This document shows positions 1 to 64,000 of a DNA stretch of 64,000 nucleotides, piece after piece (positions within the stretch are counted from its first letter, which is position 1; every line of letters begins with the position of its first letter). Below the pieces are notes generated by a model. The model was not told the DNA's origin, made no database searches, and saw only the letters and a list, made by a program, of their open reading frames with translations. Source of the DNA: an uncultured virus (IMG/VR IMGVR_UViG_3300046832_003565) (lineage: Duplodnaviria; Heunggongvirae; Uroviricota; Caudoviricetes); the IMG/VR virus record IMGVR_UViG_3300046832_003565. One strand, given 5' to 3'. A program made the translations under genes and the position numbers.

Positions 1-2
1 CA

Positions 3-599
3 GCTAGATTTTTATTAGATCCAACAATAGATGAAAATGTAAAAAAATATTTACAAGGTGAAATTTATGTAAGTAAGCTTTTAACTAATAAAGACTTTGA
101 TAAAGCTAGTCAATACATAAAAAGTTTGGACGATATTCCAATGATGCAAATGCGATATTTATTTGATGTAAAAAATCCTATAATTGATAAATTTATAGAT
201 GAAAATTTTATTCATAAAATAAGAAATTTTGGATTTTATGATGTCAAAATTATTACCAACTTAATCGAATGGTATCCACAAATAAGACAATATATTACAT
301 ATAATATATTGTTCAATCTAATTCAAAAAGATTCAAGATATGGATCTTATATGGAACAAAAACTTATTCCAGTTTTGTTAGAATTTTATCCTGATTTCTT
401 TAAAGAAAATGTTGAAAGACTAAAGATATCTGATGAAACAAAAAACATGATAAGACAAAAATTGTCATTACAAACACCCGAAGAACCTACTATCGCTTCA
501 CTAAATATAATTGTAAAAATTGCAAAAACATTAGACTTAAAAAAGAAATATATTTTAGCAGACAAGTTGACAAAAATATTAGGAAAATACAATGTTTAA
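3..599 (+). CDS. 5'-truncated large hypothetical protein with C-terminal KIAxxLD..Y.LAD tag
   Basis: Frame is open from the window start; ends EEPTIASLNIIVKIAKTLDLKKKYILADKLT, nearly the same as the end of the next ORF. Confidence 0.75.
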   Translation, partial: ARFLLDPTIDENVKKYLQGEIYVSKLLTNKDFDKASQYIKSLDDIPMMQMRYLFDVKNPIIDKFIDENFIHKIRNFGFYDVKIITNLIEWYPQIRQYITYNILFNLIQKDSRYGSYMEQKLIPVLLEFYPDFFKENVERLKISDETKNMIRQKLSLQTPEEPTIASLNIIVKIAKTLDLKKKYILADKLTKILGKYNV

Positions 600-3513
600 C
601 AATAGATTGATTTTAGCAAATAAAGATTTATTTATTTCCATTTTTAATACTGTAGGCAAGAATTATAATGATTTCAAACAAGTTGTTAATAATTTTGATC
701 CGCCAAGTTTAAGACCTTTAGCAGCCTGGTGTCTTGCAAATAATTTCTTAGATACACTTACTGAAAGTATTGTAAGTGATGTTTCTGCATATTTGAAAAA
801 ATCACCAAAAATTTTATCTGATATTGTAGTAAAAAAAGATAGAGTTGTAATTCTTGGTGAAGAATTTTTGTCCGATCCAAATGATAAAACTTTAGTATTA
901 AGATTCTCAGAATTCATTCATTCAAAATTTCCAATTGAAAGACAAGTAATTAATTCAACCCCAAGCAATATTGACATGACTCCAGTCCTCACTGGCGATG
1001 GAATTAAGATTTATGAAGTATATAATGTAAATGATGCAAGACAAGCTGGAAATGGAACATCATGGTGTATTGCATATAAAGGTGGAGAAAATCTTTGGCA
1101 AAATTATAGAACAGCTGATGAAGCTACATTTTTTATTGTTCACGATGATAATCCACCAACCCCTGATCAAGCCAAAGTGGCAATTGACTTTAACAAAAGA
1201 GAAGTAAGTCTTACAGATTTACCAAACTGGACAGGTGCGGTTTTGTCAAATGGCATGAATTGGAATGAATACAAGGAATATCTCATAAGAAAAAATGTTA
1301 ATGTGGATGCAAAAAGAATTAATCCTGAAACAAACAATGAAGAATTAATTTTAAAAAATAAACCCTTATCCAAAAAAGAAAAAAAATTAGTTTCAGTAAA
1401 AGATTTATTTCAAAGTAGTCGAAATTATTATGGACTAAAACCATTATCTTTGGAAGAAATTAATAATTTTAGAAAAGGAAAAGTTGTACTTAATTTACCA
1501 AGTCATGTGCAATTTTTAGAATACAAATTATCTTTAGGCACTAATTTAGATTTAGATCATTACCATATAACAGGGACGAATAATAGCGGTAGTAAGGCTT
1601 ATTTTCAATTAGAAGTTGAAAAAGGAACACCAGTTAATTTTCAAAAAACCGAATCGCCTGATGGTAATATAGTTGATTCAGTTTCATTTGAAGATGAAGA
1701 TGCAAAAACATATACATATCAGATGATTGGATTAGGACATCCACTCACAGACGATGCCTTCCTTAATCTATTTGATGTTCCTGGCGGAAATCAAACATTA
1801 GTTCAATATATAAACACTGGATTTGTAATACCTAGATTTCAAGAAAACACATTAGAAAAATATCCCAAATATTACAAATCTTATCTGAGGAAATTATTAC
1901 AGGGTGGTAATTATGAGCATGTCATACTCAACCTCAAGTATGATGAATCAGAAATGATTGATGCTTTATCAATAGAAAATGATGAAGAAACATTAGAATC
2001 TGCTGCTCAATTACTTTCTCAAAAAGATTTTACTATAACAGATAGATATCCTCAGATATTGCTATATGCTAAACCAGATCATGAAAGATACATTTTTCCT
2101 GAAAATGATGAATTGTCTCGTAAAGTTGCATATGTAAGTGGACTAGATCCACAACATAGTGAATCTAAAAATCCAGAATATGCCTTGTTGTATTTACTTG
2201 ATAAACCTGCATTGGACAAATTAACCAATGATTTAAAAGCAAACAAATACAACTTGTTAGTTATATCTGATTTTATCAACAAAGATATTCAATCATTAGC
2301 AGAATCTCGTGCAGATAGACAACTTAAAAGTGTTTATACATACAGGTCCCAACCATTACCAGATTATTATCCAGAATCTGAATTTGTAGATGCTTTATAT
2401 TATTTAAAATTTAAACAAGAAATTAATAATCAAATTCTAGAAATTAATATGCTTGATGCAGATGATCGATTTACTGAAGAGGATTACGCTAAATTAGTTA
2501 AAGGAGAAGTTTACGCTTCAATTTTCTTTAATCAAGAAATATATAAAAATACTAACAATTTTGGAATTAGTACTGACAAAAAAGCTTTATTCAAATTTAC
2601 AGATTTTGAAAGTGAAAATGAATATACAGAACATCCATTGATAGAAGGAGCATTAATATATTTAGATAAAGTTTTATCAATTTTTGGACAATCCAAAGAT
2701 GATTTACTTACAGGATTTCTTCAATCATCAGGATATTTTACTGATCAAACAATAGATTTATTATTTTCTAGATATAGCAAAAAAGAAGTTTTTGATAAAC
2801 TAAGCACATTGAGCATTAATGCAGTAAGAAATGAAATATGGACATTCCACAAATATTTTACTTGTTTCAATGATTTTAAATCACTTGCTGCATTATATCA
2901 AATAAGGCAAAGACAACCTTTCGATTCTTATCTTTACAATATAACTCAAGAAGAAATAAATGAACATATTAATGATCAAGATTTTATAAATTTTATCATG
3001 TCTGAAAAACCAGAAATTTTATCTGATGAATTAATTGATAACTATATTATTAACAATGGTTTAGGTACTGCAAGTAAAATAATACTAAATCAAAAAATCC
3101 TAAATAGAGCATACGAACTTTGGAAAGAAAGAAAATTATCACCTCAAGATTTAGGGTGGAATGATAATTTTATTGCAAAACTTGGACAGGAAAGAAACCA
3201 AGGTTTAATAAGTGATGAAGATGTAAAAAGAATTGTAGGTAGTTCAATAGATCATGACACTATTATTAATAATCCATCCCTAACTCCTGAAGAAAAAACA
3301 AAACTGTTGTCTGAAAAATCAAAATTAAAAACAACAGAGCAACCAACAGAACAAATCCCACCTAAAAATATTTCAGAAGAAAATGAAGAAGAACCTACTA
3401 TCGCATCCCTAAAAACAATGGTGAAAATTGCAAGTAAATTAGACCTGAAAAAGAAATATAAATTAGCAGACAAAATCACACAAAAACTTAGAGATTACAA
3501 TGTACAATCATAG
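592..3513 (+). CDS. 973-aa phage protein with WCI (PcfJ-related) domain and C-terminal tag
   Basis: GTSWCIAY...LWQNYR...FFIVHDDNPPTP.QAKVAIDF block shared with 3500..6280 and, more distantly, 56150..58504. Confidence 0.8.
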   Translation: MFNNRLILANKDLFISIFNTVGKNYNDFKQVVNNFDPPSLRPLAAWCLANNFLDTLTESIVSDVSAYLKKSPKILSDIVVKKDRVVILGEEFLSDPNDKTLVLRFSEFIHSKFPIERQVINSTPSNIDMTPVLTGDGIKIYEVYNVNDARQAGNGTSWCIAYKGGENLWQNYRTADEATFFIVHDDNPPTPDQAKVAIDFNKREVSLTDLPNWTGAVLSNGMNWNEYKEYLIRKNVNVDAKRINPETNNEELILKNKPLSKKEKKLVSVKDLFQSSRNYYGLKPLSLEEINNFRKGKVVLNLPSHVQFLEYKLSLGTNLDLDHYHITGTNNSGSKAYFQLEVEKGTPVNFQKTESPDGNIVDSVSFEDEDAKTYTYQMIGLGHPLTDDAFLNLFDVPGGNQTLVQYINTGFVIPRFQENTLEKYPKYYKSYLRKLLQGGNYEHVILNLKYDESEMIDALSIENDEETLESAAQLLSQKDFTITDRYPQILLYAKPDHERYIFPENDELSRKVAYVSGLDPQHSESKNPEYALLYLLDKPALDKLTNDLKANKYNLLVISDFINKDIQSLAESRADRQLKSVYTYRSQPLPDYYPESEFVDALYYLKFKQEINNQILEINMLDADDRFTEEDYAKLVKGEVYASIFFNQEIYKNTNNFGISTDKKALFKFTDFESENEYTEHPLIEGALIYLDKVLSIFGQSKDDLLTGFLQSSGYFTDQTIDLLFSRYSKKEVFDKLSTLSINAVRNEIWTFHKYFTCFNDFKSLAALYQIRQRQPFDSYLYNITQEEINEHINDQDFINFIMSEKPEILSDELIDNYIINNGLGTASKIILNQKILNRAYELWKERKLSPQDLGWNDNFIAKLGQERNQGLISDEDVKRIVGSSIDHDTIINNPSLTPEEKTKLLSEKSKLKTTEQPTEQIPPKNISEENEEEPTIASLKTMVKIASKLDLKKKYKLADKITQKLRDYNVQS

Positions 3514-6280
3514 AATTATTATTGCTGGTTTAAGAGATGATATCATTAAGATATTTGAATATCATGATAGTTTTGATCAATCACAAATATTAGCAGCAAT
3601 AAATATAATAGATGAAAAAGATCCTAACACCAATAAACCAAAAATAAATAATTATTTTAAAACATTGGCAGCATGGATAATCTCAAGAAATAATGAACCA
3701 CATGAAATAATTGAATCTCTTGAAAAAGCAATTCGAGCAACAAGAAATAGATCCGATGAAGAAAAATTACAAGTAAGTGACATAAGGGTGAGACTTGATT
3801 CTGTAATTATCAAAGAAAATAAATTTTCAACATATATAGAACTCTCCGAATATGTTCATGAAAAATATCCCACAATTATTGTTGATGAAAAAAAATCAAC
3901 AGAACAAAAAACTAGTAATGTTTTATATAATGATAATGGAATCACAATATATGAAATAAATGATGTTGAAGAATCGAGAGCAGCATCCTCAAATACCAAC
4001 TGGTGCATTGGAAAACCAGGCGGTACAAACATGTGGCAATATTATAGAGATCACCATGCATCCACATTCTTTATAGTACATGATGAAAATCCACCAACAC
4101 CACAACAAGCTAAAGTGGCTATAGATTTTCAAAAAGATCGCATAACACTTACAGATATTCCAAACCATACAGGTATACAATTAACAAATGGATGGAAATG
4201 GGAAGATTATCAAAATTATCTCATGGAAAAAGGAGTGAATTTTAATGCCACTAGAATTAATCCCGAAACCAATGAAGAAGAATTAATATTTAAAAATAAA
4301 CCAATAGATAAAAAACAAGCTCTGCAAAACGCAACATTTAGAAATCTCATAAATCTTAATATAGAAGATCTTAAAAAATGGCAAAACCAAAGATCTGTAA
4401 TTGTAAAAGATACAATAGATTTTTTTGAAGAACTAACAAACCCTGTAAAAACATCCGATAGAAGAGAAAAATATGAAATTGATAATCCCGATGCTGTAAA
4501 TTATTTATCAAGATGGTTAGCTCTTGGAGCACCTGTAGATGATGATGTTTTTAAATTCATTGTAAATAGCACAAGCAATAAACCATTACTTGAAAAATAT
4601 CTCAATTCAAATGTCAATCTTTCTACAAATCAATTAGATTCAATAAAAGACAACAGAAGCTGGCTAACAACATACATAAGAAAACAAATACAAAAATTAG
4701 AAAGTGCAAGACCAGCTGAAAGAGTTCTTAGAAATGATCTTTTTCTTGATCTCATAAATCTTAACAATGATCCACTCCTGCTCGAATATGTAAAAATAGC
4801 AAACACAACAACACAAACCCCAATTATCATTGGAGGATTTGGAGTTAATCAAAGATATAGTTCACAAGCACATTACCTGATACAAGACCCACAATATAAA
4901 GAAATAATAAAAGAAAATATAGCAACACAACCACAATTCTCAGTACCATTAGAAATAAAATTATATGATTTCGATAATGAAAAAGATAAACAATTATTTC
5001 TAAATCTTGAAAATAAATATGCACTTGAAAAATTTATTTATGATGATAATAGATTCCTAAATTTACAAGACTCAAGCCAAAGAATAATTGACATAAAAGA
5101 TGCAACATTTGCAAATGTATTTGATAATCAATTAAGACATAGATTAAATGAATTCGATTTCAAAAAATATACAATCAGCCCAGCAGGATACATTTTAGCA
5201 TCCCTGTTCTTCACAACTCGACGCATTTCTTGGGAACACACAATAAGAGATGCCTATATCAAAATTCTTGAAAACCAAACAGACCCAGAAGCTAAATTAA
5301 AAATTGATAATTTCTATGACCAACTAAATCAAAATGTTAATGATCCAACTTTCTGGAAATCAATAATCATAAAATTGCCCGACTATTTTAGAGATGCAAG
5401 TTTACATCTTAAAAATGAATACTATGACAAATTATTACAAAGAATACCAAACAATATAAAAAATAATAAAGAAATCATATCAGCACTATTAGATAATGAA
5501 AAAACACCACCAACTTATATCGCAGGACTATACGATATCGAAGACAACTACACACAAGATCTAGTTGACATTATCTTAGAAAAACATGTAAAAGATTTCA
5601 AAACATTCATGACTTTCTTTAGCTGGATTAAAGATGCAAAATCAAACCTACCATTCGATGTATTAGAAAAATTAATGCAAACAAATCCAGAAATAATTAT
5701 GGATGTACAAAAAGATCCATACATAGAAGACTATATGAAAGATTTTAGTCGAGGATACACCAAAACAGATATAGGGAAAAAAATACTAGAAAGATATTTT
5801 GAATCAAATCTTGATACAGATAATATAGATATCAACTTTGTATACAACTCTTATTTCAAAGATAAGAAAAAAGTATCACTACAAGATCAACTATTTCTCA
5901 ACAGAAATCAACCAGAAATACTAGGAGATTTAATCAACTACTTTGGAGTGTTCGTGATAGCAAAATTAAATCCCGAAATTGTAGCAAATATAACAAACCT
6001 TTACCCACAATTGAAAAAAACAATACAAGAAGAAATCAAAAAAACTGGAGATCTATTCTATACACCAGAAGAAATAAAATATTTCGAAGATGAAGAAAAT
6101 ATAGAATCTAATATAGAATCTAATACAAATACAGACCAAGACATTCCTGATGATAATGATACAGATGTATTCAAAGAAGCTAAAATCAAAACACTATTGA
6201 AAATAGCCAATATACTGGACAAAAAACAAAAATATATATTGGCAGATGTAATAACTATGAAAATGAAAAATCCCCTATAA
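3500..6280 (+). CDS. 926-aa paralog of 592..3513
   Basis: TNWCIG...MWQYYR...FFIVHDENPPTPQQAKVAIDF; ends LLKIANILDKKQKYILADVIT. Confidence 0.8.
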   Translation: MYNHRIIIAGLRDDIIKIFEYHDSFDQSQILAAINIIDEKDPNTNKPKINNYFKTLAAWIISRNNEPHEIIESLEKAIRATRNRSDEEKLQVSDIRVRLDSVIIKENKFSTYIELSEYVHEKYPTIIVDEKKSTEQKTSNVLYNDNGITIYEINDVEESRAASSNTNWCIGKPGGTNMWQYYRDHHASTFFIVHDENPPTPQQAKVAIDFQKDRITLTDIPNHTGIQLTNGWKWEDYQNYLMEKGVNFNATRINPETNEEELIFKNKPIDKKQALQNATFRNLINLNIEDLKKWQNQRSVIVKDTIDFFEELTNPVKTSDRREKYEIDNPDAVNYLSRWLALGAPVDDDVFKFIVNSTSNKPLLEKYLNSNVNLSTNQLDSIKDNRSWLTTYIRKQIQKLESARPAERVLRNDLFLDLINLNNDPLLLEYVKIANTTTQTPIIIGGFGVNQRYSSQAHYLIQDPQYKEIIKENIATQPQFSVPLEIKLYDFDNEKDKQLFLNLENKYALEKFIYDDNRFLNLQDSSQRIIDIKDATFANVFDNQLRHRLNEFDFKKYTISPAGYILASLFFTTRRISWEHTIRDAYIKILENQTDPEAKLKIDNFYDQLNQNVNDPTFWKSIIIKLPDYFRDASLHLKNEYYDKLLQRIPNNIKNNKEIISALLDNEKTPPTYIAGLYDIEDNYTQDLVDIILEKHVKDFKTFMTFFSWIKDAKSNLPFDVLEKLMQTNPEIIMDVQKDPYIEDYMKDFSRGYTKTDIGKKILERYFESNLDTDNIDINFVYNSYFKDKKKVSLQDQLFLNRNQPEILGDLINYFGVFVIAKLNPEIVANITNLYPQLKKTIQEEIKKTGDLFYTPEEIKYFEDEENIESNIESNTNTDQDIPDDNDTDVFKEAKIKTLLKIANILDKKQKYILADVITMKMKNPL

Positions 6281-6296
6281 TTTAGGGGACTTTTTT
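6267..6296. terminator. Bidirectional intrinsic terminator
   Basis: TCCCCTA-loop-TAGGGGA with A-run before and T-run after, between convergent genes. Confidence 0.65.
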
Positions 6297-7038
6297 ATAT
6301 GCTTTGCAACAACTCGATGGCTCGATCAGCCAATCTGTATTTACCCTGATGCTCCAAAACAGAAGCCACTCTTATTAATCCTTTACAATAAGCCTCAATG
6401 AATGGATCTTTACCTAACTCTTCTTTAGCTTTCATTTCAGCTTCTGGATCATAATCAGATGTTAAATTAAACACTTCCAAATATTCACGAAGATATTCTT
6501 TCTCACGATCCGATAAACCGGAATCTTCTCTAGATAAAACAAAATTAATTTTTTCCACCACTTCTTTAGGATTTCGAACATTGTCTGTAATAAACTTTAC
6601 CAAGTCTTGATAATTACATATCCTTAATCGCGAAAGCAAATTAATCCCATGTTGTTTTAATTCCAATAAAGCATTGTATCTATCTTCAACAGTAATATTA
6701 ATACCATCTACAGATAAACCACTCTTAGCAATACTTCTACCCTTATTCTCAACAAACATTCTCAAATTGTTTTCTGGAGTTGTTTCTTTACTAAATACTT
6801 CAATAATCTTGTCTTTTAAATTAGCATTCTTCACAACATCATTGTCGAAGATCCAAGATTTCGAAAAAACCTTTGTAAGTTTATTTGCTAGTGATTCTTT
6901 AGAACTTTCTAAAATTTTATCTAAATCAGATTTCGAAGCTCTATGATATAAGCCTTCCAACTTATCATAAAAACTAGACATCGTCATCGCTCTTTCTAAA
7001 TTGACAATCTCTATAATGTTTGAATCTTTTGGTTCCAT
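6295..7038 (-). CDS. Hypothetical protein with C-terminal tag
   Basis: 247-aa ORF ending LIRVASVLEHQGKYRLADRAIELL. Confidence 0.7.
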   Translation of the reverse strand: MEPKDSNIIEIVNLERAMTMSSFYDKLEGLYHRASKSDLDKILESSKESLANKLTKVFSKSWIFDNDVVKNANLKDKIIEVFSKETTPENNLRMFVENKGRSIAKSGLSVDGINITVEDRYNALLELKQHGINLLSRLRICNYQDLVKFITDNVRNPKEVVEKINFVLSREDSGLSDREKEYLREYLEVFNLTSDYDPEAEMKAKEELGKDPFIEAYCKGLIRVASVLEHQGKYRLADRAIELLQSI

Positions 7039-7039
7039 A

Positions 7040-7840
7040 ACTAAGATATTCTATAAAGATAATAAATTCACTTTCTAATTTATCCCATAGAGAAAAACAA
7101 TATATATAACAATATATCAAATATAAATACTATAAAAAACGTATATAGAATAAAATAGAATCAATAACCTTTGCCAACAATACCATTAGGATAAAATAAT
7201 CCTAAATTACATTTCTCATATCCTAACTGTAGGCTCAAAGTGTAAGAAAATATCCCATTACACTAAGTATAAGAAGTTAGTGGAGACCAAATGGATGCCT
7301 GGTGGAGACTTGGTGGAAAGATAAGGGAGACTTAGTGGACACTGTAACCCTATTTTTAAAAGGTATAGAAGAATTTATAGATAGATATAAAGATATAACA
7401 CTGTGATAATCTTATCATCTACCATACCACACAACACCTTACAAGAAACACATTAAAGAAAAATCCAACTCAAAAATGATGAGATGGATTTTTTTAGGAT
7501 AGAGAATAAGAATTTCGAGCAATATATACCTTAATATTAAAATAGGAAAAAAGGGATTTGTAGGAATTTCAACTATTTGGATGTGAAAAGCTGTGGGGTT
7601 CCAATACGACCATCACGGATAAACACAAGACATTTTATTATACAAATATATAATATGAGTCGTAATATATACTATTCTACATGGGAAAAAAACTTTCCTT
7701 TTTTACGTTCAGGAATTTCGAGCAAAAACTTTAAAAACATTTGAACCTATTTGAAGTGCGAGAGAAGGAGCTTTTTCTTCCTAACATTACACCTTAAATA
7801 GGTTCAATAATTATTGGTTATAGAGATTTAGAATTTCGAG
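7040..7840. other. Candidate replication origin
   Basis: About 800 bp without a credible ORF; AT-rich tract near 7090-7165; iteron-like repeats; visible C>G to G>C skew flip. Confidence 0.55.
7278..7343 (+). repeat. Six tandem 11-bp iteron-like repeats, consensus TRGTGGAGACT
   Basis: TAGTGGAGACC AAATGGATGCC TGGTGGAGACT TGGTGGAAAGA TAAGGGAGACT TAGTGGACACT. Confidence 0.8.
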
Positions 7841-7841
7841 G

Positions 7842-8648
7842 CTAGATAAAAAAGGTATTGTTTTCTTTTTGTTTTATTAGAGGGGCGTAATCTGTTCTGT
7901 CCCATTGATGAAATAAATAATAATCTTGATTTTCGAGTGTTTGTACTTTGTTATTATTAAAGTTTACAGATATATTTTTCCATTTGATAGCTTCACCAGT
8001 TGCGCAGAAATTATCTGTTAGAGGGTGGCATATTTTTACTGTTGGGTCGGTGGCAAAATATTTGTAAAGATAGTTTAAGGTAGCTTGATCTAAGAATATT
8101 TTTTCATTTACTCTATTAGCATTTAAAAATATCATAAGACAGAAATCAATGTATCTTGAGGTTTTGCCACCAGAGATGCCACCTGATAATACAAATGAAT
8201 TTTTATAATCTTGTTGATGTCCGAAAGTATTTTTATTTAGGAGATCTGCCCACCAGAGGTTGCATTCATTTTCTAACACTTTCATGCCTTCTGCTACTAC
8301 AAATAATTCTTTATCTTTATATTGTTCAAAGAAATGAAAAGGATCATTTTGAATAATAACATCTGCGGGATCTATGTGTAATACAAAATCAAATTCTTCT
8401 CTATGTAAATTTAAAAACTCATAGTATGCAATGAATCGATCTCTGCAGTAATTTTGTATTTCGTGTTTTGGCTCATATACATAATCAAAATATTTCTCTA
8501 ATTCTTTTTTATTTTCATTTGAGATTTTCGAGACAACTATTGCTTTTTTAAAATCTTTATATTTGGTAAGAGATCGGAACATAATTTCGGATCCCATTGT
8601 GAATAAGTTTTCATTGCCTTGGAAAAATGTAATAAGAAGATTTTTCAT
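7842..8648 (-). CDS. Putative GT-A fold glycosyltransferase
   Basis: HIDPADV (DxD-like), GGISGG, DQA and HQWDR motifs; start moved to MKNLL. Confidence 0.65.
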   Translation of the reverse strand: MKNLLITFFQGNENLFTMGSEIMFRSLTKYKDFKKAIVVSKISNENKKELEKYFDYVYEPKHEIQNYCRDRFIAYYEFLNLHREEFDFVLHIDPADVIIQNDPFHFFEQYKDKELFVVAEGMKVLENECNLWWADLLNKNTFGHQQDYKNSFVLSGGISGGKTSRYIDFCLMIFLNANRVNEKIFLDQATLNYLYKYFATDPTVKICHPLTDNFCATGEAIKWKNISVNFNNNKVQTLENQDYYLFHQWDRTDYAPLIKQKENNTFFI

Positions 8649-8670
8649 GTTGTTCTTGTACAGTATAGAT

Positions 8671-9234
8671 ATGTTAATACATTCATATAGCATTTCGAGG
8701 GTTAATGGTCCAGGAAAGAGATTTGTATTGTGGACTCAAGGCTGCAGCAAAGCATGTAAGAATTGTTACAATCCTGAAACTTGGAAATTCGAGGGAGAGG
8801 AGATGAGCCCTGAAAGAATATTAGAGCTAATTAAGAATTTCGAGGTGGATGGAATCACTCTTACTGGAGGAGATCCATTAGAACAAGAAGATATTTTAAT
8901 ATTGTTAGAGATGTTATATAAATTAAATTTACCCAAAGGGATTATTTTATTTTCTGGATATACATTTGATGAAATAAATAATTGTTCTTTGAGGGAATGT
9001 TTTAATTTTATAGATGTTTTAATAGATGGAAAATTCGAGGAAAGTTTTAAAATAACAAATGGTCTTAGAGGTAGCAGTAATCAAAATATAATATCTTTTT
9101 CGAACAAGATTTTCGAGGAAGAAATATCTATAGATCACGAAATAGAAATTGGAGTGTTAGAGGAACAGATATTTTTAACTGGATTTCCCAAGTTAGATAA
9201 AAAATACTTAAAAGAACTTGGTGTAATTGTATAA
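8671..9234 (+). CDS. NrdG-like radical SAM (4Fe-4S) protein
   Basis: NGPGKR..WTQGCSKACKNCYNP, LTGGDPLEQ, DVLIDG, LRGSSNQ; start moved to MLIHS. Confidence 0.85.
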   Translation: MLIHSYSISRVNGPGKRFVLWTQGCSKACKNCYNPETWKFEGEEMSPERILELIKNFEVDGITLTGGDPLEQEDILILLEMLYKLNLPKGIILFSGYTFDEINNCSLRECFNFIDVLIDGKFEESFKITNGLRGSSNQNIISFSNKIFEEEISIDHEIEIGVLEEQIFLTGFPKLDKKYLKELGVIV

Positions 9235-9255
9235 AAATAATGTCTGGGGGATATT

Positions 9256-9450
9256 ATGAAAGATGAACAATTGCTCAGAGATATTTTAATAGATTATATT
9301 GGTTTTTTCTATCATGGAGTATTAAGCCCTAGAGCGCTGCGAAATGCTATGAAGATTTTCGAGGAGCTCTTAGATCTAGGCGCAGATATGAGCGATTATA
9401 TTCCAGTGATGAGACAAATGCAATATGATTTAGATATGGTAATGGTGTAA
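9256..9450 (+). CDS. Hypothetical protein
   Basis: ORF preceded by GGGGA, in a + strand run. Confidence 0.55.
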   Translation: MKDEQLLRDILIDYIGFFYHGVLSPRALRNAMKIFEELLDLGADMSDYIPVMRQMQYDLDMVMV

Positions 9451-9451
9451 A

Positions 9452-9718
9452 ATGAACGCAGTAACAGCAGCTATCAGTTTAGTAAAAAATGAATTGGAAC
9501 AATTAAAAAAAGTTTTTGATAAATCTTGCGAAGAAAGAAAAAAAAGTTTGAAAAATCTTTGCGAGATATGTGAAAAAAATCCAATAACAATCGATCACCC
9601 AATCAAAGGAGAACCAGTGATAGATGTTATAATCGATGGTGTAGAAAAAATGCAATTAAATATGGCATTTCTCTGCGAGGAATGTTTTGATAAATTGTCT
9701 GCAGCTAACAAAATTTAA
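9452..9718 (+). CDS. Small CxxC..CxxC zinc-binding protein
   Basis: CEIC and CEEC motifs. Confidence 0.6.
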   Translation: MNAVTAAISLVKNELEQLKKVFDKSCEERKKSLKNLCEICEKNPITIDHPIKGEPVIDVIIDGVEKMQLNMAFLCEECFDKLSAANKI

Positions 9719-9780
9719 AAAGAATAATAAGAGACAAGGGACTTTTTCGAAGGTCCCTTTTTTTGTGATATGATAGAAGT

Positions 9781-10680
9781 ATGAATCTTTCCCTCTGTTG
9801 CATATCGAATATATTATCTGAGAAAGATATTAAATTTCGAACAATGACGTTTAAGAGTTTTTCGAGCAAATCGAGGGAAGAGTCATTAGAGAAGCTGTCC
9901 GGAATAATTGCTAATAATTTCTTAGTGACAGAAAAAACAATTAGACATTGCGCTGCTAATAATATAAAAGGGTATAGATTTTCGAGCGATCTCTGTCCAA
10001 TCATTAATCATCCAGATGTTAATTTATCATTAGAGGAGCTGCCCAATTTTAAATTAATAGATAATGAAATTAAAAAAGTAAAACTTGCAATTGAGGAAAC
10101 AGAAATTCGAGTGGGTGCGCATCCGAGTGAATATATTTCCCTAACATCTGAAAATGAAAATGTAATAAATAATTCTATAAAGGATCTCGAGCAGCATGCA
10201 GATATATTTAATAGATTAGGTTTATCAGAGTCCTATTATAATCCTTTAAATATTCACATTAGAAAAGAAGGCGATGCAGATTTTCTTTGTAATATTTTTA
10301 TGAAGAATTTCGAGCGATTGAGCTGCAGCGTTAAGAGCCGATTAGTTTTAGAGAACAATGACACTGGGTCTACCTGGGATGTTCTTAATTTGAAAAAGTA
10401 TTTTTGGCAGCATTACAATATACCAGTAACGTTTGACAATTTGCATCACAAGATGTTGAACAATGGAGTAGCTGAGCGCGATGCATTTTTCGAGGCATAT
10501 GAGACCTGGAATGATACAATACCTATATTCCATTATTCTGAGGGCAAGGATAACGGAAGAGCTCATAAGGACATGGCTGAGCATTTACCGGAAGATTATG
10601 GCAAGGAAGTTTTGTTCGATGTGGAACTTAAAAGTAAAGACTATGCCATACTGGATATCTTGAGGAGGGCTGAATGTTAA
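9781..10680 (+). CDS. uvsE: UV DNA damage endonuclease (UvsE/UVDE)
   Basis: YRFSSDL, AHPSEY, LNIH, RLVLENND, PVTFDNLHH, HYSE, AHKD, DVELKSKD motifs. Confidence 0.92.
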   Translation: MNLSLCCISNILSEKDIKFRTMTFKSFSSKSREESLEKLSGIIANNFLVTEKTIRHCAANNIKGYRFSSDLCPIINHPDVNLSLEELPNFKLIDNEIKKVKLAIEETEIRVGAHPSEYISLTSENENVINNSIKDLEQHADIFNRLGLSESYYNPLNIHIRKEGDADFLCNIFMKNFERLSCSVKSRLVLENNDTGSTWDVLNLKKYFWQHYNIPVTFDNLHHKMLNNGVAERDAFFEAYETWNDTIPIFHYSEGKDNGRAHKDMAEHLPEDYGKEVLFDVELKSKDYAILDILRRAEC

Positions 10681-10928
10681 CAATTGAAAAAATCGAGGCG
10701 ATCACTTTAAATACAGTTGAAAAATATTTAAAAAACTGTATGAGAGTTTCTAAGATGGAAGGAAAACACACTAGAAGTATTTGGTTTAAAGACTATAATG
10801 GTGAGTTTACCGTATTTATTTACTCGCTGCTAAATAATTCATCCACAGTTCTTGCAACAGTGGAAGGAATGCCGTATAATTGTTCTATCTCAAAAGAGGA
10901 GTTTTACCGCACTTTTAACTCCTATTAG
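10674..10928 (+). CDS. Hypothetical protein
   Basis: ORF overlapping the uvsE stop; GGAGG upstream. Confidence 0.55.
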   Translation: MLTIEKIEAITLNTVEKYLKNCMRVSKMEGKHTRSIWFKDYNGEFTVFIYSLLNNSSTVLATVEGMPYNCSISKEEFYRTFNSY

Positions 10929-10929
10929 A

Positions 10930-11157
10930 ATGGATATCATGAAACCAAGATACAATATGGCTAATCCACAAGAATTACCCACTAATAAACAAGTGGATTA
11001 TTACTTCGAAGACAATGAAACTAACATTATTCTCGAAATAACAAATATAGTGCTGAACAATTTAGAATTTCGAGATTTTATTGGCGAAGAAATTGATTTG
11101 AGCGATGAGGCTCTATCAGAAATTTCGAGCAAATTAAAAAAGATTTTAAATGGCTAA
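10930..11157 (+). CDS. Hypothetical protein
   Basis: Start moved to MDIMKP; fills the operon gap. Confidence 0.5.
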   Translation: MDIMKPRYNMANPQELPTNKQVDYYFEDNETNIILEITNIVLNNLEFRDFIGEEIDLSDEALSEISSKLKKILNG

Positions 11158-12061
11158 GTGTCTTGTGTTAGGGGCAGATGGTTTTCTCGGAAGCCATCTG
11201 TCCATGTCCTTAATTAAAAATCATACCGTGGTGGGATATGATAAATTTAATCATGGAAGAATTCTAGATTGTGATATTGAGAAAATCGAGGGAAACTTCT
11301 CAGATCCTTATAGATTAAAAAAAGCATTAGAGGGAGTGGATTATGTTTTTAATTTTATCTCTTCTTCTAATCCAGCTAAATCTTTAAAAGATCCATTGTC
11401 AGATATTGTACATTTGCAAACTTCTGTTAATTTTATAAACATGTGCTGCGATGCTGGTGTGAAGAAAATAATATATCCATCCACTGGCGGAGCTATTTAT
11501 GGAAGATGCTCTGATAAACCTTTTAAAGAAGACGACGCGGTAAATCCAATATCTCCATATGCTATTAATAAATTAGCGCTAGAGGGATACTTAAAATATT
11601 TTAGAAATTCGAGGGGATTAGATTATGTTATATATCGAATCTCCAATCCTTATGGTCCTTTACAAAATGTTACAGGAGCTCAAGGGATCATTCCAATTTA
11701 TTTAAACAATATAAAAAATAATCTCCCATTAGATGTATTTGGTGATGGCTCTATGAGGCGCGATTATATTTATATTAAAGACACAATAGATATGATCTGC
11801 AGCTCTTTTGAAAAAACATCCCAGGACATATATAATTTAGGTTCTGGCTCATCTCATACAATAAATGATATTATTTATGAAATATCAAAAGTGACAAAAA
11901 AATCTGTGCAAATAAATTATATGCCAGAGAGAGCTACAGATATTAAAAATGTAGAGCTAGATATGAATAGATATTATAATGAATATGGTACCAGAGCTAG
12001 CACATCATTATCAGAGGGTATTTATCATACCTGGCAATATGTGAAAAATATTTCCCAGTAA
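11150..12061 (+). CDS. NAD-dependent epimerase/dehydratase (nucleotide-sugar)
   Basis: GADGFLG Rossmann motif, STGGAIYG, YAINK (YxxxK), RISNPYGP, RRDYIYI. Confidence 0.92.
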   Translation: MAKCLVLGADGFLGSHLSMSLIKNHTVVGYDKFNHGRILDCDIEKIEGNFSDPYRLKKALEGVDYVFNFISSSNPAKSLKDPLSDIVHLQTSVNFINMCCDAGVKKIIYPSTGGAIYGRCSDKPFKEDDAVNPISPYAINKLALEGYLKYFRNSRGLDYVIYRISNPYGPLQNVTGAQGIIPIYLNNIKNNLPLDVFGDGSMRRDYIYIKDTIDMICSSFEKTSQDIYNLGSGSSHTINDIIYEISKVTKKSVQINYMPERATDIKNVELDMNRYYNEYGTRASTSLSEGIYHTWQYVKNISQ

Positions 12062-12118
12062 TCATTGCACTAAATCCCAGCCTCTGATAAGATAAACCAT
12101 CACACGGAGGAATCCTAA

Positions 12119-12919
12119 ATGCCGAACTGGGTTATGAACGAACTCACTTGTATTTTTCAAACACCGGAAGAGTACAATGCTTTTAAAGAGAAAGCAAATC
12201 CCGAATCTTTTTATAATTCTTTTATTCCTATGCCATTAGTCTTAGAGGGAACATTATCTCCTCATATCGCTCCCGGTAATTTTATCGAAGGAGTGAATAA
12301 GAAAAAAGGTACAAAATTCCTTACACTTGAGGGAATTGTAATGGAAGGTATGTCATCTCAACGAGCAAATGATATGCTTAAGAATGTCAAGTCGTTCATT
12401 GAATTGTTAGCATCAGATACATTTTCCAGTGAATCTATGAAGTATAGCAAAAAAATGATTGAAGACCTTAAATTATATGAATCAATATTAGAAAAAAATA
12501 TAATCATTGATGAATGGGATGCTCAACTTGCTAGACAGATAATACAAAATATCAAAGCATTTGAAGAGACTGGCTATCATGAATGGCATTCTTGGAGCAA
12601 TGACAACTGGGGTGTCAAGTGGGATGCTGTCAGATGTACATCTAAAGAACTGTCTGATTTCAACACTCTTGTCTATACTTTTGATTCTCCTTGGGGAACA
12701 CCAGAGCATTTCGTAAGACAACTATCATCATTGTATCCCGATGCCACATTTGAAATGGTATCTGGCAGTATTGAAAATGATACCCATTATGAGTTTACTT
12801 GTTGCGATGGAAATTTCGAGGAGACTTGTTCCTATGAAACATTCAAAGAAGCAGTAGTGGATGGTAAATGGGGTGGATGGAATGAATGGGCAGAAATGTT
12901 TCAGGAAGATGAAGAATGA
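12119..12919 (+). CDS. DUF1281/YubB ferredoxin-like family protein
   Basis: MPNWVMN start, W..W..DNWGVKWD, FDSPWGTP. Confidence 0.75.
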   Translation: MPNWVMNELTCIFQTPEEYNAFKEKANPESFYNSFIPMPLVLEGTLSPHIAPGNFIEGVNKKKGTKFLTLEGIVMEGMSSQRANDMLKNVKSFIELLASDTFSSESMKYSKKMIEDLKLYESILEKNIIIDEWDAQLARQIIQNIKAFEETGYHEWHSWSNDNWGVKWDAVRCTSKELSDFNTLVYTFDSPWGTPEHFVRQLSSLYPDATFEMVSGSIENDTHYEFTCCDGNFEETCSYETFKEAVVDGKWGGWNEWAEMFQEDEE

Positions 12920-13158
12920 AAATAGGATTTCGAGTAGTGGGCACTCTAGAAGTGCCCGATGACATTATTCTTCATGAAGATGTTTTAAATCAATTATATG
13001 CATTAGAGATGAATGACAAAATGTATATGCTCCAAATGTGTCTTGTTGCTGAAAGTCCTCAAGGTGAATATGAAATGGTTCACATGGCAGAGGAAATGGA
13101 AGAACATTATTTTAAAAATGTTCGATACAGTGACGCTGAGTTTTTCGAGTTAGATTGA
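12916..13158 (+). CDS. Hypothetical acidic protein
   Basis: ATGA-coupled to the upstream ORF. Confidence 0.6.
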   Translation: MKIGFRVVGTLEVPDDIILHEDVLNQLYALEMNDKMYMLQMCLVAESPQGEYEMVHMAEEMEEHYFKNVRYSDAEFFELD

Positions 13159-13376
13159 CAGTAAAAGTTGCTAAAACTATAGCATCTCAATCTAAAAACC
13201 TGCAGTGGGATAATATTTCTCTTGATTTTTATTTTGTATCTCATATAGGATATAATTTATATAAGAGAAAAACATCCCACAACTACTGGCGGTTCATTGT
13301 ATCAGATGATAAAACATCTTGTACATTTATAATGTATCAAAAGGATAAATCTCATGACTGTGCGAGAGTTGATTGA
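13155..13376 (+). CDS. Hypothetical protein
   Basis: Coupled ORF in a + strand run. Confidence 0.45.
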   Translation: MTVKVAKTIASQSKNLQWDNISLDFYFVSHIGYNLYKRKTSHNYWRFIVSDDKTSCTFIMYQKDKSHDCARVD

Positions 13377-13575
13377 AGAATTAAATATTGTTGCTGAAAA
13401 ATATGGCGACAAATTCCCCTGTATTCTTTCTGTAGATGATGATCATTCTCATAATGAAATTGATTTAGATGAAGTCAGATTAAATTCATATTTCGAGACA
13501 CAAGATCAAAAGGTAGCACTTTGTGGAACACAAGAAATATATGAAGAACCAGAGCCCTTAGAGGACGACGAATAA
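13354..13575 (+). CDS. Hypothetical phage protein (MTVRELIEEL type)
   Basis: AAGGA RBS; common small phage-protein N-terminus. Confidence 0.6.
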   Translation: MTVRELIEELNIVAEKYGDKFPCILSVDDDHSHNEIDLDEVRLNSYFETQDQKVALCGTQEIYEEPEPLEDDE

Positions 13576-13628
13576 ACTTTTTCGAGGGAGATTGCAAAAT
13601 CTCCCTTTTTTCATGATATAATACAATC

Positions 13629-13826
13629 ATGGAAAACTTGAAGTGGATTCGAGCAATGAGTGACCGTTTAAGAGATGAACTGTCAAAAGAATATGATGAT
13701 GAAACAAAAGATTTAATTATTCGAGCTTTTATGCAAGGATTGTATCAGCAGCCATCCATTGTAGAAGAACTTAAATCTTCTTCTCTTATTGAATCTGATT
13801 ATTTCGAGGATGAAGAGAGTAATTAA
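13629..13826 (+). CDS. Hypothetical protein, leaderless
   Basis: TATAAT 6 nt before ATG. Confidence 0.6.
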   Translation: MENLKWIRAMSDRLRDELSKEYDDETKDLIIRAFMQGLYQQPSIVEELKSSSLIESDYFEDEESN

Positions 13827-13830
13827 AAAA

Positions 13831-14085
13831 ATGATTCACTTATTAAGTTTATTTCTCATCTTGAGTGCAGACCCAATCAAGAATTTCGTATCTTTAAAAA
13901 CTTACATATCAGAGAACGCGAAAGCTCATTGTTATGTTTACTTTATTAATGAAGACATTCCAGATTTTCCCAGAGTAAATATAATTGAAAAAGATAAAAA
14001 GTCATTTTTCGAGTATTTGGATTCAATCGGAATAGAGCACAACAAAGTTGGCAGTTATTATTTCTTCATTAGGAAAAACAAATGA
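13831..14085 (+). CDS. Hypothetical protein with signal-like N-terminus
   Basis: Start moved to MIHLLSLFLILSA. Confidence 0.45.
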   Translation: MIHLLSLFLILSADPIKNFVSLKTYISENAKAHCYVYFINEDIPDFPRVNIIEKDKKSFFEYLDSIGIEHNKVGSYYFFIRKNK

Positions 14086-14121
14086 CAAACAAAGAAATTC
14101 GAGTGATTGTATAAAAATAAT

Positions 14122-14796
14122 ATGCTGCCCATAGATATCTTTTATCATTCATATTGTGTAAATGACTTCGCGTCAATCCTCATGAACAAACTTAAGAAAT
14201 TAAGAATGTCAGGATTGCTAGATGCATGTGACAATTTTTATATCCTAACATCCAAAGCTCATGAAAGACATTTAGATTTTTTCGAGGAGCTGCAAGATAG
14301 TAGTCAAAAAATAAAAGTAATACATTTAACAGACACACCTATTGGAAATGAATGTGATACTTTTAATTGGATGAGAGAAAAATTCGAGGAATTCGAGCAA
14401 GAGAGAGCTATATTTTATTTTCATTCTAAAGGTGTTTCATATACCAATCCTGTGTTAAAAAATAATGTAGGCAATTGGGTAAAGTATATGGATTTATATT
14501 ATATACATCATTGGAAAACCCACATGAGAGCACTAGAGAATAATGACACTTCTGGTGCATTTATGATATCAGACCCAGCTCACTACTCTGGTAACTTCTG
14601 GTGGACTAAAACTTCACACTTGAAAAAACTTCCATTGTTAGATTATAATAATGTTCCACTTTTAAACAGAGGTGAATTTTGGATTGCAAGTTTAGCTGAT
14701 ACTAAAATGTTTAACTTGCCAAGATGTGTGGAAATTAATTTTTATGAGAACAATTATTTAAATATTCATGATTTTCCAAGTAGAGAATGGATTTAA
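14122..14796 (+). CDS. Putative glycosyltransferase-like protein
   Basis: YFHSKG..W..YM..HYSGNFWW..E.WI pattern seen in phage/large-virus glycan-related proteins. Confidence 0.55.
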   Translation: MLPIDIFYHSYCVNDFASILMNKLKKLRMSGLLDACDNFYILTSKAHERHLDFFEELQDSSQKIKVIHLTDTPIGNECDTFNWMREKFEEFEQERAIFYFHSKGVSYTNPVLKNNVGNWVKYMDLYYIHHWKTHMRALENNDTSGAFMISDPAHYSGNFWWTKTSHLKKLPLLDYNNVPLLNRGEFWIASLADTKMFNLPRCVEINFYENNYLNIHDFPSREWI

Positions 14797-14944
14797 ATAA
14801 TTGACGGTTTTATAAATCAGCGGTAGATCTCTACCGCTGATTATGCTTTTGAGCAAATATATTTTTTTTCAGGAATAGGTTTGTTTTTTCTGGCGTTACC
14901 CTAAATGCTTTGGTAAAATAGTACATCATTCTTAGGAGAAGATA

Positions 14945-16255
14945 ATGAGCGATACGAAATCTTACCTTGAACTGGACGATGAACCAGTGAAAGTACAACC
15001 AAACCAGTCAGTGTTTAACCCTGTAGCATCCTTTCAAGTTAAGGAAGGTGCTACCGCTAAGCAAGATGCGAATGGCAATTGGATAAACGCCATCGGTCTT
15101 CAGTCTACAGCATCTCATCGCCATGTGTCCAAGATTTGGCAGGACAAATGCACACCATTGGCAGACTTTGTTGCCGATGTTAAAGAGCAGGCACAATTTA
15201 AGCGTGACATTGTTAAGCCTGAATCTGAAATTCGTTTACTTGACATTGATACTCTTATTGATGGAACACCTGTCAATGAATCAGGTTTGAATTCATTGCG
15301 TATGTTCACTGATATGCCATCATCAATGGTTTCATTCTTGCGTGAAAAGAGTTATGGCGAAACTCTCACCAAGATTCTCAATGATGAATTGGATTCTCGT
15401 GAAAATACTTGGAACAATTCTGGTAAACAGCCAAGAGAGTTCCGCGTTCGTGTTCGCCATGATGATGATGGTAATGATGTCATTCGTGCCATTGTATCTG
15501 AAAGATATGGTGTTATCGACAATCATGAAGCAATTGACATGATTGCAAATTCCTTACCATCGTTGTCAGATGCTCTTGCCTCACACATTTCCCATGATGG
15601 TGATGATATGTTTGGCAATGTACTTTTGCCAGATTACATGAAATCTGAACCTGATTCAGACTACGGTGTAGGGATTTCATTTAGAAACTCTGAAATCCGC
15701 AATGCTACATTCAAAGTATCACCATTCTTGTTCCGAGCAATTTGTCTCAATGGTATGATTTGGGGTAGACAAGATTCTGCCATCCAAATCAATCAACGTC
15801 ACATGGGCAAAATCAATACACAAGAATTGCAAGAACAGGTACGCCTAGCAATTGCTGTTGCATTGACACAAGGTAATGATATGTTAACCTTGATGGGATA
15901 TTCCAAGAAAGTCAAAGTGAACAATGTTCTTAATGTTATCGCTCTCTTAGCAAGAGACAATAAGATGACCATGGAACAGGGTAAAGCATGGCACAAGGGT
16001 TACTTGGAAACTTTGCAAGAAACAACGGGTGATATAGCAGAAAATACCGCATTTGGTATTGTCAATGGTCTCACTCGTTCTGCACAATCATATTCTGGTA
16101 GTCTACGTGAGGCAATGGAAACTACAGCTTCAATGATTCTTGCACCTGCCATTGATTCTGATTTGCAATCCATGTCTAAGAGATGGGGTCAACTTGATGA
16201 CCGAGCCAAAGACCTGAAACAGGCAACAGCGCAACAGTATGCATTTGTTGCATAA
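14945..16255 (+). CDS. DUF932-like phage protein
   Basis: RAIVSERY..IDN, NSEI, RAICLNG, H.G motifs; AGGAG RBS. Confidence 0.7.
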   Translation: MSDTKSYLELDDEPVKVQPNQSVFNPVASFQVKEGATAKQDANGNWINAIGLQSTASHRHVSKIWQDKCTPLADFVADVKEQAQFKRDIVKPESEIRLLDIDTLIDGTPVNESGLNSLRMFTDMPSSMVSFLREKSYGETLTKILNDELDSRENTWNNSGKQPREFRVRVRHDDDGNDVIRAIVSERYGVIDNHEAIDMIANSLPSLSDALASHISHDGDDMFGNVLLPDYMKSEPDSDYGVGISFRNSEIRNATFKVSPFLFRAICLNGMIWGRQDSAIQINQRHMGKINTQELQEQVRLAIAVALTQGNDMLTLMGYSKKVKVNNVLNVIALLARDNKMTMEQGKAWHKGYLETLQETTGDIAENTAFGIVNGLTRSAQSYSGSLREAMETTASMILAPAIDSDLQSMSKRWGQLDDRAKDLKQATAQQYAFVA

Positions 16256-16440
16256 CTAAACCACTACCACAAAACCCTTCAGATAGCAATGTCTGGGGGG
16301 TCTTTTTTTTAATTTGACCATTGTTTTATTCAGGGGTATAGGCATACCCCTGAAATATGGTTTTAGCAAATAAAAACAAATTACCCTAAAAACTTGCATA
16401 GTAAGGATATTTTTGATATATTAGTAGTGAGGAATTTACT

Positions 16441-18438
16441 ATGAAGATTGATGTTAGCAATGATTTGACCATCTCCGGTGGTTCAATTTCATCATCCAAA
16501 TACGGTATCAGCGAAGAGAATGCGCCATTCGTCATTAAGATGATGATTGACAATTTGTATTCAAACAAGCCTTTGGCTATCATTCGTGAATATATCACAA
16601 ATGCATGGGATGCTCATGTCGATGCTGGTATTTCTGACAAGCCAATTGAAATTACCGTACCTACCATGTTCCGTCCAACATTGTGCATTCGTGATTTTGG
16701 TAAAGGTCTTTCACAAGAAGATGTTCTGCATTTCTACACCCAGATGGCAGATTCCCGCAAGCGTCACACTGATGATTTTGTAGGTGGGTTTGGCATTGGA
16801 TGTAAATGTGCATTCTGCTATGTGCCATCTTTCACCGTCACATCTTTCCACAATGGCAAAAAGATGGTGTTCAATGCATCATCGTCTGGTGCTGTACCTG
16901 AAATGAATCTGTTCTATGTGGAAGACTCTACCGAGACAGGTTTTATGGTGCAGATTGATGTTAAGTCTGATGATGTTTACACTTTCCGCAATACCTTGAT
17001 GGATTTTCTTCAGTTCTTCAACCCAAAGCCTATCATCATAAGTGACAGTTATTTCAGCATCCCCGTCTGTGCTAACAAGCTCTTGGAAATGGATGATTGG
17101 TATTGCGTAGATGACCGATACTCCAAGAACCAAATAATTCTTGGTAACGTCCCTTACAATTTTGATGTAAGTATGCTCAAGCTCAATGCCGATGAGAACA
17201 AATTGTATGAAAGCCTTCACACTGTAAAATTTGTCATTCAAATGTCACCCAATGATTTGAATGTGACTCTCAACCGTGAATCTTTAGAATACACTCCGAA
17301 GACTATCAACGCATTGAAAAGCAAATACTTGGAATGCCTATCTGAAGTCAAAATTGCTTTGATTGCAAAGTACAACAATGTAACATCGGTATGGGAAGCC
17401 AAACTACTATACAAGAAATTAGGACAGAAATTCAATTTGTTCCCCGAAGTCGATGGTGTTAAGATTTCAAGTTACAATGCCAATGTTTCAGATTTCAAAT
17501 TCAAAGAGCGAATGTGTAAAAATTCAAAACGCTGGAGCAGTGAATCAAGTGTGATTTGTTGCGACAGTACAGTGATATTTGTAGCACGACCTAACATCAC
17601 CGCCAATTCAATCCGACCAAGAATTGAAGACTACTTTGAAATCAATGGCATAGACTCCGAATGCAGTACAAACAAATATCATTACTTTGTCTTTCGTACC
17701 AATGAAGACGCAGATGAATTTGTAAACTCCACACATATCCGTGGTGCTAACATCGTTGAACTAGATACCATACCTTACATAAGAGTTACAGCCAAAACAT
17801 CCCGTATCATAAGAATTCAATCCCCATGCTACGTTTATCAGCATTCTTACTACGGTAATGGCACTTTTACTGATTGTAAGAAAGATTTAGGTAATGATTC
17901 TGGCGTTTATGTTCCAATAGCGCACTATAAGCCACATAATATGTACCATCTCGGTAAAATGGATACTTATGAGAAAATTAAGACCGAACTGGGCTTAGAT
18001 AACATTTATGGTATCAAAAATGTCGATTTACCCAAGCTTGGTGACAATTGGAAGAAATTAGATGTCTATCTGCAAGAATACTTTGATAGTTATGTAGCAG
18101 AACATCCAGATGCGCTCTTAACTTACGTCCTTACCAGACACATTCCAAGAGCATTCAAATCTTTCAATGAGAAGCTTGACTTTGATTACAAATACAAAGA
18201 TTTATATGCTAAGATTGCCAATAACAGCGATTCTTGGGACTATCGTGTATCCAAAATACGCAGTTTAGTAGGTTATGGTGCAACTTATTCATGCCCTGAA
18301 GCAGATTTATTGATTAAAACGCATAAAGAATGTGTTGAAGAATACTCTTTCCTTGATTTAGTTGATACCCATTCAAATCCAAGCGATAATCAATGGAAAA
18401 TCATTCATAAATACATCAAAATGCACGAATTAGCGTAG
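16441..18438 (+). CDS. rIIA: rIIA-like protein with N-terminal GHKL ATPase
   Basis: LYSNKPLAIIREYITNAWDAH, IRDFGKGLS, GGFGIGCK, NRESLEY; directly upstream of rIIB. Confidence 0.9.
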   Translation: MKIDVSNDLTISGGSISSSKYGISEENAPFVIKMMIDNLYSNKPLAIIREYITNAWDAHVDAGISDKPIEITVPTMFRPTLCIRDFGKGLSQEDVLHFYTQMADSRKRHTDDFVGGFGIGCKCAFCYVPSFTVTSFHNGKKMVFNASSSGAVPEMNLFYVEDSTETGFMVQIDVKSDDVYTFRNTLMDFLQFFNPKPIIISDSYFSIPVCANKLLEMDDWYCVDDRYSKNQIILGNVPYNFDVSMLKLNADENKLYESLHTVKFVIQMSPNDLNVTLNRESLEYTPKTINALKSKYLECLSEVKIALIAKYNNVTSVWEAKLLYKKLGQKFNLFPEVDGVKISSYNANVSDFKFKERMCKNSKRWSSESSVICCDSTVIFVARPNITANSIRPRIEDYFEINGIDSECSTNKYHYFVFRTNEDADEFVNSTHIRGANIVELDTIPYIRVTAKTSRIIRIQSPCYVYQHSYYGNGTFTDCKKDLGNDSGVYVPIAHYKPHNMYHLGKMDTYEKIKTELGLDNIYGIKNVDLPKLGDNWKKLDVYLQEYFDSYVAEHPDALLTYVLTRHIPRAFKSFNEKLDFDYKYKDLYAKIANNSDSWDYRVSKIRSLVGYGATYSCPEADLLIKTHKECVEEYSFLDLVDTHSNPSDNQWKIIHKYIKMHELA

Positions 18439-18627
18439 TAAATTCCTCATTCTATGCTGATAAGGAGAGACTTAGGTCTCTCCTTTTTTTTGCTCATTTT
18501 ACAGCTCAGGGGTATAGCTATACCCCTGACAATAGGTTTTGTCAAATAAATATTTCTTTACCCGAATGCTTGCAGTTACGGGATAATGACGATAAGATGT
18601 TGTGTTAGTGAATTTTAGGAGAGAGAA

Positions 18628-19794
18628 ATGATTAACATTTTTGGTCATCAAGCTGTATTGGAAGGTGAGAATTCCTTCATTACAATTATTGTGGATGGTG
18701 GCATTCAGCATACAATTCGTCATGGTGCTTTGAACTTTGCTAAGGCTGTAGACTTTTACATCGCCCAGAACTGGGAAGAGTTAATCAATGTCATCAGTCC
18801 TGAGAATTATATCAAAAAATTGTACGCCAAGTATGAGCAGATTGAAGTTAAAGACGGCAATGTGTTTGTGAATGATGAGGTCATGCATTCATTAGATGCA
18901 CAACGTATCATTGAATGTCTTGCCAAGGGTGCAGATGCAACCCATATCTTCAAGTTTGTTATTCGATTGCAGAAGAACCCATCCAGCCGTGCAGTTCAAG
19001 AACTGTACAAATTCCTTGAACATAAGAACCTTGGCATTTCCGCCGAAGGTACACTGATTGCATACAAGGCATTGCGTAACAATTACACTGACAAGCACAC
19101 TGGCAAATTTGACAATAGCGTTGGGAATGTGCTTGAAATGCCACGAAATAAAGTGGATGATGATAAGGAACATGGATGCTCTTATGGCTTCCATGCTGGT
19201 TCCCTCAAGTATGCTACCGAGTTTGCATCTGGTAATGACCGTGTAGTATTGGTGGAAATCGACCCTGCCGATGTAGTGTCAATTCCAACCGATTGCGAAT
19301 TCCAAAAACTCCGAACCTGCCGATACAAAGTCATCTCGGAATTTGAGCGTCCCTTGGAAGAGCATATCCCATATGATTCTAGTCTGGAAACAGATGATGT
19401 AGATTTGTGGGAAGACGATGAGTTATCTTGCCCAGAATGCGACTGTTGTTCAATCGATTGCGATTATTGCAATTGCTGTAATGAATGTTGCGATTGTGGG
19501 GATTTTGATGCAGATGTGTGCATGGGAGACCCTGAAGAGCCAAAGACCGAAATCCAATTGGAATTGAATCTTGACAATAAGATGACCTCAAATTGGGCAG
19601 ATGCAAGATTCCAATATCTTGTAATGTTGCCTTGGCTTTTTGCTCATCGACGACCAGCACTTGGAAATGCTCTCAAAAATTTCTACAAGGATATTGATGA
19701 CCATCATAAAATAAATCCAATTTTTGCTATCCTTAAACAATTTACATCTGATGAGGATGCTTATAAGATTTATAAGGAATATACAAATTCTTAG
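18628..19794 (+). CDS. rIIB: rIIB-like protein with Cys-rich insertion
   Basis: NPSSRAVQELYKFLEH, AYKA, MPRNKVDDD, CSYGFHAG, IDPADVVSIP, KLRTCRY. Confidence 0.92.
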   Translation: MINIFGHQAVLEGENSFITIIVDGGIQHTIRHGALNFAKAVDFYIAQNWEELINVISPENYIKKLYAKYEQIEVKDGNVFVNDEVMHSLDAQRIIECLAKGADATHIFKFVIRLQKNPSSRAVQELYKFLEHKNLGISAEGTLIAYKALRNNYTDKHTGKFDNSVGNVLEMPRNKVDDDKEHGCSYGFHAGSLKYATEFASGNDRVVLVEIDPADVVSIPTDCEFQKLRTCRYKVISEFERPLEEHIPYDSSLETDDVDLWEDDELSCPECDCCSIDCDYCNCCNECCDCGDFDADVCMGDPEEPKTEIQLELNLDNKMTSNWADARFQYLVMLPWLFAHRRPALGNALKNFYKDIDDHHKINPIFAILKQFTSDEDAYKIYKEYTNS

Positions 19795-19928
19795 TAAACG
19801 TGATTTGTCAAGTGCCTCCCCAGAGAAATCTGGGGATTTTTTTTTGCTCATTTCAAAACTCAGATGGTATACACATACCATCTGAAATATATTTTGTCCA
19901 AATAAAAATAATATGATATAATCAATCT

Positions 19929-20354
19929 ATGATTATGACCTATCATTATTTTCAGAATATTGATGCTGAAACACATTATGAGAAAATGAAACAGGGCGAT
20001 TCTATCAAGATGTTGTCTTATGTTCCAGATTTAAATACATATGTTCATGCAGGCAAAATTGACTTTGATACTACAGAAGAGTTTGGTGTAGAATACCCAG
20101 ATTCTTTATGGGATTGTGTTTTCGCGATAGGTATTGAAAATCATTTTAATGACAATTATGCCTCAATAAAATTCATCCCATCAGAGAATAATCTTTCCCG
20201 TAAAATTCGTCCCACTGATATTTTACTATTGGATAACATGGCTTGGATGTATGCCACTGAGACATCAATTGACCGTTTTGGTTGCAAACTACCTTTTCAA
20301 TTTCTAGAGACTGACTTGAAAATAATCCTTGACAAAGTAGTCGAATTGAAGTAA
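19929..20354 (+). CDS. Hypothetical protein, leaderless
   Basis: TATAAT 6 nt before ATG. Confidence 0.6.
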   Translation: MIMTYHYFQNIDAETHYEKMKQGDSIKMLSYVPDLNTYVHAGKIDFDTTEEFGVEYPDSLWDCVFAIGIENHFNDNYASIKFIPSENNLSRKIRPTDILLLDNMAWMYATETSIDRFGCKLPFQFLETDLKIILDKVVELK

Positions 20355-20385
20355 TATATATCTGTTGCTGATGCAATGTTTGTAT

Positions 20386-20466
20386 CCTCCGGTGGTGGAA
20401 CGGTATACACGACGGACTTAAAATCCGTTGGCGCAAGCCTTACGAGTTCGAATCTCGTCTGGAGGA
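20386..20466 (+). tRNA. tRNA-Leu(TAA)
   Basis: CCTCCGG/CTGGAGG acceptor, ACGGA-CTTAAAA-TCCGT anticodon arm, long variable arm, TTCGAAT T-loop; CCA not encoded. Confidence 0.92.
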
Positions 20467-20470
20467 CTTT

Positions 20471-20542
20471 GGGTTGGTAGCTCAGAGGTAGAGCAGTGCC
20501 CTTTTAAGGCATTGGTCGTGGGTTCGAATCCCACCCGACCCA
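20471..20542 (+). tRNA. tRNA-Lys(TTT)
   Basis: GGGTTGG/CCGACCC acceptor, GTGCC-CTTTTAA-GGCAT arm, GTGGG-TTCGAAT-CCCAC. Confidence 0.95.
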
Positions 20543-20572
20543 TATCCTGTTTTATAGAAAGTTAAAACATAA

Positions 20573-20890
20573 ATGGCAAGAAGACGAAGTTTGTACGTCA
20601 GTCCATATTCACTTTATAGAACAAGCAGAACTCCAGGTGAATATTTTTTCTTTTCATTTGTAATTAATTTATTCATTGTTGCTTGTCAATTAACGTGGGC
20701 ACTAGTTGTATTTTTGATATCTATGATTCCATCTTTGGTTGAAATAATAATATCTATATCAATTCTTTGTTATCACGTTCTTGAGACATTTTTCAAAGTT
20801 GCATACGAATATTTAAAGCCAAAAATTCTTTGCATTTATGAAAAAATCAGAGTAAAATACTATCAATACAAAGTAGGGAGTTCAAAGTGA
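20573..20890 (+). CDS. Hypothetical membrane protein
   Basis: Two hydrophobic segments. Confidence 0.55.
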   Translation: MARRRSLYVSPYSLYRTSRTPGEYFFFSFVINLFIVACQLTWALVVFLISMIPSLVEIIISISILCYHVLETFFKVAYEYLKPKILCIYEKIRVKYYQYKVGSSK

Positions 20891-21096
20891 AAATATTAAT
20901 CGCTTTGCTTTTCGCAGGTTTATGTTTGTCGTCTTTTGCTAACACTAAAAAACATCACGCTGGAAGATGTAGTGGAAGCGATTCATATTGTAATTCTTGC
21001 ACAAATTGTAAATATTGCAAGCATTGTAAACGTGGTGGAACTTGTGCTACGTGCAAAAGGACTGACTCCGAAGTGAAAAATTCTTCTAAAAAATAA
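20887..21096 (+). CDS. Small exported Cys-rich protein
   Basis: Signal peptide followed by CSG..YCNSCTNCKYCKHC..GGTCATC; GGGAG RBS. Confidence 0.7.
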   Translation: MKILIALLFAGLCLSSFANTKKHHAGRCSGSDSYCNSCTNCKYCKHCKRGGTCATCKRTDSEVKNSSKK

Positions 21097-21213
21097 TCCA
21101 TTTTTCACTTGTCTTATCTCCACAAGTGAAACCAATCCCCTTCTCCGACAAGAAGGGGATTATCTTTTAAATATTCAATTTGCATACTCTTTTGCAATGT
21201 GATATAAAAAGAT

Positions 21214-21804
21214 ATGGAAAACCACACGCACAATCACACGCATAATCACACGCACATTCACATAAACGGTAATCATAATACTGTCAATGTAACTCAATCA
21301 AATGATGTTGTAAATCAATCAAATGATGTTTCAGGTGGAGTTGTAGGTTGTGGCGGTATTGGCTGTTTTTTTTGGATTTTTCTAATATTCTTAATAGGTT
21401 GTATTGCTCCTTTATGCAATAGGTCTTATCCATCTCAACAATCTGATAATCAAAAATGGTTTGAGCCTGTACACGGAAGTCATACAAATCAAATTAACTA
21501 CAGAAAATCTTGTCAATTGTGCAAAGATGAATTGTGTGATGATTATATTTTGAAAGAGCATATGGAGCCTACTCGGGGAGAATTACATTGGGGTAATTTT
21601 ATTACAAAAGAAAAAGAAAAATGTCCTATATGTAAGTTTAATTTAAAATTGAGTAAAACAGAACTTAAGAAAATATATTCTGAATCTATCAAATCTATTC
21701 AATATATACCAATATTTTTTGAAGAATACCCAATGATAGATAATGATATTCTTCCACATGGTTCAAAATCTGTTAATTGGATTAATAAAACTAAATCAAT
21801 TTAG
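21214..21804 (+). CDS. Membrane protein with His-rich N-terminus and CxxC motifs
   Basis: HTHNHTHNHTHIH, one TM segment, CQLC and CPIC. Confidence 0.6.
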   Translation: MENHTHNHTHNHTHIHINGNHNTVNVTQSNDVVNQSNDVSGGVVGCGGIGCFFWIFLIFLIGCIAPLCNRSYPSQQSDNQKWFEPVHGSHTNQINYRKSCQLCKDELCDDYILKEHMEPTRGELHWGNFITKEKEKCPICKFNLKLSKTELKKIYSESIKSIQYIPIFFEEYPMIDNDILPHGSKSVNWINKTKSI

Positions 21805-21838
21805 CATTGGTCGTGGGTTCGAATCCCACCCGACCCAT
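21804..21838 (+). repeat. 35-bp duplicate of the tRNA-Lys 3' half (att-like)
   Basis: GCATTGGTCGTGGGTTCGAATCCCACCCGACCCAT identical to 20509-20543. Confidence 0.9.
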
Positions 21839-21946
21839 TTTTCACTTGGTTCTTTACTCCTTTCTACCAAGTGAAAATCAATCCCCTTCTCCGACAAGAA
21901 GGGGATTCTTATTTGCATTATATATAACAGATGATATAATGTAAAC

Positions 21947-22441
21947 ATGGAAAACATCATTATTGCTCCCACTTACGATGTCAATGTTAAGTTTAGTTGG
22001 AAATATCCCGGTAAGCCAATTATAAATGTTGAAAAGCAAGGTTATGTCCAAACAACTAATACCGAAGATAAATTGATTGCTGAAGAATTCATCAATACAT
22101 TTATTGGAAATTACGAGGTTGGTATTTGTGAAGTGACAGAGATGAATATTCTATCGCTTAAGAGAATAAAAACCTATGATGAGTGGATAGAAAAATATAA
22201 ACCAATTAAGAACGAATTTGAAGAATATGGTTCTTTTGAGGGATGTACTTTCGATTACACTGAAGAAGACCAATGGGAATTTGTCAAGAATCAAAATCCA
22301 GCAAATGTTTGGACAATGGTGTGGGCTGAAGATACTCATGCTATCATTCCCGGTTTCCATTGGGTAAATAGAGATAGTTATTTTGTCACTGAGAAATCTG
22401 TTGAAAAAGAAGACTTGTCAAGTGAATATTTGGTGATATAA
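21947..22441 (+). CDS. Hypothetical phage protein, leaderless
   Basis: VWT..I.PGFHWVNR..Y.VTE C-terminal block; TATAAT 6 nt before ATG. Confidence 0.7.
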   Translation: MENIIIAPTYDVNVKFSWKYPGKPIINVEKQGYVQTTNTEDKLIAEEFINTFIGNYEVGICEVTEMNILSLKRIKTYDEWIEKYKPIKNEFEEYGSFEGCTFDYTEEDQWEFVKNQNPANVWTMVWAEDTHAIIPGFHWVNRDSYFVTEKSVEKEDLSSEYLVI

Positions 22442-22447
22442 TAATTT

Positions 22448-22512
22448 CACAAGGTCGCTCATAACCTTGTGTTTACTCCCTCTTCTCGCTCATAGGAAGA
22501 GGGATTTTTTTT
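22448..22512 (+). ncRNA. Candidate two-hairpin small RNA
   Basis: TTGTCA/TGnTATAAT promoter, two stems each displaying TCGCTCATA, T-run end. Confidence 0.55.
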
Positions 22513-22633
22513 GCTCATTCTGTTATTTAGCGTAAAAAAACTTTACGCTAAGACATGCTTTCTATCAAAAATAAATATATCACTTGACATTACACTAAAC
22601 TTGCAATATACTTAATACAAGTGAGATTTTTCG

Positions 22634-22780
22634 ATGATGAAGACCAAGATTTTTTTATTTTTTGAGATGGCGTATATCGCAATCTATTTATTAGTAGCAG
22701 TTTTGGCAGGGATAGTATTGTATCCTTTGTCATTTCTGCTTAAAAAGAATCATTATGAAGAAAATGGATATGATTTATGA
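22634..22780 (+). CDS. Small membrane protein (48 aa, not in ORF track)
   Basis: MMKTKIFLFFEMAYIAIYLLVAVLAGIVLYP; ATGA-coupled to 22777. Confidence 0.5.
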   Translation: MMKTKIFLFFEMAYIAIYLLVAVLAGIVLYPLSFLLKKNHYEENGYDL

Positions 22781-23007
22781 AACACGTACTGTATGAAGTG
22801 ACAGATAATTTCGATATTATCATAAAATTGACTTTTGAAAACTATACATATCTTAATGCATTTATTGAACAACATACAAATGACAAGAAGTATGAGCCAA
22901 AGTTTCTTGTTCTTGAAATTAATGATGAAGGCGATATTGATTTTATTAGAACATACAATGGAACTAAAGAAATTTCGAAAAGATATGTTGTTGAATTCAT
23001 AGATTAG
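22777..23007 (+). CDS. Hypothetical protein
   Basis: 76-aa ORF in the same transcription unit. Confidence 0.55.
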   Translation: MKHVLYEVTDNFDIIIKLTFENYTYLNAFIEQHTNDKKYEPKFLVLEINDEGDIDFIRTYNGTKEISKRYVVEFID

Positions 23008-23140
23008 TGATAACATAAGAGTGTTCAAGATGACTACAGCATTGAGAACAAAATCCAGAATGTGGTGATTCTGGAACAATGTGTGAAGAATGTTTTTATC
23101 TCCTAACTGTGTTCGTTCCGTCAGCATTCTTCACACATTT

Positions 23141-23207
23141 GGGTGGTTAGCTTAAGTAGAGCAGAGGACATAAACCTTTGATATAGGTGCAAATCCTATA
23201 CCACCTA
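23141..23207 (+). tRNA. Atypical tRNA-like element, anticodon unclear
   Basis: GGGTGGT/ACCACCT acceptor, 5-nt D-loop, AGAGG-ACATAAA-CCTTT arm, ATAGG-TGCAAAT-CCTAT T-arm. Confidence 0.55.
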
Positions 23208-23214
23208 TTGGTTA

Positions 23215-23287
23215 GGGCGATTAGCTTAATGGTTAAAGCAGGGGACTCATAATCCCTTGAGTGGGGGTTCGAGTCCCTCATCGCCCA
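23215..23287 (+). tRNA. tRNA with CAT anticodon (Ile2 or elongator Met)
   Basis: GGGCGAT/ATCGCCC acceptor, GGGGA-CTCATAA-TCCCT arm, TTCGAGT T-loop; paired 1:72 argues against the initiator. Confidence 0.9.
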
Positions 23288-23536
23288 TTGTTTGTGTTTG
23301 TTTGGTTGTTATGTGTCCTCTTTCACCCTTCTTGAATAAAATCAGGGAGGGTTTTTTTTGCTCAAAATTATTCTTAGACTTATTTCAATAAGTCTAATAT
23401 CTCATTGCGTCTTAAAATAATAATAATTACTAGGTTTTTGTGTAAAAACTTGCCTATACATACACGCAGAAGGTATACTAGTGTCATAAGGGATTGAGAA
23501 ACCTTATAAAAACAATATACTCTAGAAAGAAAAGTC

Positions 23537-23890
23537 ATGTCTATTACATTAATTGGTAAAGACACACAAGAAAAAAAGAGACGAGGTAACCCTGATTGGG
23601 GTTATGTAATGCCCTATGACGAGGCACGTAATGTAGTGTCAAAAATGGGTTTCAAAAATCTTTCCGAATATCGTGAATGGATTGAACAAGAACACCCTGA
23701 AGGATTTAGTGTAAATCCTTACGCTATTTACAAGTATCGTAATGAATGGGTATCTGCTCGTCATTTTCTTGGTAAGACTGATTGTACTACAAACACCAAG
23801 CTTGTTGCAAGAGAAGATGAAGGCATTGTGGAAAAATTCTCTTTTGCAAAAATTCGCTCAATAATAATGCAAATAATACATCCCAAATAG
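23537..23890 (+). CDS. Integrase-repeat (INT_rpt-like) domain protein
   Basis: YDEARNVVSKMGFKNLSEYREW..P..NPY..Y..EW..FLG pattern. Confidence 0.65.
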   Translation: MSITLIGKDTQEKKRRGNPDWGYVMPYDEARNVVSKMGFKNLSEYREWIEQEHPEGFSVNPYAIYKYRNEWVSARHFLGKTDCTTNTKLVAREDEGIVEKFSFAKIRSIIMQIIHPK

Positions 23891-24107
23891 AAGCATAGAG
23901 AAGAGGGCGAAAGCCCTCTTTTTATGTTTAATGTGCCAGCTGCAAATATTTGACAAGAATATTTTCTAGAGATAAAAATATATCTCTAAAATATGGAATG
24001 AGCAAATTTTTAGTTATTTTTAGTCATTTACCGTATTTTACTTGCACAGTTAGTGGAACTAGTGTATTATCTAAGTGTTAGTTATCACCTTTGTTTAGGA
24101 GACTGAG

Positions 24108-24647
24108 ATGCCAGCAATAACACTTACAAAACCAGAGACCTTTTCTCTTCCAAACCTTACATCGCCAATCGTTTCCCGTCCAAGCAAGATTAGAGTCAAA
24201 ACTGTAATGGCTGACTATGATACTGTGAAGAGTATGATTGCACCACTAGAACTTGGTTCTATGCGCGAGTACCAAGAATACATCGTGGCGAACAATCTCA
24301 CTGATATATTCCCTAAGAATCCACAAGCTGTTTACAACAATGTTTGGGTCAATACTAAGGATTTCTTGTCAATGGCTCAAGAACGCATTGATGCTCGCAA
24401 TCTTGCACGTAGCAAGAAAGCAGTTGCTGTTCGTCTTGAGAAAAAAGCATTACGCAAAGCAGAGGCAATGGTTCAACCTAAGATTGAAATGCCTAAGACC
24501 AATGTAGTCACGCCAAATGCAGTGAATACAATCACTCAACTTATTGACTTGGGTGTGCCAGTCAATCTTGTAGAATCTGTATTCAAGTCGATGGATTTGT
24601 CAATAGCAGAACTCAAAGACTGTGTTATCTATCTACTGAATAAGTAA
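24108..24647 (+). CDS. Integrase-repeat-like domain protein (paralog)
   Basis: YDTVK..LGSMREYQEY..PKNPQAVY..W..DFL. Confidence 0.6.
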   Translation: MPAITLTKPETFSLPNLTSPIVSRPSKIRVKTVMADYDTVKSMIAPLELGSMREYQEYIVANNLTDIFPKNPQAVYNNVWVNTKDFLSMAQERIDARNLARSKKAVAVRLEKKALRKAEAMVQPKIEMPKTNVVTPNAVNTITQLIDLGVPVNLVESVFKSMDLSIAELKDCVIYLLNK

Positions 24648-24833
24648 GATAACTAGTTCGCAACTAAGGACGCAGAAATGCGTTCTTTTTTTTTGCTCAA
24701 AACCAAACTCAGGGGTATGCTCATACCCCTGAAATACTTAAATGTCAAATAAAAATAATCCTTGACAACCCTAAAAAAAATTGATAATATATAGACATCA
24801 AAAGGGTAACACCTTAAGGAAAGAAAAAGTAAG

Positions 24834-25391
24834 ATGCCGATTTTCAATACCATGTCAAAATTCAATGTTTTGACACCAACACAAACAGTGTCACCTAAAA
24901 TTGTTGATTCTATCAATGTTAATGTGGTTGAAGAAACCAAGACTGAACTGGAAAAGATTGTATCCAAAGTTTATTCACTTGATACTATCACACAAGCACA
25001 ATACTCGAACCTTAAGAGTTCAGCAAAAGTAGAATATATTCGTGAGCGAGTTTTGGCATACAACTCTATGCATCCTGAAACTCAAATCAATTCTTTGGAC
25101 AAGTATTTCGCATTTGTTCAAGAGAACAACCTTTTCTGGATGAAGAATCCACAAGGGTCAAACTACCCTAAGTTTTCCACATATTGGTTTTTTGGCAAGC
25201 AACGCAATCAATCTTCCCCATCTGTTCCTAAAGTGGAAGCAGTCACTGTTACAGAAGGTACATCAATAAATGATGTCATTATGTTCTTGCGTAACCGTGG
25301 TGTATCTCTCAATAAGATTAAGTCATTGGATATGAATTTCCAATCTGATAAAGAAGAGCTTGTATATCTTCGTATGCTTCTTGCAGGCTAA
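24834..25391 (+). CDS. Divergent paralog of 24108..24647
   Basis: INSLDKYFAF..KNPQ..WFFG and similar C-terminal GV..L..MD helical region. Confidence 0.55.
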   Translation: MPIFNTMSKFNVLTPTQTVSPKIVDSINVNVVEETKTELEKIVSKVYSLDTITQAQYSNLKSSAKVEYIRERVLAYNSMHPETQINSLDKYFAFVQENNLFWMKNPQGSNYPKFSTYWFFGKQRNQSSPSVPKVEAVTVTEGTSINDVIMFLRNRGVSLNKIKSLDMNFQSDKEELVYLRMLLAG

Positions 25392-25555
25392 AATATCTTA
25401 TAATCTATTGTATCCCCTTCTTGCAAGGGGATATTTTTTTGCCATTACTCAAATCTAGGGTAAAAAAATCTTTACCCTATGTTGACAAATGAGCAAATGT
25501 ATTTCATAATATTTTTGCACAGGGAAACTTGTAGTATTTGTTTGTAGAGAATATT

Positions 25556-25777
25556 ATGAAAAAGATTAATTTATCTGATTTCAAAAAGATGGTAGATGCT
25601 GAATCATTCAGTATCATTTCCCGCGCCTTGAAGAGCAACAATGTAGATTCATTACAGCTCCGAAAAACGAGCGTAAATATCCAGGCTATTGTTCGAAATC
25701 TCCCAGACCATGAAGTAAAAAACAAGTTTGTCAAATGGGCATCTGGATATGATTTCGCCATTATAGATGTGATATAA
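25556..25777 (+). CDS. Hypothetical protein
   Basis: Start moved to MKKINL. Confidence 0.55.
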   Translation: MKKINLSDFKKMVDAESFSIISRALKSNNVDSLQLRKTSVNIQAIVRNLPDHEVKNKFVKWASGYDFAIIDVI

Positions 25778-25784
25778 TCCATGT

Positions 25785-26108
25785 ATGGAATTATCACTTC
25801 AGGATGTTAAAATACATCACAAGCTCTGTCAAGAAACATTAGCATTTTCAGCCGTTTTACTCATAGATGAAATTCCATTTGCACGAGTAAGTAATTTTGG
25901 TAATGGTGGTTCTCATACATTCATTCCTGTAAATGATGATGCATATAATTACCATGAGATAAGAAAACAAATCAATGAAATGGAAGAATATCTCAGCAAA
26001 GAGCCAAAATGGTATGACAGAGAAAATGGTGGATACCTTGATTACAATCTCGAAATCGCCATAAATGAAATGGTAATTGCAAAATATGAATCCTTTACAG
26101 AAATGTAA
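25785..26108 (+). CDS. Hypothetical phage protein
   Basis: ET.AFSA..VSN.G.GG block common in phage early proteins. Confidence 0.65.
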   Translation: MELSLQDVKIHHKLCQETLAFSAVLLIDEIPFARVSNFGNGGSHTFIPVNDDAYNYHEIRKQINEMEEYLSKEPKWYDRENGGYLDYNLEIAINEMVIAKYESFTEM

Positions 26109-26167
26109 GGGATTTCTTGCTTTTAATTTGATTTCATGTTATATTATATATGCAAGGAGATAGTGTA

Positions 26168-26515
26168 ATGGGACTTGATAATATTTGGAAAAAGAGCAAA
26201 GAAGAAAACGGATTTGTTGAAGGCGATTTCAAAATCTGTGGCGGTATGTTTTCTGGTTCTGGAAACGATTCATTTCGTGGCAAAGTTTACGACCGCTTTG
26301 TAGAAGATGTCACTGGTGTTTCTCTATATGGCGACCCAGAAACATTTGAAATCTCAAACGAAACTATTATGCAGATGGCAACTGACTTGGAAGAAACAGA
26401 ATGGCGAGATTCTTACATTCAAAACTATGATATTGAAGAAGAAGAATTTAAAGACTTGGTCAAAATGTTTCGTCTTCATGCCGATGCTGGTCACTATCTG
26501 TTAGCGTGGTATTAA
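26168..26515 (+). CDS. Hypothetical phage protein
   Basis: AGGAG RBS, MGLD start, FRGKVY..VTGVSLY. Confidence 0.7.
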   Translation: MGLDNIWKKSKEENGFVEGDFKICGGMFSGSGNDSFRGKVYDRFVEDVTGVSLYGDPETFEISNETIMQMATDLEETEWRDSYIQNYDIEEEEFKDLVKMFRLHADAGHYLLAWY

Positions 26516-26829
26516 TGAAAACTTGGCAAAGAGTTAAGCTTAAACTCAAGAAAAAAGCACCACTGGCTTGTTTATGGCATGACTGTGATTCAGCATTAAT
26601 TTCCACTGCTCGCATTCGCAGAGAAAAAGACTGGGTCACTGTCGCTGTATACGATTATGAATCTTTAGTTTATCATTTCTACGAAGATTTTAAAATTACA
26701 AGTGAAGATGAAGAATTTGATATTTATGAGCAAGCTGTAGATTTTGTTCATTTTAATATTATTGGTGCATACATTGGGAAACGCACCCCAATATATTGGA
26801 GCGAAGGCAAAAATTACAATCCTTGGTAA
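26515..26829 (+). CDS. Hypothetical phage protein
   Basis: VAVYDY..FNIIGAYIG..TP block; TAATG coupling. Confidence 0.65.
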   Translation: MKTWQRVKLKLKKKAPLACLWHDCDSALISTARIRREKDWVTVAVYDYESLVYHFYEDFKITSEDEEFDIYEQAVDFVHFNIIGAYIGKRTPIYWSEGKNYNPW

Positions 26830-26930
26830 AAACTTTTGGAGAAAATATTCTCCAGAGGTTTTTTTACAACCTCTGATTTTTATTTTTGTCAAATATTTGC
26901 ATTTTACCAATAATAAGATATAATTAGGGT

Positions 26931-27059
26931 ATGAACACAAGAACAATCACAAAACTCGTTCTGGCAGTAGTTTTCCTTGCTATTTTGGGCATCGTTGGTC
27001 GCAATGATTATAATGATAAAATGGAAGAACTTGGACACAGTGAGTTGAAGGCAAAGTAA
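26931..27059 (+). CDS. Small membrane protein (42 aa, leaderless, not in ORF track)
   Basis: MNTRTITKLVLAVVFLAILGIVGRNDY; TATAAT 6 nt before ATG. Confidence 0.55.
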   Translation: MNTRTITKLVLAVVFLAILGIVGRNDYNDKMEELGHSELKAK

Positions 27060-27298
27060 TGGATATTGAAGTTACGATTGGTGATATTGAGAATATTTTA
27101 TTAGCGCATAAAACTTTGCTGCCGCGTGATGTTATTGAGAAGCTTTATGATGAGTATGCAGATATTTTCAATGAAATTATAGCCAATGCAAAAGATTGCA
27201 CTGATGACAAAGAGAAGCAATGGCAGTTTGTTTATTCTACTATAGAAAGAATGATGATACTTGATGGACTCTACATTACAGAACCCTCAGTCTATTGA
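27059..27298 (+). CDS. Hypothetical protein
   Basis: TAATG-coupled ORF. Confidence 0.55.
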   Translation: MDIEVTIGDIENILLAHKTLLPRDVIEKLYDEYADIFNEIIANAKDCTDDKEKQWQFVYSTIERMMILDGLYITEPSVY

Positions 27299-27539
27299 TT
27301 TGCGCAAGACATTTAGTAGGATTGTATATTTTATCGACCAAATGAATCAAGGTAAATCTAGGTCAGCTGTATTACGAGAATTAGAATTCACAGAGGCTGA
27401 ATTTCAGTTGCTCTTGGACAGTATTCATTATATCTCCAGGCTGCAAGACAATGATGCAAATATTTTGTTTCCAGGCGGAGAAATCCCATTTGGTGGTATT
27501 TCTATTTATCAATCAGAGAAGAAACTTCTTACGTTATAG
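27264..27539 (+). CDS. Hypothetical protein
   Basis: ORF in a + strand run. Confidence 0.5.
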   Translation: MDSTLQNPQSIDLRKTFSRIVYFIDQMNQGKSRSAVLRELEFTEAEFQLLLDSIHYISRLQDNDANILFPGGEIPFGGISIYQSEKKLLTL

Positions 27540-27573
27540 TTCCCATCGCGTGTAAGTGATGTATAATGTTAAG

Positions 27574-27642
27574 ATAAGTCGATTCCCCTTCATGACTTAT
27601 AGCCGAAAAGATAGACAAGACCTCCGCTTGTCTATCTTTTTA
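27574..27642 (+). ncRNA. Candidate small RNA with ACCTCC loop
   Basis: TATAAT at 27562; ATAAGTC/GACTTAT stem, then a 14-bp stem with loop ACCTCCG and T-run. Confidence 0.55.
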
Positions 27643-27777
27643 ATTTCACATGAGAGATCTTTATGAAAAAAATAATTTGCTCAAAATGTAACTCAGAGAT
27701 ATAAAGTAATATCTCTGATAAATGTTTATATCAAATATTTGCTATTTAGTCGAAAGTGTGTTACAATGCCCTCAGTA

Positions 27778-28437
27778 ATGAATAAACAGCTTGCCAGTGT
27801 GGTGATTCCTTTTATAGAATCAAGGTTTCTGCAAGTGGCACAGCTTGAAGGTGACATTACATTTTTCCCCTTAAAAAAAGAAAATCATTTACAGGTTATC
27901 ACAGACAAGGATAAATCTAGTAAGTTTGGTGAAGTTTTCACTCCCCTATGGCTAGTGGATGAAATGATAACCCGTGTATCTGATTATGACTGGAAAAATC
28001 CCAACATAACCACATTAGATTTGTGTGCAGGCTATGGGCAATTTACAGTTAGAATGCTTCGGAAGAAGTTTTCTGTACTAGGTGATGACTTTGATGTATA
28101 TAAGTTTTTAAAATCATACCCTGATGAGATTCGCAAGAAACCTGCTACGCATTCTTTTAGCGAATTACAGTTATCATCTGCGTACAAATTATTATTTATA
28201 TTTGGAACAAGAATTAATCTTTTCATAGGTGATTCACGTATGTTGAAAAATCTTCCAGAAGGTGCTAAGGGTATTTGGTATTATTGCACTAAATCAAAAA
28301 ATTGGATAGAATGTACTGACAAGGCAATTGAATGGGTTGGTTCTCCTAGCAGATATAATATCAAAAGAGAGATTAAGTTTGTTGATTTGTTCACGCAGGA
28401 GTTTATAACAGATGTCAATTCTGAAACAGAAGTTTGA
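27778..28437 (+). CDS. N-terminal (SAM-binding) part of an amino-methyltransferase
   Basis: FGEVFTP (motif X) and LDLCAGYGQF (motif I); no NPPY/DPPY motif IV. Confidence 0.75.
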   Translation: MNKQLASVVIPFIESRFLQVAQLEGDITFFPLKKENHLQVITDKDKSSKFGEVFTPLWLVDEMITRVSDYDWKNPNITTLDLCAGYGQFTVRMLRKKFSVLGDDFDVYKFLKSYPDEIRKKPATHSFSELQLSSAYKLLFIFGTRINLFIGDSRMLKNLPEGAKGIWYYCTKSKNWIECTDKAIEWVGSPSRYNIKREIKFVDLFTQEFITDVNSETEV

Positions 28438-28774
28438 TGAAAATTTACTGCAAGACAAAGACTTTCGCCAAATATTTTTTGACCGATTGACAAAGTTGCA
28501 AAACATTTGGCAAAAGCATCGTACACCTGAAGACATTACACGGAAGATGACTGCTAAAACAGATTTAGCAAATAAGATGATTTGTGTTATTTTCAACATG
28601 GAATTGGTTGAACAATTAATAGTTGAAGATGGTGTACCGCCACAAAATATTCGTTTCATAGCAGACAACCCACAAGAAGCTTTGTTCGCTGATAAAGTAT
28701 ATGGTGTTATTTCAAAGTATGTCAGTGAAACAGATGGCATTAAAGGTATCCGAAAGGCGATGGAAGAATTCTAA
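28412..28774 (+). CDS. Hypothetical protein coupled to the MTase catalytic part
   Basis: TAATG overlap with 28774; TPEDITRKM resembles a degenerate motif X. Confidence 0.55.
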   Translation: MSILKQKFDENLLQDKDFRQIFFDRLTKLQNIWQKHRTPEDITRKMTAKTDLANKMICVIFNMELVEQLIVEDGVPPQNIRFIADNPQEALFADKVYGVISKYVSETDGIKGIRKAMEEF

Positions 28775-29658
28775 TGAAATTTGATTTGGTAATAACAAAC
28801 CCACCTTACAACAATTACATTGATTTGAACATCTTGGAATCTTTGCACGATATATCAAATGAATTTATTGTGATTCACCCATGCCCGTATTTGATGAAGA
28901 ACACTTTTGATACTAACGACACATTGAAAGAATTTATAAATAGAACATCTGGCACAGTCAAGTCTATTGAATTCTTGGATGGCTGGGATACATTTGCAAT
29001 TGAAAACCCATCTCCTTGTGTTATCATTCATTATAACAAGAAGCTTGTAACAGATTGCGATGTATCATTCACTCAAGATAATTTTTTCGGTTATAAATCT
29101 GTTCCCTACAAAGTAAAATCATTATTAGATATCTCTTATTTTGGTGAAAGTTACGAAACAATCGTAAAGCCTTTTGAGAAAATAATATCTGCTCACATTG
29201 CCATAAACGGTTCTATTTTAAGCACAAAGATTTCCAACCCGAAAAATCTAAACCCAAGTGCATTTCATTGTCAATTGCCATCAATCATTGGTCATACAAA
29301 TACAGCAAAGAAATTCACAAAGTTTTTCATGAATGATTTCTTTGCATTCATGCCTAAGAATGGAACATTTCTTCCCGAAGTGTTAGCAGATGGCACTTTC
29401 AAACCAACACGTAAAAATAACTGGGAATTTGCAACATCGCAAGAACGTGATAACTTTGTATCATTCCTGAAAACAGATTTTGCAAGATTTTGTCTCGCGT
29501 TACGAAAGTTCAATAAAAATCTTTCTGATGGATTCTTCAACATGGTTCCTAACATGGATTGGAACAGAGCTTGGACAGATGATGATTTGTTCAATCATTT
29601 CAATCTTGACCAGAACACTAGACAATTCATTCTAGATTTCATCCCCGACTTTCACTAG
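28774..29658 (+). CDS. Amino-methyltransferase catalytic/TRD part (Eco57I-like)
   Basis: Starts KFDLVITNPPY (motif IV); C-terminal F..VP..DW..WTDDDL..F.L typical of type IIG-like TRD ends. Confidence 0.8.
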   Translation: MKFDLVITNPPYNNYIDLNILESLHDISNEFIVIHPCPYLMKNTFDTNDTLKEFINRTSGTVKSIEFLDGWDTFAIENPSPCVIIHYNKKLVTDCDVSFTQDNFFGYKSVPYKVKSLLDISYFGESYETIVKPFEKIISAHIAINGSILSTKISNPKNLNPSAFHCQLPSIIGHTNTAKKFTKFFMNDFFAFMPKNGTFLPEVLADGTFKPTRKNNWEFATSQERDNFVSFLKTDFARFCLALRKFNKNLSDGFFNMVPNMDWNRAWTDDDLFNHFNLDQNTRQFILDFIPDFH

Positions 29659-29783
29659 TCGGGATTTTTTTTGACAAATGATGAAATCAGGGGTATGAGC
29701 ATACCCCTGCAATATGGATTTAGCAAATATTTTATCTGATATTAATGCTTGCACTAAATCTGCCCATAAAGTATACTGGTGAT

Positions 29784-31436
29784 ATGAACATCATGAACCT
29801 GTTCCGCAGAAAACCTGAACCATTACCTCCGCCACGTAGTGTGACTGCACAATACACATTGAATACACAAGAATACGATAAGTTTCTTGGGTTATTTCGT
29901 CAGCACCAAATAGACGCTCTCAACTCTCTCGTAGATGTCAAGGTAGGTCAAATTTCTTTGCCAACAGGAACAGGCAAGACATATGTTCAAATGGCTGTAC
30001 ATCTCAATGATATGATTGAGAAAACAAAAATTGGCAAAACTGGCGTGTATGTGATTTCTGCCCATAGACTGATTCTTTGCTCACAGTTACTTTCACAGTT
30101 CATGTATGTTGCATCAAAGATTGGTGTGGACTATGATGTTCTCAAAGTAAACTCTGAAAGATTCAATGTTGATGATGTTATTCTTAAGCTTAAGGATAAA
30201 CAAGATGCACCGGACAATTTCTTTGCATTGAATCGTCACAGAATTTCTGGCTCTCAGACAACCAATTCTGAAGAAGTCAAAGAAGCATACAATAATGCAG
30301 TAAAGAACAAAAGACATCTTTTGATTGTATGCACATATCATTCTTTCGATAGAATGTCCAAACTGCCAAAAATTGATATCATCACCTACGATGAAGCACA
30401 CATTATCGGAGAAGAATTTAAAGATAATGTCAACAAAGTAAAACATCTAATTGACCGAGAGTATTTCTTCACTGCTACTAGAAAAGTGAGTGGACATAAT
30501 GAAGGTATGAACAATACTGAATTCTATGGCGAGATACTACATTCTGAATCTCCAAGAACAATGATTGACCGTGGGGAAATTGTAAGACCCGCTATTCATG
30601 CTATCAGATTGCCCAATGAAGCAAGAGGAGATTTCCAAAACACTAGCATGGTAATTCAGTCAATAGGTGAAGGTTTTGTTCATCACCATAAACTGATTAA
30701 GGAAAATTCAAAATTCCCAGATAAGATTGGAGCCAAAGTTGTTGTGGCTGTATCTGGAAATGATGATTTGACAGATATAATTACAAACCAAGCATTCAAA
30801 ATATGGGCTAAAAACAATTCCATTGAGATATTTTCCTTCTCATCTGCAAATGGATACACTCACAATTTTGAATCTGTTGGGCGCATGGAAGCATTTGACC
30901 GAATGCAAAGCTTACCAGATGAACAAAATGCTATCTTGATACACATTGATATTTTATCTGAAGGCATTGACATTCCATCCATCACAGGTTGTATGCCCTT
31001 GCGTAATATGTCGAACATCAAGCTTGCCCAGTTCATTGGTCGTGCCGGTAGACTCCATCCCTTTGACCGACAGCGATTGTATGATAATATAATAAAGCCT
31101 GACCAGTTTGATGAATTCGTAAAACCTCATTATTACGTTATATTCCCTGAATTCTTGATTGTGGCAGAAACTAATAGAATGGAAAGATTTATCGGAGAAA
31201 TGCTAAACACTTACGAATTGATGCCATTTGATATTCCACTGATTGATGAATTTTACTCTTCCCCAGATGAAGTGCTACCGAAGATTACAGATGCAGACTC
31301 CACCAATAATCGTGATGATGTATCCAAGCTTGAACATATCTTGCGAGATATAATGAAAGAACAAATTACGATTGCTCTTAATGATTCATCAGATGAAGAA
31401 ATTTTAGACTATTTGGAGGGAATCGGTAATGCTTAA
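29784..31436 (+). CDS. SF2 helicase (ResIII/type ISP-like)
   Basis: PTGTGKT, DEAH, FTAT, ILSEGIDIP, QFIGRAGR; start set 6 nt after TATACT. Confidence 0.9.
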   Translation: MNIMNLFRRKPEPLPPPRSVTAQYTLNTQEYDKFLGLFRQHQIDALNSLVDVKVGQISLPTGTGKTYVQMAVHLNDMIEKTKIGKTGVYVISAHRLILCSQLLSQFMYVASKIGVDYDVLKVNSERFNVDDVILKLKDKQDAPDNFFALNRHRISGSQTTNSEEVKEAYNNAVKNKRHLLIVCTYHSFDRMSKLPKIDIITYDEAHIIGEEFKDNVNKVKHLIDREYFFTATRKVSGHNEGMNNTEFYGEILHSESPRTMIDRGEIVRPAIHAIRLPNEARGDFQNTSMVIQSIGEGFVHHHKLIKENSKFPDKIGAKVVVAVSGNDDLTDIITNQAFKIWAKNNSIEIFSFSSANGYTHNFESVGRMEAFDRMQSLPDEQNAILIHIDILSEGIDIPSITGCMPLRNMSNIKLAQFIGRAGRLHPFDRQRLYDNIIKPDQFDEFVKPHYYVIFPEFLIVAETNRMERFIGEMLNTYELMPFDIPLIDEFYSSPDEVLPKITDADSTNNRDDVSKLEHILRDIMKEQITIALNDSSDEEILDYLEGIGNA

Positions 31437-32007
31437 GATTGCACACGTTCATGGATACCCTGTGGAATATCTTGGATTGTTTGCCAAGTTCAAAGATGGT
31501 GGAACAATTCGTGATTTTATTAATGAAGTAGAATCCTTAGCCACCAAGCTTAAACTTGATGAAGATGACAAATTCGAGTTCAAGGGTGATTGCCTAGAAG
31601 TTCTCTGTGAGATATTCTTCAAACTCAATCCAACATCTCCGCGTTTTGGTTTAAGAGATTATGTTCCAAATACCAAAGACAATGACTATGGTGTTGATGG
31701 TACTGGTTATAATGCCAACGGTGATAAATGCGCTGTTCAGGTTAAGTATAAGCAAAACCCAGCAGAGCAGATTCTCTTTGCCGATATTGCAAAAACTTAT
31801 ATGTCAGGTGCAGAACAACACGAGATTGATGTAAAGAAAGATAAAATCATTTACATCTTTACAACAAGTAACATAGAATCAAATCCACTGCAACTTTTCA
31901 AGGACAAATATGTATTTATTTCCCGCAAAATGATTGCCAGTGAAATTGATAACAACGTGAACTTTTGGCAGGTTGCATATCTGGAAGTTTACAATTCGCT
32001 CAATTAA
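31429..32007 (+). CDS. Mrr-like PD-(D/E)XK nuclease
   Basis: GD.LE..E, DYGVDG, AVQVKY motifs. Confidence 0.7.
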   Translation: MLKIAHVHGYPVEYLGLFAKFKDGGTIRDFINEVESLATKLKLDEDDKFEFKGDCLEVLCEIFFKLNPTSPRFGLRDYVPNTKDNDYGVDGTGYNANGDKCAVQVKYKQNPAEQILFADIAKTYMSGAEQHEIDVKKDKIIYIFTTSNIESNPLQLFKDKYVFISRKMIASEIDNNVNFWQVAYLEVYNSLN

Positions 32008-32115
32008 AAATATCCTGAATTTTCTTTTGACAAAAGGGAGATTCAGGGGTATTGTCAATACCCCTGATAAATGAAATTAGCAAATATTTAGTGTAAGGTA
32101 TGGTAGAATATATTC

Positions 32116-32460
32116 ATGGAATCAAAGACTTATGTATACTTCTCAAAAACAGGTATAGGTTATGAGATGACTGGGGATGATGTAATCCCAGGAATGAAAG
32201 GTTTCATTAATAAAGATGATGCCTATGTTATCAATTATTCATATAGTGATTTGAGTAATTCTATGCTCTTTTTTGTATATGAGTGGGATAACATTAAGAG
32301 AGATTTCAAAACAGTTTTTGAATCATATCGCAAAGAATTGATTCTTGTAGGTATGGTGAAGCATATTGATAATCTTCCCATTGTTATTAGTAAAAAAATA
32401 CTTGAGATGTATGTTGATGATACCGAAGAATTAGAATTGGAAAAAAATGCAAACTCGTGA
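32116..32460 (+). CDS. Hypothetical protein, leaderless
   Basis: TAGAAT 6 nt before ATG. Confidence 0.55.
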   Translation: MESKTYVYFSKTGIGYEMTGDDVIPGMKGFINKDDAYVINYSYSDLSNSMLFFVYEWDNIKRDFKTVFESYRKELILVGMVKHIDNLPIVISKKILEMYVDDTEELELEKNANS

Positions 32461-32959
32461 GCAGAAACTTAAACTATTAAAGAAGACAATTGAAACACTT
32501 TGGCATGGTGTTTCTGATACTAAAGAGGGCGATTATCCACGTATAATCTCACTTTATAAAGAAGTATTGATGTATGATTACCACGATGCTGATTCTTGGG
32601 AAAATATGATTTGGCTCATGTGGTCTATGGCTGTCAATAAGAAAGATACAGTGTGGTTATTTCAAGCAGAGAAATTTGCTAAGCGATATCTTTCACTTAA
32701 CCCAAATGGTTATCGTGCTTATGAATACCTTGGTCAATTCTATCGTATTATGTATGTAGATTTGAGATTGGCTGTTAGATATTATGAATCTGCGATTAGA
32801 TGGAAAGATGCTCCAAAGAGCACTCATCATTCTCTTATTAGTGTTTGTGAAAAATCTGGCGATAAAGTAAAAGCCATTGGGTATTGCAAAATGACTCTTG
32901 CTAGATTTCCCAATGACCCTTATACTAAATCAAAAATCGAAGTACTAACTAAACAATAG
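32447..32959 (+). CDS. TPR-like repeat protein
   Basis: LNPNGYRAYEYLG..AVRYYESAI, KAIGY..LARFPND. Confidence 0.7.
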   Translation: MQTREQKLKLLKKTIETLWHGVSDTKEGDYPRIISLYKEVLMYDYHDADSWENMIWLMWSMAVNKKDTVWLFQAEKFAKRYLSLNPNGYRAYEYLGQFYRIMYVDLRLAVRYYESAIRWKDAPKSTHHSLISVCEKSGDKVKAIGYCKMTLARFPNDPYTKSKIEVLTKQ

Positions 32960-33317
32960 TTATTTTTTCGAAAGGAATAGAAATCGGAGCACCCTGTGTT
33001 TTGTCATCCTTCATTCGGATAACAACTACATAGGGTTTATCTTTTAATAAATAATCATCAAGAACAACACCTAAATTTGTTTCGCCTTGTTTGTCTTTCC
33101 ATGATATTTTTGTGCCTGGTTCAATCAAATCTTTCTCTTTATTCAACTCAACCCACAGCTGCGAGTTTTTAGCCTTGTATTCTGTAACTTCTTGATTTAA
33201 ATCAGTATTGAGTTTACGCAGCAACGAAAGTTGAGATTTTGAGTTCTCAAGTGCAAAAAATAAAAAACCACTTCCAAATAAGGAAAGTGTTAGAGAAACA
33301 CCTAGAAATACTACCAT
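32949..33317 (-). CDS. Membrane-anchored coiled-coil protein with SH3/Tudor-like end
   Basis: N-terminal TM, coiled coil, PGTKISW..GVV; GGAGG upstream. Confidence 0.55.
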   Translation of the reverse strand: MVVFLGVSLTLSLFGSGFLFFALENSKSQLSLLRKLNTDLNQEVTEYKAKNSQLWVELNKEKDLIEPGTKISWKDKQGETNLGVVLDDYLLKDKPYVVVIRMKDDKTQGAPISIPFEKITIV

Positions 33318-33351
33318 TGTTTTTCGAGCCTCCTAACGGTATTATACGTAT

Positions 33352-33621
33352 ATGAAAGAAATAATAACTGCAATAGAAAAAAATAGTAAGTTTCGAGAGA
33401 ATAAGATAATCCGTCCACACTTGATGAATAGACTGGGTATTCGATTAGATTTTCCCGAAGGCTCACAATGTATTCTCTGGACAGATGGTAAAAAATATTA
33501 CGCTAGATGCGAAGCGTTTGGTACTTTATTCACTATGAATATACCACGCAGTGTCGGAGATAATATCTGGCAAAAATTCATGACAGAGTTTGAAGGAAAT
33601 TATACCTATGAAAATATCTAA
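33352..33621 (+). CDS. Hypothetical protein, leaderless
   Basis: TATTAT 6 nt before ATG. Confidence 0.55.
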   Translation: MKEIITAIEKNSKFRENKIIRPHLMNRLGIRLDFPEGSQCILWTDGKKYYARCEAFGTLFTMNIPRSVGDNIWQKFMTEFEGNYTYENI

Positions 33622-33674
33622 CTTTTTTTGTAACAAAACTTGCAAAGTTGCATAGAATGTCATATACTATCTCT

Positions 33675-33766
33675 GTTAGTTCTCATAACTTCTAACATCA
33701 TCCTTAGTTGGGTTTCTTTCTCCTGCACAATGGGAAGAGATTTATTTCTCTTCCCATTGTTGCTTT
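33675..33766 (+). ncRNA. Candidate small RNA
   Basis: TTGCAA-17-TATACT promoter; 5' hairpin with CTCATAAC loop, TTTCTCCT segment, 13-bp terminator stem. Confidence 0.55.
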
Positions 33767-33934
33767 ACAGAATGATTACTATATTATATCCAATATTCAG
33801 GTCCAGTTTTAAAAACTTATTTGCTCAAAAAGAATATCAGGGATATTAGTAATATCCCTGAGGTAAAGAATTGTCAAATATTTTTGGCAAAAAAATAGCC
33901 CCTATTTTGGGGCTTGAGGTTGACATTTTGATGT

Positions 33935-34189
33935 TTATATGGTACAGCATCCACAGCAAGGTGCATCTTCGCACCGACCCTTTGCATTGCGGGTGTATTC
34001 CTTGCCACCGATGATGAAGGTGCTAATCTCTTTGGATTCACCACTATTACGGCGAGCCTTGGCTTCTTGTCCGCATTCTGGGTGGCAAACATAGTACTTG
34101 CCTTTCCACTTCCACATATCACCGTCCCCAGCAGGAACAGTGCCTCTGCAATACACACAAGTGCCATCGTAACGATTTTTATATCCCAT
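33935..34189 (-). CDS. Cys-rich zinc-binding phage protein
   Basis: CVYC..HPEC and GRCEDAPCCGCC; AAGGAG RBS. Confidence 0.7.
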   Translation of the reverse strand: MGYKNRYDGTCVYCRGTVPAGDGDMWKWKGKYYVCHPECGQEAKARRNSGESKEISTFIIGGKEYTRNAKGRCEDAPCCGCCTI

Positions 34190-34256
34190 TGTCTTTAACT
34201 CCTTGGATTAATAATACGGCAATTTTACCTGAAATGCAAGATAAAAATGTAATATA

Positions 34257-34427
34257 TTAAAACTCTTCTTGGACATCAATACCATTGTCTTCACAATACT
34301 GGTAGATTTCCTTTTTACGATTTTCTTTTCTACGAAACACTTCAATGCCACAAGAGTCAAGGAGAATGTAATTGTTATTCTTCTTGACAATAGTCCAAAT
34401 TACAATAGGATAATCATCTAAAAGCAT
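34257..34427 (-). CDS. Small hypothetical protein (56 aa, not in ORF track)
   Basis: MLLDDYPIVIWTIVKK...; ATG start, fits between neighbours better than 34208..34390. Confidence 0.45.
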   Translation of the reverse strand: MLLDDYPIVIWTIVKKNNNYILLDSCGIEVFRRKENRKKEIYQYCEDNGIDVQEEF

Positions 34428-34469
34428 CTTGTTGTACTTGGGGGGAGCTAAGTCCCCCCCAGCCTTTCT

Positions 34470-34781
34470 TTATCGGATGTCCACCGAATCAACTTTGCGA
34501 TTCTGATTATAGTAAACAGTGGTCATCTTATCACTGTCATCAATAGTTAGAGTATCAGCATAAACTGTACTCTCTTCGTGAATTTCAGTATAGTCGATAT
34601 CTGCTTCATTATCAACTACAGCCTGAATCAAATGAGGATTCAATTCATCCCATTCGGCTTTGGTGAACTTCTTAAAGTTTGCTGGGTCAAGACCAGCCTC
34701 TTCACAGCACTCATTGAACACGTCTTCGTCAATCACCAAATGATAATTAACTTCGACAACACCTTCGATTGAAATTTCCAT
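34470..34781 (-). CDS. Acidic hypothetical protein
   Basis: AAGGAG RBS before MEISIEG. Confidence 0.65.
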   Translation of the reverse strand: MEISIEGVVEVNYHLVIDEDVFNECCEEAGLDPANFKKFTKAEWDELNPHLIQAVVDNEADIDYTEIHEESTVYADTLTIDDSDKMTTVYYNQNRKVDSVDIR

Positions 34782-34919
34782 ATCATTCTCCTTACCGAAC
34801 ACAAATATTATAAGGGTAATAGAGCCAGATTGCAAATTTATTTATTTATTTGACAAAAATAAAAATTGGCGGAAAATTGCTAAAATACCGCCAAGATACA
34901 CTTACAGCAAATTAAAATA

Positions 34920-34972
34920 GAAAAACCTGACAAAATGCCAGGTCTTCTAATGAACAACACCAACCAAGTAAC
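34920..34972 (-). ncRNA. Candidate ~52-nt GU-rich small RNA
   Basis: TTGCAC-17-TATAAT promoter (35007-34979), terminator ACCTGGCA/TGTCAGGT with T-run, no ORF between. Confidence 0.55.
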
Positions 34973-35009
34973 ACATATATTATACTAGCAAGAAACCAAA
35001 AGTGCAATA

Positions 35010-35396
35010 CTAGTTTGAAAACATATCAAAACAATATTTGGTTCTTGTTTTTTTCACGTTGATTTCATACACAGATTGAAAATCATATTTTGGTTTTGCA
35101 ACCCATTGAAAATTATCATTGAATGTTCCAGTGTTAATCCATCCATGTATTGTTGAGAGATAGGTTGTTGGAATCCCATGGGGAATCAAATATATTTCCA
35201 CTACATCAAGAGGTTGATTGTATTCGTGGCGGATAAATCTGATTTTCATATGTTGAAGGATATCCCTTATTTCATTTTCTGAATAAGGGACTTCCACTCT
35301 AGTGATGAAACTACTGTTCCACGCTAAGTTGCAAATAGCCAAGTGTACAAAATGAGAAGCTATCTCCATTTCATAGGCATTATTAAGGTCTATCAT
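35010..35396 (-). CDS. Hypothetical protein
   Basis: 128-aa ORF with a -10 box close upstream. Confidence 0.55.
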   Translation of the reverse strand: MIDLNNAYEMEIASHFVHLAICNLAWNSSFITRVEVPYSENEIRDILQHMKIRFIRHEYNQPLDVVEIYLIPHGIPTTYLSTIHGWINTGTFNDNFQWVAKPKYDFQSVYEINVKKTRTKYCFDMFSN

Positions 35397-35405
35397 ATAC
35401 CGTTA

Positions 35406-35708
35406 TTATATCACTTCCAACGGAATATGGTTTTTGACACGCATGACAGGATAGGTATTGAAACCTGATTCGTTTTTTTTACCTGTATCTTCAAAATGCC
35501 CACAGTCGATAAGGTCTTTGTAAATTTCCCAACAATCACTTCTATTAAAATGAAACTCTCTTGGTTCCAATTCTACGTCAGGAAGATTTGTTGTCAATCT
35601 AGCCCAAGGAAACCCACCTTGTATTAATTGAATAGCAAGGCGACCATTTGGGTACTTTAGAAATTTTGCATCGAGCCAACCAAATTTTGTTTTAAATCCG
35701 AAATCCAT
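35406..35708 (-). CDS. DUF4313-like protein
   Basis: YPNGRLAIQL..PWARLTTNL..DTG..SGF..YP; GGAGG RBS before MDFGF. Confidence 0.65.
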   Translation of the reverse strand: MDFGFKTKFGWLDAKFLKYPNGRLAIQLIQGGFPWARLTTNLPDVELEPREFHFNRSDCWEIYKDLIDCGHFEDTGKKNESGFNTYPVMRVKNHIPLEVI

Positions 35709-35709
35709 G

Positions 35710-35904
35710 TTATCCTCCCAATTGTCTGATGATAGTGCTAGGGTCAAATGACGAATCCCAAAGTGCTTTGCTAGATGTTCGTAATGTATGAATACCATTG
35801 ATATGAACATCATACACTTTGGTGAAGAAATACCAATGCTTGAAATCAAAATAGACAAACTTAGTTGTCTTGTCTACGAAATAATGGCTTGCTGGTGGAA
35901 TCAT
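35710..35904 (-). CDS. Hypothetical protein, leaderless
   Basis: TATAAT 5 nt before ATG. Confidence 0.5.
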   Translation of the reverse strand: MIPPASHYFVDKTTKFVYFDFKHWYFFTKVYDVHINGIHTLRTSSKALWDSSFDPSTIIRQLGG

Positions 35905-36041
35905 GTCTCATTATATCAAATATCAGATATAGTGCAAATTAATTAAATACTTGCTAATTCCCTAACGCAGAGGTATAAATCATACCTCTGACAAATATTT
36001 TTAGCAAAAAAAAATCCCAAGATTGCTCCTGGGGTTCATTA

Positions 36042-36296
36042 TTAAAACTTTATTGCTGCTTGTTTCAAACCAAAGTTCCACATATTTTTCTTCTTGGGGG
36101 CATGAAGCTTTGCATTGTTGCGAAGAATGATGCTTTCTTGAAATACATCTTCAAGGCGTTTTACAAAATCTCCAACGCGCTCAGCATCTTCAATCAAACC
36201 CAACTTGAGATATTCACATTGCATACTTTTCCAAGACATAATCTGGCTTTGCATACTATTTGTATTCTCTTTGGCTACTGTGTAAATCAACTCCAT
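36042..36296 (-). CDS. Hypothetical protein
   Basis: GGAGG RBS before MELIY. Confidence 0.6.
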   Translation of the reverse strand: MELIYTVAKENTNSMQSQIMSWKSMQCEYLKLGLIEDAERVGDFVKRLEDVFQESIILRNNAKLHAPKKKNMWNFGLKQAAIKF

Positions 36297-36349
36297 ATTC
36301 TTCCTCCATGAACAATATATCAGAAACACCCAGCATTGGCAACTATATT

Positions 36350-36700
36350 TTAAATATTATTTGTGTAATATTCTTTGTATTTTGCGTTGGTAAATTTCCA
36401 CAAGTTATCAAAGAAATATTCAATGCTTACCAAGTCAGAGTTTGCAAACAAAGATTGATTAATCTCAATCATGCCAAGAGATGTTTCAAAAGAAACACAT
36501 GGTACATAATCGACATAATTGTAATTCATGTTTGGCACAGCTGGACATTCGAAAATATCAATGTGATACTTAATACCAACATTGTCAGAGAATGTTTTTT
36601 GCCACAATGCAATACAATGTGGTTTTGTGAGAGCGGGGAATTTTTTATAGCCTGCATCTCTCAATCGCTCGTGGTCAATATTTATTGTTTGTGTAGTCAT
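36350..36700 (-). CDS. Hypothetical phage protein
   Basis: 116-aa ORF in a - strand run. Confidence 0.6.
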   Translation of the reverse strand: MTTQTINIDHERLRDAGYKKFPALTKPHCIALWQKTFSDNVGIKYHIDIFECPAVPNMNYNYVDYVPCVSFETSLGMIEINQSLFANSDLVSIEYFFDNLWKFTNAKYKEYYTNNI

Positions 36701-36706
36701 TAATAG

Positions 36707-36925
36707 TTATCTCTGTGAATCTGCAAACGGGTCACCAACTTTATCCTGTTCATTAAATTGCTTTTCAAGCATTGCCAGTTCTGATACAAGTTTTGCAAGG
36801 TCTTCGGCAATCCACGCCAACTGTTGCTCTGGTGTTGCAGTCTTAATTTTAAAAGCGGATGTCACACCAAATTGAAACTCAGCGTGTCTAATCGCACACC
36901 CCACAAGGTATTCTGGATATGTCAT
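36707..36925 (-). CDS. Hypothetical protein
   Basis: GGGAG RBS and own promoter. Confidence 0.6.
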   Translation of the reverse strand: MTYPEYLVGCAIRHAEFQFGVTSAFKIKTATPEQQLAWIAEDLAKLVSELAMLEKQFNEQDKVGDPFADSQR

Positions 36926-37076
36926 CGTTCTATCTCCCTTACACCAATAGTATATAGTAAATGGAAATGTCTGTCAAGAAAATATATTTATTTGCCAAAG
37001 CTAAAAATTGGCGGTAAATACCGCCAAAAAATTCTTTTGTCAAAAAAAATCCCCAGATTTTCACCTGGGGTTCTTT

Positions 37077-37367
37077 TTAGTTTGCAATGTCGATTAGTGA
37101 ACCTTCATACAAATGTTGAGCATAATAGTTTTCAATTTCTTTGCGAACTACGGTATCATCAATTTGTTCGCCATTAGTGCCTTCGATTACTGTAAAATTA
37201 TACACTACATAAGAAATCAACTGTGGAATTACTTTACGTGCATACACCAATACGTGTTCACCTTCAGTAAATTCCCAATCAGTCCAAGTAACAAAAGACT
37301 CTGCGAACTTTGTATCAATACCACAGTCATAAAAGATATCTGTCAGTTTCCAATATTCTACTGTCAT
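37077..37367 (-). CDS. Hypothetical acidic protein
   Basis: Single-gene unit between palindromic elements. Confidence 0.6.
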   Translation of the reverse strand: MTVEYWKLTDIFYDCGIDTKFAESFVTWTDWEFTEGEHVLVYARKVIPQLISYVVYNFTVIEGTNGEQIDDTVVRKEIENYYAQHLYEGSLIDIAN

Positions 37368-37494
37368 TGTCCTATCTCTCTTACACCAATAGTATATAGT
37401 AAGTGGAACTATAAGTCAAGAAAATATATTTATTTGCTCAAATAAAAAATCAGGGGTATGAATTTACCCCTGAAAAACAAATAAAGCAAATAAA

Positions 37495-37810
37495 AACCCC
37501 CAAGAAAATTCTTAGGGGATTTTAGCTGAAACATAGGAGTTCTGATTTGTGATTGGCTGGAATTCAACCAGTACGGAACACAAGGGTAGTTCTTTCGATG
37601 GTCTCTACCTCCGACGATGCCCGTGTCTCAATGAGAGCATAGCACCCAACCACAAATCATTATACTTGGATAGATTGTTTGCGTCAACCATATCCAAGGT
37701 TTCAGTAAAAGATTGTGGATTTAACCACTCCAAGGTTGCTACCCTTATTTGAGTCTCGCAATAGACTCTAGCCGTTCTGGTCTTTTACTGGAATGCGGAT
37801 TCTGACCCAC
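37495..37810 (-). ncRNA. Candidate ~310-nt multi-domain structured RNA
   Basis: TTGACA-17-TAATAT promoter, terminator near 37493-37523, no - strand ORF, many stems and long-range helices. Confidence 0.65.
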
Positions 37811-37833
37811 ATCAATATATTACAGTCAAATCT

Positions 37834-38262
37834 CTAGGATGTCAAGGCTATTTCTTGAAATACATTTTCAAGTTTTTTCCAATCTTCATTTTTGGTATAA
37901 GTGTAATACCAATTGCCATCTTTGTATAGATAGATAAAATCCAAAAAATTATACATGGCAGAAAACAATTCATCTTTAGATGTTATTACAGAATTTACTT
38001 GAGATTCACCACGGTCTCTCTTGTAGAACACTGTAACATTTTCTTCAGCAGAATCAAAAGAATGTGTTTCACCAGATGGATGAATCTCTGGTGCAAGGTA
38101 TGACATATCACCAAAACTTAACAGGTCTTTGATTTTCTCAATTTCATTGTAATTTTCAATGAGTGTTTTTCCTACTCCGGTAGGATATCCATCCCAATGA
38201 CAATAAGAACTCTTGATTGTTCCATCCTCAAGCTCCATACCGATTCTACAACGTGTTGCCAT
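37834..38262 (-). CDS. Conserved phage protein (YCHWDGYP family)
   Basis: MATR.RIG..YCHWDGYP..VG..GDMS..Y.RDRGE. Confidence 0.75.
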   Translation of the reverse strand: MATRCRIGMELEDGTIKSSYCHWDGYPTGVGKTLIENYNEIEKIKDLLSFGDMSYLAPEIHPSGETHSFDSAEENVTVFYKRDRGESQVNSVITSKDELFSAMYNFLDFIYLYKDGNWYYTYTKNEDWKKLENVFQEIALTS

Positions 38263-38412
38263 AATATTTTCCTCTTGGCTATATTATATCAAAACATTAG
38301 GGTAAAGCAAGAAAATAAATATATTTGACAAAAATATTTGTCGGGTGTAAACAGCCAAAATACACCCGATTTTTTATTATGTCAAAAAAATATCCCCATT
38401 TCTGGGGATATT

Positions 38413-38727
38413 TTAGATTGCTCTTTCCTTTTCTCGGTCATCTGCCTTACTTAACATACAGCACATAAAATAATAAAACAAACCTACAATACAAGCAAAC
38501 ACACCATACTGAAACAGCAAATATGCAACTTTACCATCACCAGTGATAATCCATTCAAACAAACCATAAACCAATGTAAGAGGTGTAGCATAAGCAAGAA
38601 TGGTAAGGATTGATTTAAGTACCTTGAGACCTGTGATTGTATAGAATCTCATGTGACCAAAGAATGCCGCGATTCCGCTACACCACAAAACAACAATAAA
38701 CAAACGGTTAACGATATCTAAAGTCAT
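38413..38727 (-). CDS. Membrane protein, 3 TM
   Basis: Hydrophobic segments; GGAGG RBS. Confidence 0.6.
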   Translation of the reverse strand: MTLDIVNRLFIVVLWCSGIAAFFGHMRFYTITGLKVLKSILTILAYATPLTLVYGLFEWIITGDGKVAYLLFQYGVFACIVGLFYYFMCCMLSKADDREKERAI

Positions 38728-38945
38728 CCTGCTACCTCCCAGTTTTCTGCCATTACATCTTCAGTCTTAAAAGTATAACAAGCCCAAAAACTCATTTCTT
38801 CACCAGTAGACCAAACACATTTAAATTTAAGTGATGATTCTTCTATCTTGACCAATATAACAGTGGTACAGTTAGGATTCCATTTCTTGCTTCTTGTGAT
38901 AGTTTTACCATCACGGAGCATTGGCAATACCTGTTCAAGTTTCAT
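38724..38945 (-). CDS. Small phage protein, leaderless
   Basis: G.TITR..W...EDVMAENWEV pattern; TATAAT 6 nt before ATG. Confidence 0.6.
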   Translation of the reverse strand: MKLEQVLPMLRDGKTITRSKKWNPNCTTVILVKIEESSLKFKCVWSTGEEMSFWACYTFKTEDVMAENWEVAG

Positions 38946-38965
38946 GTTATTATTATATCATTACC

Positions 38966-39442
38966 CTAATCAAGTGCCACATATTCTAAAAACAATTCTG
39001 TGGATTTTTTATCTTTGATGCCTAGTGAAATCATTTGCTTGGCTATTTCCGAGGGTTTTTCATTCAAGGATACTAATTTTTGGATATACTCATAGTAGGT
39101 GACATTTTTCGAAATCACTTTGTTATAGTAATCGTCTTGCAGACAAATCTTAGCACAAGTGATAGAAATCCTTTCACCATTTAACTCCTTAGAGAAGATA
39201 TATTCAATCGTGTAGTGGTCTAACTTTAAAACATCTTCAGCAATGTCTTTCAAATGAGAAGAGATTTGATTCCTAATCTTATATAAGTTTGAAATCTTTC
39301 CATACTGGTCAGACATCTTCATAAATGATATAATTCCTGAATAACTAACAATGTTGCCATTCGCAATATTCTTATATACATTCATCACACCATCATGTAT
39401 CTCCGCAGTGCGTGGTCGTCCCCTAAATGGGTTTTGATTCAT
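38966..39442 (-). CDS. Hypothetical protein
   Basis: GGAGG RBS; RGRP motif near the N-terminus. Confidence 0.6.
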   Translation of the reverse strand: MNQNPFRGRPRTAEIHDGVMNVYKNIANGNIVSYSGIISFMKMSDQYGKISNLYKIRNQISSHLKDIAEDVLKLDHYTIEYIFSKELNGERISITCAKICLQDDYYNKVISKNVTYYEYIQKLVSLNEKPSEIAKQMISLGIKDKKSTELFLEYVALD

Positions 39443-39612
39443 AAACTAAATCCTCCAAGTTACATCTTACACTATATCACTAACATTTGCAAGAATTATT
39501 TATTTGCTCAAAAGGCAACTCAGGGATATAATTTATATCCCTGACCAATAAAACAAGCAAAAAAAACTCCTGAAGAAACTAATCCTCAGGAGCTGCGCAT
39601 TATATCACAGGT

Positions 39613-40221
39613 TTACTCATCGAACAAGTCAATAAGGTCTCCTGTGGTGAAATTACCATTGATTTTTTGAGCATCTCCCGCGAGCAATGCTTCTACTAGC
39701 AAAACACGCATGAGCAATGGTTTTACAATCGCGGTGATTTCTCCATAAGTGAATTCTTTCTGAAGATAAATGGAATTGTTCTGATAATAGAATGTATCAA
39801 AATCAGACACTTTGTATTGGAACAATTCACCCAATTCATTTATATCACCGGACATGAATGAAAGGATTGAAACGTCCTTCTGATAAGAACGCAAAACATC
39901 CCATACCCATGCTTGCTTCTTAGGAGAATCACCGGGTGTCAATTTCGAGGAATTTGGGTCATCTTTCTTGGTTGGTTGCAAATACAAACGGTCAACCACC
40001 AAAACCAGTTTCTCATTGTAAACAAATGCTAGAGAACCGCTTTTCGAGAGATTCATAACGCGATGCGAATTTCGAGACTCTCCACGCTTCTTTGCAATCA
40101 TAAACTTATCCACAGTGGTGAGACCTGGAAATCGCCCTTGAAGCTCATCGCAAATGTCATGCAATACATTAGAGAGATTGTCCATGCTTAGCACAGACGA
40201 GACAGTGATTTTATCAGACAT
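39613..40221 (-). CDS. Hypothetical protein
   Basis: AAGGAG RBS before MSDKIT. Confidence 0.65.
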   Translation of the reverse strand: MSDKITVSSVLSMDNLSNVLHDICDELQGRFPGLTTVDKFMIAKKRGESRNSHRVMNLSKSGSLAFVYNEKLVLVVDRLYLQPTKKDDPNSSKLTPGDSPKKQAWVWDVLRSYQKDVSILSFMSGDINELGELFQYKVSDFDTFYYQNNSIYLQKEFTYGEITAIVKPLLMRVLLVEALLAGDAQKINGNFTTGDLIDLFDE

Positions 40222-40316
40222 AACTTTTCTCCTTGTAGATAGTATATCAGGTAAATCCACACTTGCAAGGAAAATATTTATTAGATTTCACAGCTAGAGT
40301 ATGGTAAAATCAAGTC

Positions 40317-40454
40317 ATGGTAGGAACAGTTAAAATAGAATATGGGATGTACAATCTCTACGTGAAAAATGTGTTTTTTAGTAGTACAAAATCATTGGCT
40401 GATTTGAAACAATCTGTGAAAAGATTTGGTCTCTCCGGTTACATTTTTGTTTGA
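40317..40454 (+). CDS. Small hypothetical protein (45 aa, leaderless, not in ORF track)
   Basis: TAAAAT 6 nt before ATG; terminator follows. Confidence 0.45.
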   Translation: MVGTVKIEYGMYNLYVKNVFFSSTKSLADLKQSVKRFGLSGYIFV

Positions 40455-40555
40455 TTTCTAAACCTTGATATTTTTCAAGGTTTTTCTTTTTAACATCTCT
40501 CTATACATTATCTGTTTTACACTTGCTTATTTGATTTATTCCGATACAATACATC

Positions 40556-40801
40556 ATGAAAATAAAAATAGGAGACAACGTCACATGGCGTGGCTCTTGG
40601 GGAACAGCCCCACCAATGGATGCTAAAATTACAGGAATTGAAATAACAGATGCTCCAGAAGAAAAATATGGAATCAATGTTAATGAAGTGGATTTAAAAA
40701 CTGTAAGAGAAAATCGCGTTGTATTTCGTTTAGATAATAACAAATGGTGTTATGGATTTCAGGTGGATGTAAATGACAACAAAAATACTCAAACTAATTA
40801 A
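40556..40801 (+). CDS. Small SH3-like phage protein
   Basis: IKIGDNVTWRGSWG..LDNNKWCYG. Confidence 0.65.
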   Translation: MKIKIGDNVTWRGSWGTAPPMDAKITGIEITDAPEEKYGINVNEVDLKTVRENRVVFRLDNNKWCYGFQVDVNDNKNTQTN

Positions 40802-41030
40802 TATCCTATCGTATTTTACTCGTGCATTTGCATTTTATTTGCTGTATATCAATTCAACTTTTGATTTTAACGGAGCATTTCATTTCAGTGTAGAGATGCC
40901 TTTTATCACATCAGTAATTGTAGCAGTGATTTTTCTTGATTATGTTGGATTTAAATATTACAAGAATCGAAAATTAAACAAGGTGGAAAATGATTATGTC
41001 TTGCGTAATGGTTTTCTGGGTAAGCAATGA
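40773..41030 (+). CDS. Membrane protein, 2 TM
   Basis: Hydrophobic segments. Confidence 0.5.
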   Translation: MTTKILKLINILSYFTRAFAFYLLYINSTFDFNGAFHFSVEMPFITSVIVAVIFLDYVGFKYYKNRKLNKVENDYVLRNGFLGKQ

Positions 41031-41295
41031 CGGTTTTGGCGTAGACCAGTTTGATATAAATACTTTTGATATGCTTATTGAAGATGTAACAGGATTTCAA
41101 TTAGATAAAACAGCAAACAATTTAATAATTAAATATATCGCCAAACGACTCTTAGATACACCATATCATGATATGTTTAATCTTAAATATTCAATACAAG
41201 AATGTCAATATAAATCATTTGTTGATATTTTCAATCGTCATGCAAATAACGGAAATTACTTAGAGGTACTGAATGAAACGCAAAAAGTATGTTGA
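40990..41295 (+). CDS. Hypothetical protein, distant similarity to 26168..26515
   Basis: IEDVTG motif and C-terminal FV..F..HA..G.YL shared. Confidence 0.5.
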   Translation: MIMSCVMVFWVSNDGFGVDQFDINTFDMLIEDVTGFQLDKTANNLIIKYIAKRLLDTPYHDMFNLKYSIQECQYKSFVDIFNRHANNGNYLEVLNETQKVC

Positions 41296-41440
41296 AGACT
41301 TAAACATTGCATCTGGTACAGAAATGATGCGAGCCAGCCAGATGAGACCCACCATCTTTAAAGATAAAACAAAATACAATCGAAAACTAAAACACAAAAA
41401 TCGTCAGGATAAAAATTCTGGCGATTCTTTTTTTTGCTAA
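41273..41440 (+). CDS. ArfA/BrfA-like small basic protein with internal terminator (55 aa, not in ORF track)
   Basis: GAGGT RBS; FKDKTKYNRKLKHKN; 12-bp hairpin 41399-41426 and T8 run lie before the TAA. Confidence 0.6.
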   Translation: MKRKKYVEDLNIASGTEMMRASQMRPTIFKDKTKYNRKLKHKNRQDKNSGDSFFC

Positions 41441-41558
41441 AACCAATTCTCGGGGGTACTAGCTACAAAACCCCCGAAAAATATTTTTGTCAAATTTATT
41501 TTTTTAAATAAAAAAACCTTGACTTTTGTCAAGGCTTGTGATAGGGGAGCAGTATTTA

Positions 41559-41774
41559 TTACTTAATATTAGCTAATTGTTTGTCTTGTTCATATGATGC
41601 CAAACCTACAGCGATATACAAAATTGTTGCTAATGAACACAAAACTAGCAGAAAAAAAGCAGATGTCTCAATACTGTATGTATTATTTGTAAGCTTACAA
41701 TCATTAAGAACAATAAACAAGAAAATCTGCATTGCAATAGCAACAGAAAAGAAAACTTTAGTATACTTTGACAT
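41559..41774 (-). CDS. Membrane protein, 2 TM
   Basis: Hydrophobic segments; start uncertain. Confidence 0.5.
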   Translation of the reverse strand: MSKYTKVFFSVAIAMQIFLFIVLNDCKLTNNTYSIETSAFFLLVLCSLATILYIAVGLASYEQDKQLANIK

Positions 41775-41829
41775 TATATTACCTATTGTATTGGAAGAAA
41801 GTCCCCATGTTTCAGGGGACATAGCCTGA

Positions 41830-42042
41830 TTACTTACCTGCGTTGAGAGCCTTGTACTCTTCATCAACCTTGTTAAGCTTATCTTTCAATTCTTGATGTG
41901 CTTGTTTGATAAGCGTGATTCTTGACTGTTCATTGTGAAAGTCAAATTCCAGATACACTTCTGTCCGAATCATAAACTCTTGGAGAAACATCTCACGCGC
42001 ATATGTTTTGTCTTCAAACGTCATTTTTGTTCTTGTCATCAC
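41830..42042 (-). CDS. Hypothetical protein
   Basis: GGGAG RBS. Confidence 0.6.
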   Translation of the reverse strand: MMTRTKMTFEDKTYAREMFLQEFMIRTEVYLEFDFHNEQSRITLIKQAHQELKDKLNKVDEEYKALNAGK

Positions 42043-42189
42043 CGTTCTCCCTTACGCCTTAAGTATATCAAATTTACACGAGCTTGCCAGCATTTAAGGT
42101 AATAAACAATTATTTAAATGTTTACCCAATTCATTGGCATATGGTGGAAACTTGGCTTATAATAAGACATCACAGACGGAGAAGACACT

Positions 42190-42558
42190 ATGCAAACACT
42201 TATCGACCAACTCACCACCTCAATCGCCAACATCGCCAAGCAGACCACGGTTGTAAACAAGAATCAAGCTTTAGTTACAACTCTCACACTTGAGAAGCTT
42301 GACGCAGAAAACAAGCTTGAATCCAAGACAGCAACCCTCTATGCAGATGGTCTTGTACAAGGTTCAAACGAAGCAACCCGCAAAGCACACCTTGCCACAT
42401 TGCTGGTGGAAGAGGTCAAGACTGTACAGGTTGTAGAAACCAAGATTATCAAAGCAAAGTCCCAACTGGCACAATCTGAGAACACCATTCGTGCTACTAG
42501 AGACACCCTGTATGCCTTGCAAACCATTCTCAAAGTTACCCTGCCACCAGCAGAGTAA
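42190..42558 (+). CDS. Coiled-coil protein
   Basis: GGAG RBS; GSNEATRKA motif. Confidence 0.65.
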   Translation: MQTLIDQLTTSIANIAKQTTVVNKNQALVTTLTLEKLDAENKLESKTATLYADGLVQGSNEATRKAHLATLLVEEVKTVQVVETKIIKAKSQLAQSENTIRATRDTLYALQTILKVTLPPAE

Positions 42559-42751
42559 CCCTCTCCCATCAATCACATCCCTTGGCTCTTGTCAAGGGTT
42601 TTTTTATTTAATTTTTTAATTTGACAAAAATAAAATGCGGCGGTTTTAACCGTATTTACCGCCGAAAAATACATTTGTCAAATTTATTTTTTTCTTGACA
42701 AACTTATTAAAGTATGATAGCTCCCCTTGCGGGGAGCCTTTCATTGCACCA

Positions 42752-43063
42752 TCAAAATAAAAGTGGTTCAAATATCATGGTGTATGTTAATGCTAAATCA
42801 CCATGGTTTTCAAAACACTGTACTATTTCATCTGCATGAGATTGTTCAAAATCTCCTGTTTTTACACCCTTTGGCAATCCCTTTACAATATCTGACAACA
42901 TCCATGTATACTTGATTTCAGTAGCGCAATTTATGGAGTTTCTGAGGTTGAAACTATCAAAGGATTTTATCAACCACTCTATAACGAAATCATTTGCCAC
43001 ATCGCTTACATTATTGCGCATGAAATGTTGCTGAATGTCAACTGTCTTTTGTTCGATAACCAT
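42752..43063 (-). CDS. Hypothetical protein
   Basis: GGGAG RBS, divergent promoter. Confidence 0.6.
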   Translation of the reverse strand: MVIEQKTVDIQQHFMRNNVSDVANDFVIEWLIKSFDSFNLRNSINCATEIKYTWMLSDIVKGLPKGVKTGDFEQSHADEIVQCFENHGDLALTYTMIFEPLLF

Positions 43064-43212
43064 GTCTCTATCTCCCTTACGCTATTATTATATCAAACCT
43101 ACACTATGTTGCAAGCAATAAGTGGAAAATAATATTAATGAAGCTTTACATTATATTATTTGACTTTGGGTAAAGCCTGCTGTATACTATCAGTGTTCAA
43201 GGAGATAAGACA

Positions 43213-43689
43213 ATGAATGTAACCGAAATCGCTCGCATCCTTTCCGCCAAGCAAGGTGGCTCGTTCTACTCCGTAAAGGTAAACCGTCCCGGCAAGGTTC
43301 GCAAGGGCGTTGCAGATAACATTACCAAAGTGTCTGTATTCCAAGGTATGCTGGCAGAATATTCTAACCGCAAGCCTGTGAAGGATGCTGTTGAGGCTGG
43401 TGAGCGCGATGCGCCTGCAATGCCAACATGGGCAGAATCTGTTGAGATTGAAGGTATGCGCTTTTGGCGTAATGTTAAGAATGGCAACCTATACCTTCCA
43501 GTGTGCGTAACTGGAAATCCATCCAAAGCACAATGGTATCGCAACGGTGAGCCTGTAAACCTTGATGATGTCAAGGACGCTCTACTAGCATCAGAATATG
43601 CTACCAAGCCTACCAAGGAGGAGACCGAAGAAAAAGGTCAAGCACTTTTTGTAGCGGTTAGCGTGGACAATATAGAATCGCTAGCCTAA
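43213..43689 (+). CDS. Hypothetical early protein
   Basis: TATACT promoter, AAGGAG RBS, higher-GC biased codons. Confidence 0.75.
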   Translation: MNVTEIARILSAKQGGSFYSVKVNRPGKVRKGVADNITKVSVFQGMLAEYSNRKPVKDAVEAGERDAPAMPTWAESVEIEGMRFWRNVKNGNLYLPVCVTGNPSKAQWYRNGEPVNLDDVKDALLASEYATKPTKEETEEKGQALFVAVSVDNIESLA

Positions 43690-43900
43690 ACCCTACATCA
43701 TATCACAGCCCTTGATGAAAGTCAAGGGTTTTTTATTAAATTATTTAATTTGACAAGCATAAAAATCGGCGGTATTCCCGGCTTGTACCGCCGAAAAATA
43801 TTTTTAGCAAATTTATTTATTTTCTTGACATACTTATTAAAATATGATAGCCCCCCTTGCGGGGAGCTTAGTCTTGACAACTACAAAATATGTGGTAGTG

Positions 43901-44146
43901 CTATGCTACCTTTTCCTTTTCAACATTCTCAGTGGCTCTTTCAATGAGAACGTCCCAGTCAATCAGTTCAAAAGCACACCACATGATGTCACGCTGGTCT
44001 TTGGACAAGCCTTTTGTTAGTTGATTCTGGATGTACCATTTGATATCACTTGTTCCGCCAGCCTTTACCATATTTTCCATTGCTCCCATATAGAGAACAT
44101 TGATATGCCAAGTCATTTTGTTGTACCAGCCGTTGTGTTTGTTCAT
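43901..44146 (-). CDS. Small phage protein (NGW.N..TW family), leaderless
   Basis: HNGWYNKMTW..IDW pattern. Confidence 0.65.
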   Translation of the reverse strand: MNKHNGWYNKMTWHINVLYMGAMENMVKAGGTSDIKWYIQNQLTKGLSKDQRDIMWCAFELIDWDVLIERATENVEKEKVA

Positions 44147-44175
44147 AATTTATTATATCACCTTTTATATACTTG

Positions 44176-44430
44176 TCAGAATATTGTTTTTTTATAATCA
44201 ATTGGTTTTGATTTTTTTTCAAACGATGTAAGCTTCTTATTCTTTACAATCCAACGTCCAACCAATTCACCAGCTGGGTTTTCATCGTCTGCTACATAGA
44301 TTGCACAATAGTCATTATTGTATGCACGAGATAAGATATAGGCTTTGGCTTCCTTAAGGGTTTTTTCAGTTCCAATCGGTCTTGTGCTATTAGGGTCTTG
44401 ACCTAAAATCATTCGGTATATCTTGCTCAT
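44176..44430 (-). CDS. Hypothetical protein, leaderless
   Basis: TATACT 6 nt before ATG. Confidence 0.6.
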   Translation of the reverse strand: MSKIYRMILGQDPNSTRPIGTEKTLKEAKAYILSRAYNNDYCAIYVADDENPAGELVGRWIVKNKKLTSFEKKSKPIDYKKTIF

Positions 44431-44542
44431 GACATCAGTATACCGAATTTACACTATAATGCCACACTTTGGATAAAAATAATTGTAGATTTACATTATA
44501 TAAATTACTTGCAATAAGTAGAATTTGGGATATACTTAATAC

Positions 44543-44707
44543 ATGAACGACCACCCAATGTTTTCACTCTTCGTCACCCAAGCCTATCAGGAACTGTCAA
44601 AGCAAAACCCTGAGATGTCACAAGAAGACCTGATGGAAAATGCTGTTTCACTTGCATATGAAAGATGGGATTCCTACTGTGAATCTCAGCACTTTCAGGA
44701 AGACTAA
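44543..44707 (+). CDS. Small acidic protein (54 aa, leaderless, not in ORF track)
   Basis: TATACT 6 nt before ATG; MNDHPMFSLF...; terminator follows. Confidence 0.55.
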   Translation: MNDHPMFSLFVTQAYQELSKQNPEMSQEDLMENAVSLAYERWDSYCESQHFQED

Positions 44708-44792
44708 ACACTATATCCCTTGATATAAATCAAGGGACTTTTCATTTAAAATATAATTTGCATTACCCTAATATTTGACTTATAATATAAAC

Positions 44793-44885
44793 ATGAATCC
44801 AATCATCATCTTGAACATTCTCGGAATCGTTGTTTTGTTTCTCGGTCTGCTGTCAACTCTGACATTGAATAAGGAGAATAAGTAA
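44793..44885 (+). CDS. 30-aa membrane peptide (leaderless, not in ORF track)
   Basis: MNPIIILNILGIVVLFLGLLS; TATAAT 6 nt before ATG. Confidence 0.5.
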   Translation: MNPIIILNILGIVVLFLGLLSTLTLNKENK

Positions 44886-45034
44886 TGTATAAAGTTATCC
44901 AGTTAAAACAACAAGCACCAGTTGACCCTAAAAATCAATGGTGGTATGTTGCAAAAGATGAAGGTAAGTATTTAAAATTAGTCAAGGAGTTCCGCTCAGT
45001 AGCCGAAGCTGAAGAATTCATAAAACAATTATAA
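44885..45034 (+). CDS. Small protein (49 aa, not in ORF track)
   Basis: AAGGAG RBS, TAATG coupling. Confidence 0.55.
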   Translation: MYKVIQLKQQAPVDPKNQWWYVAKDEGKYLKLVKEFRSVAEAEEFIKQL

Positions 45035-45206
45035 TGTAAGGCTCCCCAAAAGGGGAGCTATCATACTTTAACAATATTGTCAAGGAAAAAAATAAATTTG
45101 CTGAAAATATTTTTCGGCGGTAGCAGCAAAAACCGCCGATTTTTATAACTGTCAAATTAAAAAATTAAATAAAATATCCCTTGACTTTTGCCAAGGGATG
45201 TGGTAA

Positions 45207-45407
45207 CTAGCCTGGTAGGGTTTTGACTAGTAGCAGGTTGTGAGAAGCATGATATGTATACTTGAATCTATCAGTATAGATGCTTCTACCCAAGGTAGCG
45301 ATAACATCTGCCTCAGACATCGATGGAACAAAACCAATCTGCCCAAGGGTGAAGAAATGCATCTGACCTGTTGGCTCTTCAACTTCAACTTTAGTGTTAC
45401 TGTTCAT
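45207..45407 (-). CDS. Hypothetical protein, leaderless
   Basis: Divergent promoter; terminator follows. Confidence 0.55.
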   Translation of the reverse strand: MNSNTKVEVEEPTGQMHFFTLGQIGFVPSMSEADVIATLGRSIYTDRFKYTYHASHNLLLVKTLPG

Positions 45408-45511
45408 GTCTATATATTACAGCCTAGTTTACCTAAAAGCAAGATGTATTTTATAAATAAATATTACACTAATTAATTTGCATATAGTGTATTCTGGGAT
45501 ATACTTAATCT

Positions 45512-45820
45512 ATGAAGCTTGAACAGAACCCATACATTATAAAGTCTATGGTGGTTTGCACAGTGACACCGGAGATTACTAAAGAATTCTATGCTGACCT
45601 TGACACGTCTTACATTTCCAATCTTACTGCGGTAAATTTGCGAAAGTTTGTAGCGGAAGCTTTGCAATCACTTGTGAATTCTGATTTTGTTATTAAGATT
45701 TCAGCTACATTGGAATATACTGTTGGTGACTGTAACCATATGTACCAAGTGATTATTACAGATGAAGGTATTGAAGAATTCAATAGCAATCCAGAAGTGC
45801 CTGAAATGGCAAAGAAATAA
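45512..45820 (+). CDS. Hypothetical protein, leaderless
   Basis: TATACT 6 nt before ATG. Confidence 0.6.
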   Translation: MKLEQNPYIIKSMVVCTVTPEITKEFYADLDTSYISNLTAVNLRKFVAEALQSLVNSDFVIKISATLEYTVGDCNHMYQVIITDEGIEEFNSNPEVPEMAKK

Positions 45821-45870
45821 TTTGACAATATAGAATACTTGGATTATACTATTAGCAAGGAGATAGAATA

Positions 45871-46020
45871 ATGGATTACATTGAAGCAGAACTGGAAGCA
45901 AGAATCTTTCCTAGTGTAGACGTTGACCCGCTAGAATTCTTGGAAGACATTGTAGACGAAGACTTGGAAGATGAAGAAGAAGAAAACCCTTGCCCTGTAG
46001 GCTGGGACGTTATCGACTAA
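45871..46020 (+). CDS. Very acidic 49-aa protein (not in ORF track)
   Basis: Own TTGACA promoter, AAGGAG RBS and terminator; 20 D/E versus 1 basic residue. Confidence 0.6.
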   Translation: MDYIEAELEARIFPSVDVDPLEFLEDIVDEDLEDEEEENPCPVGWDVID

Positions 46021-46151
46021 CTACCATATCCCTTGACAAAAGTCAAGGGTTTTTTATTTGCTAATTAAATTTGACAAAAAAATTTCGCGTGGTATTCTGT
46101 TTTTACCACGACATATATGTTTGGCAAAAATTTATTCTACGGTATAATTAA

Positions 46152-46424
46152 ATGTTGAAAGAACTCCCTATTGAATTACAAAATAGATTACCATTACCCC
46201 CTGATGTATATTTGTTTGTAAATCCTTTAAATGGCAAGCATGCTAAGTTTAAAGACAAAGATGCATTGGCTGTTTTTAAAGATGAATCCACTGGTAGGCG
46301 ATGGGAAATAGTATCCAAAGTGTTAAATACAATGGTAGGCTATTATTGCCCCTGGGAAGAAATGTTAGCTATAGCATCCAATGAAACAGGTGGCAAGTAT
46401 GAATATTTTAGGGATTGTGGTTAA
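46152..46424 (+). CDS. Hypothetical protein
   Basis: 90-aa ORF with a -10 box close upstream. Confidence 0.55.
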   Translation: MLKELPIELQNRLPLPPDVYLFVNPLNGKHAKFKDKDALAVFKDESTGRRWEIVSKVLNTMVGYYCPWEEMLAIASNETGGKYEYFRDCG

Positions 46425-46483
46425 TACATTAATATTATGTGTTGTAATGTGGACTTGTGTGATATTATATATGGCATGGAAGA

Positions 46484-46843
46484 ATGGTAAAGATACTAAA
46501 TAAAACAGACCATGTGATTGCTTTGTGGATAAACAATCAATGGGAAACAATATTTCCAAAAGGCTTTGCAGCAAGATTAGTAGTTGACAAGCTGCCTGTA
46601 GATTTGCATAAAGATTTGAGCATAAAAACCTACAATATAAAAGAGATTAAGTATCTTCCTAGTCAAGAACAAGAAACTATAATAATAGTGGAGCCAGATG
46701 TAGCTAAACATATTTGGAAAACTATTTACAGGGAAGATATATTTTGTTTAGATAATCCAGTGGTCAGGGATGATAAATATAATACCTTGGCATCTATGTC
46801 TTTGTTATGTTATAATAATATTCCTATACAGTATTGTTTATAG
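46484..46843 (+). CDS. Hypothetical phage protein
   Basis: ILNKTDH..AARL..LP..IIV..VRD pattern. Confidence 0.6.
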   Translation: MVKILNKTDHVIALWINNQWETIFPKGFAARLVVDKLPVDLHKDLSIKTYNIKEIKYLPSQEQETIIIVEPDVAKHIWKTIYREDIFCLDNPVVRDDKYNTLASMSLLCYNNIPIQYCL

Positions 46844-46846
46844 TGT

Positions 46847-47110
46847 ATAGGGGGGTGGTAATTCTCCAGGTAGGGGGGGTGGTAAAACATTTTGGGTCCC
46901 ATCTGGATCCGCACCCCCGTCAAATAAAAAGCACATGCCTTCGTCTACCGGGGGCTATTTTTTTAGGTATGGGGGGGTGGTTAAGTTTTTTCCATTTTGC
47001 CCAGGAATAACCATCCTTTTTGTCCCGGTATAGATTAATAATTTTGGGATATAGGGGGGGGTGGCTTAGATTTTTCGAAATTGGGAAATTGTAACCATCC
47101 TTTTTGCCTG
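46847..47110 (+). repeat. Non-coding G-run repeat cluster
   Basis: G6-G8-TGG at 46850, 46873, 46971, 47054; TAACCATCCTTTTTG at 47008 and 47092. Confidence 0.8.
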
Positions 47111-47151
47111 GTTATTGTTAAGTAATTTTAATAGGATAAAAATCTAATTTA

Positions 47152-47373
47152 TTGAATGAAACTATAGTCAATAAAAAACAAAAGATAAATTTTGCATTAG
47201 GGGATTATAGAATGGAAAAATTATCTAAGGACTATCAGAATATTATTTTAAAGATTGCGTTGATTGTTTTGAAAAATGATGCGTTGAGAGTTTTGGTGGC
47301 AGATATGATTAACATTCCTAATTATGTAATTGGGAATTTATTATTTGAATTAAAGAAGATTGACAAGATATAA
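47152..47373 (+). CDS. Hypothetical protein
   Basis: Short ORF; true start may be the internal MEKLS. Confidence 0.4.
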   Translation: MNETIVNKKQKINFALGDYRMEKLSKDYQNIILKIALIVLKNDALRVLVADMINIPNYVIGNLLFELKKIDKI

Positions 47374-47386
47374 AAAAAGGGAGATT

Positions 47387-47881
47387 TTATTCTCCCTTTT
47401 TTTTGTCAGTGATTGGTCCGCCTGTCACCCAAGCATCGCAAGTTCTTTTTGATGCGCATTTGAATTTGAGGAATTTGCAGTAGCCAAGTTTTCCAGCTTT
47501 TATGGTTTCTGTGGCTTCTTCTCCTATGCCTTTTTCTATGCAATCAAGTGTTTTTGTTGTGATATCAAAAGCAGCACAGTTGCCACAAAGCATGTTCTTC
47601 ACTTCTGACAGCTCATCCACTTTCCACATATCCATTTTCTTTTTCCAGAATTTTTCATTTGGTTGTGATGGGTCAGCTGGTCCATATCCATCTTCATCAA
47701 TAGCTTTTTGTCTATTTTTTAGGTTTAATTTAATATCTTGTGTTGCTTCTGGACAGTCTTCTTCTTTTTCTGCTAATTTAGTCATTAAGAGATTAATTTC
47801 ATTAGCTAAAAGAACTTCGTGGCTGTTTTCAAAGCTTTCAGCTACATTTGCAAGTGAGGATAAGATTTGTCTTTTATTCAT
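47387..47881 (-). CDS. MNKRQ-tagged Cys-rich phage protein
   Basis: N-terminal tag, then CPEATQD..YGP..CGNCAAF..GYC..FKCA..RTCDAW. Confidence 0.75.
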   Translation of the reverse strand: MNKRQILSSLANVAESFENSHEVLLANEINLLMTKLAEKEEDCPEATQDIKLNLKNRQKAIDEDGYGPADPSQPNEKFWKKKMDMWKVDELSEVKNMLCGNCAAFDITTKTLDCIEKGIGEEATETIKAGKLGYCKFLKFKCASKRTCDAWVTGGPITDKKKGE

Positions 47882-47889
47882 GATTTTTT

Positions 47890-48357
47890 TTATAAATAAT
47901 ATAATGTGAAAACCAAGTCTTTTATTTGATTATATGAAAGCTTGTTTTTTCTGATATAATTGTCTGTCATATACATTAGATTAATACTTAATGTTTGAGA
48001 TTTTGGTTGTGGGCGACCTAAAGGATACATATCTTCAACTGATTCACGATATTCTTCTCTAGAATCTGGCTCAGAGAGATAATTTATCAAGGTGCCAGTT
48101 GCTCTTTTTACTTCTTTATCATTATAATCATCATTATTAATTATTCTCATCACTTCTTTATGAAAATCTTCATTGTGTTTTTCTGATTGAGTCTTTGGTT
48201 GAGTTGTTTCAACATTATATGGGTCATTTCCCATATCAAATTCATCAGCAAGTCTTGTCATAACTTTTGTGATTGTATTAGCTTCTACAAACAATAAAGC
48301 TGAATCTAATTCATTTGCTATCTTGTTTAAGGATGCTATAATTTGTCTTTTATTCAT
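47890..48357 (-). CDS. MNKRQIIASLNKIANELD-tagged protein
   Basis: N-terminus shared with neighbours. Confidence 0.7.
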   Translation of the reverse strand: MNKRQIIASLNKIANELDSALLFVEANTITKVMTRLADEFDMGNDPYNVETTQPKTQSEKHNEDFHKEVMRIINNDDYNDKEVKRATGTLINYLSEPDSREEYRESVEDMYPLGRPQPKSQTLSINLMYMTDNYIRKNKLSYNQIKDLVFTLYYL

Positions 48358-48372
48358 AATTTTCCTGAACGG

Positions 48373-48873
48373 TTATTCTGAAATTCCTTCAGACATCATA
48401 TCGATGATAGGTAGTAATTCAAATACAGATATATCATTTTCTTTTGAAAATTGTTTAATGAAACTTATTATCTCAAGAATTGTATCACCATATTCTTCGT
48501 ATATCATTGATGATTCAAAATTTTCTCTTGTAGATGTATTGAAGTTGAAATATCTAGGCATAAGACTGAGCACATATTTTTTACGATTTGAAGATCTAAT
48601 TCCTTCCAACATAGAATTTAAATTCTTAATGAAATTTTCTGAGTATTCTGTAGATCTTTTATAATTTTGTGGAAAATTCATTTTATTTTCAACAGGTTCC
48701 ATTAAAAGTCTATCTTCTTCTGTTCGTTTTATTTCTTCAGGGAATCTAGTGTATTCATCTTCAGCAAGTTTGATCATTACTGTTGTGATAGTGTTTGCTT
48801 CTTTGTAAAGATTATTGAAATCTAGTTCATTTGCTATCTTGTTTAAGGATGCTATAATTTGTCTTTTATTCAT
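48373..48873 (-). CDS. MNKRQIIASLNKIANELD-tagged protein
   Basis: Start moved to MNKRQ. Confidence 0.7.
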   Translation of the reverse strand: MNKRQIIASLNKIANELDFNNLYKEANTITTVMIKLAEDEYTRFPEEIKRTEEDRLLMEPVENKMNFPQNYKRSTEYSENFIKNLNSMLEGIRSSNRKKYVLSLMPRYFNFNTSTRENFESSMIYEEYGDTILEIISFIKQFSKENDISVFELLPIIDMMSEGISE

Positions 48874-48877
48874 GATT

Positions 48878-49372
48878 TTATTTAAGTGCACCAACGAAAT
48901 CTGTCATAACTTCATTTGGAAGACCATGTTCTTTTTGAAAATCATGTAAAAAATTAATCATTTTAAGAACTTCAGCATCCATATCTCTTTCCATATCAAG
49001 ACCTGGTTCATGATTTCTAGTTTTCCATTCATAAAGTTCTTTAATTTGTCTTTGATCAGCTGCATTATTATTCAAATAATTTTTTCCCATCATAATTACA
49101 AATGATCCGCTAGAGCCAGAAAGATAACCAAACATTTTGTTAAAATATTTTTCAAATATTTTAAATACACCCTCTAAATGTGTTCCTCTTGAAACATCCG
49201 CTTTTTGTTGTGGGGTTAGCAAACTATCTCTCCAATCCCCATCAGTGTCATCTATATTTTGAGCAAGTTTTGTCATTACTTTTGTGATTGTGTTTGCTTC
49301 TACAAACAATAATGCTGAGTCTAGTTCATTAGCAATCTTGTTTAAAGAAGCTATAATTTGTCTTTTATTCAT
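48878..49372 (-). CDS. MNKRQIIASLNKIANELD-tagged protein
   Basis: First ~34 aa identical to 47890..48357. Confidence 0.7.
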   Translation of the reverse strand: MNKRQIIASLNKIANELDSALLFVEANTITKVMTKLAQNIDDTDGDWRDSLLTPQQKADVSRGTHLEGVFKIFEKYFNKMFGYLSGSSGSFVIMMGKNYLNNNAADQRQIKELYEWKTRNHEPGLDMERDMDAEVLKMINFLHDFQKEHGLPNEVMTDFVGALK

Positions 49373-49429
49373 TGTTTTTCCTTAAAAGGTTTGATTGAAT
49401 AATTCTGTTTAGGAATTATCATTTCCTTC

Positions 49430-50341
49430 TTATCCTGCTATTCTTTTCATAAGATTTGTAACTGAGCTAGCTTGTTTATAAAGATTAGCTTCATCTAATG
49501 AGTTGGCTATTTTGTAAAGTTTATTGATTGTATATTTTGAGAATACTGATAATTCTTCTTCTTCTTCTTCTTTTGGTTTTAGATAGTTGTTTAATTCATC
49601 TCTAGCTTGGGGTTTTGATCTCCAGTTATCATTAAACATGTCTTGTTTTTCAAACATTTCAAGTTCAGAACTTTTTTGATAATCTATCCATTCATTTACA
49701 GCTTCTACATATGCTAAGAATTTAGGTGGTAATAATTCTTTAATTTCAAGAAGAGCTGGTACCACTTTATTTATTCTAGTGTTTGGATTATAAACAAATA
49801 ATCCTTTTAATTTTTTGAATTCTTTTTCCAATGATTCTACAAGTTCGTTTTCACCCTCTTGTAGAATTTTTTTGAAAACTTCTGGTGTTTCTTCAAAAGT
49901 ATAAGTATAGCGAATTGAATGTCTATCTTTTAGATATTTATCTAATTTTTTTACAAATTCTGAAGAAGTGGTAATCAGTTTAATAAAATCCATACTTACA
50001 ATAGAATCTTTTTTATAATCTTTAAGGACATCATCAAGAAACTCTTTGATATTCCATCCTAATGGATGCATAACAACACTTCTTAATGATCTTGGTAATG
50101 GTTTTCCATATCCAGCGAATTCTTGATATACTTTTTCCATTAAATTTTGTGGTGGTAATGGTTCTAGTTCATCTCTTTTAAGGTCATTTACGCCTGGATG
50201 GTCAAATCTTAATTTAGGTCCATTCCAAAGAATTGCTATTCTTATTAAATTGTCAATCTCTTCACTAAATTTGTATTGACCGCATTGATCAAGACTATTA
50301 GAGAGTTCATTGAGAGATGATATTATTTGACTGTTGTCCAT
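49430..50341 (-). CDS. Protein with the tag at both termini
   Basis: N: LNELSNSLDQCGQYKFSEEID; C: LYKIANSLDEANLYKQASSVT. Confidence 0.7.
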   Translation of the reverse strand: MDNSQIISSLNELSNSLDQCGQYKFSEEIDNLIRIAILWNGPKLRFDHPGVNDLKRDELEPLPPQNLMEKVYQEFAGYGKPLPRSLRSVVMHPLGWNIKEFLDDVLKDYKKDSIVSMDFIKLITTSSEFVKKLDKYLKDRHSIRYTYTFEETPEVFKKILQEGENELVESLEKEFKKLKGLFVYNPNTRINKVVPALLEIKELLPPKFLAYVEAVNEWIDYQKSSELEMFEKQDMFNDNWRSKPQARDELNNYLKPKEEEEEELSVFSKYTINKLYKIANSLDEANLYKQASSVTNLMKRIAG

Positions 50342-50370
50342 AAAAAGCCTGCATCTTTTATAAGAATATT

Positions 50371-50607
50371 ATGTTTACTATTTTCGGTATAGAGTTTATT
50401 ATTTATGCCTATTTTGCATATACAGCAAACAATTTTGAATCTTGGTTTTTATATAACTTTTGTTTGTGGGTAAGTGGGTATTATTGTTGGAAGTTTATTA
50501 ATGAAAAGAGAAAGAATTACAAATTAGCATATGTTTTCATGTCAAATATCATTTTGTCATTTATTTTGATTTGTAAGATATTTGACTTGTGGTATTCTAA
50601 TTTATAA
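50371..50607 (+). CDS. Small membrane protein
   Basis: Hydrophobic 78-aa ORF. Confidence 0.45.
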   Translation: MFTIFGIEFIIYAYFAYTANNFESWFLYNFCLWVSGYYCWKFINEKRKNYKLAYVFMSNIILSFILICKIFDLWYSNL

Positions 50608-50952
50608 TTACTTATTTGTGTGTCTTTCTTTGAGTTTTTCTTGGATATGTCTTTCGTCCACACCTTTGTTGGTTGAATCCACCATAAATCCCAAGGTTTT
50701 ATTATTTTTATTATATTGTCTTGAATATAAACCAGCTTGATCTAACAAGTTCTCAAAGAATTCATTATCAGGATCATTGAATTTTTTGTTTAGTGATTCT
50801 GTTATTGACTTGTTGATATTTTTATGTTGTTGTTCAAGTGCATCATTAATTGAAGAATATGTTTTATTAGTTCTCACTTCTTCCAATTGTGTTTCTTGAG
50901 CGTCGAGACGTTCTTTATTTTCTAGTAATGCTACTTTGATAAATTTATTCAT
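50608..50952 (-). CDS. Hypothetical protein
   Basis: GAGG RBS before MNKFIKVA. Confidence 0.55.
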   Translation of the reverse strand: MNKFIKVALLENKERLDAQETQLEEVRTNKTYSSINDALEQQHKNINKSITESLNKKFNDPDNEFFENLLDQAGLYSRQYNKNNKTLGFMVDSTNKGVDERHIQEKLKERHTNK

Positions 50953-50953
50953 T

Positions 50954-51535
50954 TTATTCCTCTGGTATTGGGTCTCCTGATTCTTCCATCTTTTGTCGAT
51001 CTCTATCAGCAAGAAGTCCTTCAAGATTTCTTAGTGGTTTCTTAATACCCTGAAGGTTATCATGCATTTTAATTGCCGTATTAGATCTTTGAGCAGCACG
51101 AGATATGATTTCATCTTTCAATTCATAGTAAGTGAAGGATTGTCCTAATATTGGAATATTGAGTTTATCTGCATTTTCAAAACTACCAATCATACTAATA
51201 GAAATTGGTTCTTTTAAATTTTTTATGGGCTTAGAAGTTTCTTCCAAATTTTGAAAAAAATCTCTCCATAAAAATTCAGAATTGTCCCATTGAAATCCCA
51301 TACTGTTCTTTCCCTTTAAGGAAAATTTATCAAAACCACTTGATAAATCTTGATCATCCCAATATTTACTCAAATTATTTATTAAGACATCTTGTTCTAT
51401 AGCACTGATCATAGCAAGTAATAAAGGCAACATGCTTTCTTTTTTCATCATTGCTGTGGTGATTTTGTCAGCTTCTCTATACATGCCTTTATGATCTAAA
51501 GTTCTTGCTATTTTTATTAAGTTATTTATATTCAT
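50954..51535 (-). CDS. Tagged hypothetical protein
   Basis: MNINNLIKIARTLDHKGMYREADKIT. Confidence 0.65.
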   Translation of the reverse strand: MNINNLIKIARTLDHKGMYREADKITTAMMKKESMLPLLLAMISAIEQDVLINNLSKYWDDQDLSSGFDKFSLKGKNSMGFQWDNSEFLWRDFFQNLEETSKPIKNLKEPISISMIGSFENADKLNIPILGQSFTYYELKDEIISRAAQRSNTAIKMHDNLQGIKKPLRNLEGLLADRDRQKMEESGDPIPEE

Positions 51536-51666
51536 ATTTGTTTCTTTGTTATGCAATTCCACTTATAATATATAGAATTTCTTTTGTATTAGGATTGTCA
51601 CCTTTTATTTGTTTTTAAGTATGCTGTATATAATCTATATTATTCTAAATATGAGGTACAGTTTTT

Positions 51667-51912
51667 ATGGAAAGAACTTTTGTTATTTTTGATGTTACTG
51701 AATTGGGTTTGATTGATTTTAGTCAAGTTTTGGAAACTAGCGCGGACACTGTTAGAAAATCTGTTGATGGTTTAAAAACATTTGTCAAATGGGATGGTCC
51801 CACTGCTCCACCTTGTATTGATGCTCTTACAACAAAAACTGATTTGTACACTTACGAAGAGATTTTAGCTATTCTTTCTGGTCCCGAGTGGACTAGCAAT
51901 CAAATGCCTTAA
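51667..51912 (+). CDS. Conserved small phage protein
   Basis: IDFSQVLETS..TVRKSVDG.KTFVKW..YT.EEIL..W pattern. Confidence 0.7.
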   Translation: MERTFVIFDVTELGLIDFSQVLETSADTVRKSVDGLKTFVKWDGPTAPPCIDALTTKTDLYTYEEILAILSGPEWTSNQMP

Positions 51913-52004
51913 TGTTTTTAAATCCTTATATTAAATAGTTCTTAATATTTCTCTCTTTTAAATTGGGAATAATATTTTGGTCCTAAATAAAAGGAAATAA
52001 AAAA

Positions 52005-52973
52005 ATGAAAAAAGCTTTTACTTTAATTGAATTACTTGTTGTCATCGCTATCATTGCGATTTTGGCAGCAATCCTCTTCCCTGTTTTTGCACAGGCTCGC
52101 GACAAGGCTCGTTCTGCTAGTTGTTTGTCTAATGAGAAGCAAATTGGTTTAGGTCTCATGATGTATACCCAAGATTATGATGAGACTTATCCAACTGCTT
52201 ATTTTTATAAGAACAATACAGCTACAACTAATGGTGGTTCTACTGGTGGTTATGTTCACTTTACAGCTATGATTCATCCTTATATCAAGAATGAGCAAGT
52301 GTGGGTATGTCCATCAGATCCAAACAAGGGTGTTCGTCCTGACAACCCACCATGTGCAAACTGGCTTGATTTAGTTACTCTTGGGTGTGAGGCACAGGTT
52401 CCTCGTCTTTCTTACATTCCAAACTCTGCTATTCTTCCCCGCAAGCGTGGTCCACAAGATGCTCCTAACATTGTTTCAATTGCTGCAGTAGATGCACCAG
52501 CAGATGTAATTGCGATTGCAGAAATGACCAGCAACCTCAACTGTATCCTTCTTGGTTCAAGTGGTCAGACAAACGTAGAAAAGCGTAACAAATCTCACAG
52601 ACCAGTTAACGCCATGATGCGTACAGCAAGTGGCGGTCAGTGGGCTGGACAGAACTTTGCAGATGCAACAGGTCCAATCTTTGCAATCACAAAGTTTGAA
52701 GCTGAAGGCGCTCTTGGTTGGGGTGGTGGATCGGACACTACTAGTGCAAATGGCACAGGTGGATGCAGATCGGTATCTGCAGACACAGGCTATCACACCC
52801 GCTTTATGGAACCAGGTCGCCATACTGGTGGAAGCAATTATGTCTTTGCTGATGGTCATGCAAAATTCTTCAAGTTTGATACAACAATCAACCCAAACAA
52901 CTTCTTATGGGGTAAGAGCTACTACCCAACAGGTCAGCAGATTCTTGATCAAGCTGGATTTCCAGTAAGATAA
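52005..52973 (+). CDS. Prepilin-type N-methylation / DUF1559 / H-X9-DG protein
   Basis: [48 protein letters not shown] and [16 protein letters not shown]. Confidence 0.92.
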
Positions 52974-53040
52974 GGAATGGTTAGACATAAAAAAAGATGC
53001 GCCAAAACAGCGCATCTTTTTTTTGTTAACCATTCCGAGA

Positions 53041-53388
53041 TTATCTTGGTTTTACAGAATCAAGATTAGACTTAAGATTGAAAGCCCAAGTTTCAGCAAG
53101 TTTCTTTGGTGCTGTTTTATGGAACATTGAGTCTGTAGAAGTAACAGTTACAAATACATTATCTTTCACTGTTACGCACCAGGCTCCATTAACTTTCTTA
53201 GTTGAGACATCATCTGATTTTGCATCTGAAGAAAGAACATCTCTTAATCTATCGTAAACATGATCCACTCTGTTTGTGCCAGTGAGAGTGAAGTATTTAG
53301 CTCCAGAAAATTTGAATTGTTCAAACTTAATTACAGAATGAATTGTTGTTGCATTTAATAATACAATAAAAGGGATTAAGATTTTCAT
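53041..53388 (-). CDS. Exported hypothetical protein
   Basis: Signal-like N-terminus; GAGG RBS. Confidence 0.55.
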   Translation of the reverse strand: MKILIPFIVLLNATTIHSVIKFEQFKFSGAKYFTLTGTNRVDHVYDRLRDVLSSDAKSDDVSTKKVNGAWCVTVKDNVFVTVTSTDSMFHKTAPKKLAETWAFNLKSNLDSVKPR

Positions 53389-53425
53389 TTTTTTACCTCA
53401 ATATTATTATACCATGAGATTATCT

Positions 53426-54358
53426 TCATCTACCACCACCTCTACTACCAAAAAAGCCACCATAACTTTTAGAGTCATCAGAAGAATCACTACCGAATAA
53501 GCCACCATTATCAGTTCCTATTTGCTCCACCGATAATATGTATATACCCTTGGTGCCTGGAACAAAATAATCGCCTACGTTCAACACTGAGAATTCATCA
53601 ACAAATTCCCCGTTATAAGCTAAAGTTGAATCAGCTTGTTTCGATAATATCCATTTTTCATCTTTAAATTGGATAACGCAATTAAAATCAGTAACGGACT
53701 CATCTTCTAAGACTATAGAACATTTTGGATTACTGCCAATAATATTTATTCTATTAACAAGTGTGATAGATTCAGCTGGCGAATATTCTTTACCACTTAC
53801 TTTAATTGTAATTGGTGGGATATTCTCAGCAGGTTCTTTCGATGTATCTGAATTAGTTGTAGATGTTGTTTCGCCACTTGATGTAGTTTCGGTTGTAGCT
53901 GATGTTTCACCAGAACTTGAATCAGTTGATGGAACAGTACCAACAGCAGATGATGATTCTTCAGTTTTAGCTGTAGATTCACTTGAAGGAGTAGAAGAAG
54001 ATTCATTTTCAAAATAATTAACTAAATATTCAAATACTCTGTAAAAATATGTTTGTATTTTTTCACCAGTGTTAGAATTTGAATTGTCACTATATTCAGC
54101 TGGAGATTTAGTTGAATCTAATTTTATTGGTAATTGTGAGTCAATATTATAAATTGATTTTAATTTGGTTCCTGCTCTTTTTAAATTTGTATATACCTTT
54201 AATTTTTTTACATCATCTAAGCTTTGCAGTTTTGTAAACAAACCAGAATAATCTAATGCTGGGGGTGCTACAATTTCTGGCTCTGGTGTAGGATCTTCAG
54301 CAAATCTAAAATTTTGATTTCTATATGCTTCTATAATAAGTTGTGAAAATTTGTCCAT
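53426..54358 (-). CDS. FHA-like domain protein with Ser/Thr-rich linker
   Basis: IIGSNPKCSIVLEDESV..W.L..T..NG..L..GD; canonical phospho-binding R/S/H residues look degenerate. Confidence 0.6.
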   Translation of the reverse strand: MDKFSQLIIEAYRNQNFRFAEDPTPEPEIVAPPALDYSGLFTKLQSLDDVKKLKVYTNLKRAGTKLKSIYNIDSQLPIKLDSTKSPAEYSDNSNSNTGEKIQTYFYRVFEYLVNYFENESSSTPSSESTAKTEESSSAVGTVPSTDSSSGETSATTETTSSGETTSTTNSDTSKEPAENIPPITIKVSGKEYSPAESITLVNRINIIGSNPKCSIVLEDESVTDFNCVIQFKDEKWILSKQADSTLAYNGEFVDEFSVLNVGDYFVPGTKGIYILSVEQIGTDNGGLFGSDSSDDSKSYGGFFGSRGGGR

Positions 54359-54375
54359 AGATTTGCCTTAAAAAA

Positions 54376-54549
54376 TTACTTTCCTCTACTACCACTTCTT
54401 CTAATGTTTGGTTTCATTGCATTAGAATTTGCCTTTTTGTTTGTATTTTGATTGTTGTCTAGTGGTGTAGCTTTATCACCAAGATTGTTTTGAAATTTAG
54501 ACAAGAGATTTTCTTGTTCAGGCGATAATAAAGATTTTCTTTTTTCCAT
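54376..54549 (-). CDS. Small basic protein (57 aa, not in ORF track)
   Basis: MEKRKSLLSPEQ...IRRSGSRGK; starts right after the lysozyme stop, AAGGA RBS. Confidence 0.5.
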   Translation of the reverse strand: MEKRKSLLSPEQENLLSKFQNNLGDKATPLDNNQNTNKKANSNAMKPNIRRSGSRGK

Positions 54550-55293
54550 TTATTTTCCTTTAAATTTTTTCATCACTTTTCTCACTCTACTGTTCCAGCC
54601 TTTTCCAAATTTATCAGCATCTTCATCAGTTTTCAGTCTATAAATTTGTTTATTTGCTATTGCTGTGGCTAGTTTTATATCTCCGTTGACAGTGAGTCTT
54701 TTTATTTTGTTTATAGTGTCAGAACCCATAATTCCATCCACTTTTAAACCTAATAATTTTTGTACAAGTCTTATCGAATCTTGTGGACCATCAAGAAGAG
54801 CTTGTGAAAGCATAATGTGCGCAACATTTGGTGGTAGTTGATCTCCTTTTATAATGTTCCAATATTCTTCTTTGTAAATTTGATCTGCTTCTTGTCTTGT
54901 TATCTTATAAACATCTTTGAGTGGTTTATTGTGTTTTTTATTCCAATTGTTATAGGTATATTGTGTGATACCTAAATTTGTTTTACCGCCTTTATCATAA
55001 GATAAATTAGATTTTCCGCCTTCAAGTTCTACTAGGTTATTTATTATATTTTTGAAATTGTTTGGTTTTGAAGAATTAGAAGTTGGCGCACTTGGTTTTG
55101 GAACTACGGGTTTGGGTTTTGGGATTATAGGTTCTGTTGATTCTGGTTTAGTGACAGGTTTTATTACAGGTTTTGTTGTTTTTTTAAGCTGAGTTTTTTT
55201 TGCTTTTTCCTCAAGCATTTTATTATATTTCTCAGCATCTAAATTAAATTGATCAACATCAGACATTTGAGCTATAACTGTTCTGTACCACAT
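54550..55293 (-). CDS. GH108 lysozyme with PG-binding motif, MWY-tagged
   Basis: LEGG..DKGGKTNLGIT..IYKEEYW..VDGIMG..T..FGKGW. Confidence 0.88.
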   Translation of the reverse strand: MWYRTVIAQMSDVDQFNLDAEKYNKMLEEKAKKTQLKKTTKPVIKPVTKPESTEPIIPKPKPVVPKPSAPTSNSSKPNNFKNIINNLVELEGGKSNLSYDKGGKTNLGITQYTYNNWNKKHNKPLKDVYKITRQEADQIYKEEYWNIIKGDQLPPNVAHIMLSQALLDGPQDSIRLVQKLLGLKVDGIMGSDTINKIKRLTVNGDIKLATAIANKQIYRLKTDEDADKFGKGWNSRVRKVMKKFKGK

Positions 55294-55341
55294 ACATATA
55301 TTTTTTGTATGTTAAAAAGAAAAACCCTTTGTTCAAGGGTT

Positions 55342-55710
55342 TTACAAGAAGCTCAAATAGTTATTTATTTTTTGGACAATATCGCAAGAAGAATCATAGA
55401 AATCATTATTTGTATGTTCAAGTTCCAAATCAAGTCTTAAGTCTTTTATTATATTTTGCAAATTGTAATCGTGATTTATAATGTTATTTTTTGGCATCCA
55501 GAAATTATTTTTGTTTAGTTCATAATCTATATCGTCTAATATTTTACATTCATCAACAAAGTCTTTAACTTCATCGTTGAAGTTCATTTTTATTTTACTA
55601 AGTCTTTGAGATTCTAATAATGCATTGAAATCATCTTCGCAAAATGATCTATTGTTATAAACCATACATTCTACAAAAACATAAAAAAACCAATAACTTT
55701 TATCTTGCAT
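55342..55710 (-). CDS. Hypothetical protein
   Basis: 122-aa ORF. Confidence 0.5.
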   Translation of the reverse strand: MQDKSYWFFYVFVECMVYNNRSFCEDDFNALLESQRLSKIKMNFNDEVKDFVDECKILDDIDYELNKNNFWMPKNNIINHDYNLQNIIKDLRLDLELEHTNNDFYDSSCDIVQKINNYLSFL

Positions 55711-55771
55711 AGTCTATTATAGCCTTATTTTAAGAAAAATAAATTCTGAATTTGACTTGTATAAATTCATG

Positions 55772-56140
55772 ATGCAAAAGACATCTTGTATTGTAAATAA
55801 ACCTTTTTCAGCAAATCAAATGTATGTTCCAATTGCTCGTGGAAAAATGGTGAAATCTAAGAAATACAATGCATGGATTGAGAAAAATCTTCCAATACTA
55901 ATAAATGACATGTTGCCTGCAAAACAGTTTCCAGTGAATGTTGAATTGCTTGTTATGGCTAATCATTTATGGAGACAAAAAAACGATATTGATAATTTAG
56001 CAAAACCATTAATTGATCTTTTAGTGAGAGCTGAAATATTTCCAGATGATACATCAAGATACATTGAAAATGTTCATGTAAGATATTTATATATTTCAGG
56101 AGATCCTTTGGTAAGAATTTCTTATGAGCCTGTAGAATAA
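55772..56140 (+). CDS. rusA: RusA-like Holliday junction resolvase
   Basis: P.SAN.MY, DIDNLAKPLIDLL..DD motif. Confidence 0.8.
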   Translation: MQKTSCIVNKPFSANQMYVPIARGKMVKSKKYNAWIEKNLPILINDMLPAKQFPVNVELLVMANHLWRQKNDIDNLAKPLIDLLVRAEIFPDDTSRYIENVHVRYLYISGDPLVRISYEPVE

Positions 56141-56149
56141 AAACATATC

Positions 56150-58504
56150 ATGTGGTACAAATTTTCTAAAAATGTCTTTTCAGCTTCAGCGCAAATAACA
56201 AAATTTCTTTCTCCTTTGCCTGTTCCAGAAGTGATTGAAAAAGCGCCTAGTAATATACAATTAGAACTTGCATATTGTTACATCGTTGCAGAAAACAGAG
56301 ATTCAGCAGAAATAAAATTAGCACTTAATCATCTTTCTGAAAAAATGTTTGAATTAAAACAAAGAAATGTAATTACCACTAAAGTATCAAAAAAATCTCT
56401 AGAAATAAGCTCTTCTTTTGACGAAGTTGATTTTGATGATTTTGAAGCTATTGTTGAACATATTGATTATTTGGATTCCCAATTGAAACCAAAAAAAGAT
56501 ATGGCAGCAACATTGGACATGAATCCTGTAATCGCTAATGGAAAAATCAAAGTATACAATCCAAAAACTTACGAAGAGTCAGAAAAAGTATGTGTAGGAA
56601 CATCGTGGTGTATTGGTGATCGTTCCACTGGAATGTTCTTAAATTACAGATACAACAATGAAAGTAATTTTTATGTTGTAGAGGATCCAAACAGAAAGTA
56701 TCCATTCCGTAAAGTGGCAATTGATGTTCGACCTAATGAAATTGAAATTACAGATGAAATAAATGATACTGGATTTACTTTAAAAGCTGAATTGATAGTT
56801 GATGGTAAAAGTTATGGAAAAAGTATCAAAGGCTATTTTAAATATTTAAGTGATATTTCTAATGGCGAAATAAAAGAAGAAGATTTTACACCAAGACCTT
56901 TATCGCCTGAAGAGCAAGAGACAAAATTAAAATTTGCTGATGAAAACAAAAGTTTATCTTGGTTTATGGACTTATCATATATGGACAAAGAAGCATATAT
57001 TTTAAGAAGATATGATTTGTCATTTGCTCAATTTATGTTTATGTATGAACGTAAAAATGTATTTAGAGAGCTATTAAATCTTGTTGCTACACAACGTCAA
57101 GATGAACGTATTCAAAGAGTTATTGAAAAAGATCCGATGTTGTATAGAACTAAATTACGTTCTGATCTTTTGTCCGTTGTTAATATTGGATTAGATGAAA
57201 ATAATTTTGACACAATAGTGCAATATAAATTATTCACTGTTCTTGACAGATATATTCAAAACTTTATTGGCAATGTTCCAAAAATATCACTGTCATATGC
57301 TCAATCTAATCAAGAGTTTAAAGATTACATGAAGAAGTTTCTTTCTGAAAAAATCTTTACCACGGAATTCGCTTTTGACTTAAGATTTTTCGAATTATTT
57401 ACAATTGATGAACTTCAATCTCTAGTTCCTACAATGAGCGAAATGTGCAAATCATCATTTAATTCAATAACTAATGTAGATGGAATTATCGATGCATTTG
57501 CTAATCAAGAAATCGACTTTGATCTTTTTGAAAAAGCTATTATAGATCAAATGGATGTTTTAGAAGCAATCAAAAAGACGCAAGAAACAATTTTATCCAA
57601 AAAATACAAAATTACAAAGCCATTTTATCTAACTAAAGATGTATTGACTATTGAATTTGTAACTGAATGTTTAAAAAATAATCTTATATCTGTAGAAATA
57701 TTAACTGGCAATCAAAGCTCTGGAGAAAATGTCTCCGGTGTGTATGGGTTTGGGCAAGATATAGAATTTGATGAAAGATTCAATCATACTGGTACAGTTG
57801 TAGCAGCAATGTCTGATGATTCTTATGACTCTTATAATTACGATTTAGCATTTGAATTGATAGCTATTGGCATGCAAACTGGTGCTTATAATTTACAATC
57901 TATTCCAAGAGAAATTCAACAATCGACTGGCGAATTAGGAGTTGAGGGACTTTTTGAAATTGTTGTAAATAGATCCAATAATATTTCCGACATACCATCA
58001 AACTTGCTTTCTGATGATGATTTTGTTAGACTTCTGATGAAATCCAATAAATTTACAAGAGAATACTTGGAAAATATTTCAGAAGAACAGAAAAATGCTT
58101 TGGCAGATGCTGCTGTAGGTATCATAAATTCTAAATATGAAAAACAATTTCTAATCAAAGATATTGCAAATGCAAAATTAGAATCAAAACTTAAAAAATT
58201 AAATCCATCATTGTTTACTACACCATCTACATCAGCAAGACCAGCAACTTTACCCGCAAATTCCTCGCAAAAAATGACAAGAGGTAGAGCAATGATAGCT
58301 CTTGGACTAAAACCAGGAGATAAGTATCATGAAAAAGAAGCTGATGCTCTAAATATAAGTAGTGAAATTACAAAAGTTCAATTTGATGCAATTAAGAAAA
58401 AGTTCGATGCTGACCGTGCTGGAGCAAGTGCAGAAGACTATGTTGATTTCAAATACATGTATGAAGATGACGATTCTGATGATGATGACTTTGACATTTA
58501 CTAA
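56150..58504 (+). CDS. MWY-tagged large WCI-domain protein
   Basis: GTSWCIG..F.NYR..FYVV.D..KVAID. Confidence 0.75.
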   Translation: MWYKFSKNVFSASAQITKFLSPLPVPEVIEKAPSNIQLELAYCYIVAENRDSAEIKLALNHLSEKMFELKQRNVITTKVSKKSLEISSSFDEVDFDDFEAIVEHIDYLDSQLKPKKDMAATLDMNPVIANGKIKVYNPKTYEESEKVCVGTSWCIGDRSTGMFLNYRYNNESNFYVVEDPNRKYPFRKVAIDVRPNEIEITDEINDTGFTLKAELIVDGKSYGKSIKGYFKYLSDISNGEIKEEDFTPRPLSPEEQETKLKFADENKSLSWFMDLSYMDKEAYILRRYDLSFAQFMFMYERKNVFRELLNLVATQRQDERIQRVIEKDPMLYRTKLRSDLLSVVNIGLDENNFDTIVQYKLFTVLDRYIQNFIGNVPKISLSYAQSNQEFKDYMKKFLSEKIFTTEFAFDLRFFELFTIDELQSLVPTMSEMCKSSFNSITNVDGIIDAFANQEIDFDLFEKAIIDQMDVLEAIKKTQETILSKKYKITKPFYLTKDVLTIEFVTECLKNNLISVEILTGNQSSGENVSGVYGFGQDIEFDERFNHTGTVVAAMSDDSYDSYNYDLAFELIAIGMQTGAYNLQSIPREIQQSTGELGVEGLFEIVVNRSNNISDIPSNLLSDDDFVRLLMKSNKFTREYLENISEEQKNALADAAVGIINSKYEKQFLIKDIANAKLESKLKKLNPSLFTTPSTSARPATLPANSSQKMTRGRAMIALGLKPGDKYHEKEADALNISSEITKVQFDAIKKKFDADRAGASAEDYVDFKYMYEDDDSDDDDFDIY

Positions 58505-58552
58505 AACAGTTATTTAATTGTTAAAGATTTGGTAAGTCGTCAATGTTTAGAA

Positions 58553-60178
58553 TTATGAGCCTTTTCTGTAAACATTATTATTGTATGATGCAAATTTTTC
58601 ATCATCCTTCAGTATTGTTTCTCTGATTTCTTTAGTATTGATAAAAGGAGTGATATTTTCTTGTTCATCTCCTCCATACCACCATTTTTTATATCCAGAA
58701 GGCAATTTAAACTCTTCGCCTCTTATGTCCTTGAATCTAAATGCGAAATTACTCTTTTCAAACCATTCTTGTATTTTTTCTGCAATTATGAACCACAAAA
58801 ATTCAGGTTGATTTTGATACCATTTTCCGAAATCTTCACCAGGTGAATCATCTTGATATTTTTCCTTCATGTTTTCATATTCTTTTGTAGCCACTTCAAG
58901 AAAAAATCTGGCATCCAAATATTTTCTAAAATCATGAGATATTGGACTTTGGCTTAGGGCTAATAAAGCTTTAGCCACCAATCCATCGTATATTTTTTCA
59001 GCATAATCTTCTAAATCATAATCTTCGATTGTATATTCTTTTCTATCGCCGTAACTATAAGCATCTCTATTTTTGTTTAAACCATTGGTAATCGAATCTA
59101 TAACATTTTGTGTTATATCTGTCATATTAGCCTGGTATAAATTTCCTTCACTGAATTTTTTATAATCAAATACTGGTGATCTGATACCAAATCTATTAAA
59201 ATCTTCAGGAGCATCATCATCGAGATCATCAACTTCATATTCTTCTGGACCATATATAGATCTGTGAATATTGTAATCTATTTCAGTTGGGTCATAAGTC
59301 CAATATATTCCTTCTTGCCAATCTTCAAAATGATCCAACATTGGATTGCGTCTGATATCTTTTTCAATATCGTCTTGGCTTTCAAAAAACTCTTTAATTT
59401 TTTCTACTAAATCATCTTCTGTAATTTTTTTATTATTATGCCCTTTGACTTGTTTAACTTTATCACCAACCACTTCTATTGTTACATGTGGTTGATTTCC
59501 AGGGTCTCTTAAGGAATAAATATTTGTATTGCCTCTTCTTACTTCATCCCAATATCCAGCAACACAGTGGTGCATTTTTGCGCCTTCTACATCTAAATCA
59601 TTTTCAGAAATCACTTCTACCATACTCCAGCCATCTGGGTATTTCATTATTTCATTTCTGTCAGCTGGATTGTAAAATTTACCTGAGCCTCTACCTTGCA
59701 ACATTGATTCCCATTGATCTGTATCTTGGACTACTTCCTCCCAAGATTTTAAGCCTAAATTATAATCGGGATCATTAATTTCAATATTATTTACAAAATC
59801 TTGAACATGAAGAGCTAATTCTAAAAAATTACCATGATCTCCAAAACCACCTTGTGGAATATTATGACTGTATTCTCCATCAGGTCTAGCTGGTTGAACT
59901 CTCCAACCTTTTAATTTATGAAAAAGCCAATTTTTAAATTTTTCATTTTGAAAACGAGCTAATATAAATTGTTCTTCTCTTGTTGGTTTATTTTGTCTGG
60001 ATAGATTTTCTAATTCTTGTAATGAAATGTTAGGATTTTTCTTTATAGCGCCTAGCATTTTACCTTTTGTAGCATCGTCATATTTTGAATTAGAAAAAAC
60101 AGATAATATAGATTCATCTACACCTTGTGTTCTTAGCTTTTCCACTTCATCTTGTAAATTTGCAAATCTATACCACAT
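58553..60178 (-). CDS. MWY-tagged PcfJ-domain protein
   Basis: EGAKMHHCVAGY..IYSLRD..PHVTIE..QVKG..N. Confidence 0.8.
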   Translation of the reverse strand: MWYRFANLQDEVEKLRTQGVDESILSVFSNSKYDDATKGKMLGAIKKNPNISLQELENLSRQNKPTREEQFILARFQNEKFKNWLFHKLKGWRVQPARPDGEYSHNIPQGGFGDHGNFLELALHVQDFVNNIEINDPDYNLGLKSWEEVVQDTDQWESMLQGRGSGKFYNPADRNEIMKYPDGWSMVEVISENDLDVEGAKMHHCVAGYWDEVRRGNTNIYSLRDPGNQPHVTIEVVGDKVKQVKGHNNKKITEDDLVEKIKEFFESQDDIEKDIRRNPMLDHFEDWQEGIYWTYDPTEIDYNIHRSIYGPEEYEVDDLDDDAPEDFNRFGIRSPVFDYKKFSEGNLYQANMTDITQNVIDSITNGLNKNRDAYSYGDRKEYTIEDYDLEDYAEKIYDGLVAKALLALSQSPISHDFRKYLDARFFLEVATKEYENMKEKYQDDSPGEDFGKWYQNQPEFLWFIIAEKIQEWFEKSNFAFRFKDIRGEEFKLPSGYKKWWYGGDEQENITPFINTKEIRETILKDDEKFASYNNNVYRKGS

Positions 60179-60180
60179 AA

Positions 60181-60972
60181 TTAATCCTCTTCAAATAAAT
60201 TGACATCAGAAGTTTGAAATTTTTGTTTATCATTAGATGGCAATCTTTCAATTTTATTTTTGACATCAAAATGCCATTGTGGTGCATCAGAAATTCCAGA
60301 AGGATCAAAACTTGCACTTCCCAATTCATTAGCCATATTTCTAACAAGCTTGAGTTTTTCTTCTTCTGGAAGATTAGAGTGTTCTTCTTTTATTTCTTTA
60401 TCATACGATTGGTAAGGATCAGTAGCTTCAATTGGAAAACCAAGCCCTTTGAATCTTGCCCAAAATGCTTCTTTTGAATGAACACGCCCAGTGATAAATT
60501 TTATATTTGGCTTTTGTATTTGAAGGTATTTTTTAAGCTCTTGATATAATTTTTTTCCAATTCCCCAATCAACTCTAGTAATTGAAGAATCATCAACCAA
60601 ATATCCAGCACTTGATAATTGGTCTAGATATTCAGATTTTTTTTTATCTTCTGGGTTAACAGGTTTTCCGTATTGTTTCTTGCCTTTAGATGTAGGATAT
60701 TCATATATTGATGTGTATATAATACGAGCGGTATCAGAACTGTCAGGAGCTTCGAAATCGATATAACCTAATTTTCTTCCATCATAAAGATAGGCATACA
60801 ATCTATATTCTTCTGGGTATTCATCATCTTCAATCACTTCAAACTTTAAATTATCCAAATCAAAACGTTTAGGTTTTTCACCAGGATTAAGTGGATAAGT
60901 ATTTTTACCAGAAAAATCCATATTGATTTGACCAGAAGGATCAACTTTAGTGATAGCTAATTTGTACCACAT
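60181..60972 (-). CDS. MWY-tagged GNAT-like protein
   Basis: LGYIDF..ARI..WGIGKKLYQEL pattern resembles GNAT motif A. Confidence 0.55.
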   Translation of the reverse strand: MWYKLAITKVDPSGQINMDFSGKNTYPLNPGEKPKRFDLDNLKFEVIEDDEYPEEYRLYAYLYDGRKLGYIDFEAPDSSDTARIIYTSIYEYPTSKGKKQYGKPVNPEDKKKSEYLDQLSSAGYLVDDSSITRVDWGIGKKLYQELKKYLQIQKPNIKFITGRVHSKEAFWARFKGLGFPIEATDPYQSYDKEIKEEHSNLPEEEKLKLVRNMANELGSASFDPSGISDAPQWHFDVKNKIERLPSNDKQKFQTSDVNLFEED

Positions 60973-63188
60973 TATAAATCTCTCTTTATCACTACTGCAA
61001 TACTGCCTGATGAAATCATTTGAGACAATTTTTCACGTTCATTTGAATCTTCAGAAAGTGTTGATTCATATTCTAAAGCAATTTCAATAACACTCTTTAA
61101 AGAATTGATATCGCCTTTTTTTATGTCGTCTATATATTCTTCCCACATCAAATGCAGTTCTTCAGTGATATCTGCAAAATAATTGCCATCATAATCAGGA
61201 TCAGGTCCTTCAGATTTTATTGTTTGCAAGCATTTACTTATGTAAAAATCTTTGATATTTTCTAATATTTGTTTGTTAGATATATCTTTAGAAGGTTTGA
61301 ATAAATCATTGTAGCTAAAATCAGACAGCCCCTCGTCTTGTACTGCTGCTAATCTAAACTTTTTATGATTGTAAGCATAAATCCATTTTTCGGGAGATAC
61401 ATCAGAGTTAGTGTCAAATAATTCTAACTGTCTATTTCTTCCATGGTTGTAGTTTCTGTATTTATTGTAAAATTTCACAACAGAACTTGGAGTGATAGGT
61501 GATAAATCTAAATTCAATCCGATTTTATTAGCTAATCCATAAAACTCAGATGGAAGATTTTTTAACATATATTCATACAATTCATCTGTAAAATAAACTG
61601 AATATACATCGTAGATTCCATCGTATTGTTTAAGTATTTTTTCGCCATCTTCATCAAATTTAGCTCTTCCACGTTTAGGTTCTCTACGATATGGCGACAT
61701 TGCTATATCATCTATTTCTTCTGGACTTTTATCTTTGAAGTTAAATAATCTTGCAGGACCGAGATCTTGTTCTCTAAATTTCCTACTTTGTGGTTCAGTA
61801 ATCTGTTCTAATTCTTCATCAATATAAGTCATTAAGTGATCCTTAACAACTTCAATTTTAAGTTTAGCTTTGACTTCTTTTTGATTAATCCCTAATGGAC
61901 GAGATTCTTTTGCATATTCTTTTAAGTAATTAATATCGTGGCGAATGAACATATCTCCAATATAAGAAATTAATTCTTCAAATCCTTCATAATTAATTTC
62001 TTCAGATGATTTGTAAAATTCTGGATCATCATAATAGCCACCACGGTTTTGTCCTATTTTATCTATCAAATAGTCAATATCAAATTCTTCAATAAATTCA
62101 TCTTCATCTACAGTAACAGGTCGTAAAGGAACTCCTAGACCGTCAGTTGAATCTTCATCAAAATATGGATTTAAGTATTCTTGTATAGATTCTAATGCTC
62201 TGTTTTCATCAGAACCTGATCTAAAATAAAATTCGTGATCATAAGTTTTATCTTTTGAATAATATTTTCCTTGATATATCCATTGCTGAATCAATTTCAA
62301 GTAATCATCTTTAGGTCTGGAATTGCCTTTGCCCTTAATTTGCTGAACAGAGTCTGGTAAATCAATTTCAATGGTTACATGTGGTTGGTTTGATTCATCA
62401 CGTAAAGAAAAGATTTCAATTGTACCCCTTTGAAATTGAGTAAAATAATTGTTAGTTCCTACACAGTGACCCATGATATCGCCTTCAATATCAAAATCAC
62501 TTTCTTCTGTTATCTTGACAATCATCCAACCAACATATTTATCAGATAAACCAATTCTATCAATTGTCTCTTTATCAAAAATGAATACGACATTTGGATC
62601 AACTATTTGTCCATTTTCTTTTTTAATCTTAGTAAATGTTTTTGTTGATGTTTGATTTGCAAGTTCTTCATGCCATCTGTCACTTGCTTGCATTGCTTGA
62701 TCAAGAGTCATTGAAAAAATATTGAATCTTGGGCTTTGATCTAAATGATCTACATACCAGTCAAATACATGTCTTATTTCTGTTCCAATCATGGTAACAG
62801 CGTTGTATGGCATGTTTGAAAATTTTGGGTAAGTGTAATTTTCAGGGTCAAACTGATTAGGTCTATAAGAAGGAATAGCCACTCTATCGACCCATTTGTA
62901 AAAGTTAGCTTTTTGCTCCTCAGATAGATTAGAATTGGTAACCAAAGTATCTATTTCAGAAAGCAATCTCATTTCTTGAATTGAAAGATTATTTGTCTTT
63001 TTTGGACTTAATTTTTCTTCTAACTCATTCCAAGACATTAATGGGTTTTGCATCAATGCGCCAATATATTTTCCTCTTAAGGCAAGATCTGCCATCTCTT
63101 GAAGCTTGGTAATATTGTCTTGGCTTACACCTTTTTCTTTAAGTGTTTCGAAAGCTTTTTCTGCATTTTGTGCAAGTTTATACCACAT
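60972..63188 (-). CDS. MWY-tagged PcfJ-domain protein
   Basis: EGDIMGHCVG..IFSLRD..PHVTIE..QIKGKGN. Confidence 0.8.
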   Translation of the reverse strand: MWYKLAQNAEKAFETLKEKGVSQDNITKLQEMADLALRGKYIGALMQNPLMSWNELEEKLSPKKTNNLSIQEMRLLSEIDTLVTNSNLSEEQKANFYKWVDRVAIPSYRPNQFDPENYTYPKFSNMPYNAVTMIGTEIRHVFDWYVDHLDQSPRFNIFSMTLDQAMQASDRWHEELANQTSTKTFTKIKKENGQIVDPNVVFIFDKETIDRIGLSDKYVGWMIVKITEESDFDIEGDIMGHCVGTNNYFTQFQRGTIEIFSLRDESNQPHVTIEIDLPDSVQQIKGKGNSRPKDDYLKLIQQWIYQGKYYSKDKTYDHEFYFRSGSDENRALESIQEYLNPYFDEDSTDGLGVPLRPVTVDEDEFIEEFDIDYLIDKIGQNRGGYYDDPEFYKSSEEINYEGFEELISYIGDMFIRHDINYLKEYAKESRPLGINQKEVKAKLKIEVVKDHLMTYIDEELEQITEPQSRKFREQDLGPARLFNFKDKSPEEIDDIAMSPYRREPKRGRAKFDEDGEKILKQYDGIYDVYSVYFTDELYEYMLKNLPSEFYGLANKIGLNLDLSPITPSSVVKFYNKYRNYNHGRNRQLELFDTNSDVSPEKWIYAYNHKKFRLAAVQDEGLSDFSYNDLFKPSKDISNKQILENIKDFYISKCLQTIKSEGPDPDYDGNYFADITEELHLMWEEYIDDIKKGDINSLKSVIEIALEYESTLSEDSNEREKLSQMISSGSIAVVIKRDL

Positions 63189-63189
63189 T

Positions 63190-63528
63190 TTATTTTACTT
63201 TCTTTTTAATTTTATATAAAACACTTACAGGATGATCGTTAATTAATGAAGCCCAATATCCAGGATTTATTTCTTCAGGAGAAACTAACACTTTGTAAAT
63301 TATAAGAGATTTTCTTCTGTCATTGAAAAAATTAGTGTCGCCAAAGTCTGTTGCTTCTTCAGGTGTAGTGGCTAATAATGATTTTGCTCTCAATACATTA
63401 AGATCAATTCTAGAACCATGATAAAAAACATATTTATCACCCTCTTTTTGAACTTGATGTCTTTGCAACCATTCTTCATTAGTTTCAGACGTTTGATTAA
63501 ACAAAGATTGAGAAATTCTATACCACAT
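63190..63528 (-). CDS. MWY-tagged ADP-ribosyltransferase-fold-like protein
   Basis: VFYHGS..L...LATTPEEA..FG..IYKV pattern. Confidence 0.5.
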   Translation of the reverse strand: MWYRISQSLFNQTSETNEEWLQRHQVQKEGDKYVFYHGSRIDLNVLRAKSLLATTPEEATDFGDTNFFNDRRKSLIIYKVLVSPEEINPGYWASLINDHPVSVLYKIKKKVK

Positions 63529-63529
63529 T

Positions 63530-64000
63530 TTAATATTCTCTTATATCTGACAAATATTCGCTATGTTTATATATGCTTACACTATCTGCTGTAAGTTCAA
63601 CATCATCAATTCTTGAAAAATCATAATAGCTATTACAAATTTCATAACAAGAATAAGGAATATCAATATCATAAACATCTACAGTTTCATCATCGTTTTC
63701 GTCAGAAGGAATGTCAAATGCTTCGTTTGAAACTGCGACAACTTGAACATATTCATGGTTGCAATGATTGCCTTCTTCATTCTGTGTAAGAACTGTAAAT
63801 TCTGGAAATTCTGCTTTTACTACATCAGCTATTTCTTTAGCAATATAATTGCAGATGCCTCCAACACCCCATGCATCTCTATATTCTTCTTCTGAATTAA
63901 ATTTCTTAGGATCCCAGTCATCATAAACTGATTGAGCAGCTGCAGCAATTTTTGAGCTGATTTTTCTTATTCTTTGAGCAATTGGATCATCATCTAAATA
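63530..64000 (-). CDS. 5'-truncated ORF, possible transglutaminase/papain-like Cys-His-Asp domain
   Basis: Open - frame from the window end: GGICNYIA..NHEYV..IDIPYSCYE. Confidence 0.5.
   Translation of the reverse strand, partial: YLDDDPIAQRIRKISSKIAAAAQSVYDDWDPKKFNSEEEYRDAWGVGGICNYIAKEIADVVKAEFPEFTVLTQNEEGNHCNHEYVQVVAVSNEAFDIPSDENDDETVDVYDIDIPYSCYEICNSYYDFSRIDDVELTADSVSIYKHSEYLSDIREY

Follow-up and report, generated by a model that had tools for sequence, protein, structure and literature searches.

A short word, TTCGAG, forms a real, strand-polar field in this phage genome, and it is under selection there at about one copy per 220 bases across genes, intergenic gaps and opposite-strand genes. 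In the window, by which we mean the whole 64-kb stretch of DNA that was analysed, strand-specific counting gave 32 copies on the + strand and one on the - strand (at 11032) between positions 7514 and 14397; the remainder of the 44 copies in the window comprised eight on + and three on -. The carriers are a family of uncultured lake jumbo phages, in which the field spans a variable early-type gene arm upstream of rIIA/rIIB. Our best guess, held tentatively, is that the field is a Chi-like array controlling a strand-tracking helicase-nuclease, with a putative enzyme, a presumed DNA end and a supposed effect of the word.

Enrichment and form of the word

The enrichment was evaluated against two kinds of shuffled sequence. 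In 1000 dinucleotide-preserving shuffles of positions 7401–14500, 1.42 copies were expected on the + strand (sd 1.16, maximum 6) against the 32 observed, and the local enrichment was about 20-fold. The estimate of about one copy by chance in the initial annotation therefore holds, and its count of some 30 co-oriented TTCGAG with a single CTCGAA is borne out, all 11 of its example coordinates being present. The 2000 synonymous-codon shuffles, covering the 15 ORFs of the region with one copy counted twice where two ORFs overlap, yielded a mean of 6.5 in-ORF copies (sd 2.1, maximum 13) against 27 observed, and a codon effect was rejected on these figures. Disappearance under codon-preserving shuffles and uniformity across the genome had been set beforehand as grounds for dismissing the signal; the enrichment stayed, and the signal was non-uniform both in the window and in relative G006. 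Phe-Glu pairs were written TTCGAG in 11 of 17 cases in field genes versus 1 of 34 elsewhere.

Positions around the 32 words showed A at -5 in 22, G at -4 in 20 and T at -1 in 23, and G or C followed directly in 23. The previously proposed extended form AATTTCGAG[GC] is roughly right. The core reads W-TCGAG followed by a base other than A, mostly as TTCGAG, so that 5–7 bases are conserved; information is limited to W-TCGAG-S and a weak A at -5. The variant TTAGAG(G), although weaker, was likewise polar (13:1 and 8:0). No partner half-site was found within +/-40 bases of the words, nor any fixed -10 or -35 partner or other element at a set position relative to them, and the spacing of words within the field was irregular.

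Layout of the field

The features of the field and its margins are listed below.

7039..7840, no strand: non-coding AT-rich hub, GC 0.288, with the divergent gene 6295-7038 (-) on one side and the field on the other
7280..7342, +: iteron-like GTGGAGAC boxes in 11-bp phase, at 7280, 7302 and 7335, with degenerate copies between
7514..14397, +: polar word field
7842..8693, -: real opposite-strand gene within the field, with + words at 7932 and 8527
8706..9234, +: anaerobic ribonucleotide reductase activase-like radical SAM gene (nrdG), four in-frame words
9736..9759, +: terminator-like hairpin within the field; a TGATATGAT promoter-like element and then the start codon of uvdE come after it
9781..10680, +: UvdE-type UV endonuclease gene, five words in three frames
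11150..12061, +: nucleotide-sugar epimerase gene, word-poor, with one word
13584..13607, +: terminator-like hairpin, its left arm overlapping the word at 13581
13629..13826, +: ultra-conserved 65-aa gene, three words at offsets 19, 91 and 174
14107..14796, +: 229-aa gene with no assigned function, bearing the last three words, including the doublet 14383/14392
14815..14842, +: hairpin with a 12-bp stem, 418 bases past the last word

The field starts in the promoter-bearing hub, which contains the first three words (7514, 7717 and 7835). The GTGGAGAC boxes are common to the hubs of five phages (the window phage, G002, G006, L014 and L098). Field onset lies about 170-240 bases downstream of these conserved boxes in the window and about 60-480 bases downstream across the window, G002, L014 and L098, with no words seen upstream; in G006 and L081, words also occur upstream of the boxes. 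What had been described as a putative origin is an AT-rich hub with 11-bp-phased boxes, in which DnaA boxes were not in excess.

The protein of the - strand gene 7842-8693 has a 79.5% identical counterpart on the same relative strand in L003. The nrdG start lies 12 bases from that of this divergent neighbour; the nrdG promoter must therefore lie inside or beyond the neighbour, and the word at 8694 overlaps the ribosome-binding region of nrdG. A counterpart of the epimerase gene was present in a single relative (L003), in which all three of the last words, those of the 229-aa gene, are also conserved. The 65-aa protein was 74-95% identical in the 18 relatives aligned, and for each word of its gene some of the 12 relatives examined had a copy at an identical offset. 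This gene was present in 4/4 field-bearing and 0/5 field-less records, and in G002 and G006 its position is close to where the dense field ends downstream. The model of the protein (pLDDT 80.6) shows a bundle of three helices with an acidic tail; no PDB fold match was obtained at E <= 0.001, nor any DNA-binding family match above threshold.

The actual promoters consist of a hairpin and TGATATAAT-N6-ATG, an element distinct from the word; after the hairpin at 13584..13607, TGATATAAT and six bases precede the ATG of the 65-aa gene. The same hairpin and TGATATAAT promoters occur in neighbouring units that are free of words (rIIA, rIIB, 19929, 21214 and 21947). The claim that the cluster ends just before the first palindromic element does not stand: two hairpins lie inside the field, and the one meant, at 14815-14842, begins well past the last word. 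Apart from the field, the + strand carries a mini-cluster of three words at 39944..40076, within the - strand gene 39613-40221, and the same three sites are present in the nearest record, G001.

Independence from genes, frames and strand

Among 231 words, 91, 34 and 44 fell in frames 0, 1 and 2, respectively; 79% were coding, and the intergenic share was 21% compared with 16% of random points. Opposite-strand genes held 6% of words versus 10% of random points, and about 74% of the field is + strand coding. Over 16.8 kb of - strand ORFs from 20 loci, several of them with Pfam domains, 23 words kept the field direction and two were reversed. There was no excess of these 231 words near gene starts, their distances to the next start matching those of random points. 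A phage promoter set was rejected on these random-like distances, the missing partner and the separate promoter element. The gene uvdE carried 3–5 words when inside the field (11/15 relatives) and none when outside (4/15).

The data support a word signal that is tied to place, and neither to coding strand nor to gene boundaries. They uphold the earlier statement that words lie in intergenic DNA and in genes of both strands, the two + words of the - strand gene 7842-8693 being a case in point. Since direction is kept in opposite-strand genes, in all frames and in gaps, and uvdE differs inside and outside the field, the natural class is a polar signal read either by a one-way mover on DNA or by a reader of one strand. 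The DNA-level polar signal of the initial annotation stands; Chi, KOPS, primase and packaging signals were its candidate readings, and the moving reader may also be read-through transcription. A KOPS-like reading was rejected: genome-wide skew is absent, and the genome of G006 has a single field.

Conservation in related phages

The same word field was found upstream of rIIA in dozens of distant relatives. TTCGAG stood at 249:5 over 78 kb upstream of rIIA in 11 relatives, and for TCGAG 13 of the 19 viral loci anchored on uvdE gave ratios of 28:0 to 56:8. The 358-kb, 89%-complete record G006 contained a single such field, 55:0 within 168.6-197.5 kb, with 39 words in the other ~329 kb and 29 reversed TTCGAG retained outside the field. 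At orthologous positions, 37-56% of word hexamers were kept, versus 15-18% of the remaining hexamers in these genes. Roughly one word in two was lineage-specific, which indicates that density is maintained through turnover. In four records, TCGAG was scarcer outside the field, on both strands, than in codon shuffles; a deficit specific to the field direction was seen in G006 and not in G002, G003 or the window.

Logan contigs from three DNA runs, each of a different study, contained the identical sequence. Over the field, contig depth was 20.7, 14.6 and 23, versus 23.5, 15.6 and 29.1 over the right flank; field depth thus equals right-flank depth, which rules out a collapsed terminal repeat.

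Candidate readings of the field

For the Chi-like array, a putative enzyme would enter at or near the hub, track one way and read words on one strand, each word having some chance of switching the helicase-nuclease from degradation to a protected, recombination-ready state. The candidate enzyme would be of the host RecBCD/AddAB type or encoded by the phage, and a dense one-way array beside a DNA end made at the hub, at the start of replication or packaging, would save and recombine that end. A short asymmetric word with strong orientation bias is what such an array calls for, and the ratios of 32:1 in the window, 249:5 in the 11 relatives and 55:0 in G006 agree with it. Phage precedents are described in PMC12315714: LLS has 20 Chi sites in active versus three in inactive orientation, clustered towards one end, the ratio in Pseudomonas phage MD8 is 32:0, and the Chi-rich lambdoid phages are those without recombination modules. 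Against a Chi reading, G006 encodes its own RecA, RecJ, SbcCD-like pair and RuvB, so that the LLS pattern of a phage lacking its own module does not apply, as judged on this relative with the window covering 64 kb; the words upstream of the boxes in G006 and L081, and a density about ten times that of known Chi clusters, also count against it. In five Armatimonadota candidate host genomes, selected via one phage pilin-like gene on which the host assignment rests, TTTCGAGG was not over-represented relative to a reversed-word control (95 vs 115, 257 vs 200, 128 vs 127, 222 vs 396 and 144 vs 113), and a 2.29-Mb candidate-host contig showed no clear replichore skew of the word. No physical DNA end was located at the field, where contig depth matched the right flank.

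A doubtful alternative is that the words are a transcription-elongation signal, read on the non-template strand or the nascent RNA of rightward transcription from the hub. They would repeatedly load or re-set an elongation factor, as a many-copy ops-like element for a phage NusG, or mark RNA for processing, and read-through would take polymerase antisense across the few opposite-strand genes. The predominance of + strand coding, the onset in a promoter-bearing hub, the internal terminators and the position required of the nrdG promoter all fit. However, the neighbouring units with the same promoters are word-free, uvdE loses all its words outside the field, and word density in opposite-strand genes is just moderately lower. 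A NusG homologue (PF02357) occurred in 3/5 field-bearing versus 0/4 related field-less records, one of the latter 94% complete, but this correlation is confounded by kinship, and the two negative field records are fragments; a Pfam scan of window ORFs, covering 21 within 592-19794 and 45 of those called beyond 19.8 kb, gave no PF02357. The phage NusG also looks housekeeping-type and full-length, its nearest solved chain being 8ehq_G, a NusG (E 1e-39). RfaH reads ops, a 12-base element, on the non-template strand, and known ops elements are single leader sites, found once or twice per operon leader; the field has 32 copies across 7 kb rather than one leader-proximal element. Improbable in our judgement is a new kind of genomic address label, a private strand-specific word with which this phage clade would mark one arm of a ~360-400 kb chromosome and which would be read single-stranded by a non-nuclease phage factor. 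Candidate readers are the clade-specific NusG homologue, at dozens of ops-like sites, or the 65-aa protein, and the reader would treat the arm differently in transcription, replication or entry.

Control of replication near an origin, through lagging-strand priming sites or one-way fork barriers confining replication from the hub to a single direction, is quite unlikely. The phased boxes conserved in five phages, and a bacterial-type replisome in G006 (Pol III alpha, clamp, clamp loader, DnaG-type zinc ribbon and DnaC-like loader), are in keeping with it, and if a fork left the hub rightward, its lagging-strand template would be the + strand; yet the hub has no excess of DnaA boxes and the origin is itself putative. 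DnaG-type primases use trinucleotides, priming is needed genome-wide and not just over 7 kb, and known fork barriers require sites of ~20 bp. We consider a strand-specific modification or restriction mark, with the field as self-mark or decoy, very unlikely. The word is an asymmetric 6-mer with A at position 5, a form used by methyltransferases of BREX type and of Type III-like systems; relatives have methyltransferase and nuclease-like cassettes in and around their fields, and TCGAG is depleted outside. But defence evasion predicts loss of sites, not a 20-fold gain, and Type III evasion requires one direction genome-wide, at odds with the reversed copies in G006. An ordinary cause, whether phage promoters, codon or peptide bias or an assembly artefact, is hardly credible: frame 0 (Phe-Glu) is indeed commonest and three non-coding words are followed by TATAA-like sequences, but the codon shuffles, the absence of a -10/-35 partner or of an excess upstream of gene starts, the different real promoters, the identical Logan contigs and the conservation in dozens of relatives speak against it. 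A docking lattice, on which a phage DNA-binding protein coats or marks the arm, is unlikely, though less so than replication control; it could act as a one-way, stoperator-like roadblock shutting early transcription or as a compaction or protection coat. Cluster A mycobacteriophage repressors bind >20 asymmetric sites whose orientation matters (PMC9283540), and the field-encoded 65-aa protein, with its conservation and its co-occurrence with the field, would be a candidate; its model and lack of fold or DNA-binding family matches count against it. The short core, the lack of a half-site and the irregular spacing also tell against docking. Stoperators are ~13-bp asymmetric sites with a monomeric repressor, lying in promoters and short intergenic spaces and following local transcription (PMC9283540), whereas the words, W-TCGAG-S with a weak A at -5, are 79% coding and keep direction regardless of the local gene in 23 of 25 cases.

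Significance

If the words tame a helicase-nuclease, they would be the first Chi-like candidate for a host lineage that is uncultured (possibly Armatimonadota), and jumbo phages would then be packing such words into a single locus, ten times more densely than is known. Should the reader instead be a phage factor, the words would be a new means by which a virus labels a section of its chromosome. In both cases the field serves to mark one genome arm in a large lake phage family, and it is sharp, conserved and easy to score.

Comparison with known systems

KOPS and SRS, which orient FtsK and SpoIIIE, are likewise short polar words independent of genes, with a DNA translocase as their reader; KOPS show skew along entire replichores, converging on dif, whereas the words form a single local field with no consistent genome-wide skew. 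Like ops, which RfaH and other specialised NusG paralogues read, the word is strand-specific, would be read single-stranded in elongation and has a NusG-family gene in three of five field-bearing relatives' records, but it occurs in 30-55 copies throughout genes, and the phage protein looks like a housekeeping NusG. Type III evasion of the T7/EcoP15I type places all genome sites in one orientation with no enrichment, unlike the 29 reversed copies in G006 and the ~20-fold local enrichment here. Cluster A operators and stoperators, recognized by L5 gp71, share with the field more than 20 asymmetric copies and have an essential orientation and a phage protein as reader (PMC9283540); the stoperators, 13 bases long, occupy promoters and short gaps between genes throughout the genome and are oriented with local transcription, whereas the field is a single locus with a 5–7-base core, mostly coding, that does not turn in opposite-strand genes. 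The Chi clusters of LLS, MD8 and P1, as given in PMC12315714, also consist of a short asymmetric word far above chance and nearly in one direction, concentrated in one part of the genome, lying within genes whatever the frame and gained and lost over time. There, Chi is the host's 8-base word and recurs roughly once per 1.9 kb across much of the genome; unlike it, the field word is not enriched in the five candidate host genomes, relative G006 has RecA, RecJ and SbcCD-like genes, and a core of 5–7 bases recurs once per ~220 bases, confined to 7-29 kb of a roughly 360-400 kb genome.

A dense one-way field of TTCGAG upstream of rIIA and rIIB

The word TTCGAG occurs 44 times in the whole window: 32 copies on the + strand and 1 on the - strand within 7514-14397, and 8 on the + strand and 3 on the - strand outside it. 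The roughly 30 co-oriented copies reported for this region in the initial annotation were thus confirmed. The + strand count in dinucleotide-preserving shuffles of 7401-14500 (n = 1000) averaged 1.42 ± 1.16 and never exceeded 6. In the window the word has the extended form A(-5) G(-4) A W T-TTCGAG-G/C, and the conserved core obtained from pooled relatives is W-TCGAG followed by a base other than A. Counts in the field direction versus the reverse across 78 kb of these relatives were 249:5 for TTCGAG, 46:1 for ATCGAG and 297:9 for TCGAG. In the window field, a weaker polar companion, TTAGAG(G), has counts of 13:1 and 8:0. In a literature search on TTCGAG in phages, the 20 of 49 matches listed concerned primers or had unrelated titles. 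The genes in and beside the field include:

8706-9234, anaerobic RNR activase-like
9781-10680, UvdE (UV endonuclease gene uvdE)
11150-12061, sugar epimerase
14945-16255, DUF932 protein
16441-18438, rIIA
18628-19794, rIIB

The DUF932 gene, between the field and rIIA, is without words in the window and in the related locus L003, and its orientation is inverted relative to the window in three relatives (L002, L003 and L004). A separate group of three + oriented TTCGAG spans 133 bases (39944-40076) inside a - strand gene, a long way from the main field; the same three sites are found in the related record G001.

The field is a property of place, not of genes. Fifteen of its words in the window are in frame 0 and 12 in frames 1 and 2, the remainder being outside ORFs. 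Enrichment persisted under the codon-preserving shuffle that had been proposed as a check: synonymous-codon shuffles of the region's 15 ORFs, which leave the overuse of TTC, GAG and CGA intact, gave 6.5 ± 2.1 copies (maximum 13, n = 2000) versus 27 observed. The TTCGAG spelling was used for 11 of 17 Phe-Glu pairs in field genes versus 1 of 34 in 25 other window genes. We compared 231 words from nine representative fields with random points, using simple longest-ORF gene calls in relatives. The intergenic share was 21% versus 16% and the opposite-strand ORF share 6% versus 10%; spacing to the following start codon was as for random points, and positions within genes were flat. Opposite-strand genes inside the fields are real genes: the one at 7842-8693 of the window has a homologue 79.5% identical in L003, and others carry Methyltransf_23 or DUF3431 domains. 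Words inside them numbered 23 in the field direction versus 2 reversed, which bears out the earlier view of a DNA-level signal running through genes of both strands. Among 15 relatives, uvdE has 3-5 words in 11 and lacks them in 4, including the partial genome G002, where the gene sits just past the end of the dense field. Ordinary causes of the field are contradicted.

Conservation of the field among relatives

Comparison loci were fetched around rIIA homologues, mostly ~30% identical to the window's rIIA protein. In most of these loci the 10 kb upstream of rIIA hold TTCGAG words in the same orientation as that gene (e.g., 26:0, 37:1, 33:0, 30:0 and 32:0). In uvdE-anchored viral contigs, TCGAG counts ranged from 28:0 to 56:8 in 13 of 19; the field is absent in the other 6, most of which are more distant; one of the 6 is a 4.8-kb fragment. 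A uniform spread across the genome, which the initial annotation had named as the counter-case, was not found: in the 358-kb relative G006, 55 TTCGAG copies, all one-way, fall within 29 kb (168.6-197.5 kb) versus 39 (29 and 10 by strand) in the remaining ~329 kb. Copies beyond the field do not track gene direction. The same picture, a single field per genome, emerged from the partial genomes G002 and G003.

Exact retention in genes aligned with four relatives (67-70% nucleotide identity) was 37-56% for the window's words versus 15-18% for all other hexamers, and about half of each partner's words were lineage-specific. Selection acts both on single words and on their density. Outside the G006 field, 24 occurrences in the field direction were observed versus 69 expected, and 53 versus 68 in the opposite direction; we do not claim a genome-wide purge of the field direction, because G002, G003 and the window did not show it.

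The phage and its candidate host phylum

The window belongs to a large, uncultured phage. Its nearest record, G001, overlaps the window's right part and has an estimated completeness of 15% at 52 kb, and G006 is 89% complete at 358 kb; the genome therefore probably measures 350-400 kb. No close relative was found among deposited phages, and neither a phage DNA search with window 7200-15000 nor a Viral_contigs search with rIIA alone gave a match. G006 encodes a bacterial-type replisome, recombination genes (RecA, RecJ, an SbcCD-like pair and RuvB), three sigma-70-family factors, gyrase A, chaperones and a NusG homologue.

Armatimonadota genome bins gave the top bacterial matches to a prepilin-type gene at 52005-52973 (N_methyl plus DUF1559), at 92% and 74% on short contigs and ≤47% after these, which is a lead to the host phylum; a literature search for jumbo phages together with Armatimonadota found no paper. 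Four tRNA genes were called in the window. The ARAGORN call at 23140-23208, a 69-base tRNA-Tyr with the unusual anticodon ATA, adjoins tRNA-Met and may be false or degenerate; the TTCGAG at 23268 is explained by the T-loop of tRNA-Met. For the two large proteins left of the hub described below (592-6280), no family or solved relative was found. Depth over 1-5400, derived like all our depth figures from contigs and not reads, was about half that of the remaining stretch in three DNA runs, with several alternative branches, which suggests strain-variable versions of these proteins.

A non-coding hub at the start of the field

The field starts inside an AT-rich, non-coding hub of 0.8 kb (7039-7840, GC 0.288), flanked on one side by a divergent gene and on the other by the field genes. 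The hub carries GTGGAGAC boxes in 11-bp phase at 7280-7342; G002 and G006 have such boxes too, in hubs of 1.2-1.5 kb, as do the related loci L014 and L098. The first word lies ~60-480 bases downstream of the boxes, with none seen upstream, in the window, G002, L014 and L098, whereas G006 and the locus L081 have words upstream as well. DnaA boxes showed no excess in the hub, which is a putative origin only. No common contig ends were found at the hub, and contig depth gave no support for a collapsed terminal repeat.

The G006 hub (191560-192770, locus L114) contains about eleven CAC(C/T)ATTAGAG-like boxes, all facing one way, besides TCGAG words and GTGGAGAC boxes; weaker ones lie near 7080-7250 of the window hub. 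The hub sequences suggested a TAGAG partner box upstream of the words, which was rejected: it is present in 26 of 914 contexts, about chance level.

Promoters and the 65-aa gene in the field

The words are not promoters: no -10 or -35 partner was found at any fixed offset, the words have no tie to gene starts, and the clade's real promoters are another element. This consists of a terminator hairpin followed by TGATATAAT, six bases and ATG, and precedes uvdE, a 65-aa gene (13629-13826) and several genes right of the field. Hairpin, TGATATAAT-like sequence, six bases and ATG were found at:

9760-9783
13608-13631
19905-19931
21190-21216
21923-21949

These look like extended -10 promoters giving leaderless mRNAs. 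T4-type hyperplastic regions contain promoter plus stem-loop cassettes, which the hairpin and TGATATAAT units resemble. In L092 (1-11610), a sister-clade locus among the six uvdE-anchored contigs without a TCGAG field, a very regular 35-base promoter, CTTAAAAA-N14-TCTATAAT-AGT-ATG, precedes ~18 of 20 AGTATG-marked gene starts; here too, leaderless transcripts are implied. The RNA run X20 was uninformative on transcripts, yielding no more than a few short, unstranded contigs of 95-99% identity.

The 65-aa protein is 74-95% identical in 18 relatives, whose rIIA is mostly only ~30% identical to the window's. It is modelled as a three-helix bundle and has an invariant acidic motif at its C-terminus; no Pfam match above threshold or PDB fold match was found, and Atlas returned only unnamed viral clusters. 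Logan contigs of three DNA runs break at this gene, at about twice the local depth with a peak at 13692-13747. Rather than genome ends, this suggests a gene segment shared among co-occurring phages.

Possible readings of the field

The words have a 5-7-base core, strict polarity, irregular spacing and indifference to gene structure. These traits do not fit a static duplex-binding regulator and point to a signal read on one strand by an agent that would move along DNA or copy it.

A signal for transcription elongation is an unlikely reading. Terminators are present inside the field, and a clade-specific NusG homologue occurs in 3 of 5 field-bearing records versus 0 of 4 without a field, a correlation that is confounded by kinship and drawn partly from fragments, which cannot show absence. 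Against this reading, neighbouring units with the same type of promoter lack words, and uvdE lacks them once outside the field. Subject to the same confounding, the 65-aa protein is found in 4 of 4 field-bearing records versus 0 of 5 others, which speaks for a docking lattice; the word is short, however, and the protein as modelled has no DNA-binding fold, making such a lattice rather improbable. Replication control is more doubtful still, and a modification mark very improbable.

A Chi-like array is a tentative possibility, against which the evidence is substantial: G006 has recombination genes of its own, and a DNA end was looked for and not found. In five Armatimonadota genomes, chosen as candidate hosts because of the pilin-like gene's best matches, the word showed no enrichment, and no clear skew was seen on a 2.29-Mb contig. 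A dense array beside a defined entry point would nevertheless make functional sense. We rank the Chi-like array first because Chi is the only documented case of such words in phage genomes: co-oriented, locally concentrated short words in LLS (20:3), MD8 (32:0) and also P1 (PMC12315714).

Follow-up and report, generated by a model that had tools for sequence, protein, structure and literature searches.

A conserved palindromic element repeated 25 times in the early region of an uncultured giant lake phage

We found that an uncultured giant lake phage carries a palindromic element of roughly 56 bases, with the consensus TTGMYM-N10-hairpin-N10-KRKCAA, in exactly 25 copies between positions 14,801 and 46,127 of the 64,000-nt stretch of DNA analysed (the window). 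The element is real and strongly conserved, and it matches no described family. Its function we infer from sequence: a phage protein may bind it as a boundary or roadblock site that has two-fold symmetry and works at the DNA level, a possible reading which we put forward tentatively.

The first-pass annotation had listed 25 copies, and every one of them was found where it had been placed (Table 1). Its account of their geometry was equally accurate. Counted from the first T of TTG, the stem begins 16 nt further on in 25/25 copies, and the closing CAA ends 16 nt past the stem in 23/25, the exceptions being those already named: 22511 (17 nt) and 23358, whose degenerate right box reads CGTCTT. 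The first stem pair (alignment columns 25/55) is non-complementary in 7/25 copies. Total hairpin length is steady at 24-26 nt (19/25) regardless of how it is split between arm and loop, and the remaining six hairpins measure 20, 28 and 29 nt (the last in four copies). Successive copies lie 442-2,667 bp apart, in agreement with the 0.4-2.7 kb given earlier.

Table 1. Copies of the palindromic element, in window coordinates (no strand assigned). "Pattern" in the last column is the overall layout of boxes and hairpin, which all 25 copies show, and not the strict pattern described below; the covariance model recovered every copy.
Element	Coordinates	Remarks	Detected by
e14801	14801..14856	TTGACG-N10-TCAGCGGTAGA/TC/TCTACCGCTGA-N10-GAGCAA	pattern, covariance model
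e16314	16314..16369	DUF932 gene / rIIA gap	covariance model, 75.4 bits
e18490	18490..18545	rIIA / rIIB gap; terminator T-run leads directly into TTG	
e19844	19844..19901		pattern, covariance model
e22511	22511..22568	right spacing 17	pattern, covariance model
e23358	23358..23413	degenerate right box	covariance model, 55 and 38 bits
e23950	23950..24005		pattern, covariance model
e24693	24693..24748		pattern, covariance model
e25439	25439..25496		pattern, covariance model
e26836	26836..26892	T-rich tail, no canonical terminator upstream	pattern, covariance model
e27677	27677..27734		pattern, covariance model
e29671	29671..29726		pattern, covariance model
e32027	32027..32083		pattern, covariance model
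e33821	33821..33877	convergent junction	pattern, covariance model
e34850	34850..34910	7-bp arms, 15-nt loop	pattern, covariance model
e35951	35951..36007		pattern, covariance model
e36992	36992..37043	shortest hairpin (20 nt)	pattern, covariance model
e37434	37434..37489		pattern, covariance model
e38325	38325..38385		pattern, covariance model
e39504	39504..39560		pattern, covariance model
e41434	41434..41493	convergent junction	pattern, covariance model
e42621	42621..42681	convergent junction	pattern, covariance model
e43750	43750..43810	convergent junction	pattern, covariance model
e45098	45098..45155		pattern, covariance model
e46071	46071..46127	final copy	pattern, covariance model

A strict pattern (TTG, 13 nt, at least seven Watson-Crick pairs after the first, 13 nt, CAA) matched 22 copies in the window, whereas 200 dinucleotide shuffles averaged 0.135 matches and never gave more than 2. 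A covariance model of the element, which the first-pass annotation had suggested building, was run without filters over the window and recovered the 25 loci on both strands with 38.1-75.4 bits; the best non-element match reached 20.3 bits (E 1.3). Scores were alike on the two strands. The model was empty in the window beyond 14,793-46,135, in line with the claim that the copies do not leave the early region, and to the right of the window no further copies were found in about 10 kb of the related sequence G001 or in 57.9 kb of G003 (from about window 47 kb). Each half-site holds roughly 26 bits of information (sum of per-position values): TTG is near-invariant, and in the arm G20 is kept in 47/50 half-sites, G22 in 43/50 and T24 and A25 in 42/50 each. 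All 24 zero-mismatch matches to TTG-N13-TYRGNKKTA fall within elements; there are no lone half-sites, the 21 one-mismatch matches outside elements being the number expected by chance (24.6).

The two parts of the element differ in what is conserved. The inner arms had been described as self-complementary despite their variability, and two-sided changes were indeed seen in 10/12 pairs. The outer boxes, said not to covary, have positions 4-6 unpaired in 18, 11 and 13 of the 25 copies. Pairing between the linkers was no better than in slid controls (25 copies). The core stem (columns 26-32) is perfectly Watson-Crick, with 0 unpaired cells, no bulges and no G-T pair in 201 cells, whereas among 25 ordinary terminators nearby 28/243 pairs are G-U (11.5%), with at least one in 17/25 hairpins. 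This contrast bears on the alternative that the element is a bidirectional RNA hairpin, transcribed by read-through and acting as a fail-safe terminator, processing site or 3' stabiliser, in which case the symmetry of the DNA would only serve transcripts arriving from both directions. A processing variant would be of the RNase III type, with a lower AT-rich stem containing UUG/CAA, an internal loop and an upper stem. TTG and CAA are able to pair in 23-25/25 copies (U-A in 24 and 23, G-C or G-U in 25), in favour of such a hairpin. However, the lack of G-U pairs speaks against it, as do box positions 4-6, which are conserved yet mostly unpaired, and the search of 4,227 Rfam models, which gave no match to the element (only four tRNAs and one weak tmRNA-like match, E up to 0.1).

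Comparison with relatives revealed how these parts evolve. G003 is about 88-91% identical to the window in this region (about 10% diverged); its changes amount to 0/72 in the boxes, 2/108 in the arms (one compensatory pair, the G/C to A/T change in e39504), 8/120 in the linkers, and 4/55 plus two length changes in the loops. Its copy of e45098 is identical over 74 nt. The comparison indicates strong purifying selection on boxes and arms. Together, covariation, box conservation and the changes in relatives uphold the earlier proposal that selection maintains base pairing in the inner part and, in the outer boxes, a given sequence at a set spacing. In near-identical strains two loops are inverted to their reverse complement: the TC of e14801 is GA in two lake metagenomes, and the ACAC of e19844 is GTGT in G004. 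Because G-T pairs are missing and two loops are flipped, the data point to an element which acts at the DNA level and is not an ordinary RNA terminator.

All 13 orthologous copies keep their place in relatives. This counts against a selfish, MITE-like miniature transposable element spread through intergenic DNA, for which a multi-copy intergenic palindrome with inverted ends might be taken. The aligned copies differ widely (62% mean column identity) and share a geometry with little common sequence in linkers and loops, which are near random (0.0-0.5 bits per position); moreover, neither target duplications nor direct repeats were seen at element ends, and no transposase was found in the sequence searched. 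With boxes and arms so constrained, this explanation is largely refuted and must be regarded as extremely improbable.

The family is confined to one phage lineage. Across 185,579 bacterial species genomes the pattern was absent except for one chance-like match, and in IMG/VR it was present only in three contigs of this lineage. This near-absence from bacteria, with restriction to a single IMG/VR lineage, points to a factor specific to the phage and not to one from the host. Among the ORFs of the region, most of which have no family, no candidate for a binding protein emerged.

The elements are intergenic in 24/25 cases (e33821 shares 4 nt with the end of one ORF) and lie in a variable stretch populated by small early ORFs. 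At junctions of at least 70 bp they occupy 19/22 tandem, 5/5 convergent and 1/4 divergent sites, and the sole divergent one sits behind an ORF of roughly 51 codons absent from the initial ORF list. The elements thus trail the 3' ends of transcription units. The setting noted in the first-pass annotation, between a terminator and the next promoter, is true of most copies, but the consistent link is to gene 3' ends and not to promoters. A canonical terminator lies within 45 nt of 20/25 elements, and in 12 its T-run leads directly into TTG. Separate sigma-70-like promoters follow about 20-70 bp past the dyad; the next start codon, mostly behind its own promoter, lies about 20-290 nt past the element (19 nt for e29671, 24 nt for e46071, up to 288 nt for e25439).

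The link to 3' ends, with every convergent junction occupied, would also suit the RNA hairpin. A loose terminator scan was passed by 10/25 elements in at least one direction, and a T-rich tail is found in 9/29 element-direction cases: 5/8 without a canonical terminator upstream versus 4/21 with one (Fisher p = 0.067). On the other hand, the tail is not T-rich in the other 17/21 cases behind a canonical terminator, which suggests that most copies are rarely transcribed and non-terminating, and tandem junctions would need a hairpin working in one direction only. We regard an RNA-level role as unlikely, and for most copies intrinsic termination was rejected on the scarcity of T-rich tails and the 0/201 G-U count.

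The boxes themselves resemble promoter parts. Each half might be read as a -35 hexamer with an AT-rich tract upstream and, after 17 bp, TA, and the element as an RNA polymerase-binding pseudo-promoter, capturing holoenzyme or polymerase sliding after release, or as a bidirectional promoter pair. The boxes are TTGACA or TTGCTM, preceded by A/T-rich DNA, with TA(T) 17 bp downstream in 42/50 half-sites; the box region doubles as the -35 of the next gene in 3/25 copies (e19844, e26836 and e46071); and a contig from an RNA run starts at 25,473, as expected from the left box of e25439, although this is a low-depth contig end. Nevertheless, 15/50 half-sites have T as the sixth base of the putative -10, which equals background, TAnnnT occurs in the sense direction in only 2/14 plus-block copies, the boxes face inward, and real promoters lie downstream. 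Elements are, in addition, missing at divergent junctions, where promoters are. The -10 count and the 1/4 divergent junctions led us to reject sigma-70 promoters as such, and polymerase capture is very unlikely.

The first-pass annotation suggested a cassette recombination or DNA-organising site, the second of which is a possible reading of the sequence. At a recombination site, differences in gene content between relatives would be expected to break. This expectation failed: three such differences break at tRNA copies, promoter -35 boxes and a different repeat, and 0/3 breakpoints fall inside an element. One -35-box breakpoint is 21 bp from an element (the cassette replaced in G003 begins 21 bp right of e42621). 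Since none of the three breaks inside an element, the proposal that cassettes are gained and lost at a structure-specific site, by a recombinase or junction nuclease acting on a folded strand or cruciform, is unsupported. Such a process could resemble that at attC, or that suspected for the G-run/C-run stem-loops of PeSL, and several features would fit it: an architecture of two duplex parts and an unpaired spacer, with a loop that varies and boxes that are conserved at fixed distance; a cassette-like setting in a variable early region which holds a Tad2-like anti-defence gene; and loop flips, which show arm-arm interaction in vivo. One metagenome contig also diverges from the window within the right linker of e26836 (loose end 26,883). 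A gene for the junction resolvase RusA is located at 55,757-56,137; RusA prefers CC, and the conserved arm positions G22/G23 give CC on the 3' arm. Against this, neither a tyrosine recombinase nor a Y1 transposase turned up in the about 104 kb covered (window, G001 and G003) of a genome estimated at 350 kb, about 60-70% of which lies outside these sequences, and the orthologous copies stay in place. The stems are perfect and lack the extrahelical bases which attC uses for strand choice, the cassettes have their own promoters and occur in both orientations, and at 20.5-21.9 kb, where variability is greatest, two cassettes lack an element altogether. We consider recombination decidedly unlikely.

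We propose instead that the element is a boundary site at the ends of early transcription units. It would be recognised by a symmetric protein, probably a dimer and probably encoded by the phage, which would read the two TTTG-type boxes as duplex. The protein would also read the central palindrome, in duplex form or extruded as a hairpin or cruciform with its foot exactly 10 bp from each box. Once bound, it would separate early and anti-defence cassettes that have their own promoters, as a barrier or insulator that works in either orientation, a roadblock behind the terminator with a logic like that of the mycobacteriophage L5 "stoperators". In copies without a canonical terminator upstream, the hairpin with its T-rich linker seems to serve as an RNA terminator too. 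We infer protein binding, the phage origin of the protein and the transcription block from the features described above, some of which sit uneasily with particular forms of the proposal. A duplex-binding dimer does not by itself call for arm covariation, which would need hairpins to form or one arm to be corrected frequently from the other by template switching, and in the six copies with hairpins of 20, 28 or 29 nt the half-sites would be rotated on duplex DNA. A cruciform should extrude most readily at divergent junctions (negative supercoils), yet elements are missing there.

Supercoiling could also be the target itself, the elements being type II topoisomerase sites or cruciform supercoil sinks between strongly transcribed cassettes. 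Gyrase binds REP/BIME elements behind operons, and the phage elements sit after transcription units and between convergent ones, places of positive supercoil build-up, which is consistent with such a role. So are the two-fold symmetry, the AT-rich linkers, the AT-rich centre (TA at arm positions 8-9, 42/50) alongside GC-rich arm bases, and the DNA hairpin energies of -4.1 to -10.2 kcal/mol. However, topoisomerase sites need neither covarying arms nor invariant TTG boxes, and a cruciform requires negative, not positive, supercoils; we give this topological reading little credence.

With respect to known systems, the verdict that the consensus fits neither attC nor PeSL stands, given the boxes TTGMYM/KRKCAA, the lack of a -10 and the perfect stems. 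In integron attC sites a palindrome variable in sequence and length is flanked, at a set distance, by conserved outer boxes; the sites probably function as a folded single strand, and they separate cassettes. The first and last of these features are shared by the element. The attC core sites are, in contrast, RYYYAAC/GTTRRRY, the stems are imperfect with extrahelical bases, and integron cassettes are mostly promoterless and co-oriented. The elements were rejected as attC on core sites and extrahelical bases; no integron integrase was found in the about 104 kb of the estimated 350 kb. Enterobacterial REP/BIME palindromes, too, follow genes and occupy tandem and convergent junctions but not divergent ones. 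They are bacterial, near-identical and imperfect, carry a conserved GTAG and are associated with a RAYT transposase, whereas the phage-borne copies are diverse and PF01797 (RAYT, a Y1 transposase) had no match in the sequence searched, which led us to reject this identity as well.

The PeSL of T4-type phages share more with the element. Each is an intergenic motif of AT-rich DNA from an early region that is variable and made up of small ORFs, with a sigma-70-type -35 hexamer and a stem-loop at the place of the spacer/-10, often a G-run followed by a C-run, and in both every cassette has its own promoter and terminator. Arbiol et al. 2010 (PMC2839356) and Comeau et al. 2014 (PMC4122927) present PeSL as one-directional promoter-terminators with a working -10, Shine-Dalgarno and ATG, and speculate that a DNA-binding protein targets the stem-loop; the legend of fig. 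2 records G-T pairs in the stems (PMC2839356). The element differs in its two inward-facing boxes, its lack of a TAnnnT -10 and of G-T pairs, its separate canonical terminator upstream and promoter downstream, the absence of a Shine-Dalgarno or start codon at its 3' end, and indels which break elsewhere (a small sample of three, one breaking in a -35 box 21 bp away); it was not accepted as a PeSL.

Bidirectional and promoter-coupled terminators likewise place a GC-rich hairpin with A/T-rich flanks at gene ends, with signals sharing the same DNA, and some element copies have a T-rich tail. In the promoter-coupled type, according to the preprint of Fletcher et al. 2026 (10.64898/2026.08.19.745784), the -35 lies in the stem and the -10 after the T-tract. 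The element has neither arrangement, and it departs from bidirectional terminators in its late T-rich stretch (6-7 nt past the stem in most copies), lack of G-U pairs, conserved boxes and position behind another terminator.

L5 stoperators and the P1 C1 and RK2 KorB operators are sites of 13-17 bp which, unlike the element, need no hairpin and have known binding proteins. They occur in many dispersed intergenic copies and act on transcription away from promoters, and the element resembles them as one site repeated many times across intergenic DNA, where a protein is proposed to bind.

We showed that the 25 palindromes of the early region (14,801-46,127) share a single architecture, TTGMYM-N10-hairpin-N10-KRKCAA, about 56 bp in length, with positions and geometry as described in the first-pass annotation. 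The hairpin measures 24-26 nt in 19 of the 25 copies and 20, 28 or 29 nt in the rest (29 nt in four), and there are just two exceptions to the geometry: a right spacing of 17 in e22511 (copies are named by their start coordinate) and a degenerate right box in e23358. A strict test of the architecture recovered 22 copies, compared with a mean of 0.135 (maximum 2) over 200 dinucleotide shuffles. An unfiltered covariance model trained on the 25 copies detected 25 loci in both strands, with scores of 38-75 bits, and the next best hit reached 20.3 bits. The training copies are matched by construction, and the informative results are therefore the score gap below them and the lack of extra copies, none having been found elsewhere in the window, as previously stated. 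Extra copies were also absent from approximately 10 kb of the related contig G001 past the window end and from 57.9 kb of G003, another contig of this phage lineage, which runs rightward from about 47 kb of the window.

Across 2.9 million IMG/VR contigs, a degenerate pattern of the whole architecture matched seven stretches, each on one of three related contigs. Across 185,579 bacterial species genomes it matched a single hairpin, chance-like and from a Bacteroidia MAG; the covariance model matched none of the 150 bacterial candidates scored out of 4,627. The initial stem-only pattern had returned 39 IMG/VR stretches, 34 of which were discarded as unrelated hairpins devoid of boxes. No Rfam family matches the elements, and no described equivalent was found in the open-access literature.

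In the alignment of the 25 copies, the inner helix (columns 26-34) is Watson-Crick paired in 196 of 201 cells, 10 of the 12 inner pairs are changed on both sides, and the core stem contains neither one-sided changes nor G-T pairs, which bears out the view that the inner arms vary yet stay self-complementary. By comparison, 25 ordinary terminator hairpins of the same 33 kb have G-U in 28 of 243 pairs, and 17 of the 25 contain at least one. The lack of G-T in the core therefore indicates that the element stems, unlike the local RNA terminators, must pair on both strands. The main rival explanation is nevertheless a bidirectional RNA hairpin, which we consider unlikely.

TTG and CAA are nearly invariant. 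Box positions 4-6 are of two types (ACA and CTC/CTA) and mostly unpaired, in keeping with the earlier remark that the outer boxes do not covary. A pairing rule for A-type and C-type boxes was abandoned, as the excess (about 14 mixed versus 5 alike) is marginal and unlinked to gene direction or terminator side. Linker pairing equals the level of slid controls, and the 50 linkers are free of indels except in e22511. The logo of the 50 half-sites (box, linker and arm) reads wwTaT-TTG-MYM-Aaa-N7-T-C-R-G-N-G-G-T-A-t; the G-rich arm is always the 5' arm, lone half-sites do not occur and, judged by eye from the logo, the box with its flanks is in many copies a small palindrome itself (TTTG-N1-2-CAAA).

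The comparison with relatives revealed that the elements are more strongly constrained than the adjacent genes. G003 shares 88-91% identity with the window at 38.7-47.2 kb, and its six elements are each orthologous to a window copy. Their boxes are unchanged (0 of 72 positions) and the two arm changes (of 108 positions) together form one compensatory pair, G-C to A-T, in e39504, while the linkers carry 8 changes in 120 positions and the loops 4 in 55, plus two length changes. In the related contig G004 (approximately 98% identical; 98.2-98.5%) none of the seven elements is lost, and e19844 carries its loop in reverse-complemented form (GTGT for ACAC). Similarly, the e14801 loop reads GA, not TC, in two lake metagenomes, and in one 5.7-kb metagenome contig this flip accounts for the sole two differences from the window. 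Such flips demonstrate that the arms interact in vivo. They would be most simply explained by hairpin-templated strand switching during replication, a process that would keep the arms perfectly complementary, and part of the arm “covariation” may thus represent mutational correction and not selection on each pair. The palindromes, boxes and 10-nt linkers must still be selectively maintained. The idea that loop flips switch promoters was rejected, since flipped loops do not create TAnnnT.

Counting junctions of 70 bp or more between the genes of an ORF-based list, we found the element at 19 of 22 tandem, 5 of 5 convergent and 1 of 4 divergent junctions, the sole divergent copy following an ORF of about 51 codons outside the gene list. 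Two of the three element-free tandem junctions lie at approximately 20.9-21.9 kb, in a segment replaced in G004; here an identical 28-nt terminator hairpin, unlike the elements, occurs twice (21134-21161 and 21880-21907), flanking the gene at 21214-21804. Terminator-like sites are three times commoner than in shuffles. A canonical intrinsic terminator stands within 45 nt on an incoming side of 20 of the 25 elements, and in 12 elements the T-run joins directly onto TTG. A separate sigma-70-like promoter serves the next gene; measured from the dyad, its -35 begins at 36-44 bp in the minus-strand block and at about 20-70 bp in the plus-strand block. Given this separate promoter and the terminator-side placement, the element is part of the 3' end of a unit and not of a promoter; the first-pass annotation had set the copies usually between a terminator and the next promoter, which holds for most of them, but it is the gene 3' end with which they are consistently associated.

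As a general identity, a terminator was rejected because, of the 21 cases that follow a canonical terminator, 17 lack a T-rich tail. Such a tail is found in 5 of the 8 cases without a canonical terminator (p = 0.067), and the hairpin seems to double as a terminator where one is required. A box followed by TA 17 bp on resembles a -35 hexamer with the beginning of a -10. A sigma-70 promoter was dismissed, as the last T of the -10 hexamer occurs in 15 of 50 half-sites, which is the background level, the boxes point inward and divergent junctions lack the element; a pseudo-promoter that binds polymerase, ranked after the RNA hairpin, also appears improbable to us.

The region 41400-46150 consists of units of approximately 1.1 kb with common non-coding parts. 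Three copies of CTTGACA-N12-TATGAT, each followed by a GCTCCCC..GGGGAGC hairpin, adjoin e42621, e43750 and e45098, and may represent small RNAs or promoters of an unusual kind. In the same region TTGAC/GTCAA also occurs within the stems of ordinary terminators.

The suggestion of a cassette recombination site, which the first-pass annotation had proposed to check by asking whether gene-content differences break at the elements, was weakened by our analysis. In this small sample, none of the three differences between relatives breaks inside an element. The first replaces window 20,475 to about 21,782-21,907 in G004; one breakpoint coincides with tRNA-Lys and the other with a partial tRNA 3' copy at 21752-21838 that gives a weak tmRNA-like hit in Rfam. 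The second replaces 42,702-43,160 in G003; both ends lie in promoter -35 boxes, the left one 21 bp from e42621. The third, carried by G003, is an insertion of approximately 410 bp with a small ORF near window position 47,049; it is situated between two copies of a second repeat family and looks like a cassette insertion at that repeat. Neither an integrase nor a Y1 transposase was found in the approximately 104 kb available of a genome of probably about 350 kb. A structure-specific recombination site, placed after the RNA hairpin, is on this evidence rather unlikely.

Contigs of three DNA runs contain a joint of 19,848 to 26,876, element into element; its shorter side is 20 letters, and it was taken as a repeat or assembly artefact instead of a deletion form. 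Among the 12 non-tRNA contig loose ends listed, three (14,770; 23,923; 26,883) are within approximately 30 bp of an element, compared with about one expected, numbers too low to count. A lake metatranscriptome run gave low-depth contigs within genes, and its uncovered stretches are uninformative. One such contig begins at 25,473, inside the right arm of e25439 and approximately 35 nt from its left box; this is no evidence of a transcript start, since contig ends are not RNA ends and DNA carry-over is possible.

The window is a piece of a large AT-rich phage genome, whose features are listed in the table. Two IMG/VR contigs of the same lineage, of 52 and 66 kb, are rated 15% and 18% complete, which underlies the genome size mentioned above. 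A tblastn search with rIIA returned 2,632 matching records, all below 60% identity (26.5-31.3% among the 25 matches listed), and hence no close cultured phage. Megablast of 20 kb found nothing similar among 50,697 phage records, and blastn of a 601-bp stretch with two elements gave at best 32-nt matches at E = 0.6. An rIIA-based locus search found nothing in IMG/VR and a single, 100% identical contig in metagenomes. Three records were usable for comparison: G001 (the same record as G002), G003 and G004. The phage is abundant in lake metagenomes, at least 19 of which contain it at 98-100% of words. For the two large ORFs at 592-6,277 no PDB relative was found by sequence. The DUF932 and PcfJ families are better known in conjugative elements than in phages, and the RusA resolvase would be relevant if the palindromes were ever extruded as cruciforms. 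The best named homologues of the DUF1559 pseudopilin are from Armatimonas and Armatimonadaceae (73-74% identity); the gene is probably host-derived, which hints at Armatimonadota as the host phylum. To our knowledge, there is almost no phage biology for this phylum.

Features encoded in the window
Feature	Coordinates	Strand	Remarks
DUF932 protein	14945-16252		
rIIA	16,441-18,435		
rIIB	18,628-19,791		
tRNA-Tyr	23140-23208	+	Unusual anticodon ATA (ARAGORN); lowest Rfam score of the four tRNAs (45 bits)
Small ORF, Tad2-like (Thoeris anti-defence 2) domain	38724-38942	-	Pfam E 1.3e-6; within an element-bounded cassette
Second repeat family (TATAGGGGGGGTGG ... AACCATCC)	46825-47059		Hairpin-forming
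DUF1559 / prepilin N-methylation pseudopilin gene	52005-52970	+	39% GC island in 29% GC DNA
RusA-type Holliday junction resolvase gene	55757-56137	+	
Two PcfJ-like proteins	58553-60175; 60972-63185		
NrdG-like radical-SAM protein, UvdE, DEAD-box helicase, GH108 endolysin			
Four tRNAs			

The anatomy, constraints, placement and exclusions are firm. They have to be explained jointly: a two-fold symmetry extending to the sequence-specific boxes, a constant 10 nt between each box and the stem foot, a free loop, both-strand pairing, near-constant total length, a site just past polymerase release and restriction to a single lineage. Most of these features are accounted for if a symmetric, putative phage-encoded protein bound both palindrome and boxes, either in duplex form or as an extruded hairpin, and thereby formed an orientation-independent barrier or insulator between cassettes; we favour this reading, tentatively. 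A topological device, also ranked after the RNA hairpin, seems improbable as an answer to the same set of features. In broader terms, it is possible, although doubtful, that the elements are a new class of structure-dependent DNA site of a virulent giant phage, at which a putative phage protein reads extrudable hairpins together with two boxes and either divides the early anti-defence region into units that are insulated or looped, or makes cuts that start recombination. The hairpin foot would then lie exactly one helical turn from each sequence box and, if this is true, these would be the first sequence-plus-cruciform boundary elements described in a phage.

In large phages, the early and anti-defence genes, which evolve fast, are arrayed as cassettes of one or two genes each. 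In the phage studied here, an extra and very tightly specified element stands at nearly every cassette end, and ordinary promoters and terminators fail to explain its both-strand pairing, fixed box-to-stem distance and loop flips. If a protein binds it, that binder would organise early gene expression globally in a lineage that probably infects Armatimonadota. The size of the element (approximately 56 bp) allows easy synthesis and in vitro testing without the uncultured host.

Several known site types were considered and set aside. Sigma-54 and sigma-32 boxes were dropped. So was a protelomerase site, since cutting at all 25 copies would leave the genome in pieces. The TAnnTTTG register is inconsistent with a Bacteroidetes-type -7 promoter box, and the genes have Shine-Dalgarno sites. 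TTTGCT matches the familiar consensus of the T4 MotA box, but the TA is 3 bp too distant from the box. The spacing is similar to that of a lambda nut-like boxA plus hairpin, but the TTGCTC boxes have no orientation bias, and the element stands behind terminators, not behind promoters. REP, MITE and integron attC identities were rejected by membership tests. The first-pass annotation had already judged that the consensus fits neither attC nor the promoter-early stem-loop (PeSL) of T4-type phages, and the second identity, too, was rejected. It is for T4-type phages that PeSLs have been proposed to explain how cassette arrays maintain transcriptional independence and are reshuffled. As PeSLs are defined in PMC2839356 and PMC4122927, the elements differ from them in having no -10, attached ribosome site or G-T pairs, and in being two-fold symmetric.

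Follow-up and report, generated by a model that had tools for sequence, protein, structure and literature searches.

Does the early region of this phage encode a set of small RNAs acting on translation starts, or do its short structured units have another origin? The initial annotation had described four promoter-driven, terminated and ORF-free units (U1 to U4), together with three hairpins near the tRNA genes, as a family displaying anti-AUG (TCAT) and anti-Shine-Dalgarno (anti-SD; CTCC) sequences. The 64,000-base stretch that we analyzed (the window) comes from an uncultured freshwater jumbo phage, and the locus is an ORFan-rich early region of small genes, with 16 of the 18 small ORFs scanned lacking a family in Pfam or PHROGs. 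The window contains rIIA and rIIB genes and four tRNA genes, and its relatives include a 358-kb contig (G002); a search of cultured phages gave no close match. When the window was scanned with Rfam, only the four tRNAs reached the gathering threshold, with the best non-tRNA matches in 21000-23400 scoring 17.7-28 bits against thresholds of 38.9-68. No Rfam family fits U1. Features are listed in Table 1.

TABLE 1 Positions of U1 to U4, the tRNA-associated hairpins and the cassette elements in the window
Feature	Positions	Strand	Description
tRNA-trailer module (putative), copy 1	21103..21161	+	Hairpin A 21103-21131, loop CTTATCTCC; terminator B 21134-21161
Copy of tRNA-Lys 3' end	21804..21838	+	Exact 35-nt copy of 20509-20543; repeat family D3, 100% identity
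tRNA-trailer module (putative), copy 2	21840..21907	+	Hairpin A 21840-21876, 15-nt loop with ACTCCTTTC; terminator B 21880-21907
Cassette early promoter	21912..21940	+	TTTGCA, 17 nt, TGATATAAT; 6 nt before ATG at 21947
ORFan gene	21947..22441	+	164 aa, predicted leaderless; always upstream of U1
U1 promoter	22415..22442	+	−35 TTGTCA 22415-22420, 16-nt spacer, extended −10 TGATATAAT 22434-22442
U1 RNA element	22448..22512	+	65 nt; two hairpins, then T run
U1 hairpin 1	22448-22471	+	Loop CGCUCAUA; 5-nt spacer to hairpin 2
U1 hairpin 2/terminator	22477-22504	+	Loop CGCUCAUA; T run after
tRNA-pair 5' leader (putative)	23054..23139	+	Hairpin 23054-23075; long hairpin C ~23078-23139, 28-nt loop with ATCTCC; fold z −5.1
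U2	27540..27642	+	Weak promoter-like TTCCCA, 16 nt, TATAAT; hairpin 27574-27600; terminator-like hairpin 27605-27641, loop ACCUCCG
Palindromic cassette element after U2	27676..27740		TTTGCTCA, spacer, palindrome, spacer, ATCAAATATTT; repeat families D1, D2, D8, D9
U3	33640..33766	+	Promoter-like TTGCAA 33640-33645, 17 nt, TATACT 33663-33668; small hairpin 33675-33696; large hairpin ~33725-33763, no T run
Palindromic cassette element after U3	33819..33883		Same element as 27676..27740; repeat-family copy
U4	34920..35007	−	Promoter-like TTGCAC 35007-35002, 17 nt, TATAAT 34984-34979; weak stem; terminator 34947-34921

Signals and short words at the proposed units

The hairpins and −10 boxes are present where the initial annotation had placed them, all seven structures fold as claimed (RNA fold z of −3.7 to −7.8, equaled by 0 or 1 of 200 shuffles), TCAT occurs in all four units, and the CTCC text lies at the places named. 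In contrast, only U1 behaves as a promoter-driven, terminated small RNA. U4 has a terminator that, like that of U1, was listed by our scan, but its −35 fails a generic promoter scan; U2 has a poor −35 and an unlisted terminator, and the large hairpin of U3 is not followed by a T run. Nor are the units strictly ORF-free, since a 36-codon ORF (27556-27666) crosses U2 and a 39-codon ATG ORF (33730-33849, within ORF 33640-33849) starts in the 5' arm of the U3 large hairpin. A strict promoter-to-terminator search returned U1 as the sole unit in the window and the U1 ortholog as the sole unit in the 358-kb relative.

U1, U2, and U4 all begin at or directly past the stop codon of an upstream gene and are thus equally the 3' ends of those genes. 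U2 begins 1 nt past the stop of ORF 27264-27539 and ends at the terminator-like hairpin of that gene; likewise, the U4 −35 starts one base past the TAG (35010-35012) of ORF 35010-35396, and U4 ends at that gene's terminator-like hairpin. Because we found relatives of U2 and of the gene upstream of U4 only within the same phage, leaving none in which to check conservation, U2 and U4 may be real RNAs. In all five relatives that hold its upstream gene (G002, G003, L038, L039, and L040), U3 was absent and a palindrome, a promoter, and a gene took its place; U3 appears to be a junction left by rearrangement. The single RNA run found consisted of sparse contigs, none over the units.

We also compared these signals and words with their background frequencies. 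Generic σ70-like sites numbered 99 in the window against 80.0 ± 8.2 in shuffles, close enough to the shuffle level to be weak evidence here, and terminator-like sites numbered 33 against 9.5 ± 3.5. TCAT occurs 472 times on the plus strand of the 64,000 bases, which by simple arithmetic gives a chance of about 0.4 per unit, and it is depleted in sense intergenic DNA (19 seen, 36.1 expected). Its claimed location in hairpin loops was confirmed for both loops of U1 but not for U4, where it forms part of one arm of a weak stem of 5 pairs. In sense intergenic DNA, CTCC is enriched 2.2-fold, TCCC 2.5-fold, and CCCT 3.6-fold, a pattern that reflects C-rich terminator arms rather than a specific anti-SD signal. 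These comparisons carry a negative lesson: in AT-rich phage DNA, −10 and −35 look-alikes are poor evidence for small RNAs before relatives are checked, and the same holds for words as short as TCAT or CTCC beside terminators.

The family relationship itself did not hold. A U1 covariance model scored at least 65.8 bits at the orthologous site only (24 matches), found none of U2, U3, or U4, and gave 25.2 and 22.4 bits on the two modules of hairpin A and terminator B, so that the four units and three hairpins were rejected as one homologous set. We accordingly consider it very unlikely that they form a phage set of trans-acting small RNAs whose anti-AUG and anti-SD loops block the starts of host or earlier phage mRNAs. 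RsaE/RoxS-type small RNAs of Firmicutes pair with Shine-Dalgarno sequences through C/U-rich loops, and CTCC does lie in pyrimidine-rich unpaired loops of hairpins A and C and the U2 terminator and is also unpaired in U3; moreover, many phage early genes look leaderless and hence would escape an anti-SD RNA. Unlike in the RsaE/RoxS type, CTCC here is neither conserved nor enriched in hairpin loops genome-wide. Among the loops of strong intergenic hairpins, 1 of 113 in G002 and 2 of 40 in the window contain it, in a census for which gene calls were crude and from which the U1 hairpins dropped out for that reason. Of 20 loop variants of hairpin A, 10 retain CTCC, several as CTCCTT, but it is missing from the other 10, from 4 of the 6 module copies found by pattern scan, and from the G002 copy of hairpin C (2 of 3 copies have it), while the anti-SD text of the U1 spacer, TTTACTCCC, is limited to the window's own strain. 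Other C-rich words are enriched as much as CTCC, and U3 is absent from every relative in which its position could be followed. Complementarity to translation starts was inconsistent when ten unpaired segments were compared with 426 phage start regions, using 60 shuffles each: five segments paired better than all but 0-4 of the shuffles, whereas the other five were at shuffle level (14-55 of 60). The anti-SD text is thus most readily viewed as drift in pyrimidine-rich loops.

Conservation of the two-hairpin element U1

Unlike the other units, U1, with its own promoter and a strong terminator, has the comparative signature of a genuine functional RNA element. It folds at −26.2 kcal/mol (z −6.2), is single copy per genome, and was found in 30 of the 32 loci from metagenomes and in 5 of the 8 from the viral collection, two sets of records that possibly overlap. 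Among 22 distinct variants with three hairpin-1 stem types, compensatory changes were observed at all eight pairs of hairpin 1. Across the U1 alignment, 94.4% of cells were paired and 8 pairs had changed on both sides, although this pair-count alignment was fitted to the structure and is hence biased in its favor. None of 500 shuffles reached any of five pairing measures, counts that are not probabilities because the sequences are related, and slid controls were 47-61% paired. Hairpin 2 had no double changes, with five pairs invariant and four varying on one side only. The loop motif GCUCAUA was kept in hairpin 2 of all 22 variants and in hairpin 1 of 20 of 22.

The U1 promoter, which scored 11 of 12 in our scan and includes the TG, has a −10 that fits the phage's own consensus and overlaps the final codons and stop of ORF 21947-22441, with TATAAT reading as Val-Ile-stop. 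Codons under the −35 and extended −10 were synonymously invariant (27/27, 24/24, 27/27, and 27/27), while 80 of 109 comparable columns varied, suggesting that the promoter is under selection. The upstream gene itself has relatives at 58-100% identity, no family in Pfam or PHROG, and a structure model with a pLDDT of 45. Its selected promoter, the covariation in one stem, and the invariant loop motif of both hairpins make U1 a clean candidate on comparative grounds, in a jumbo-phage clade that is widespread, uncultured, and found in freshwater.

Early-region cassettes and tRNA-associated hairpins

The remaining structures, and the surroundings of U1, point to an early region in which regulatory cassettes are repeated. 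One or two 3' hairpins with a terminator rich in C, a symmetric palindrome, and an early promoter (TTGCA or TTGACA, ~17 nt, TGATATAAT) would make up each cassette, and the four units and three hairpins would be cassette parts. Exact TGATATAAT occurs 17 times in the window against ~3 expected by simple arithmetic, 11 of them just upstream of gene starts, and the promoter preceding ORF 21947-22441 is conserved in all 46 listed upstream regions of relatives. The palindrome is present in at least 11 copies. Between relatives, genes have been inserted, lost, or flipped at cassettes.

Promoter-early stem-loop (PeSL) cassettes have been described in T4-type phages (PMC2839356, PMC4122927). As in those phages, the cassettes here are small composite intergenic units placing a stable stem-loop terminator beside a strong σ70-like early promoter in AT-rich DNA, and they recur across an ORFan-rich variable region at the borders of insertions, deletions, and replacements among relatives. 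Relative to those PeSLs, the present cassettes differ in having a symmetric palindrome with flanking TTTGCTCA and TTAGCAAATA arms between terminator and promoter, in that some have a second, upstream hairpin, and in that the ATG often comes just 5-6 nt after the promoter and lacks a Shine-Dalgarno sequence, which predicts leaderless mRNAs for many genes. They also occur in a phage whose rIIA is <30% identical to those of known phages. The cassettes and predicted leaderless genes describe how this clade organizes and shuffles its early genes.

The three tRNA-associated hairpins likely belong to tRNA transcripts, with hairpin A and terminator B forming a tRNA 3' trailer in two copies and hairpin C a tRNA 5' leader. 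Hairpin A and terminator B lie directly 3' of a tRNA in 29 of 36 relatives (counted from individual entries), with conservation of the stem sequence only and not the loop, and hairpin C of G002 has a compensatory stem change. The 35-nt tRNA-Lys copy preceding the second module is probably the scar of a cassette insertion. In 3'ETS-leuZ, a regulatory RNA derives from the 3' external spacer of a tRNA; the module similarly follows the tRNA 3' end and would be freed by tRNA 3' processing, although the trailer here conserves its stem rather than its loop.

Possible roles of U1

We favor, at a probability of about 70%, an early region of PeSL-like regulatory cassettes in which U1 is a small RNA or 3' element that is new and specific to the clade. 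U1 would be transcribed as a short early RNA in addition to forming the 3' terminus of the upstream gene's mRNA, and it may act through its two identical loops, recognized in a sequence-specific manner by a protein or through base pairing to a UAUGAGC-like sequence. Small stable RNAs are encoded in the tRNA gene region of T4. Few small RNAs have been predicted in virulent phages, with functions mostly unknown (PMC8244752). U1 resembles these as a short predicted promoter-to-terminator unit near tRNA genes of an early region and conserved in relatives, but it differs in its two identical loops, its lack of an Rfam family, and its constant abutment on one ORFan gene.

The constant position of U1 directly after one gene means that it could be merely the 3' end of that gene, with its promoter retained for reading into downstream genes. 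A possible, if doubtful, form of this explanation makes U1 purely cis acting, a compound terminator and 3' stabilizer of the upstream mRNA whose promoter serves downstream genes by read-through, so that U1 would function as a leader or attenuator and a separate small RNA would be of no importance. In a pattern scan of the viral collection, all five double hairpins among 101 matches were at the ORF 21947-22441 gene, and two-hairpin 3' ends also occur after rIIA (18429-18485), after tRNA-Lys, and in U2. Five relatives without U1 (L012, L014, L017, L222, and L223) keep the same −10, followed by a ribosome site and gene, and three others (L196, L203, and L210) have a weaker T run with a ribosome site and gene directly after hairpin 2 (within ~15 nt). 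However, a plain terminator does not need a 7-nt loop that is invariant twice while the stem changes, and hairpin 2 of the window type comprises 10 pairs and 8 T, with the next gene having its own cassette promoter.

A different role is suggested by the U1 loop sequence, CUCAUA followed by A or G, which matches the CTCATAA loop encoded by the tRNA-Met gene of this phage (at 23246). By analogy, U1 would mimic the anticodon arm of tRNA-Met twice over and would bind, titrate, or decoy a reader of the CAU loop, such as a synthetase, modification enzyme, or anticodon nuclease. A dimeric binder would suit two identical loops, and U1 lies between the phage tRNA-Lys and tRNA-Met genes in both the window and G002. 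The thrS operator uses anticodon-arm mimicry for a dimeric synthetase, and the two U1 stem-loops likewise show an anticodon-loop sequence, but U1 does not lie in a 5' leader upstream of a synthetase gene. Furthermore, whereas an anticodon arm has a 7-nt loop with a central anticodon on a 5-pair stem, the U1 stems have 7-12 pairs and are unlike that of the tRNA, its loops measure 8-9 nt, or 11-12 nt in four variants, and the likeness is limited to a 6-7-letter word. We regard such mimicry as highly doubtful. Also unlikely is the broader proposal that U1 is an abundant early small RNA whose loops, with the tRNA-Met anticodon word including CAU, either decoy or titrate a factor reading the anticodon arm of initiator or elongator tRNA-Met or pair with AUG-proximal sequences; if true, the phage would gain RNA-level control over start-codon recognition in a clade with largely leaderless early genes. 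One candidate partner for the U1 loops is a conserved UAUGAGC at 22891-22897.

The U1 element and its promoter

Our analyses show that U1, the candidate small-RNA unit directly downstream of a gene for a 164-aa protein (the 164-aa gene), has a conserved structure, conserved loop motifs, a promoter under selection, and a single copy per genome. Relatives of the 164-aa gene were found at 58 to 100% identity. Among loci reaching the 3' end of this gene, U1 was present in five of eight viral loci (absent from three) and in 30 of 32 metagenome loci (absent from two), two sets that possibly share records. In three of the 30 U1-containing metagenome loci (L199 to L201), hairpin 1 was replaced by another hairpin.

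We collected 28 distinct 95-nt U1 stretches and aligned 22, omitting L011, L192, L197, L213, L215, and L216, each with a core identical to that of a kept row. With pair counts taken from the alignment fitted to the model, 94.4% of 396 cells were paired, compared to 47 to 61% in slid controls, and none of 500 shuffles reached the observed values in five pairing measures. Hairpin 1 occurred in three stem types, the first two separated by double changes at three pairs, and both-side changes were observed at all eight of its pairs. Hairpin 2 was conserved, not covarying. The loop motif GCUCAUA was present in hairpin 2 of all 22 aligned variants and in hairpin 1 of 20, the exceptions being L203 (one change) and L199 (hairpin 1 replaced).

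A covariance model of U1 returned 24 matches of at least 65.8 bits, all at orthologous sites, with the next best match at 29.1 bits, which argues against the proposal in the initial annotation that the four units U1 to U4 form one family. A strict search that required a terminator within 90 nt after a phage-consensus promoter and allowed no intervening ORF of 35 codons or more recovered U1 as the single unit in the window and its ortholog as the single unit in the 358-kb relative G002. Of 101 matches in a viral collection scanned for two GCUCAUA-type loops and a T run, five were double hairpins, all located at the 164-aa gene. Apart from scattered weak stems, loops with GCUCAUA or CUCAU on a stem of at least 7 pairs were confined to U1 and the tRNA-Met gene. 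Outside U1, CGCTCATA occurred in six other copies in G002 and one in G001, none in a hairpin loop; G001 is 100% identical to the window, being the same phage, and is of no use as a comparison. None of the Rfam families fits U1. The 164-aa gene product matched no Pfam or PHROG family and only an unnamed viral cluster in a protein atlas (0.76), and its structure model had a pLDDT of 45.

The U1 promoter overlaps the end of the 164-aa gene, with TATAAT forming the Val-Ile-stop codons of this ORF. When 28 distinct variants of the gene were aligned by codon, 80 of 109 conserved degenerate columns contained synonymous changes. No synonymous change occurred in the codons under the U1 -35 (TTG, 27/27; TCA, 24/24) or the extended -10 (GTG, 27/27; ATA, 27/27), and all four codons between these elements were variable. 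By analogy with the predicted leaderless genes of this phage, transcription of U1 would be expected to start one base into hairpin 1, at A22449.

The family and anti-Shine-Dalgarno proposals

The structures in the initial annotation, four units and three hairpins, all folded as described (z of -3.7 to -7.8), but the description of the units as ORF-free and terminated did not strictly hold for U2 and U3. A terminator scan listed the U1 and U4 hairpins and neither the U2 nor the U3 hairpins, the large U3 hairpin having no T run. Mechanical ORFs cross U2 (36 codons) and U3, and an ATG at 33730 in an arm of the large U3 hairpin opens 39 codons. Three units (U1, U2, and U4) start from the stop codon of the upstream gene: the promoter-like site of U2 lies one base past the stop of ORF 27264-27539, and the U4 -35 begins one base past the TAG of ORF 35010-35396.

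TCAT, the word proposed to pair with start codons, occurred 472 times on the + strand of the window but was depleted in sense intergenic DNA (19 versus 36.1 expected). CTCC, of the type proposed to pair with Shine-Dalgarno (SD) sequences, was enriched there 2.2-fold, not above TCCC (2.5-fold) or CCCT (3.6-fold); the 358-kb relative had the same pattern. The anti-SD text of U1, TTTACTCCC, was restricted to the strain of the window, with other variants reading ...AATCCC, ...TATCCC, ...CATCCC, or ...AGTCCC. CTCC was also absent from half of the distinct loops of hairpin A in the tRNA-trailer module, from the hairpin C loop of G002, and from nearly all loops in a hairpin census. This census covered strong sense-strand intergenic hairpins with stems of at least 8 pairs and loops of 4 to 14 nt (crude gene calls lost the U1 hairpins) and found CTCC in 2 of 40 window loops and in 1 of 113 G002 loops.

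We also calculated how strongly ten unpaired segments pair with 426 called phage start regions, comparing their duplex energies with those of 60 shuffles. Complementarity of the U1 loop, U2 terminator loop, U3 linker, U4 5' part, and first hairpin A loop was reached by only 0 to 4 of the 60 shuffles, and that of the other five segments by 14 to 55, an inconsistent result overall. The observation in the initial annotation is confirmed in part. The family reading and the anti-SD mechanism are not supported; what stands is U1, a new small RNA or 3' element specific to this clade.

U3 was missing from all five relatives containing its upstream gene (G002, G003, L038, L039, and L040), in which this gene is followed by a palindrome, a promoter, and a gene. 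Because the next shared gene past U3 (34470-34781) is inverted in the window, U3 resembles a cassette promoter left behind where a rearrangement joined the DNA. Searches with the proteins flanking U2 and U4 returned relatives from the same phage only.

A conserved module made up of hairpin A, terminator B, and a promoter precedes the 164-aa gene. Hairpin A was present in 36 of 46 protein-anchored relatives, directly preceded by a tRNA 3' end or its remnant in 29 of the 36 (counted from rows). Its stem was nearly invariant and its loop variable: of 20 distinct loops, 10 contained CTCC (21 of the 36 loci), and those without it resembled decayed versions, such as AGTCCTTTC, ACAGCTTTC, GCCTTTC, and ATTCTTTC. 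A stem-anchored scan found at least 6 module copies among at least 118 stretches, and 4 of 6 had no CTCC among the matches listed. The two modules in the window scored 25.2 and 22.4 bits on the U1 covariance model, which hints that U1 and the module may be old paralogs.

Between ORF 21214-21804 and the second module copy, the last 35 nt of tRNA-Lys are repeated exactly; this repeat is the scar of a cassette insertion. At this site, relatives have the complete tRNA, only a part of it, or an HNH-like gene. ORF 21214-21804, a 196-aa ORFan inserted between the two module copies, encodes an N-terminal His-rich repeat (repeat family D5, 12-nt period at 21220-21262). The 5' leader of the tRNA pair contains hairpin C, whose stem has a compensated change in G002, where the loop has no CTCC. 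The adjacent odd tRNA-like gene (ARAGORN, Tyr with anticodon ATA; Rfam tRNA, 45 bits) is kept in G002 and the relative G003, its anticodon loop being one base shorter in G002.

Possible action of U1

A short early RNA would be released from U1 and would work via its pair of identical loops. The word in these loops is identical to the anticodon-loop sequence of the phage-encoded tRNA-Met gene, and its complement includes AUG, which fits either a loop-reading protein or base pairing to a sequence that contains AUG. UAUGAGC, which complements the loop motif exactly, is found at 22891-22897 inside ORF 22777-23007 and was invariant among the 15 relatives' loci listed, with neighboring codons changing synonymously. 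This site is a candidate pairing partner but a weak lead, because a 7-letter word is expected within 1 kb about one time in four. Gene starts with ATGAGC were not beyond expectation (two called in the window, at 14945 and 44430, and four in G002), and a literature search for anticodon-mimic phage RNAs found nothing relevant. According to one study, small RNAs have been predicted in only a few virulent phages, and one predicted in jumbo phage phiKZ could not be confirmed (PMC8244752).

Early promoters and cassette architecture

A search for near-identical cultured phages gave no match, and RIIA was less than 30% identical to that of known phages; contigs of 358 kb and 316 kb are among the relatives found by protein, indicating an uncultured jumbo phage. 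PHROG scans of the window named rIIA and rIIB, ARAGORN and Rfam identified four tRNA genes (Leu, Lys, the odd one, and Met), and 16 of 18 small ORFs scanned had no family in Pfam or PHROGs. An RNA run containing part of the phage (13% of sampled words) carries a freshwater metatranscriptome label; its contigs over 20000-36000 left the units uncovered and were too sparse to weigh either way.

Generic sigma-70-like sites barely exceeded chance in this AT-rich DNA (99 versus 80.0 ± 8.2 in shuffled sequence), and terminators were clearly real (33 versus 9.5 ± 3.5). Exact TGATATAAT occurred in 17 copies, with about 3 expected by our own arithmetic from base composition: 11 directly upstream of gene starts, 1 at U1, and 5 antisense within genes. 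Since the ATG lies only 5 to 6 nt past such an extended -10 at nine genes, leaderless mRNAs are predicted. Many early mRNAs may thus be leaderless, which would be unusual for a jumbo phage; in phiKZ, no leaderless transcripts were reported (PMC8244752).

Locations of features in the window
Feature	Position	Strand	Basis or remark
rIIA	16441-18438		PHROG
rIIB	18628-19794		PHROG
tRNA-Lys 3' end	20509-20543
tRNA-Lys 3' end duplicate	21804-21838		35 nt
tRNA-trailer modules (hairpin A, terminator B)	21103..21161, 21840..21907
164-aa gene	21947-22441	+
Hairpin C	~23078-23139
Odd tRNA-like gene	23140-23208		67-69 nt
U1	22448-22512	+
U2	27540..27642	+
U3	33640..33766	+
U4	34920..35007	-
Extended -10 (TGATATAAT type) 5-6 nt ahead of ATG	13614, 19914, 21932, 25770, 32101, 40302	+
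Extended -10 (TGATATAAT type) 5-6 nt ahead of ATG	44160, 38960, 35918	-
Palindromic element, centers	16330, 18506, 24709, 27693, 29687, 32043, 33837, 35967, 37450, 39520
Palindromic element with other arms, centers	19860, 22530, 23375

Between its terminators and early promoters, the window has 11 or more copies of a symmetric element of ~60 bp, consisting of TTTGCTCA, 9 nt, a 20- to 26-bp palindrome, 9 nt, and TTAGCAAATA. The position of the palindrome upstream of promoters gives the intergenic unit the order of hairpin(s) and terminator, palindrome, and early promoter. The arms vary among copies and relatives, yet symmetry is kept, and the element may serve as a site for a regulator or as a point of recombination. 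A sigma-70 promoter with a central -10 was rejected, as the sixth position of the hexamer is not conserved.

Small + strand genes extend across 19.8-33.6 kb and - strand genes across 33.9-40.3 kb. Genes at 34252-34787, 37539-37854, and 38659-38962 are each inverted relative to 165.8-160.3 kb of G002, with genomic order unchanged, a pattern suggesting that cassettes were inverted gene by gene and not in a single large event. In T4-type phages, PeSL cassettes combine a stem-loop terminator with an early promoter, are repeated in hyperplastic regions, and mediate modular shuffling (PMC2839356, PMC4122927). This phage matches that outline in architecture and in mode of divergence among relatives, and differs in having the palindromic element, second hairpins, and predicted leaderless starts in addition. 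The 3' end of rIIA (18429-18485) also contains two hairpins, the first with a 13-nt loop containing CCTCATT and the second a terminator.

Follow-up and report, generated by a model that had tools for sequence, protein, structure and literature searches.

The minus strand of the window (by which we mean the whole stretch of DNA analyzed here, a 64-kb piece of an uncultured large phage with 33% GC) encodes, at positions 37811-37490, a stand-alone, stable and elaborately folded non-coding RNA of ~320 nt. The RNA represents an uncatalogued family, present in one copy each in freshwater phages of at least two unrelated lineages. Besides this RNA gene, the window contains relatives of rIIA (16441-18438) and rIIB (18628-19794), a helicase gene, many small unknown ORFs and four tRNA genes, none of which is located at 37490-37815 according to the Rfam tRNA model and ARAGORN. 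The RNA locus sits within a series of small minus-strand genes that have strong promoters and terminators, and a Tad2-like (Thoeris anti-defence) gene is found in the same neighbourhood (38724-38945). The ORF on the 5' side of the RNA (37834-38262) encodes a 142-aa phrog_1987-like protein and terminates at its own stop codon at 37834, so that no gene is interrupted by the RNA. The GC content, which had been described as visibly higher than in the flanks, is 0.435-0.445 across 37500-37799 as compared with 0.28-0.36 in the flanking sequences. An identical copy of the RNA locus is present in the IMG/VR record G001 (52 kb).

The preliminary description of this region proposed that the RNA has its own promoter and terminator, and both were found on the minus strand. 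A sigma70-type promoter, TTGACA-17-TAATAT, which matches the consensus at 10 of 12 positions, is located at 37845-37817 and would place the transcription start near 37810. At the other end, the terminator scan delimited a 3' linker followed by an intrinsic terminator (37487-37545), composed of a 9-bp hairpin at 37518-37497 and a U run, and a second, back-up terminator (37473-37450, within 37440-37473), after which the next gene has its own promoter (37419-37391). Within the 1.5 kb scanned, six terminator-like sites were detected versus 0.7 ± 0.8 expected; promoter-like sites, as a class, were not enriched (9 versus 7.1 ± 2.8). Among the distinct relatives with sufficient flanking sequence, 64/70 have a TTGnnn-16..18-TAnnnT site 5' of P1, the closing stem of domain 1, and in 69/70 relatives a hairpin of -4 kcal/mol or lower, differing in sequence from one relative to another, is located between the promoter and P1. 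A strict terminator test (a hairpin and T4 or longer within 170 nt) identified 41/68 relatives, in ~13 further ones the U run after the same hairpin is interrupted (TTTATTT), and the remaining ones continue into a gene or tRNAs.

To describe the structure, we number the RNA so that reference position 1 corresponds to window position 37819 and reference position n to window position 37820 - n. The minimum-free-energy fold of the minus strand of 37490-37815 has an energy of -111.6 kcal/mol as compared with -81.5 ± 4.9 kcal/mol for shuffled sequences (n = 100), none of which was as stable (z = -6.17). All stems that had been proposed for this strand, i.e. the 5' hairpin GTGGGT/ATCCGC, the domain 1 closing stem CAGTAAAAGA/TCTTTTACTG with the inner stems GAGTCT/AGACTC and GTGG/CCAC, the central stem CTTGGATA/TATCCAAG and the domain 2 closing stem TGATTTGTGGTTGG/CCAATCACAAATCA, are present both in the sequence and in the minimum-free-energy fold. 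Together with the strong covariation described below, the z-score bears out the earlier view of a multi-domain structured RNA.

The RNA starts with a 5'-terminal hairpin, P0 (GUGGGU/AUCCGC, 37793-37812), which is supported by the sequence and the fold and differs in sequence between clades. Domain 1 (37703-37790) is a four-way junction of P1, P2, P2b and P2c, supported by the fold (z = -3.5) and by covariation. Its closing stem P1 (reference positions 30-39 with 108-117) has 5 of 10 pairs that change on both sides, P2 (52-57 with 64-69, loop AUUGCG) has 5 of 6, and P2c (92-95 with 102-105) has all four; P2b (74-77 with 85-88, loop GUAGCAA) never varies, because the homologues were gathered with that motif. 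Domain 1 also contains an invariant 12-nt strand, CCAGAACGGCUA. It is followed by P3 (37665-37698, reference positions 122-134 with 144-155), a long hairpin with the near-invariant loop UGACGCAAACA, in which 8 of 12 pairs change on both sides. Domain 2 (37546-37656) is a cloverleaf-shaped four-way junction, defined by RNAalifold and covariation. Covariation supports its 11-bp closing stem P4 (164-174 with 264-274), its first arm P5/P6, and P7 (207-209 with 244-246) with P8 (211-215 with 231-235), which bears the invariant 15-nt loop AGAGACCAUCGAAAGAA and is followed by a variable linker. The last arm, P9 (37557-37571, reference positions 249-252 with 260-263), has the T-arm-like sequence CUGG-UUGAAUU-CCAG and is supported by conservation and covariation.

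Covariation, on which the preliminary description had made its call depend, was analyzed in an alignment (A1) of 91 of 101 distinct trimmed sequences. This alignment omits seven sequences with a 95-nt insertion as well as L010, L049 and L065, which seemingly have other 3' modules (L065 matched R2, the model of domain 2), and it includes one row, L188, that is not a member of the family. In A1, 96.7% of the 6813 cells of the paired positions can pair, as compared with 32-44% when the partners were slid by 1-3 columns. Changes on both sides occur in 41/75 pairs (487 cells), as compared with 21.3 ± 1.8 pairs in shuffles, none of which (0/500) attained 41; this control is not a probability. Because the sequences were gathered by exact motifs and fall largely into two clades, the cells of A1 are not independent events, and many of the changes separate just these two clades. 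The P7 pair 209-244 exemplifies the variation, being G-C in 75 sequences, U-A in 10, A-U in three, C-G in one and G-U in two. Independently, RNAalifold predicted the same cloverleaf from 15 domain-2 sequences, with compensatory changes in 12/36 pairs. Taken together, the covariation is strong. Outside the helices, ~100 loop and junction bases are invariant, while the stems drift by compensatory change. The insertions and deletions do not follow the triplet pattern of a reading frame: among 260 indel runs, just 18 are 0 mod 3 in length, as against 206 that are 1 mod 3. The size of the longest ORF varies from 10 to 80 codons on either strand, inconsistently among members. The RNA is non-coding.

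The interiors of the two domains had also been reported to be complementary to each other, which was taken to imply a large pseudoknot, a switch or intermolecular pairing. The complementary words, AAGGGTAG/CTACCCTT and ACCAG-A-ACGG/CCGT-A-CTGGT, are indeed literally present in the sequence, but the structures built on them are unsupported. One 8-nt complement within a 300-nt RNA is, by a rough estimate, close to the chance level (~0.7 expected). The core GGUAG:CUGCC is pairable in every row that has the letters, and 91.6% of the cells of the 17 inter-domain pairs stay pairable across 91 sequences; however, this equals the mean of the shuffles (91.4%), and none of the 17 pairs (0/17) changes on both sides. 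The inter-domain pairs fail exactly where local helices covary. Their 3' halves are strands of P7, P8 and P9, the partners CCG and CTGCC being strands of the locally covarying P7 and P8, and the changes of position 244 track position 209, not G48. Furthermore, L012/L019-type sequences with CCTAAACGG disrupt ACCAG:CTGGT, and the variants CCUAAACGG (19-20 rows, affecting the ACCAG:CUGGU part) and CUGCUAAUU disrupt the proposed pairs without compensation. We conclude that the inter-domain complementarity is a by-product, in which two conserved GGYAG-type words face a single CUGCC. Pairing of the domain interiors, either within one molecule as a giant pseudoknot or switch or between molecules as oligomers, is therefore very improbable.

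A long-range contact between two hairpin loops is better supported than this inter-domain pairing. Comparison of the loops revealed that UUGCG in the P2 loop (37757-37761) is complementary to CGCAA in the P3 loop (37679-37683), its proposed kissing partner. Among 102 distinct sequences, 95 have UUGCG:CGCAA, to which L187 can be added (misparsed, with a 1-nt insertion), two each have the G-U variants UUGUG:CGCAA and UUGCG:CGUAA, and one has a terminal mismatch (L122). A compensated pair, UUGUG:CACAA, was found in one sequence (L010, from the complete phage G008). This variation is suggestive but thin evidence for a 5-bp loop-loop contact that probably links domain 1 and P3, be it within one molecule or between molecules.

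We could not place the RNA in any catalogued family, as had been the case in the preliminary description. At gathering thresholds, no Rfam 15 family matches the RNA, a search of the locus at E up to 10 returned only sub-threshold matches on the terminator hairpins, and nothing was found in 18 diverse relatives at E up to 0.01. Five motif strings of the RNA had no match in a literature text search. GOLLD, ROOL, HEARO, OLE, raiA and all other Rfam 15 families were rejected by the lack of a covariance-model match. RNase P RNA was rejected as no RNase P family was matched at E up to 10; CAGAACGGCU resembles what we take to be CAGAACCCGGCUUA of the 3' strand of the RNase P P4, the complementary 5' strand being absent. 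A group I or group II intron or another self-splicing element was also rejected, both by the Rfam result and by the end of the upstream ORF at its own stop at 37834, followed by the promoter.

The ornate non-coding RNAs of bacteria and phages (GOLLD, ROOL, HEARO, OLE and raiA), which presumably are all named as Rfam families, nevertheless resemble this RNA in being big, multi-junction, strongly conserved, phage-borne, discovered through sequence comparison and sometimes located beside tRNAs; in contrast to them, it is smaller, with a core of ~270 nt, and is built of cloverleaf-like modules. Size and complexity such as those of the RNA described here are typical of ornate RNAs. They are in line with a ribozyme or another catalytic or ligand-binding RNA, in which the invariant junction and loop bases would form the active site, and so are the ~100 non-helical bases kept invariant despite the drifting stems and the probable tertiary loop-loop contact. 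However, the search at E up to 10 matched no Rfam ribozyme or riboswitch, the flanks hold no conserved substrate and none of the associated genes suggests a reaction, which makes a catalytic or ligand-binding function improbable. A survey based on IMG/VR, the data source also used here, lists thousands of unnamed candidate structured RNAs of viruses and phages, some of them tRNA-like, and in its part concerning such RNAs assigns them no function (PMC10690425, 2023).

The family was traced in sequence databases by several approaches. Among 50,697 GenBank phages, blastn with either the 3-kb region or only the RNA as query (E up to 10) found one 33-nt chance match; at the blastn sensitivity used, no cultured phage among the 50,697 deposited carries the RNA. 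Searching for loci related via the upstream protein retrieved only the window's own record. Exact motifs were more productive in IMG/VR: a 21-mer from domain 1 was found in 19 loci, the T-arm motif in 18 (three of them new records), the P3-loop motif in 36 (about half by chance, with two new records) and the P8-loop motif in 19 (no additional record). All these scans combined identified ~25 IMG/VR phage records that carry the RNA. With a 19-base pattern, the RNA was found on at least 118 metagenome contigs (all matches listed except L123 and L188). A 4.3-kb contig from a Crocinitomicaceae MAG carries the RNA as well. The matches listed in these scans comprise 107 different full-length sequences, among them the chance match L123.

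A covariance model of domain 1 and P3 (R1) detected a single copy in the window and a single copy in each of 21/21 viral records. The carriers include jumbo phages of 300-358 kb (84-89% complete) as well as G008 (84 kb) and G010 (70 kb), both of them 100% complete, which have 45-46% GC and are related to each other. At a blastp E of 1e-4, G008 and G010 share with the window only a few short and weak matches, mostly between overlapping ORFs on opposite strands. As for the 358-kb phage G004, what it has in common with G008 and G010 is limited to a dUTPase, a CHAP endolysin, a Tad2-like protein and one large protein, besides a few small ORFs. Since these lineages have so little in common, the RNA either passes between very different phages or is retained by them; these phages probably infect the same hosts.

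The preliminary description had also staked its call on the existence of a transcript, and contigs from freshwater RNA libraries cover the RNA. Words of the stretch occur in 22 RNA-library runs of freshwater, riverine and lake-water metatranscriptomes (together with two other listed runs, these represent 23 studies), of which four runs were examined in detail. Run X1 contains a single contig of 274 nt whose whole length falls within the RNA (37525-37798, two differences) and which spans domain 1, P3 and domain 2. In run X7, there are 22 pieces, whose summed word depth, including contributions from conserved parts of relatives, reaches ~2175 over 37541-37757 and does not exceed 2 across the neighbouring ORF (37231-37350). 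Coverage in runs X2 and X3 is confined to parts of the RNA. The bins without coverage (37851-38100 and most of 37355-37447) are uninformative on their own. RNA-library contigs report presence and contiguity rather than ends, strand or level, with DNA carry-over being possible; read in this way, they together favour an abundant stable transcript.

A tRNA has a 7-bp acceptor stem, a discriminator base followed by CCA (or an end to which CCA can be added), and the T-loop UUCRANN. In all members of the family, the P9 loop is UUGAAnU or UUAAAnU, with a free sixth position, and thus keeps U1, U2 and A5 (U-U-x-x-A), which we take to be the T-loop pattern. P9 ends where the 3' strand of P4 starts, i.e. 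the T-loop arm is contiguous with the closing stem. In our model, with P4, P5/P6, P7/P8 and P9 all covarying, domain 2 can be regarded as a tRNA-like structure in the topological sense. It differs from a tRNA in its 11-bp rather than 7-bp closing stem, in the absence of a CCA end (the tails are UCA, UCC, UCG or UAA), in G or A at the T-loop position of C56 in tRNA, and in long and unrelated 'D' and 'anticodon' arms. ARAGORN made no tRNA or tmRNA call on the RNA or in eight relatives. The long stem, the lack of CCA, the replacement of C56 and the lack of an ARAGORN or Rfam call indicate that the tRNA mimicry is topological only. A mutual-information search for a partner of the variable third base of the T-loop yielded nothing convincing.

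The tRNA-like domain of tmRNA and the bacterial Y RNA YrlA have the same overall build, a cloverleaf-type four-way junction in which the T-loop arm adjoins the closing stem. tmRNA itself was rejected, as neither ARAGORN nor Rfam made a call and there is no tag ORF. Y RNA/YrlA was rejected too, with no Rfam match and with TROVE in none of five carrier phages; Ro (TROVE) and RtcB genes were both searched for in these five (0/5), and the TROVE search was positive in two named genomes used as a control.

Comparison of the carriers revealed that the 3' part of the RNA is modular. The model R2 was run on 22 records and detected domain 2 in 17 (E below 1e-20) and in one more as a cut fragment, in no case apart from domain 1. 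R2 detected no domain 2 in G007 and G008, nor in G019 and G021, where the RNA sits near the contig end. In G008, domain 1 and P3 are followed directly by an RBS and an 88-aa ORF, and in G007 a different, cloverleaf-like module of 87 nt, with a 12-bp closing stem and three hairpins, takes the place of domain 2; hence the family can do without the tRNA-shaped module. Seven distinct sequences have a further module of 95 nt at the border of P3 and domain 2, likewise built of a closing stem of its own and three hairpins, and some members have a ~30-nt hairpin in the variable linker of domain 2. With modules added, lost and swapped, the locus behaves as a chain of cloverleaf units, whose constant core is domain 1 with P3.

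The modularity could mean that the RNA is a precursor array of separate cloverleaf-like small RNAs (domain 1 with P3, an optional module, domain 2) that host tRNA-processing enzymes would release from one another and that would then work individually, like the tRNAs and rnaC/rnaD of the T4 tRNA cluster. The gain, loss and exchange of modules at the border between P3 and domain 2 would be expected of such an array, and the border itself is A/U-rich and single-stranded. In 4/169 distinct loci, tRNA-Leu(UAA) and tRNA-Lys(UUU) genes follow directly on the same strand, ~25 nt 3' of domain 2 (the same pair of tRNA genes is also found in the window, at 20386-20543). In addition, a candidate internal promoter, TTGACG-17-TATAAT, with 11/12 matches to the consensus, is located on the minus strand at 37659-37687, inside P3 and the linker, from where it would initiate at the first bases of domain 2; a similar arrangement was found in 41/90 relatives, all of one clade. 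On the other hand, domain 1, P3 and domain 2 are joined on the 274-nt contig from an RNA library, and domain 2 is always accompanied by domain 1 in the 22 records. We regard the array as possible but doubtful. It overlaps with the action of the RNA as a decoy or RNP scaffold discussed below and does not oppose it.

The T4 RNAs are the closest analogy to the present one. T4 rnaC (species 1, 139 nt) and rnaD (species 2, 119 nt) are phage-encoded stable RNAs, whose roles are still termed unknown in the passages devoted to them in two papers (PMC3014915, PMC9697503). They lie in tandem after tRNA-Arg, rnaD before rnaC, within the T4 tRNA gene cluster and are together ~264 nt long, in agreement with what an array predicts. 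The minimum-free-energy fold of T4 rnaC (z = -4.6) consists of a terminal stem around three hairpins, the last of which is a canonical T-arm, CCGGG-UUCGAAU-CCCGG, abutting the 3' strand, which is the topology of domain 2; T4 rnaD has no significant fold (z = -0.8) and is annotated as ending in ...CACC, with A as the next nucleotide in the DNA. Just as the T4 RNAs are part of a tRNA cluster, the present RNA heads a tRNA pair in the four loci mentioned above. However, homology was rejected: searched with filters off, R1 and R2 scored at most 9.4 and 6.6 bits, respectively, on the T4 tRNA region (E 0.16-0.8), with no match on rnaC or rnaD proper, and the topology alone is common. Moreover, T4 rnaC/rnaD are late and embedded in the cluster, whereas the present RNA is equipped with a separate sigma70-type promoter and terminator and is surrounded by small genes of the early type.

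The genes adjoining the RNA were compared in 157 loci, which overlap one another and most of which have just 450 nt of flanking sequence. A relative of the 142-aa phrog_1987-like protein is encoded 5' of the RNA in 46/157 of them, and a Tad2-like gene is located near the RNA in 23/157. The upstream protein has no known family, no sequence match in the PDB and no informative neighbour in the Atlas. Its frequent presence just upstream (37834-38262 in the window) is what would be expected if the RNA were the RNA subunit of an RNP with this protein. Nevertheless, no relative of the protein was found in the complete phages G008 and G010 (blastp E 1e-4), both of which carry the RNA, and synteny among related jumbo phages can explain the adjacency, so that such an RNP appears quite improbable. 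In G008 and G010, neither a phrog_1987-like nor a Tad2-like gene adjoins the RNA; therefore, the linkage of the RNA with counter-defence genes may also be mere shared synteny.

The downstream side of the locus bears on the remaining alternative, namely that the RNA regulates phage mRNAs, either in cis as a leader or by antisense pairing. In G010, the full RNA is followed by an RBS and a 121-aa ORF and, as in G008, there is no terminator between the RNA and the ORF; six relatives continue straight into the promoter and RBS of the next gene. In the window, however, the next gene has a promoter of its own and is set off from the RNA by two terminators, and the downstream genes differ among phages, for which reasons a riboswitch or cis-acting leader was rejected. 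As to an antisense function, neither the window nor the 358-kb phage G004 has an excess of 9-mers that could pair with the conserved loops, once the RNA's own antisense strand is discounted. Regulation of phage mRNAs in cis or by antisense pairing is accordingly highly unlikely.

The explanation that we favour, tentatively, is a trans-acting tRNA-like decoy, sponge or RNP scaffold, drawn from an exchangeable pool of early, counter-defence genes. Such an RNA would act in trans via its shape, with the tRNA-like module and the invariant loops most likely binding a conserved host (or phage) factor that recognizes tRNA-like RNAs. Candidates for this factor are processing and modification enzymes as well as defence nucleases that target tRNAs. 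The RNA would be made early in infection and would travel as an exchangeable accessory cassette of the early, counter-defence region of the genome. tRNA-processing RNases may cut it at the module borders, and P0 may serve as a protective hairpin at the 5' end of the string of modules.

Few large structured RNAs are strongly conserved and yet have no known function, and historically such RNAs have turned out to be ribozymes, cores of RNPs or new regulators. The RNA described here is abundant in freshwater metagenomes, occurs also in freshwater metatranscriptomes and recurs in phages that otherwise share almost no genes. Selection holds its loops and junctions nearly letter-perfect while the stems drift. 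It is placed among early and counter-defence genes, and in some phages it heads a tRNA cluster. It could conceivably, if with some doubt, represent a new class of ornate phage RNAs, in which cloverleaf units are joined into a modular chain, ~100 bases outside the helices stay invariant and unrelated freshwater phages exchange the whole as a cassette. Such an RNA would act as a ribozyme or as a tRNA-shaped decoy. In the decoy version, it would disarm a tRNA-directed defence of the host or hijack the tRNA-processing machinery. If true, this would be a principle of RNA-based counter-defence or takeover that is not yet known from phages, and it might explain T4 rnaC/rnaD as well. The RNA is a second, independent case of a phage RNA of the T4 rnaC/rnaD type, with far richer comparative data, owing to which a 50-year-old question concerning the RNAs of phage tRNA clusters becomes testable at the level of structure, partners and phenotypes.

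Hairpin P3 of the RNA contains a promoter-like site (TTGACG-17-TATAAT, window 37659-37687, minus strand) that is close to the consensus, matching it at 11 of 12 positions. Transcription from this site would begin with the opening nucleotide of domain 2. Among 90 relatives, the site was kept in only 41. Domain 2 itself was found to be replaced in one relative, locus L049 of the IMG/VR record G007, by a different module of 87 nt, located ~90-180 nt past the domain-1 motif. This module consists of a 12-bp closing stem and three hairpins, contains the word GGUUCGAGGCC and terminates with ...CUACUACCA. ARAGORN made no call on the 87-nt module, which looks like another non-canonical tRNA-like unit.

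The spacer 3' of the RNA (window 37400-37510, minus strand), which combines a terminator and a promoter, recurs in the 52-kb record G001, where five further copies with 74-84% identity were detected, together with one 22-nt match upstream (95%). The spacer resembles an intergenic 'punctuation' module that is repeated between early genes. On the other side, ~900 nt upstream of the RNA, the minus strand (window 38724-38945) encodes a Tad2-like protein of 73 aa (Thoeris anti-defence 2; Pfam PF11195, E 2.4e-7). In 23 of the 157 loci searched, Tad2-like relatives were located upstream or downstream of the RNA at a distance of up to ~1.5 kb, and a Tad2-like protein is one of the few proteins that the carrier phage G004 has in common with the unrelated carrier phages G008 and G010.

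Farther from the RNA, the plus strand encodes a 322-aa protein (window 52005-52973) that combines a DUF1559 domain with a methylation motif (type IV pilin-like) at the N-terminus. The two features together are characteristic of Planctomycetota and Verrucomicrobiota, and the protein may point to the host or derive from an acquired host gene. Two large proteins of 541 and 738 aa with PcfJ-like domains (Pfam PF14284; window 58553-60178 and 60972-63188, minus strand) are a paralogous pair.

The window also carries tRNA genes on the plus strand. ARAGORN identified a 69-nt tRNA-Tyr (window 23140-23208) whose anticodon, AUA at position 31, is unusual; its Rfam score was only 45 bits, and the gene may encode an atypical or degenerate tRNA. 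A tRNA-Leu(UAA)/tRNA-Lys(UUU) pair is located at 20386-20543. In four relatives (L095, L118, L178 and L195), the same pair lies directly 3' of the RNA, ~25 nt past domain 2, indicating that the RNA moves in and out of the tRNA cluster.
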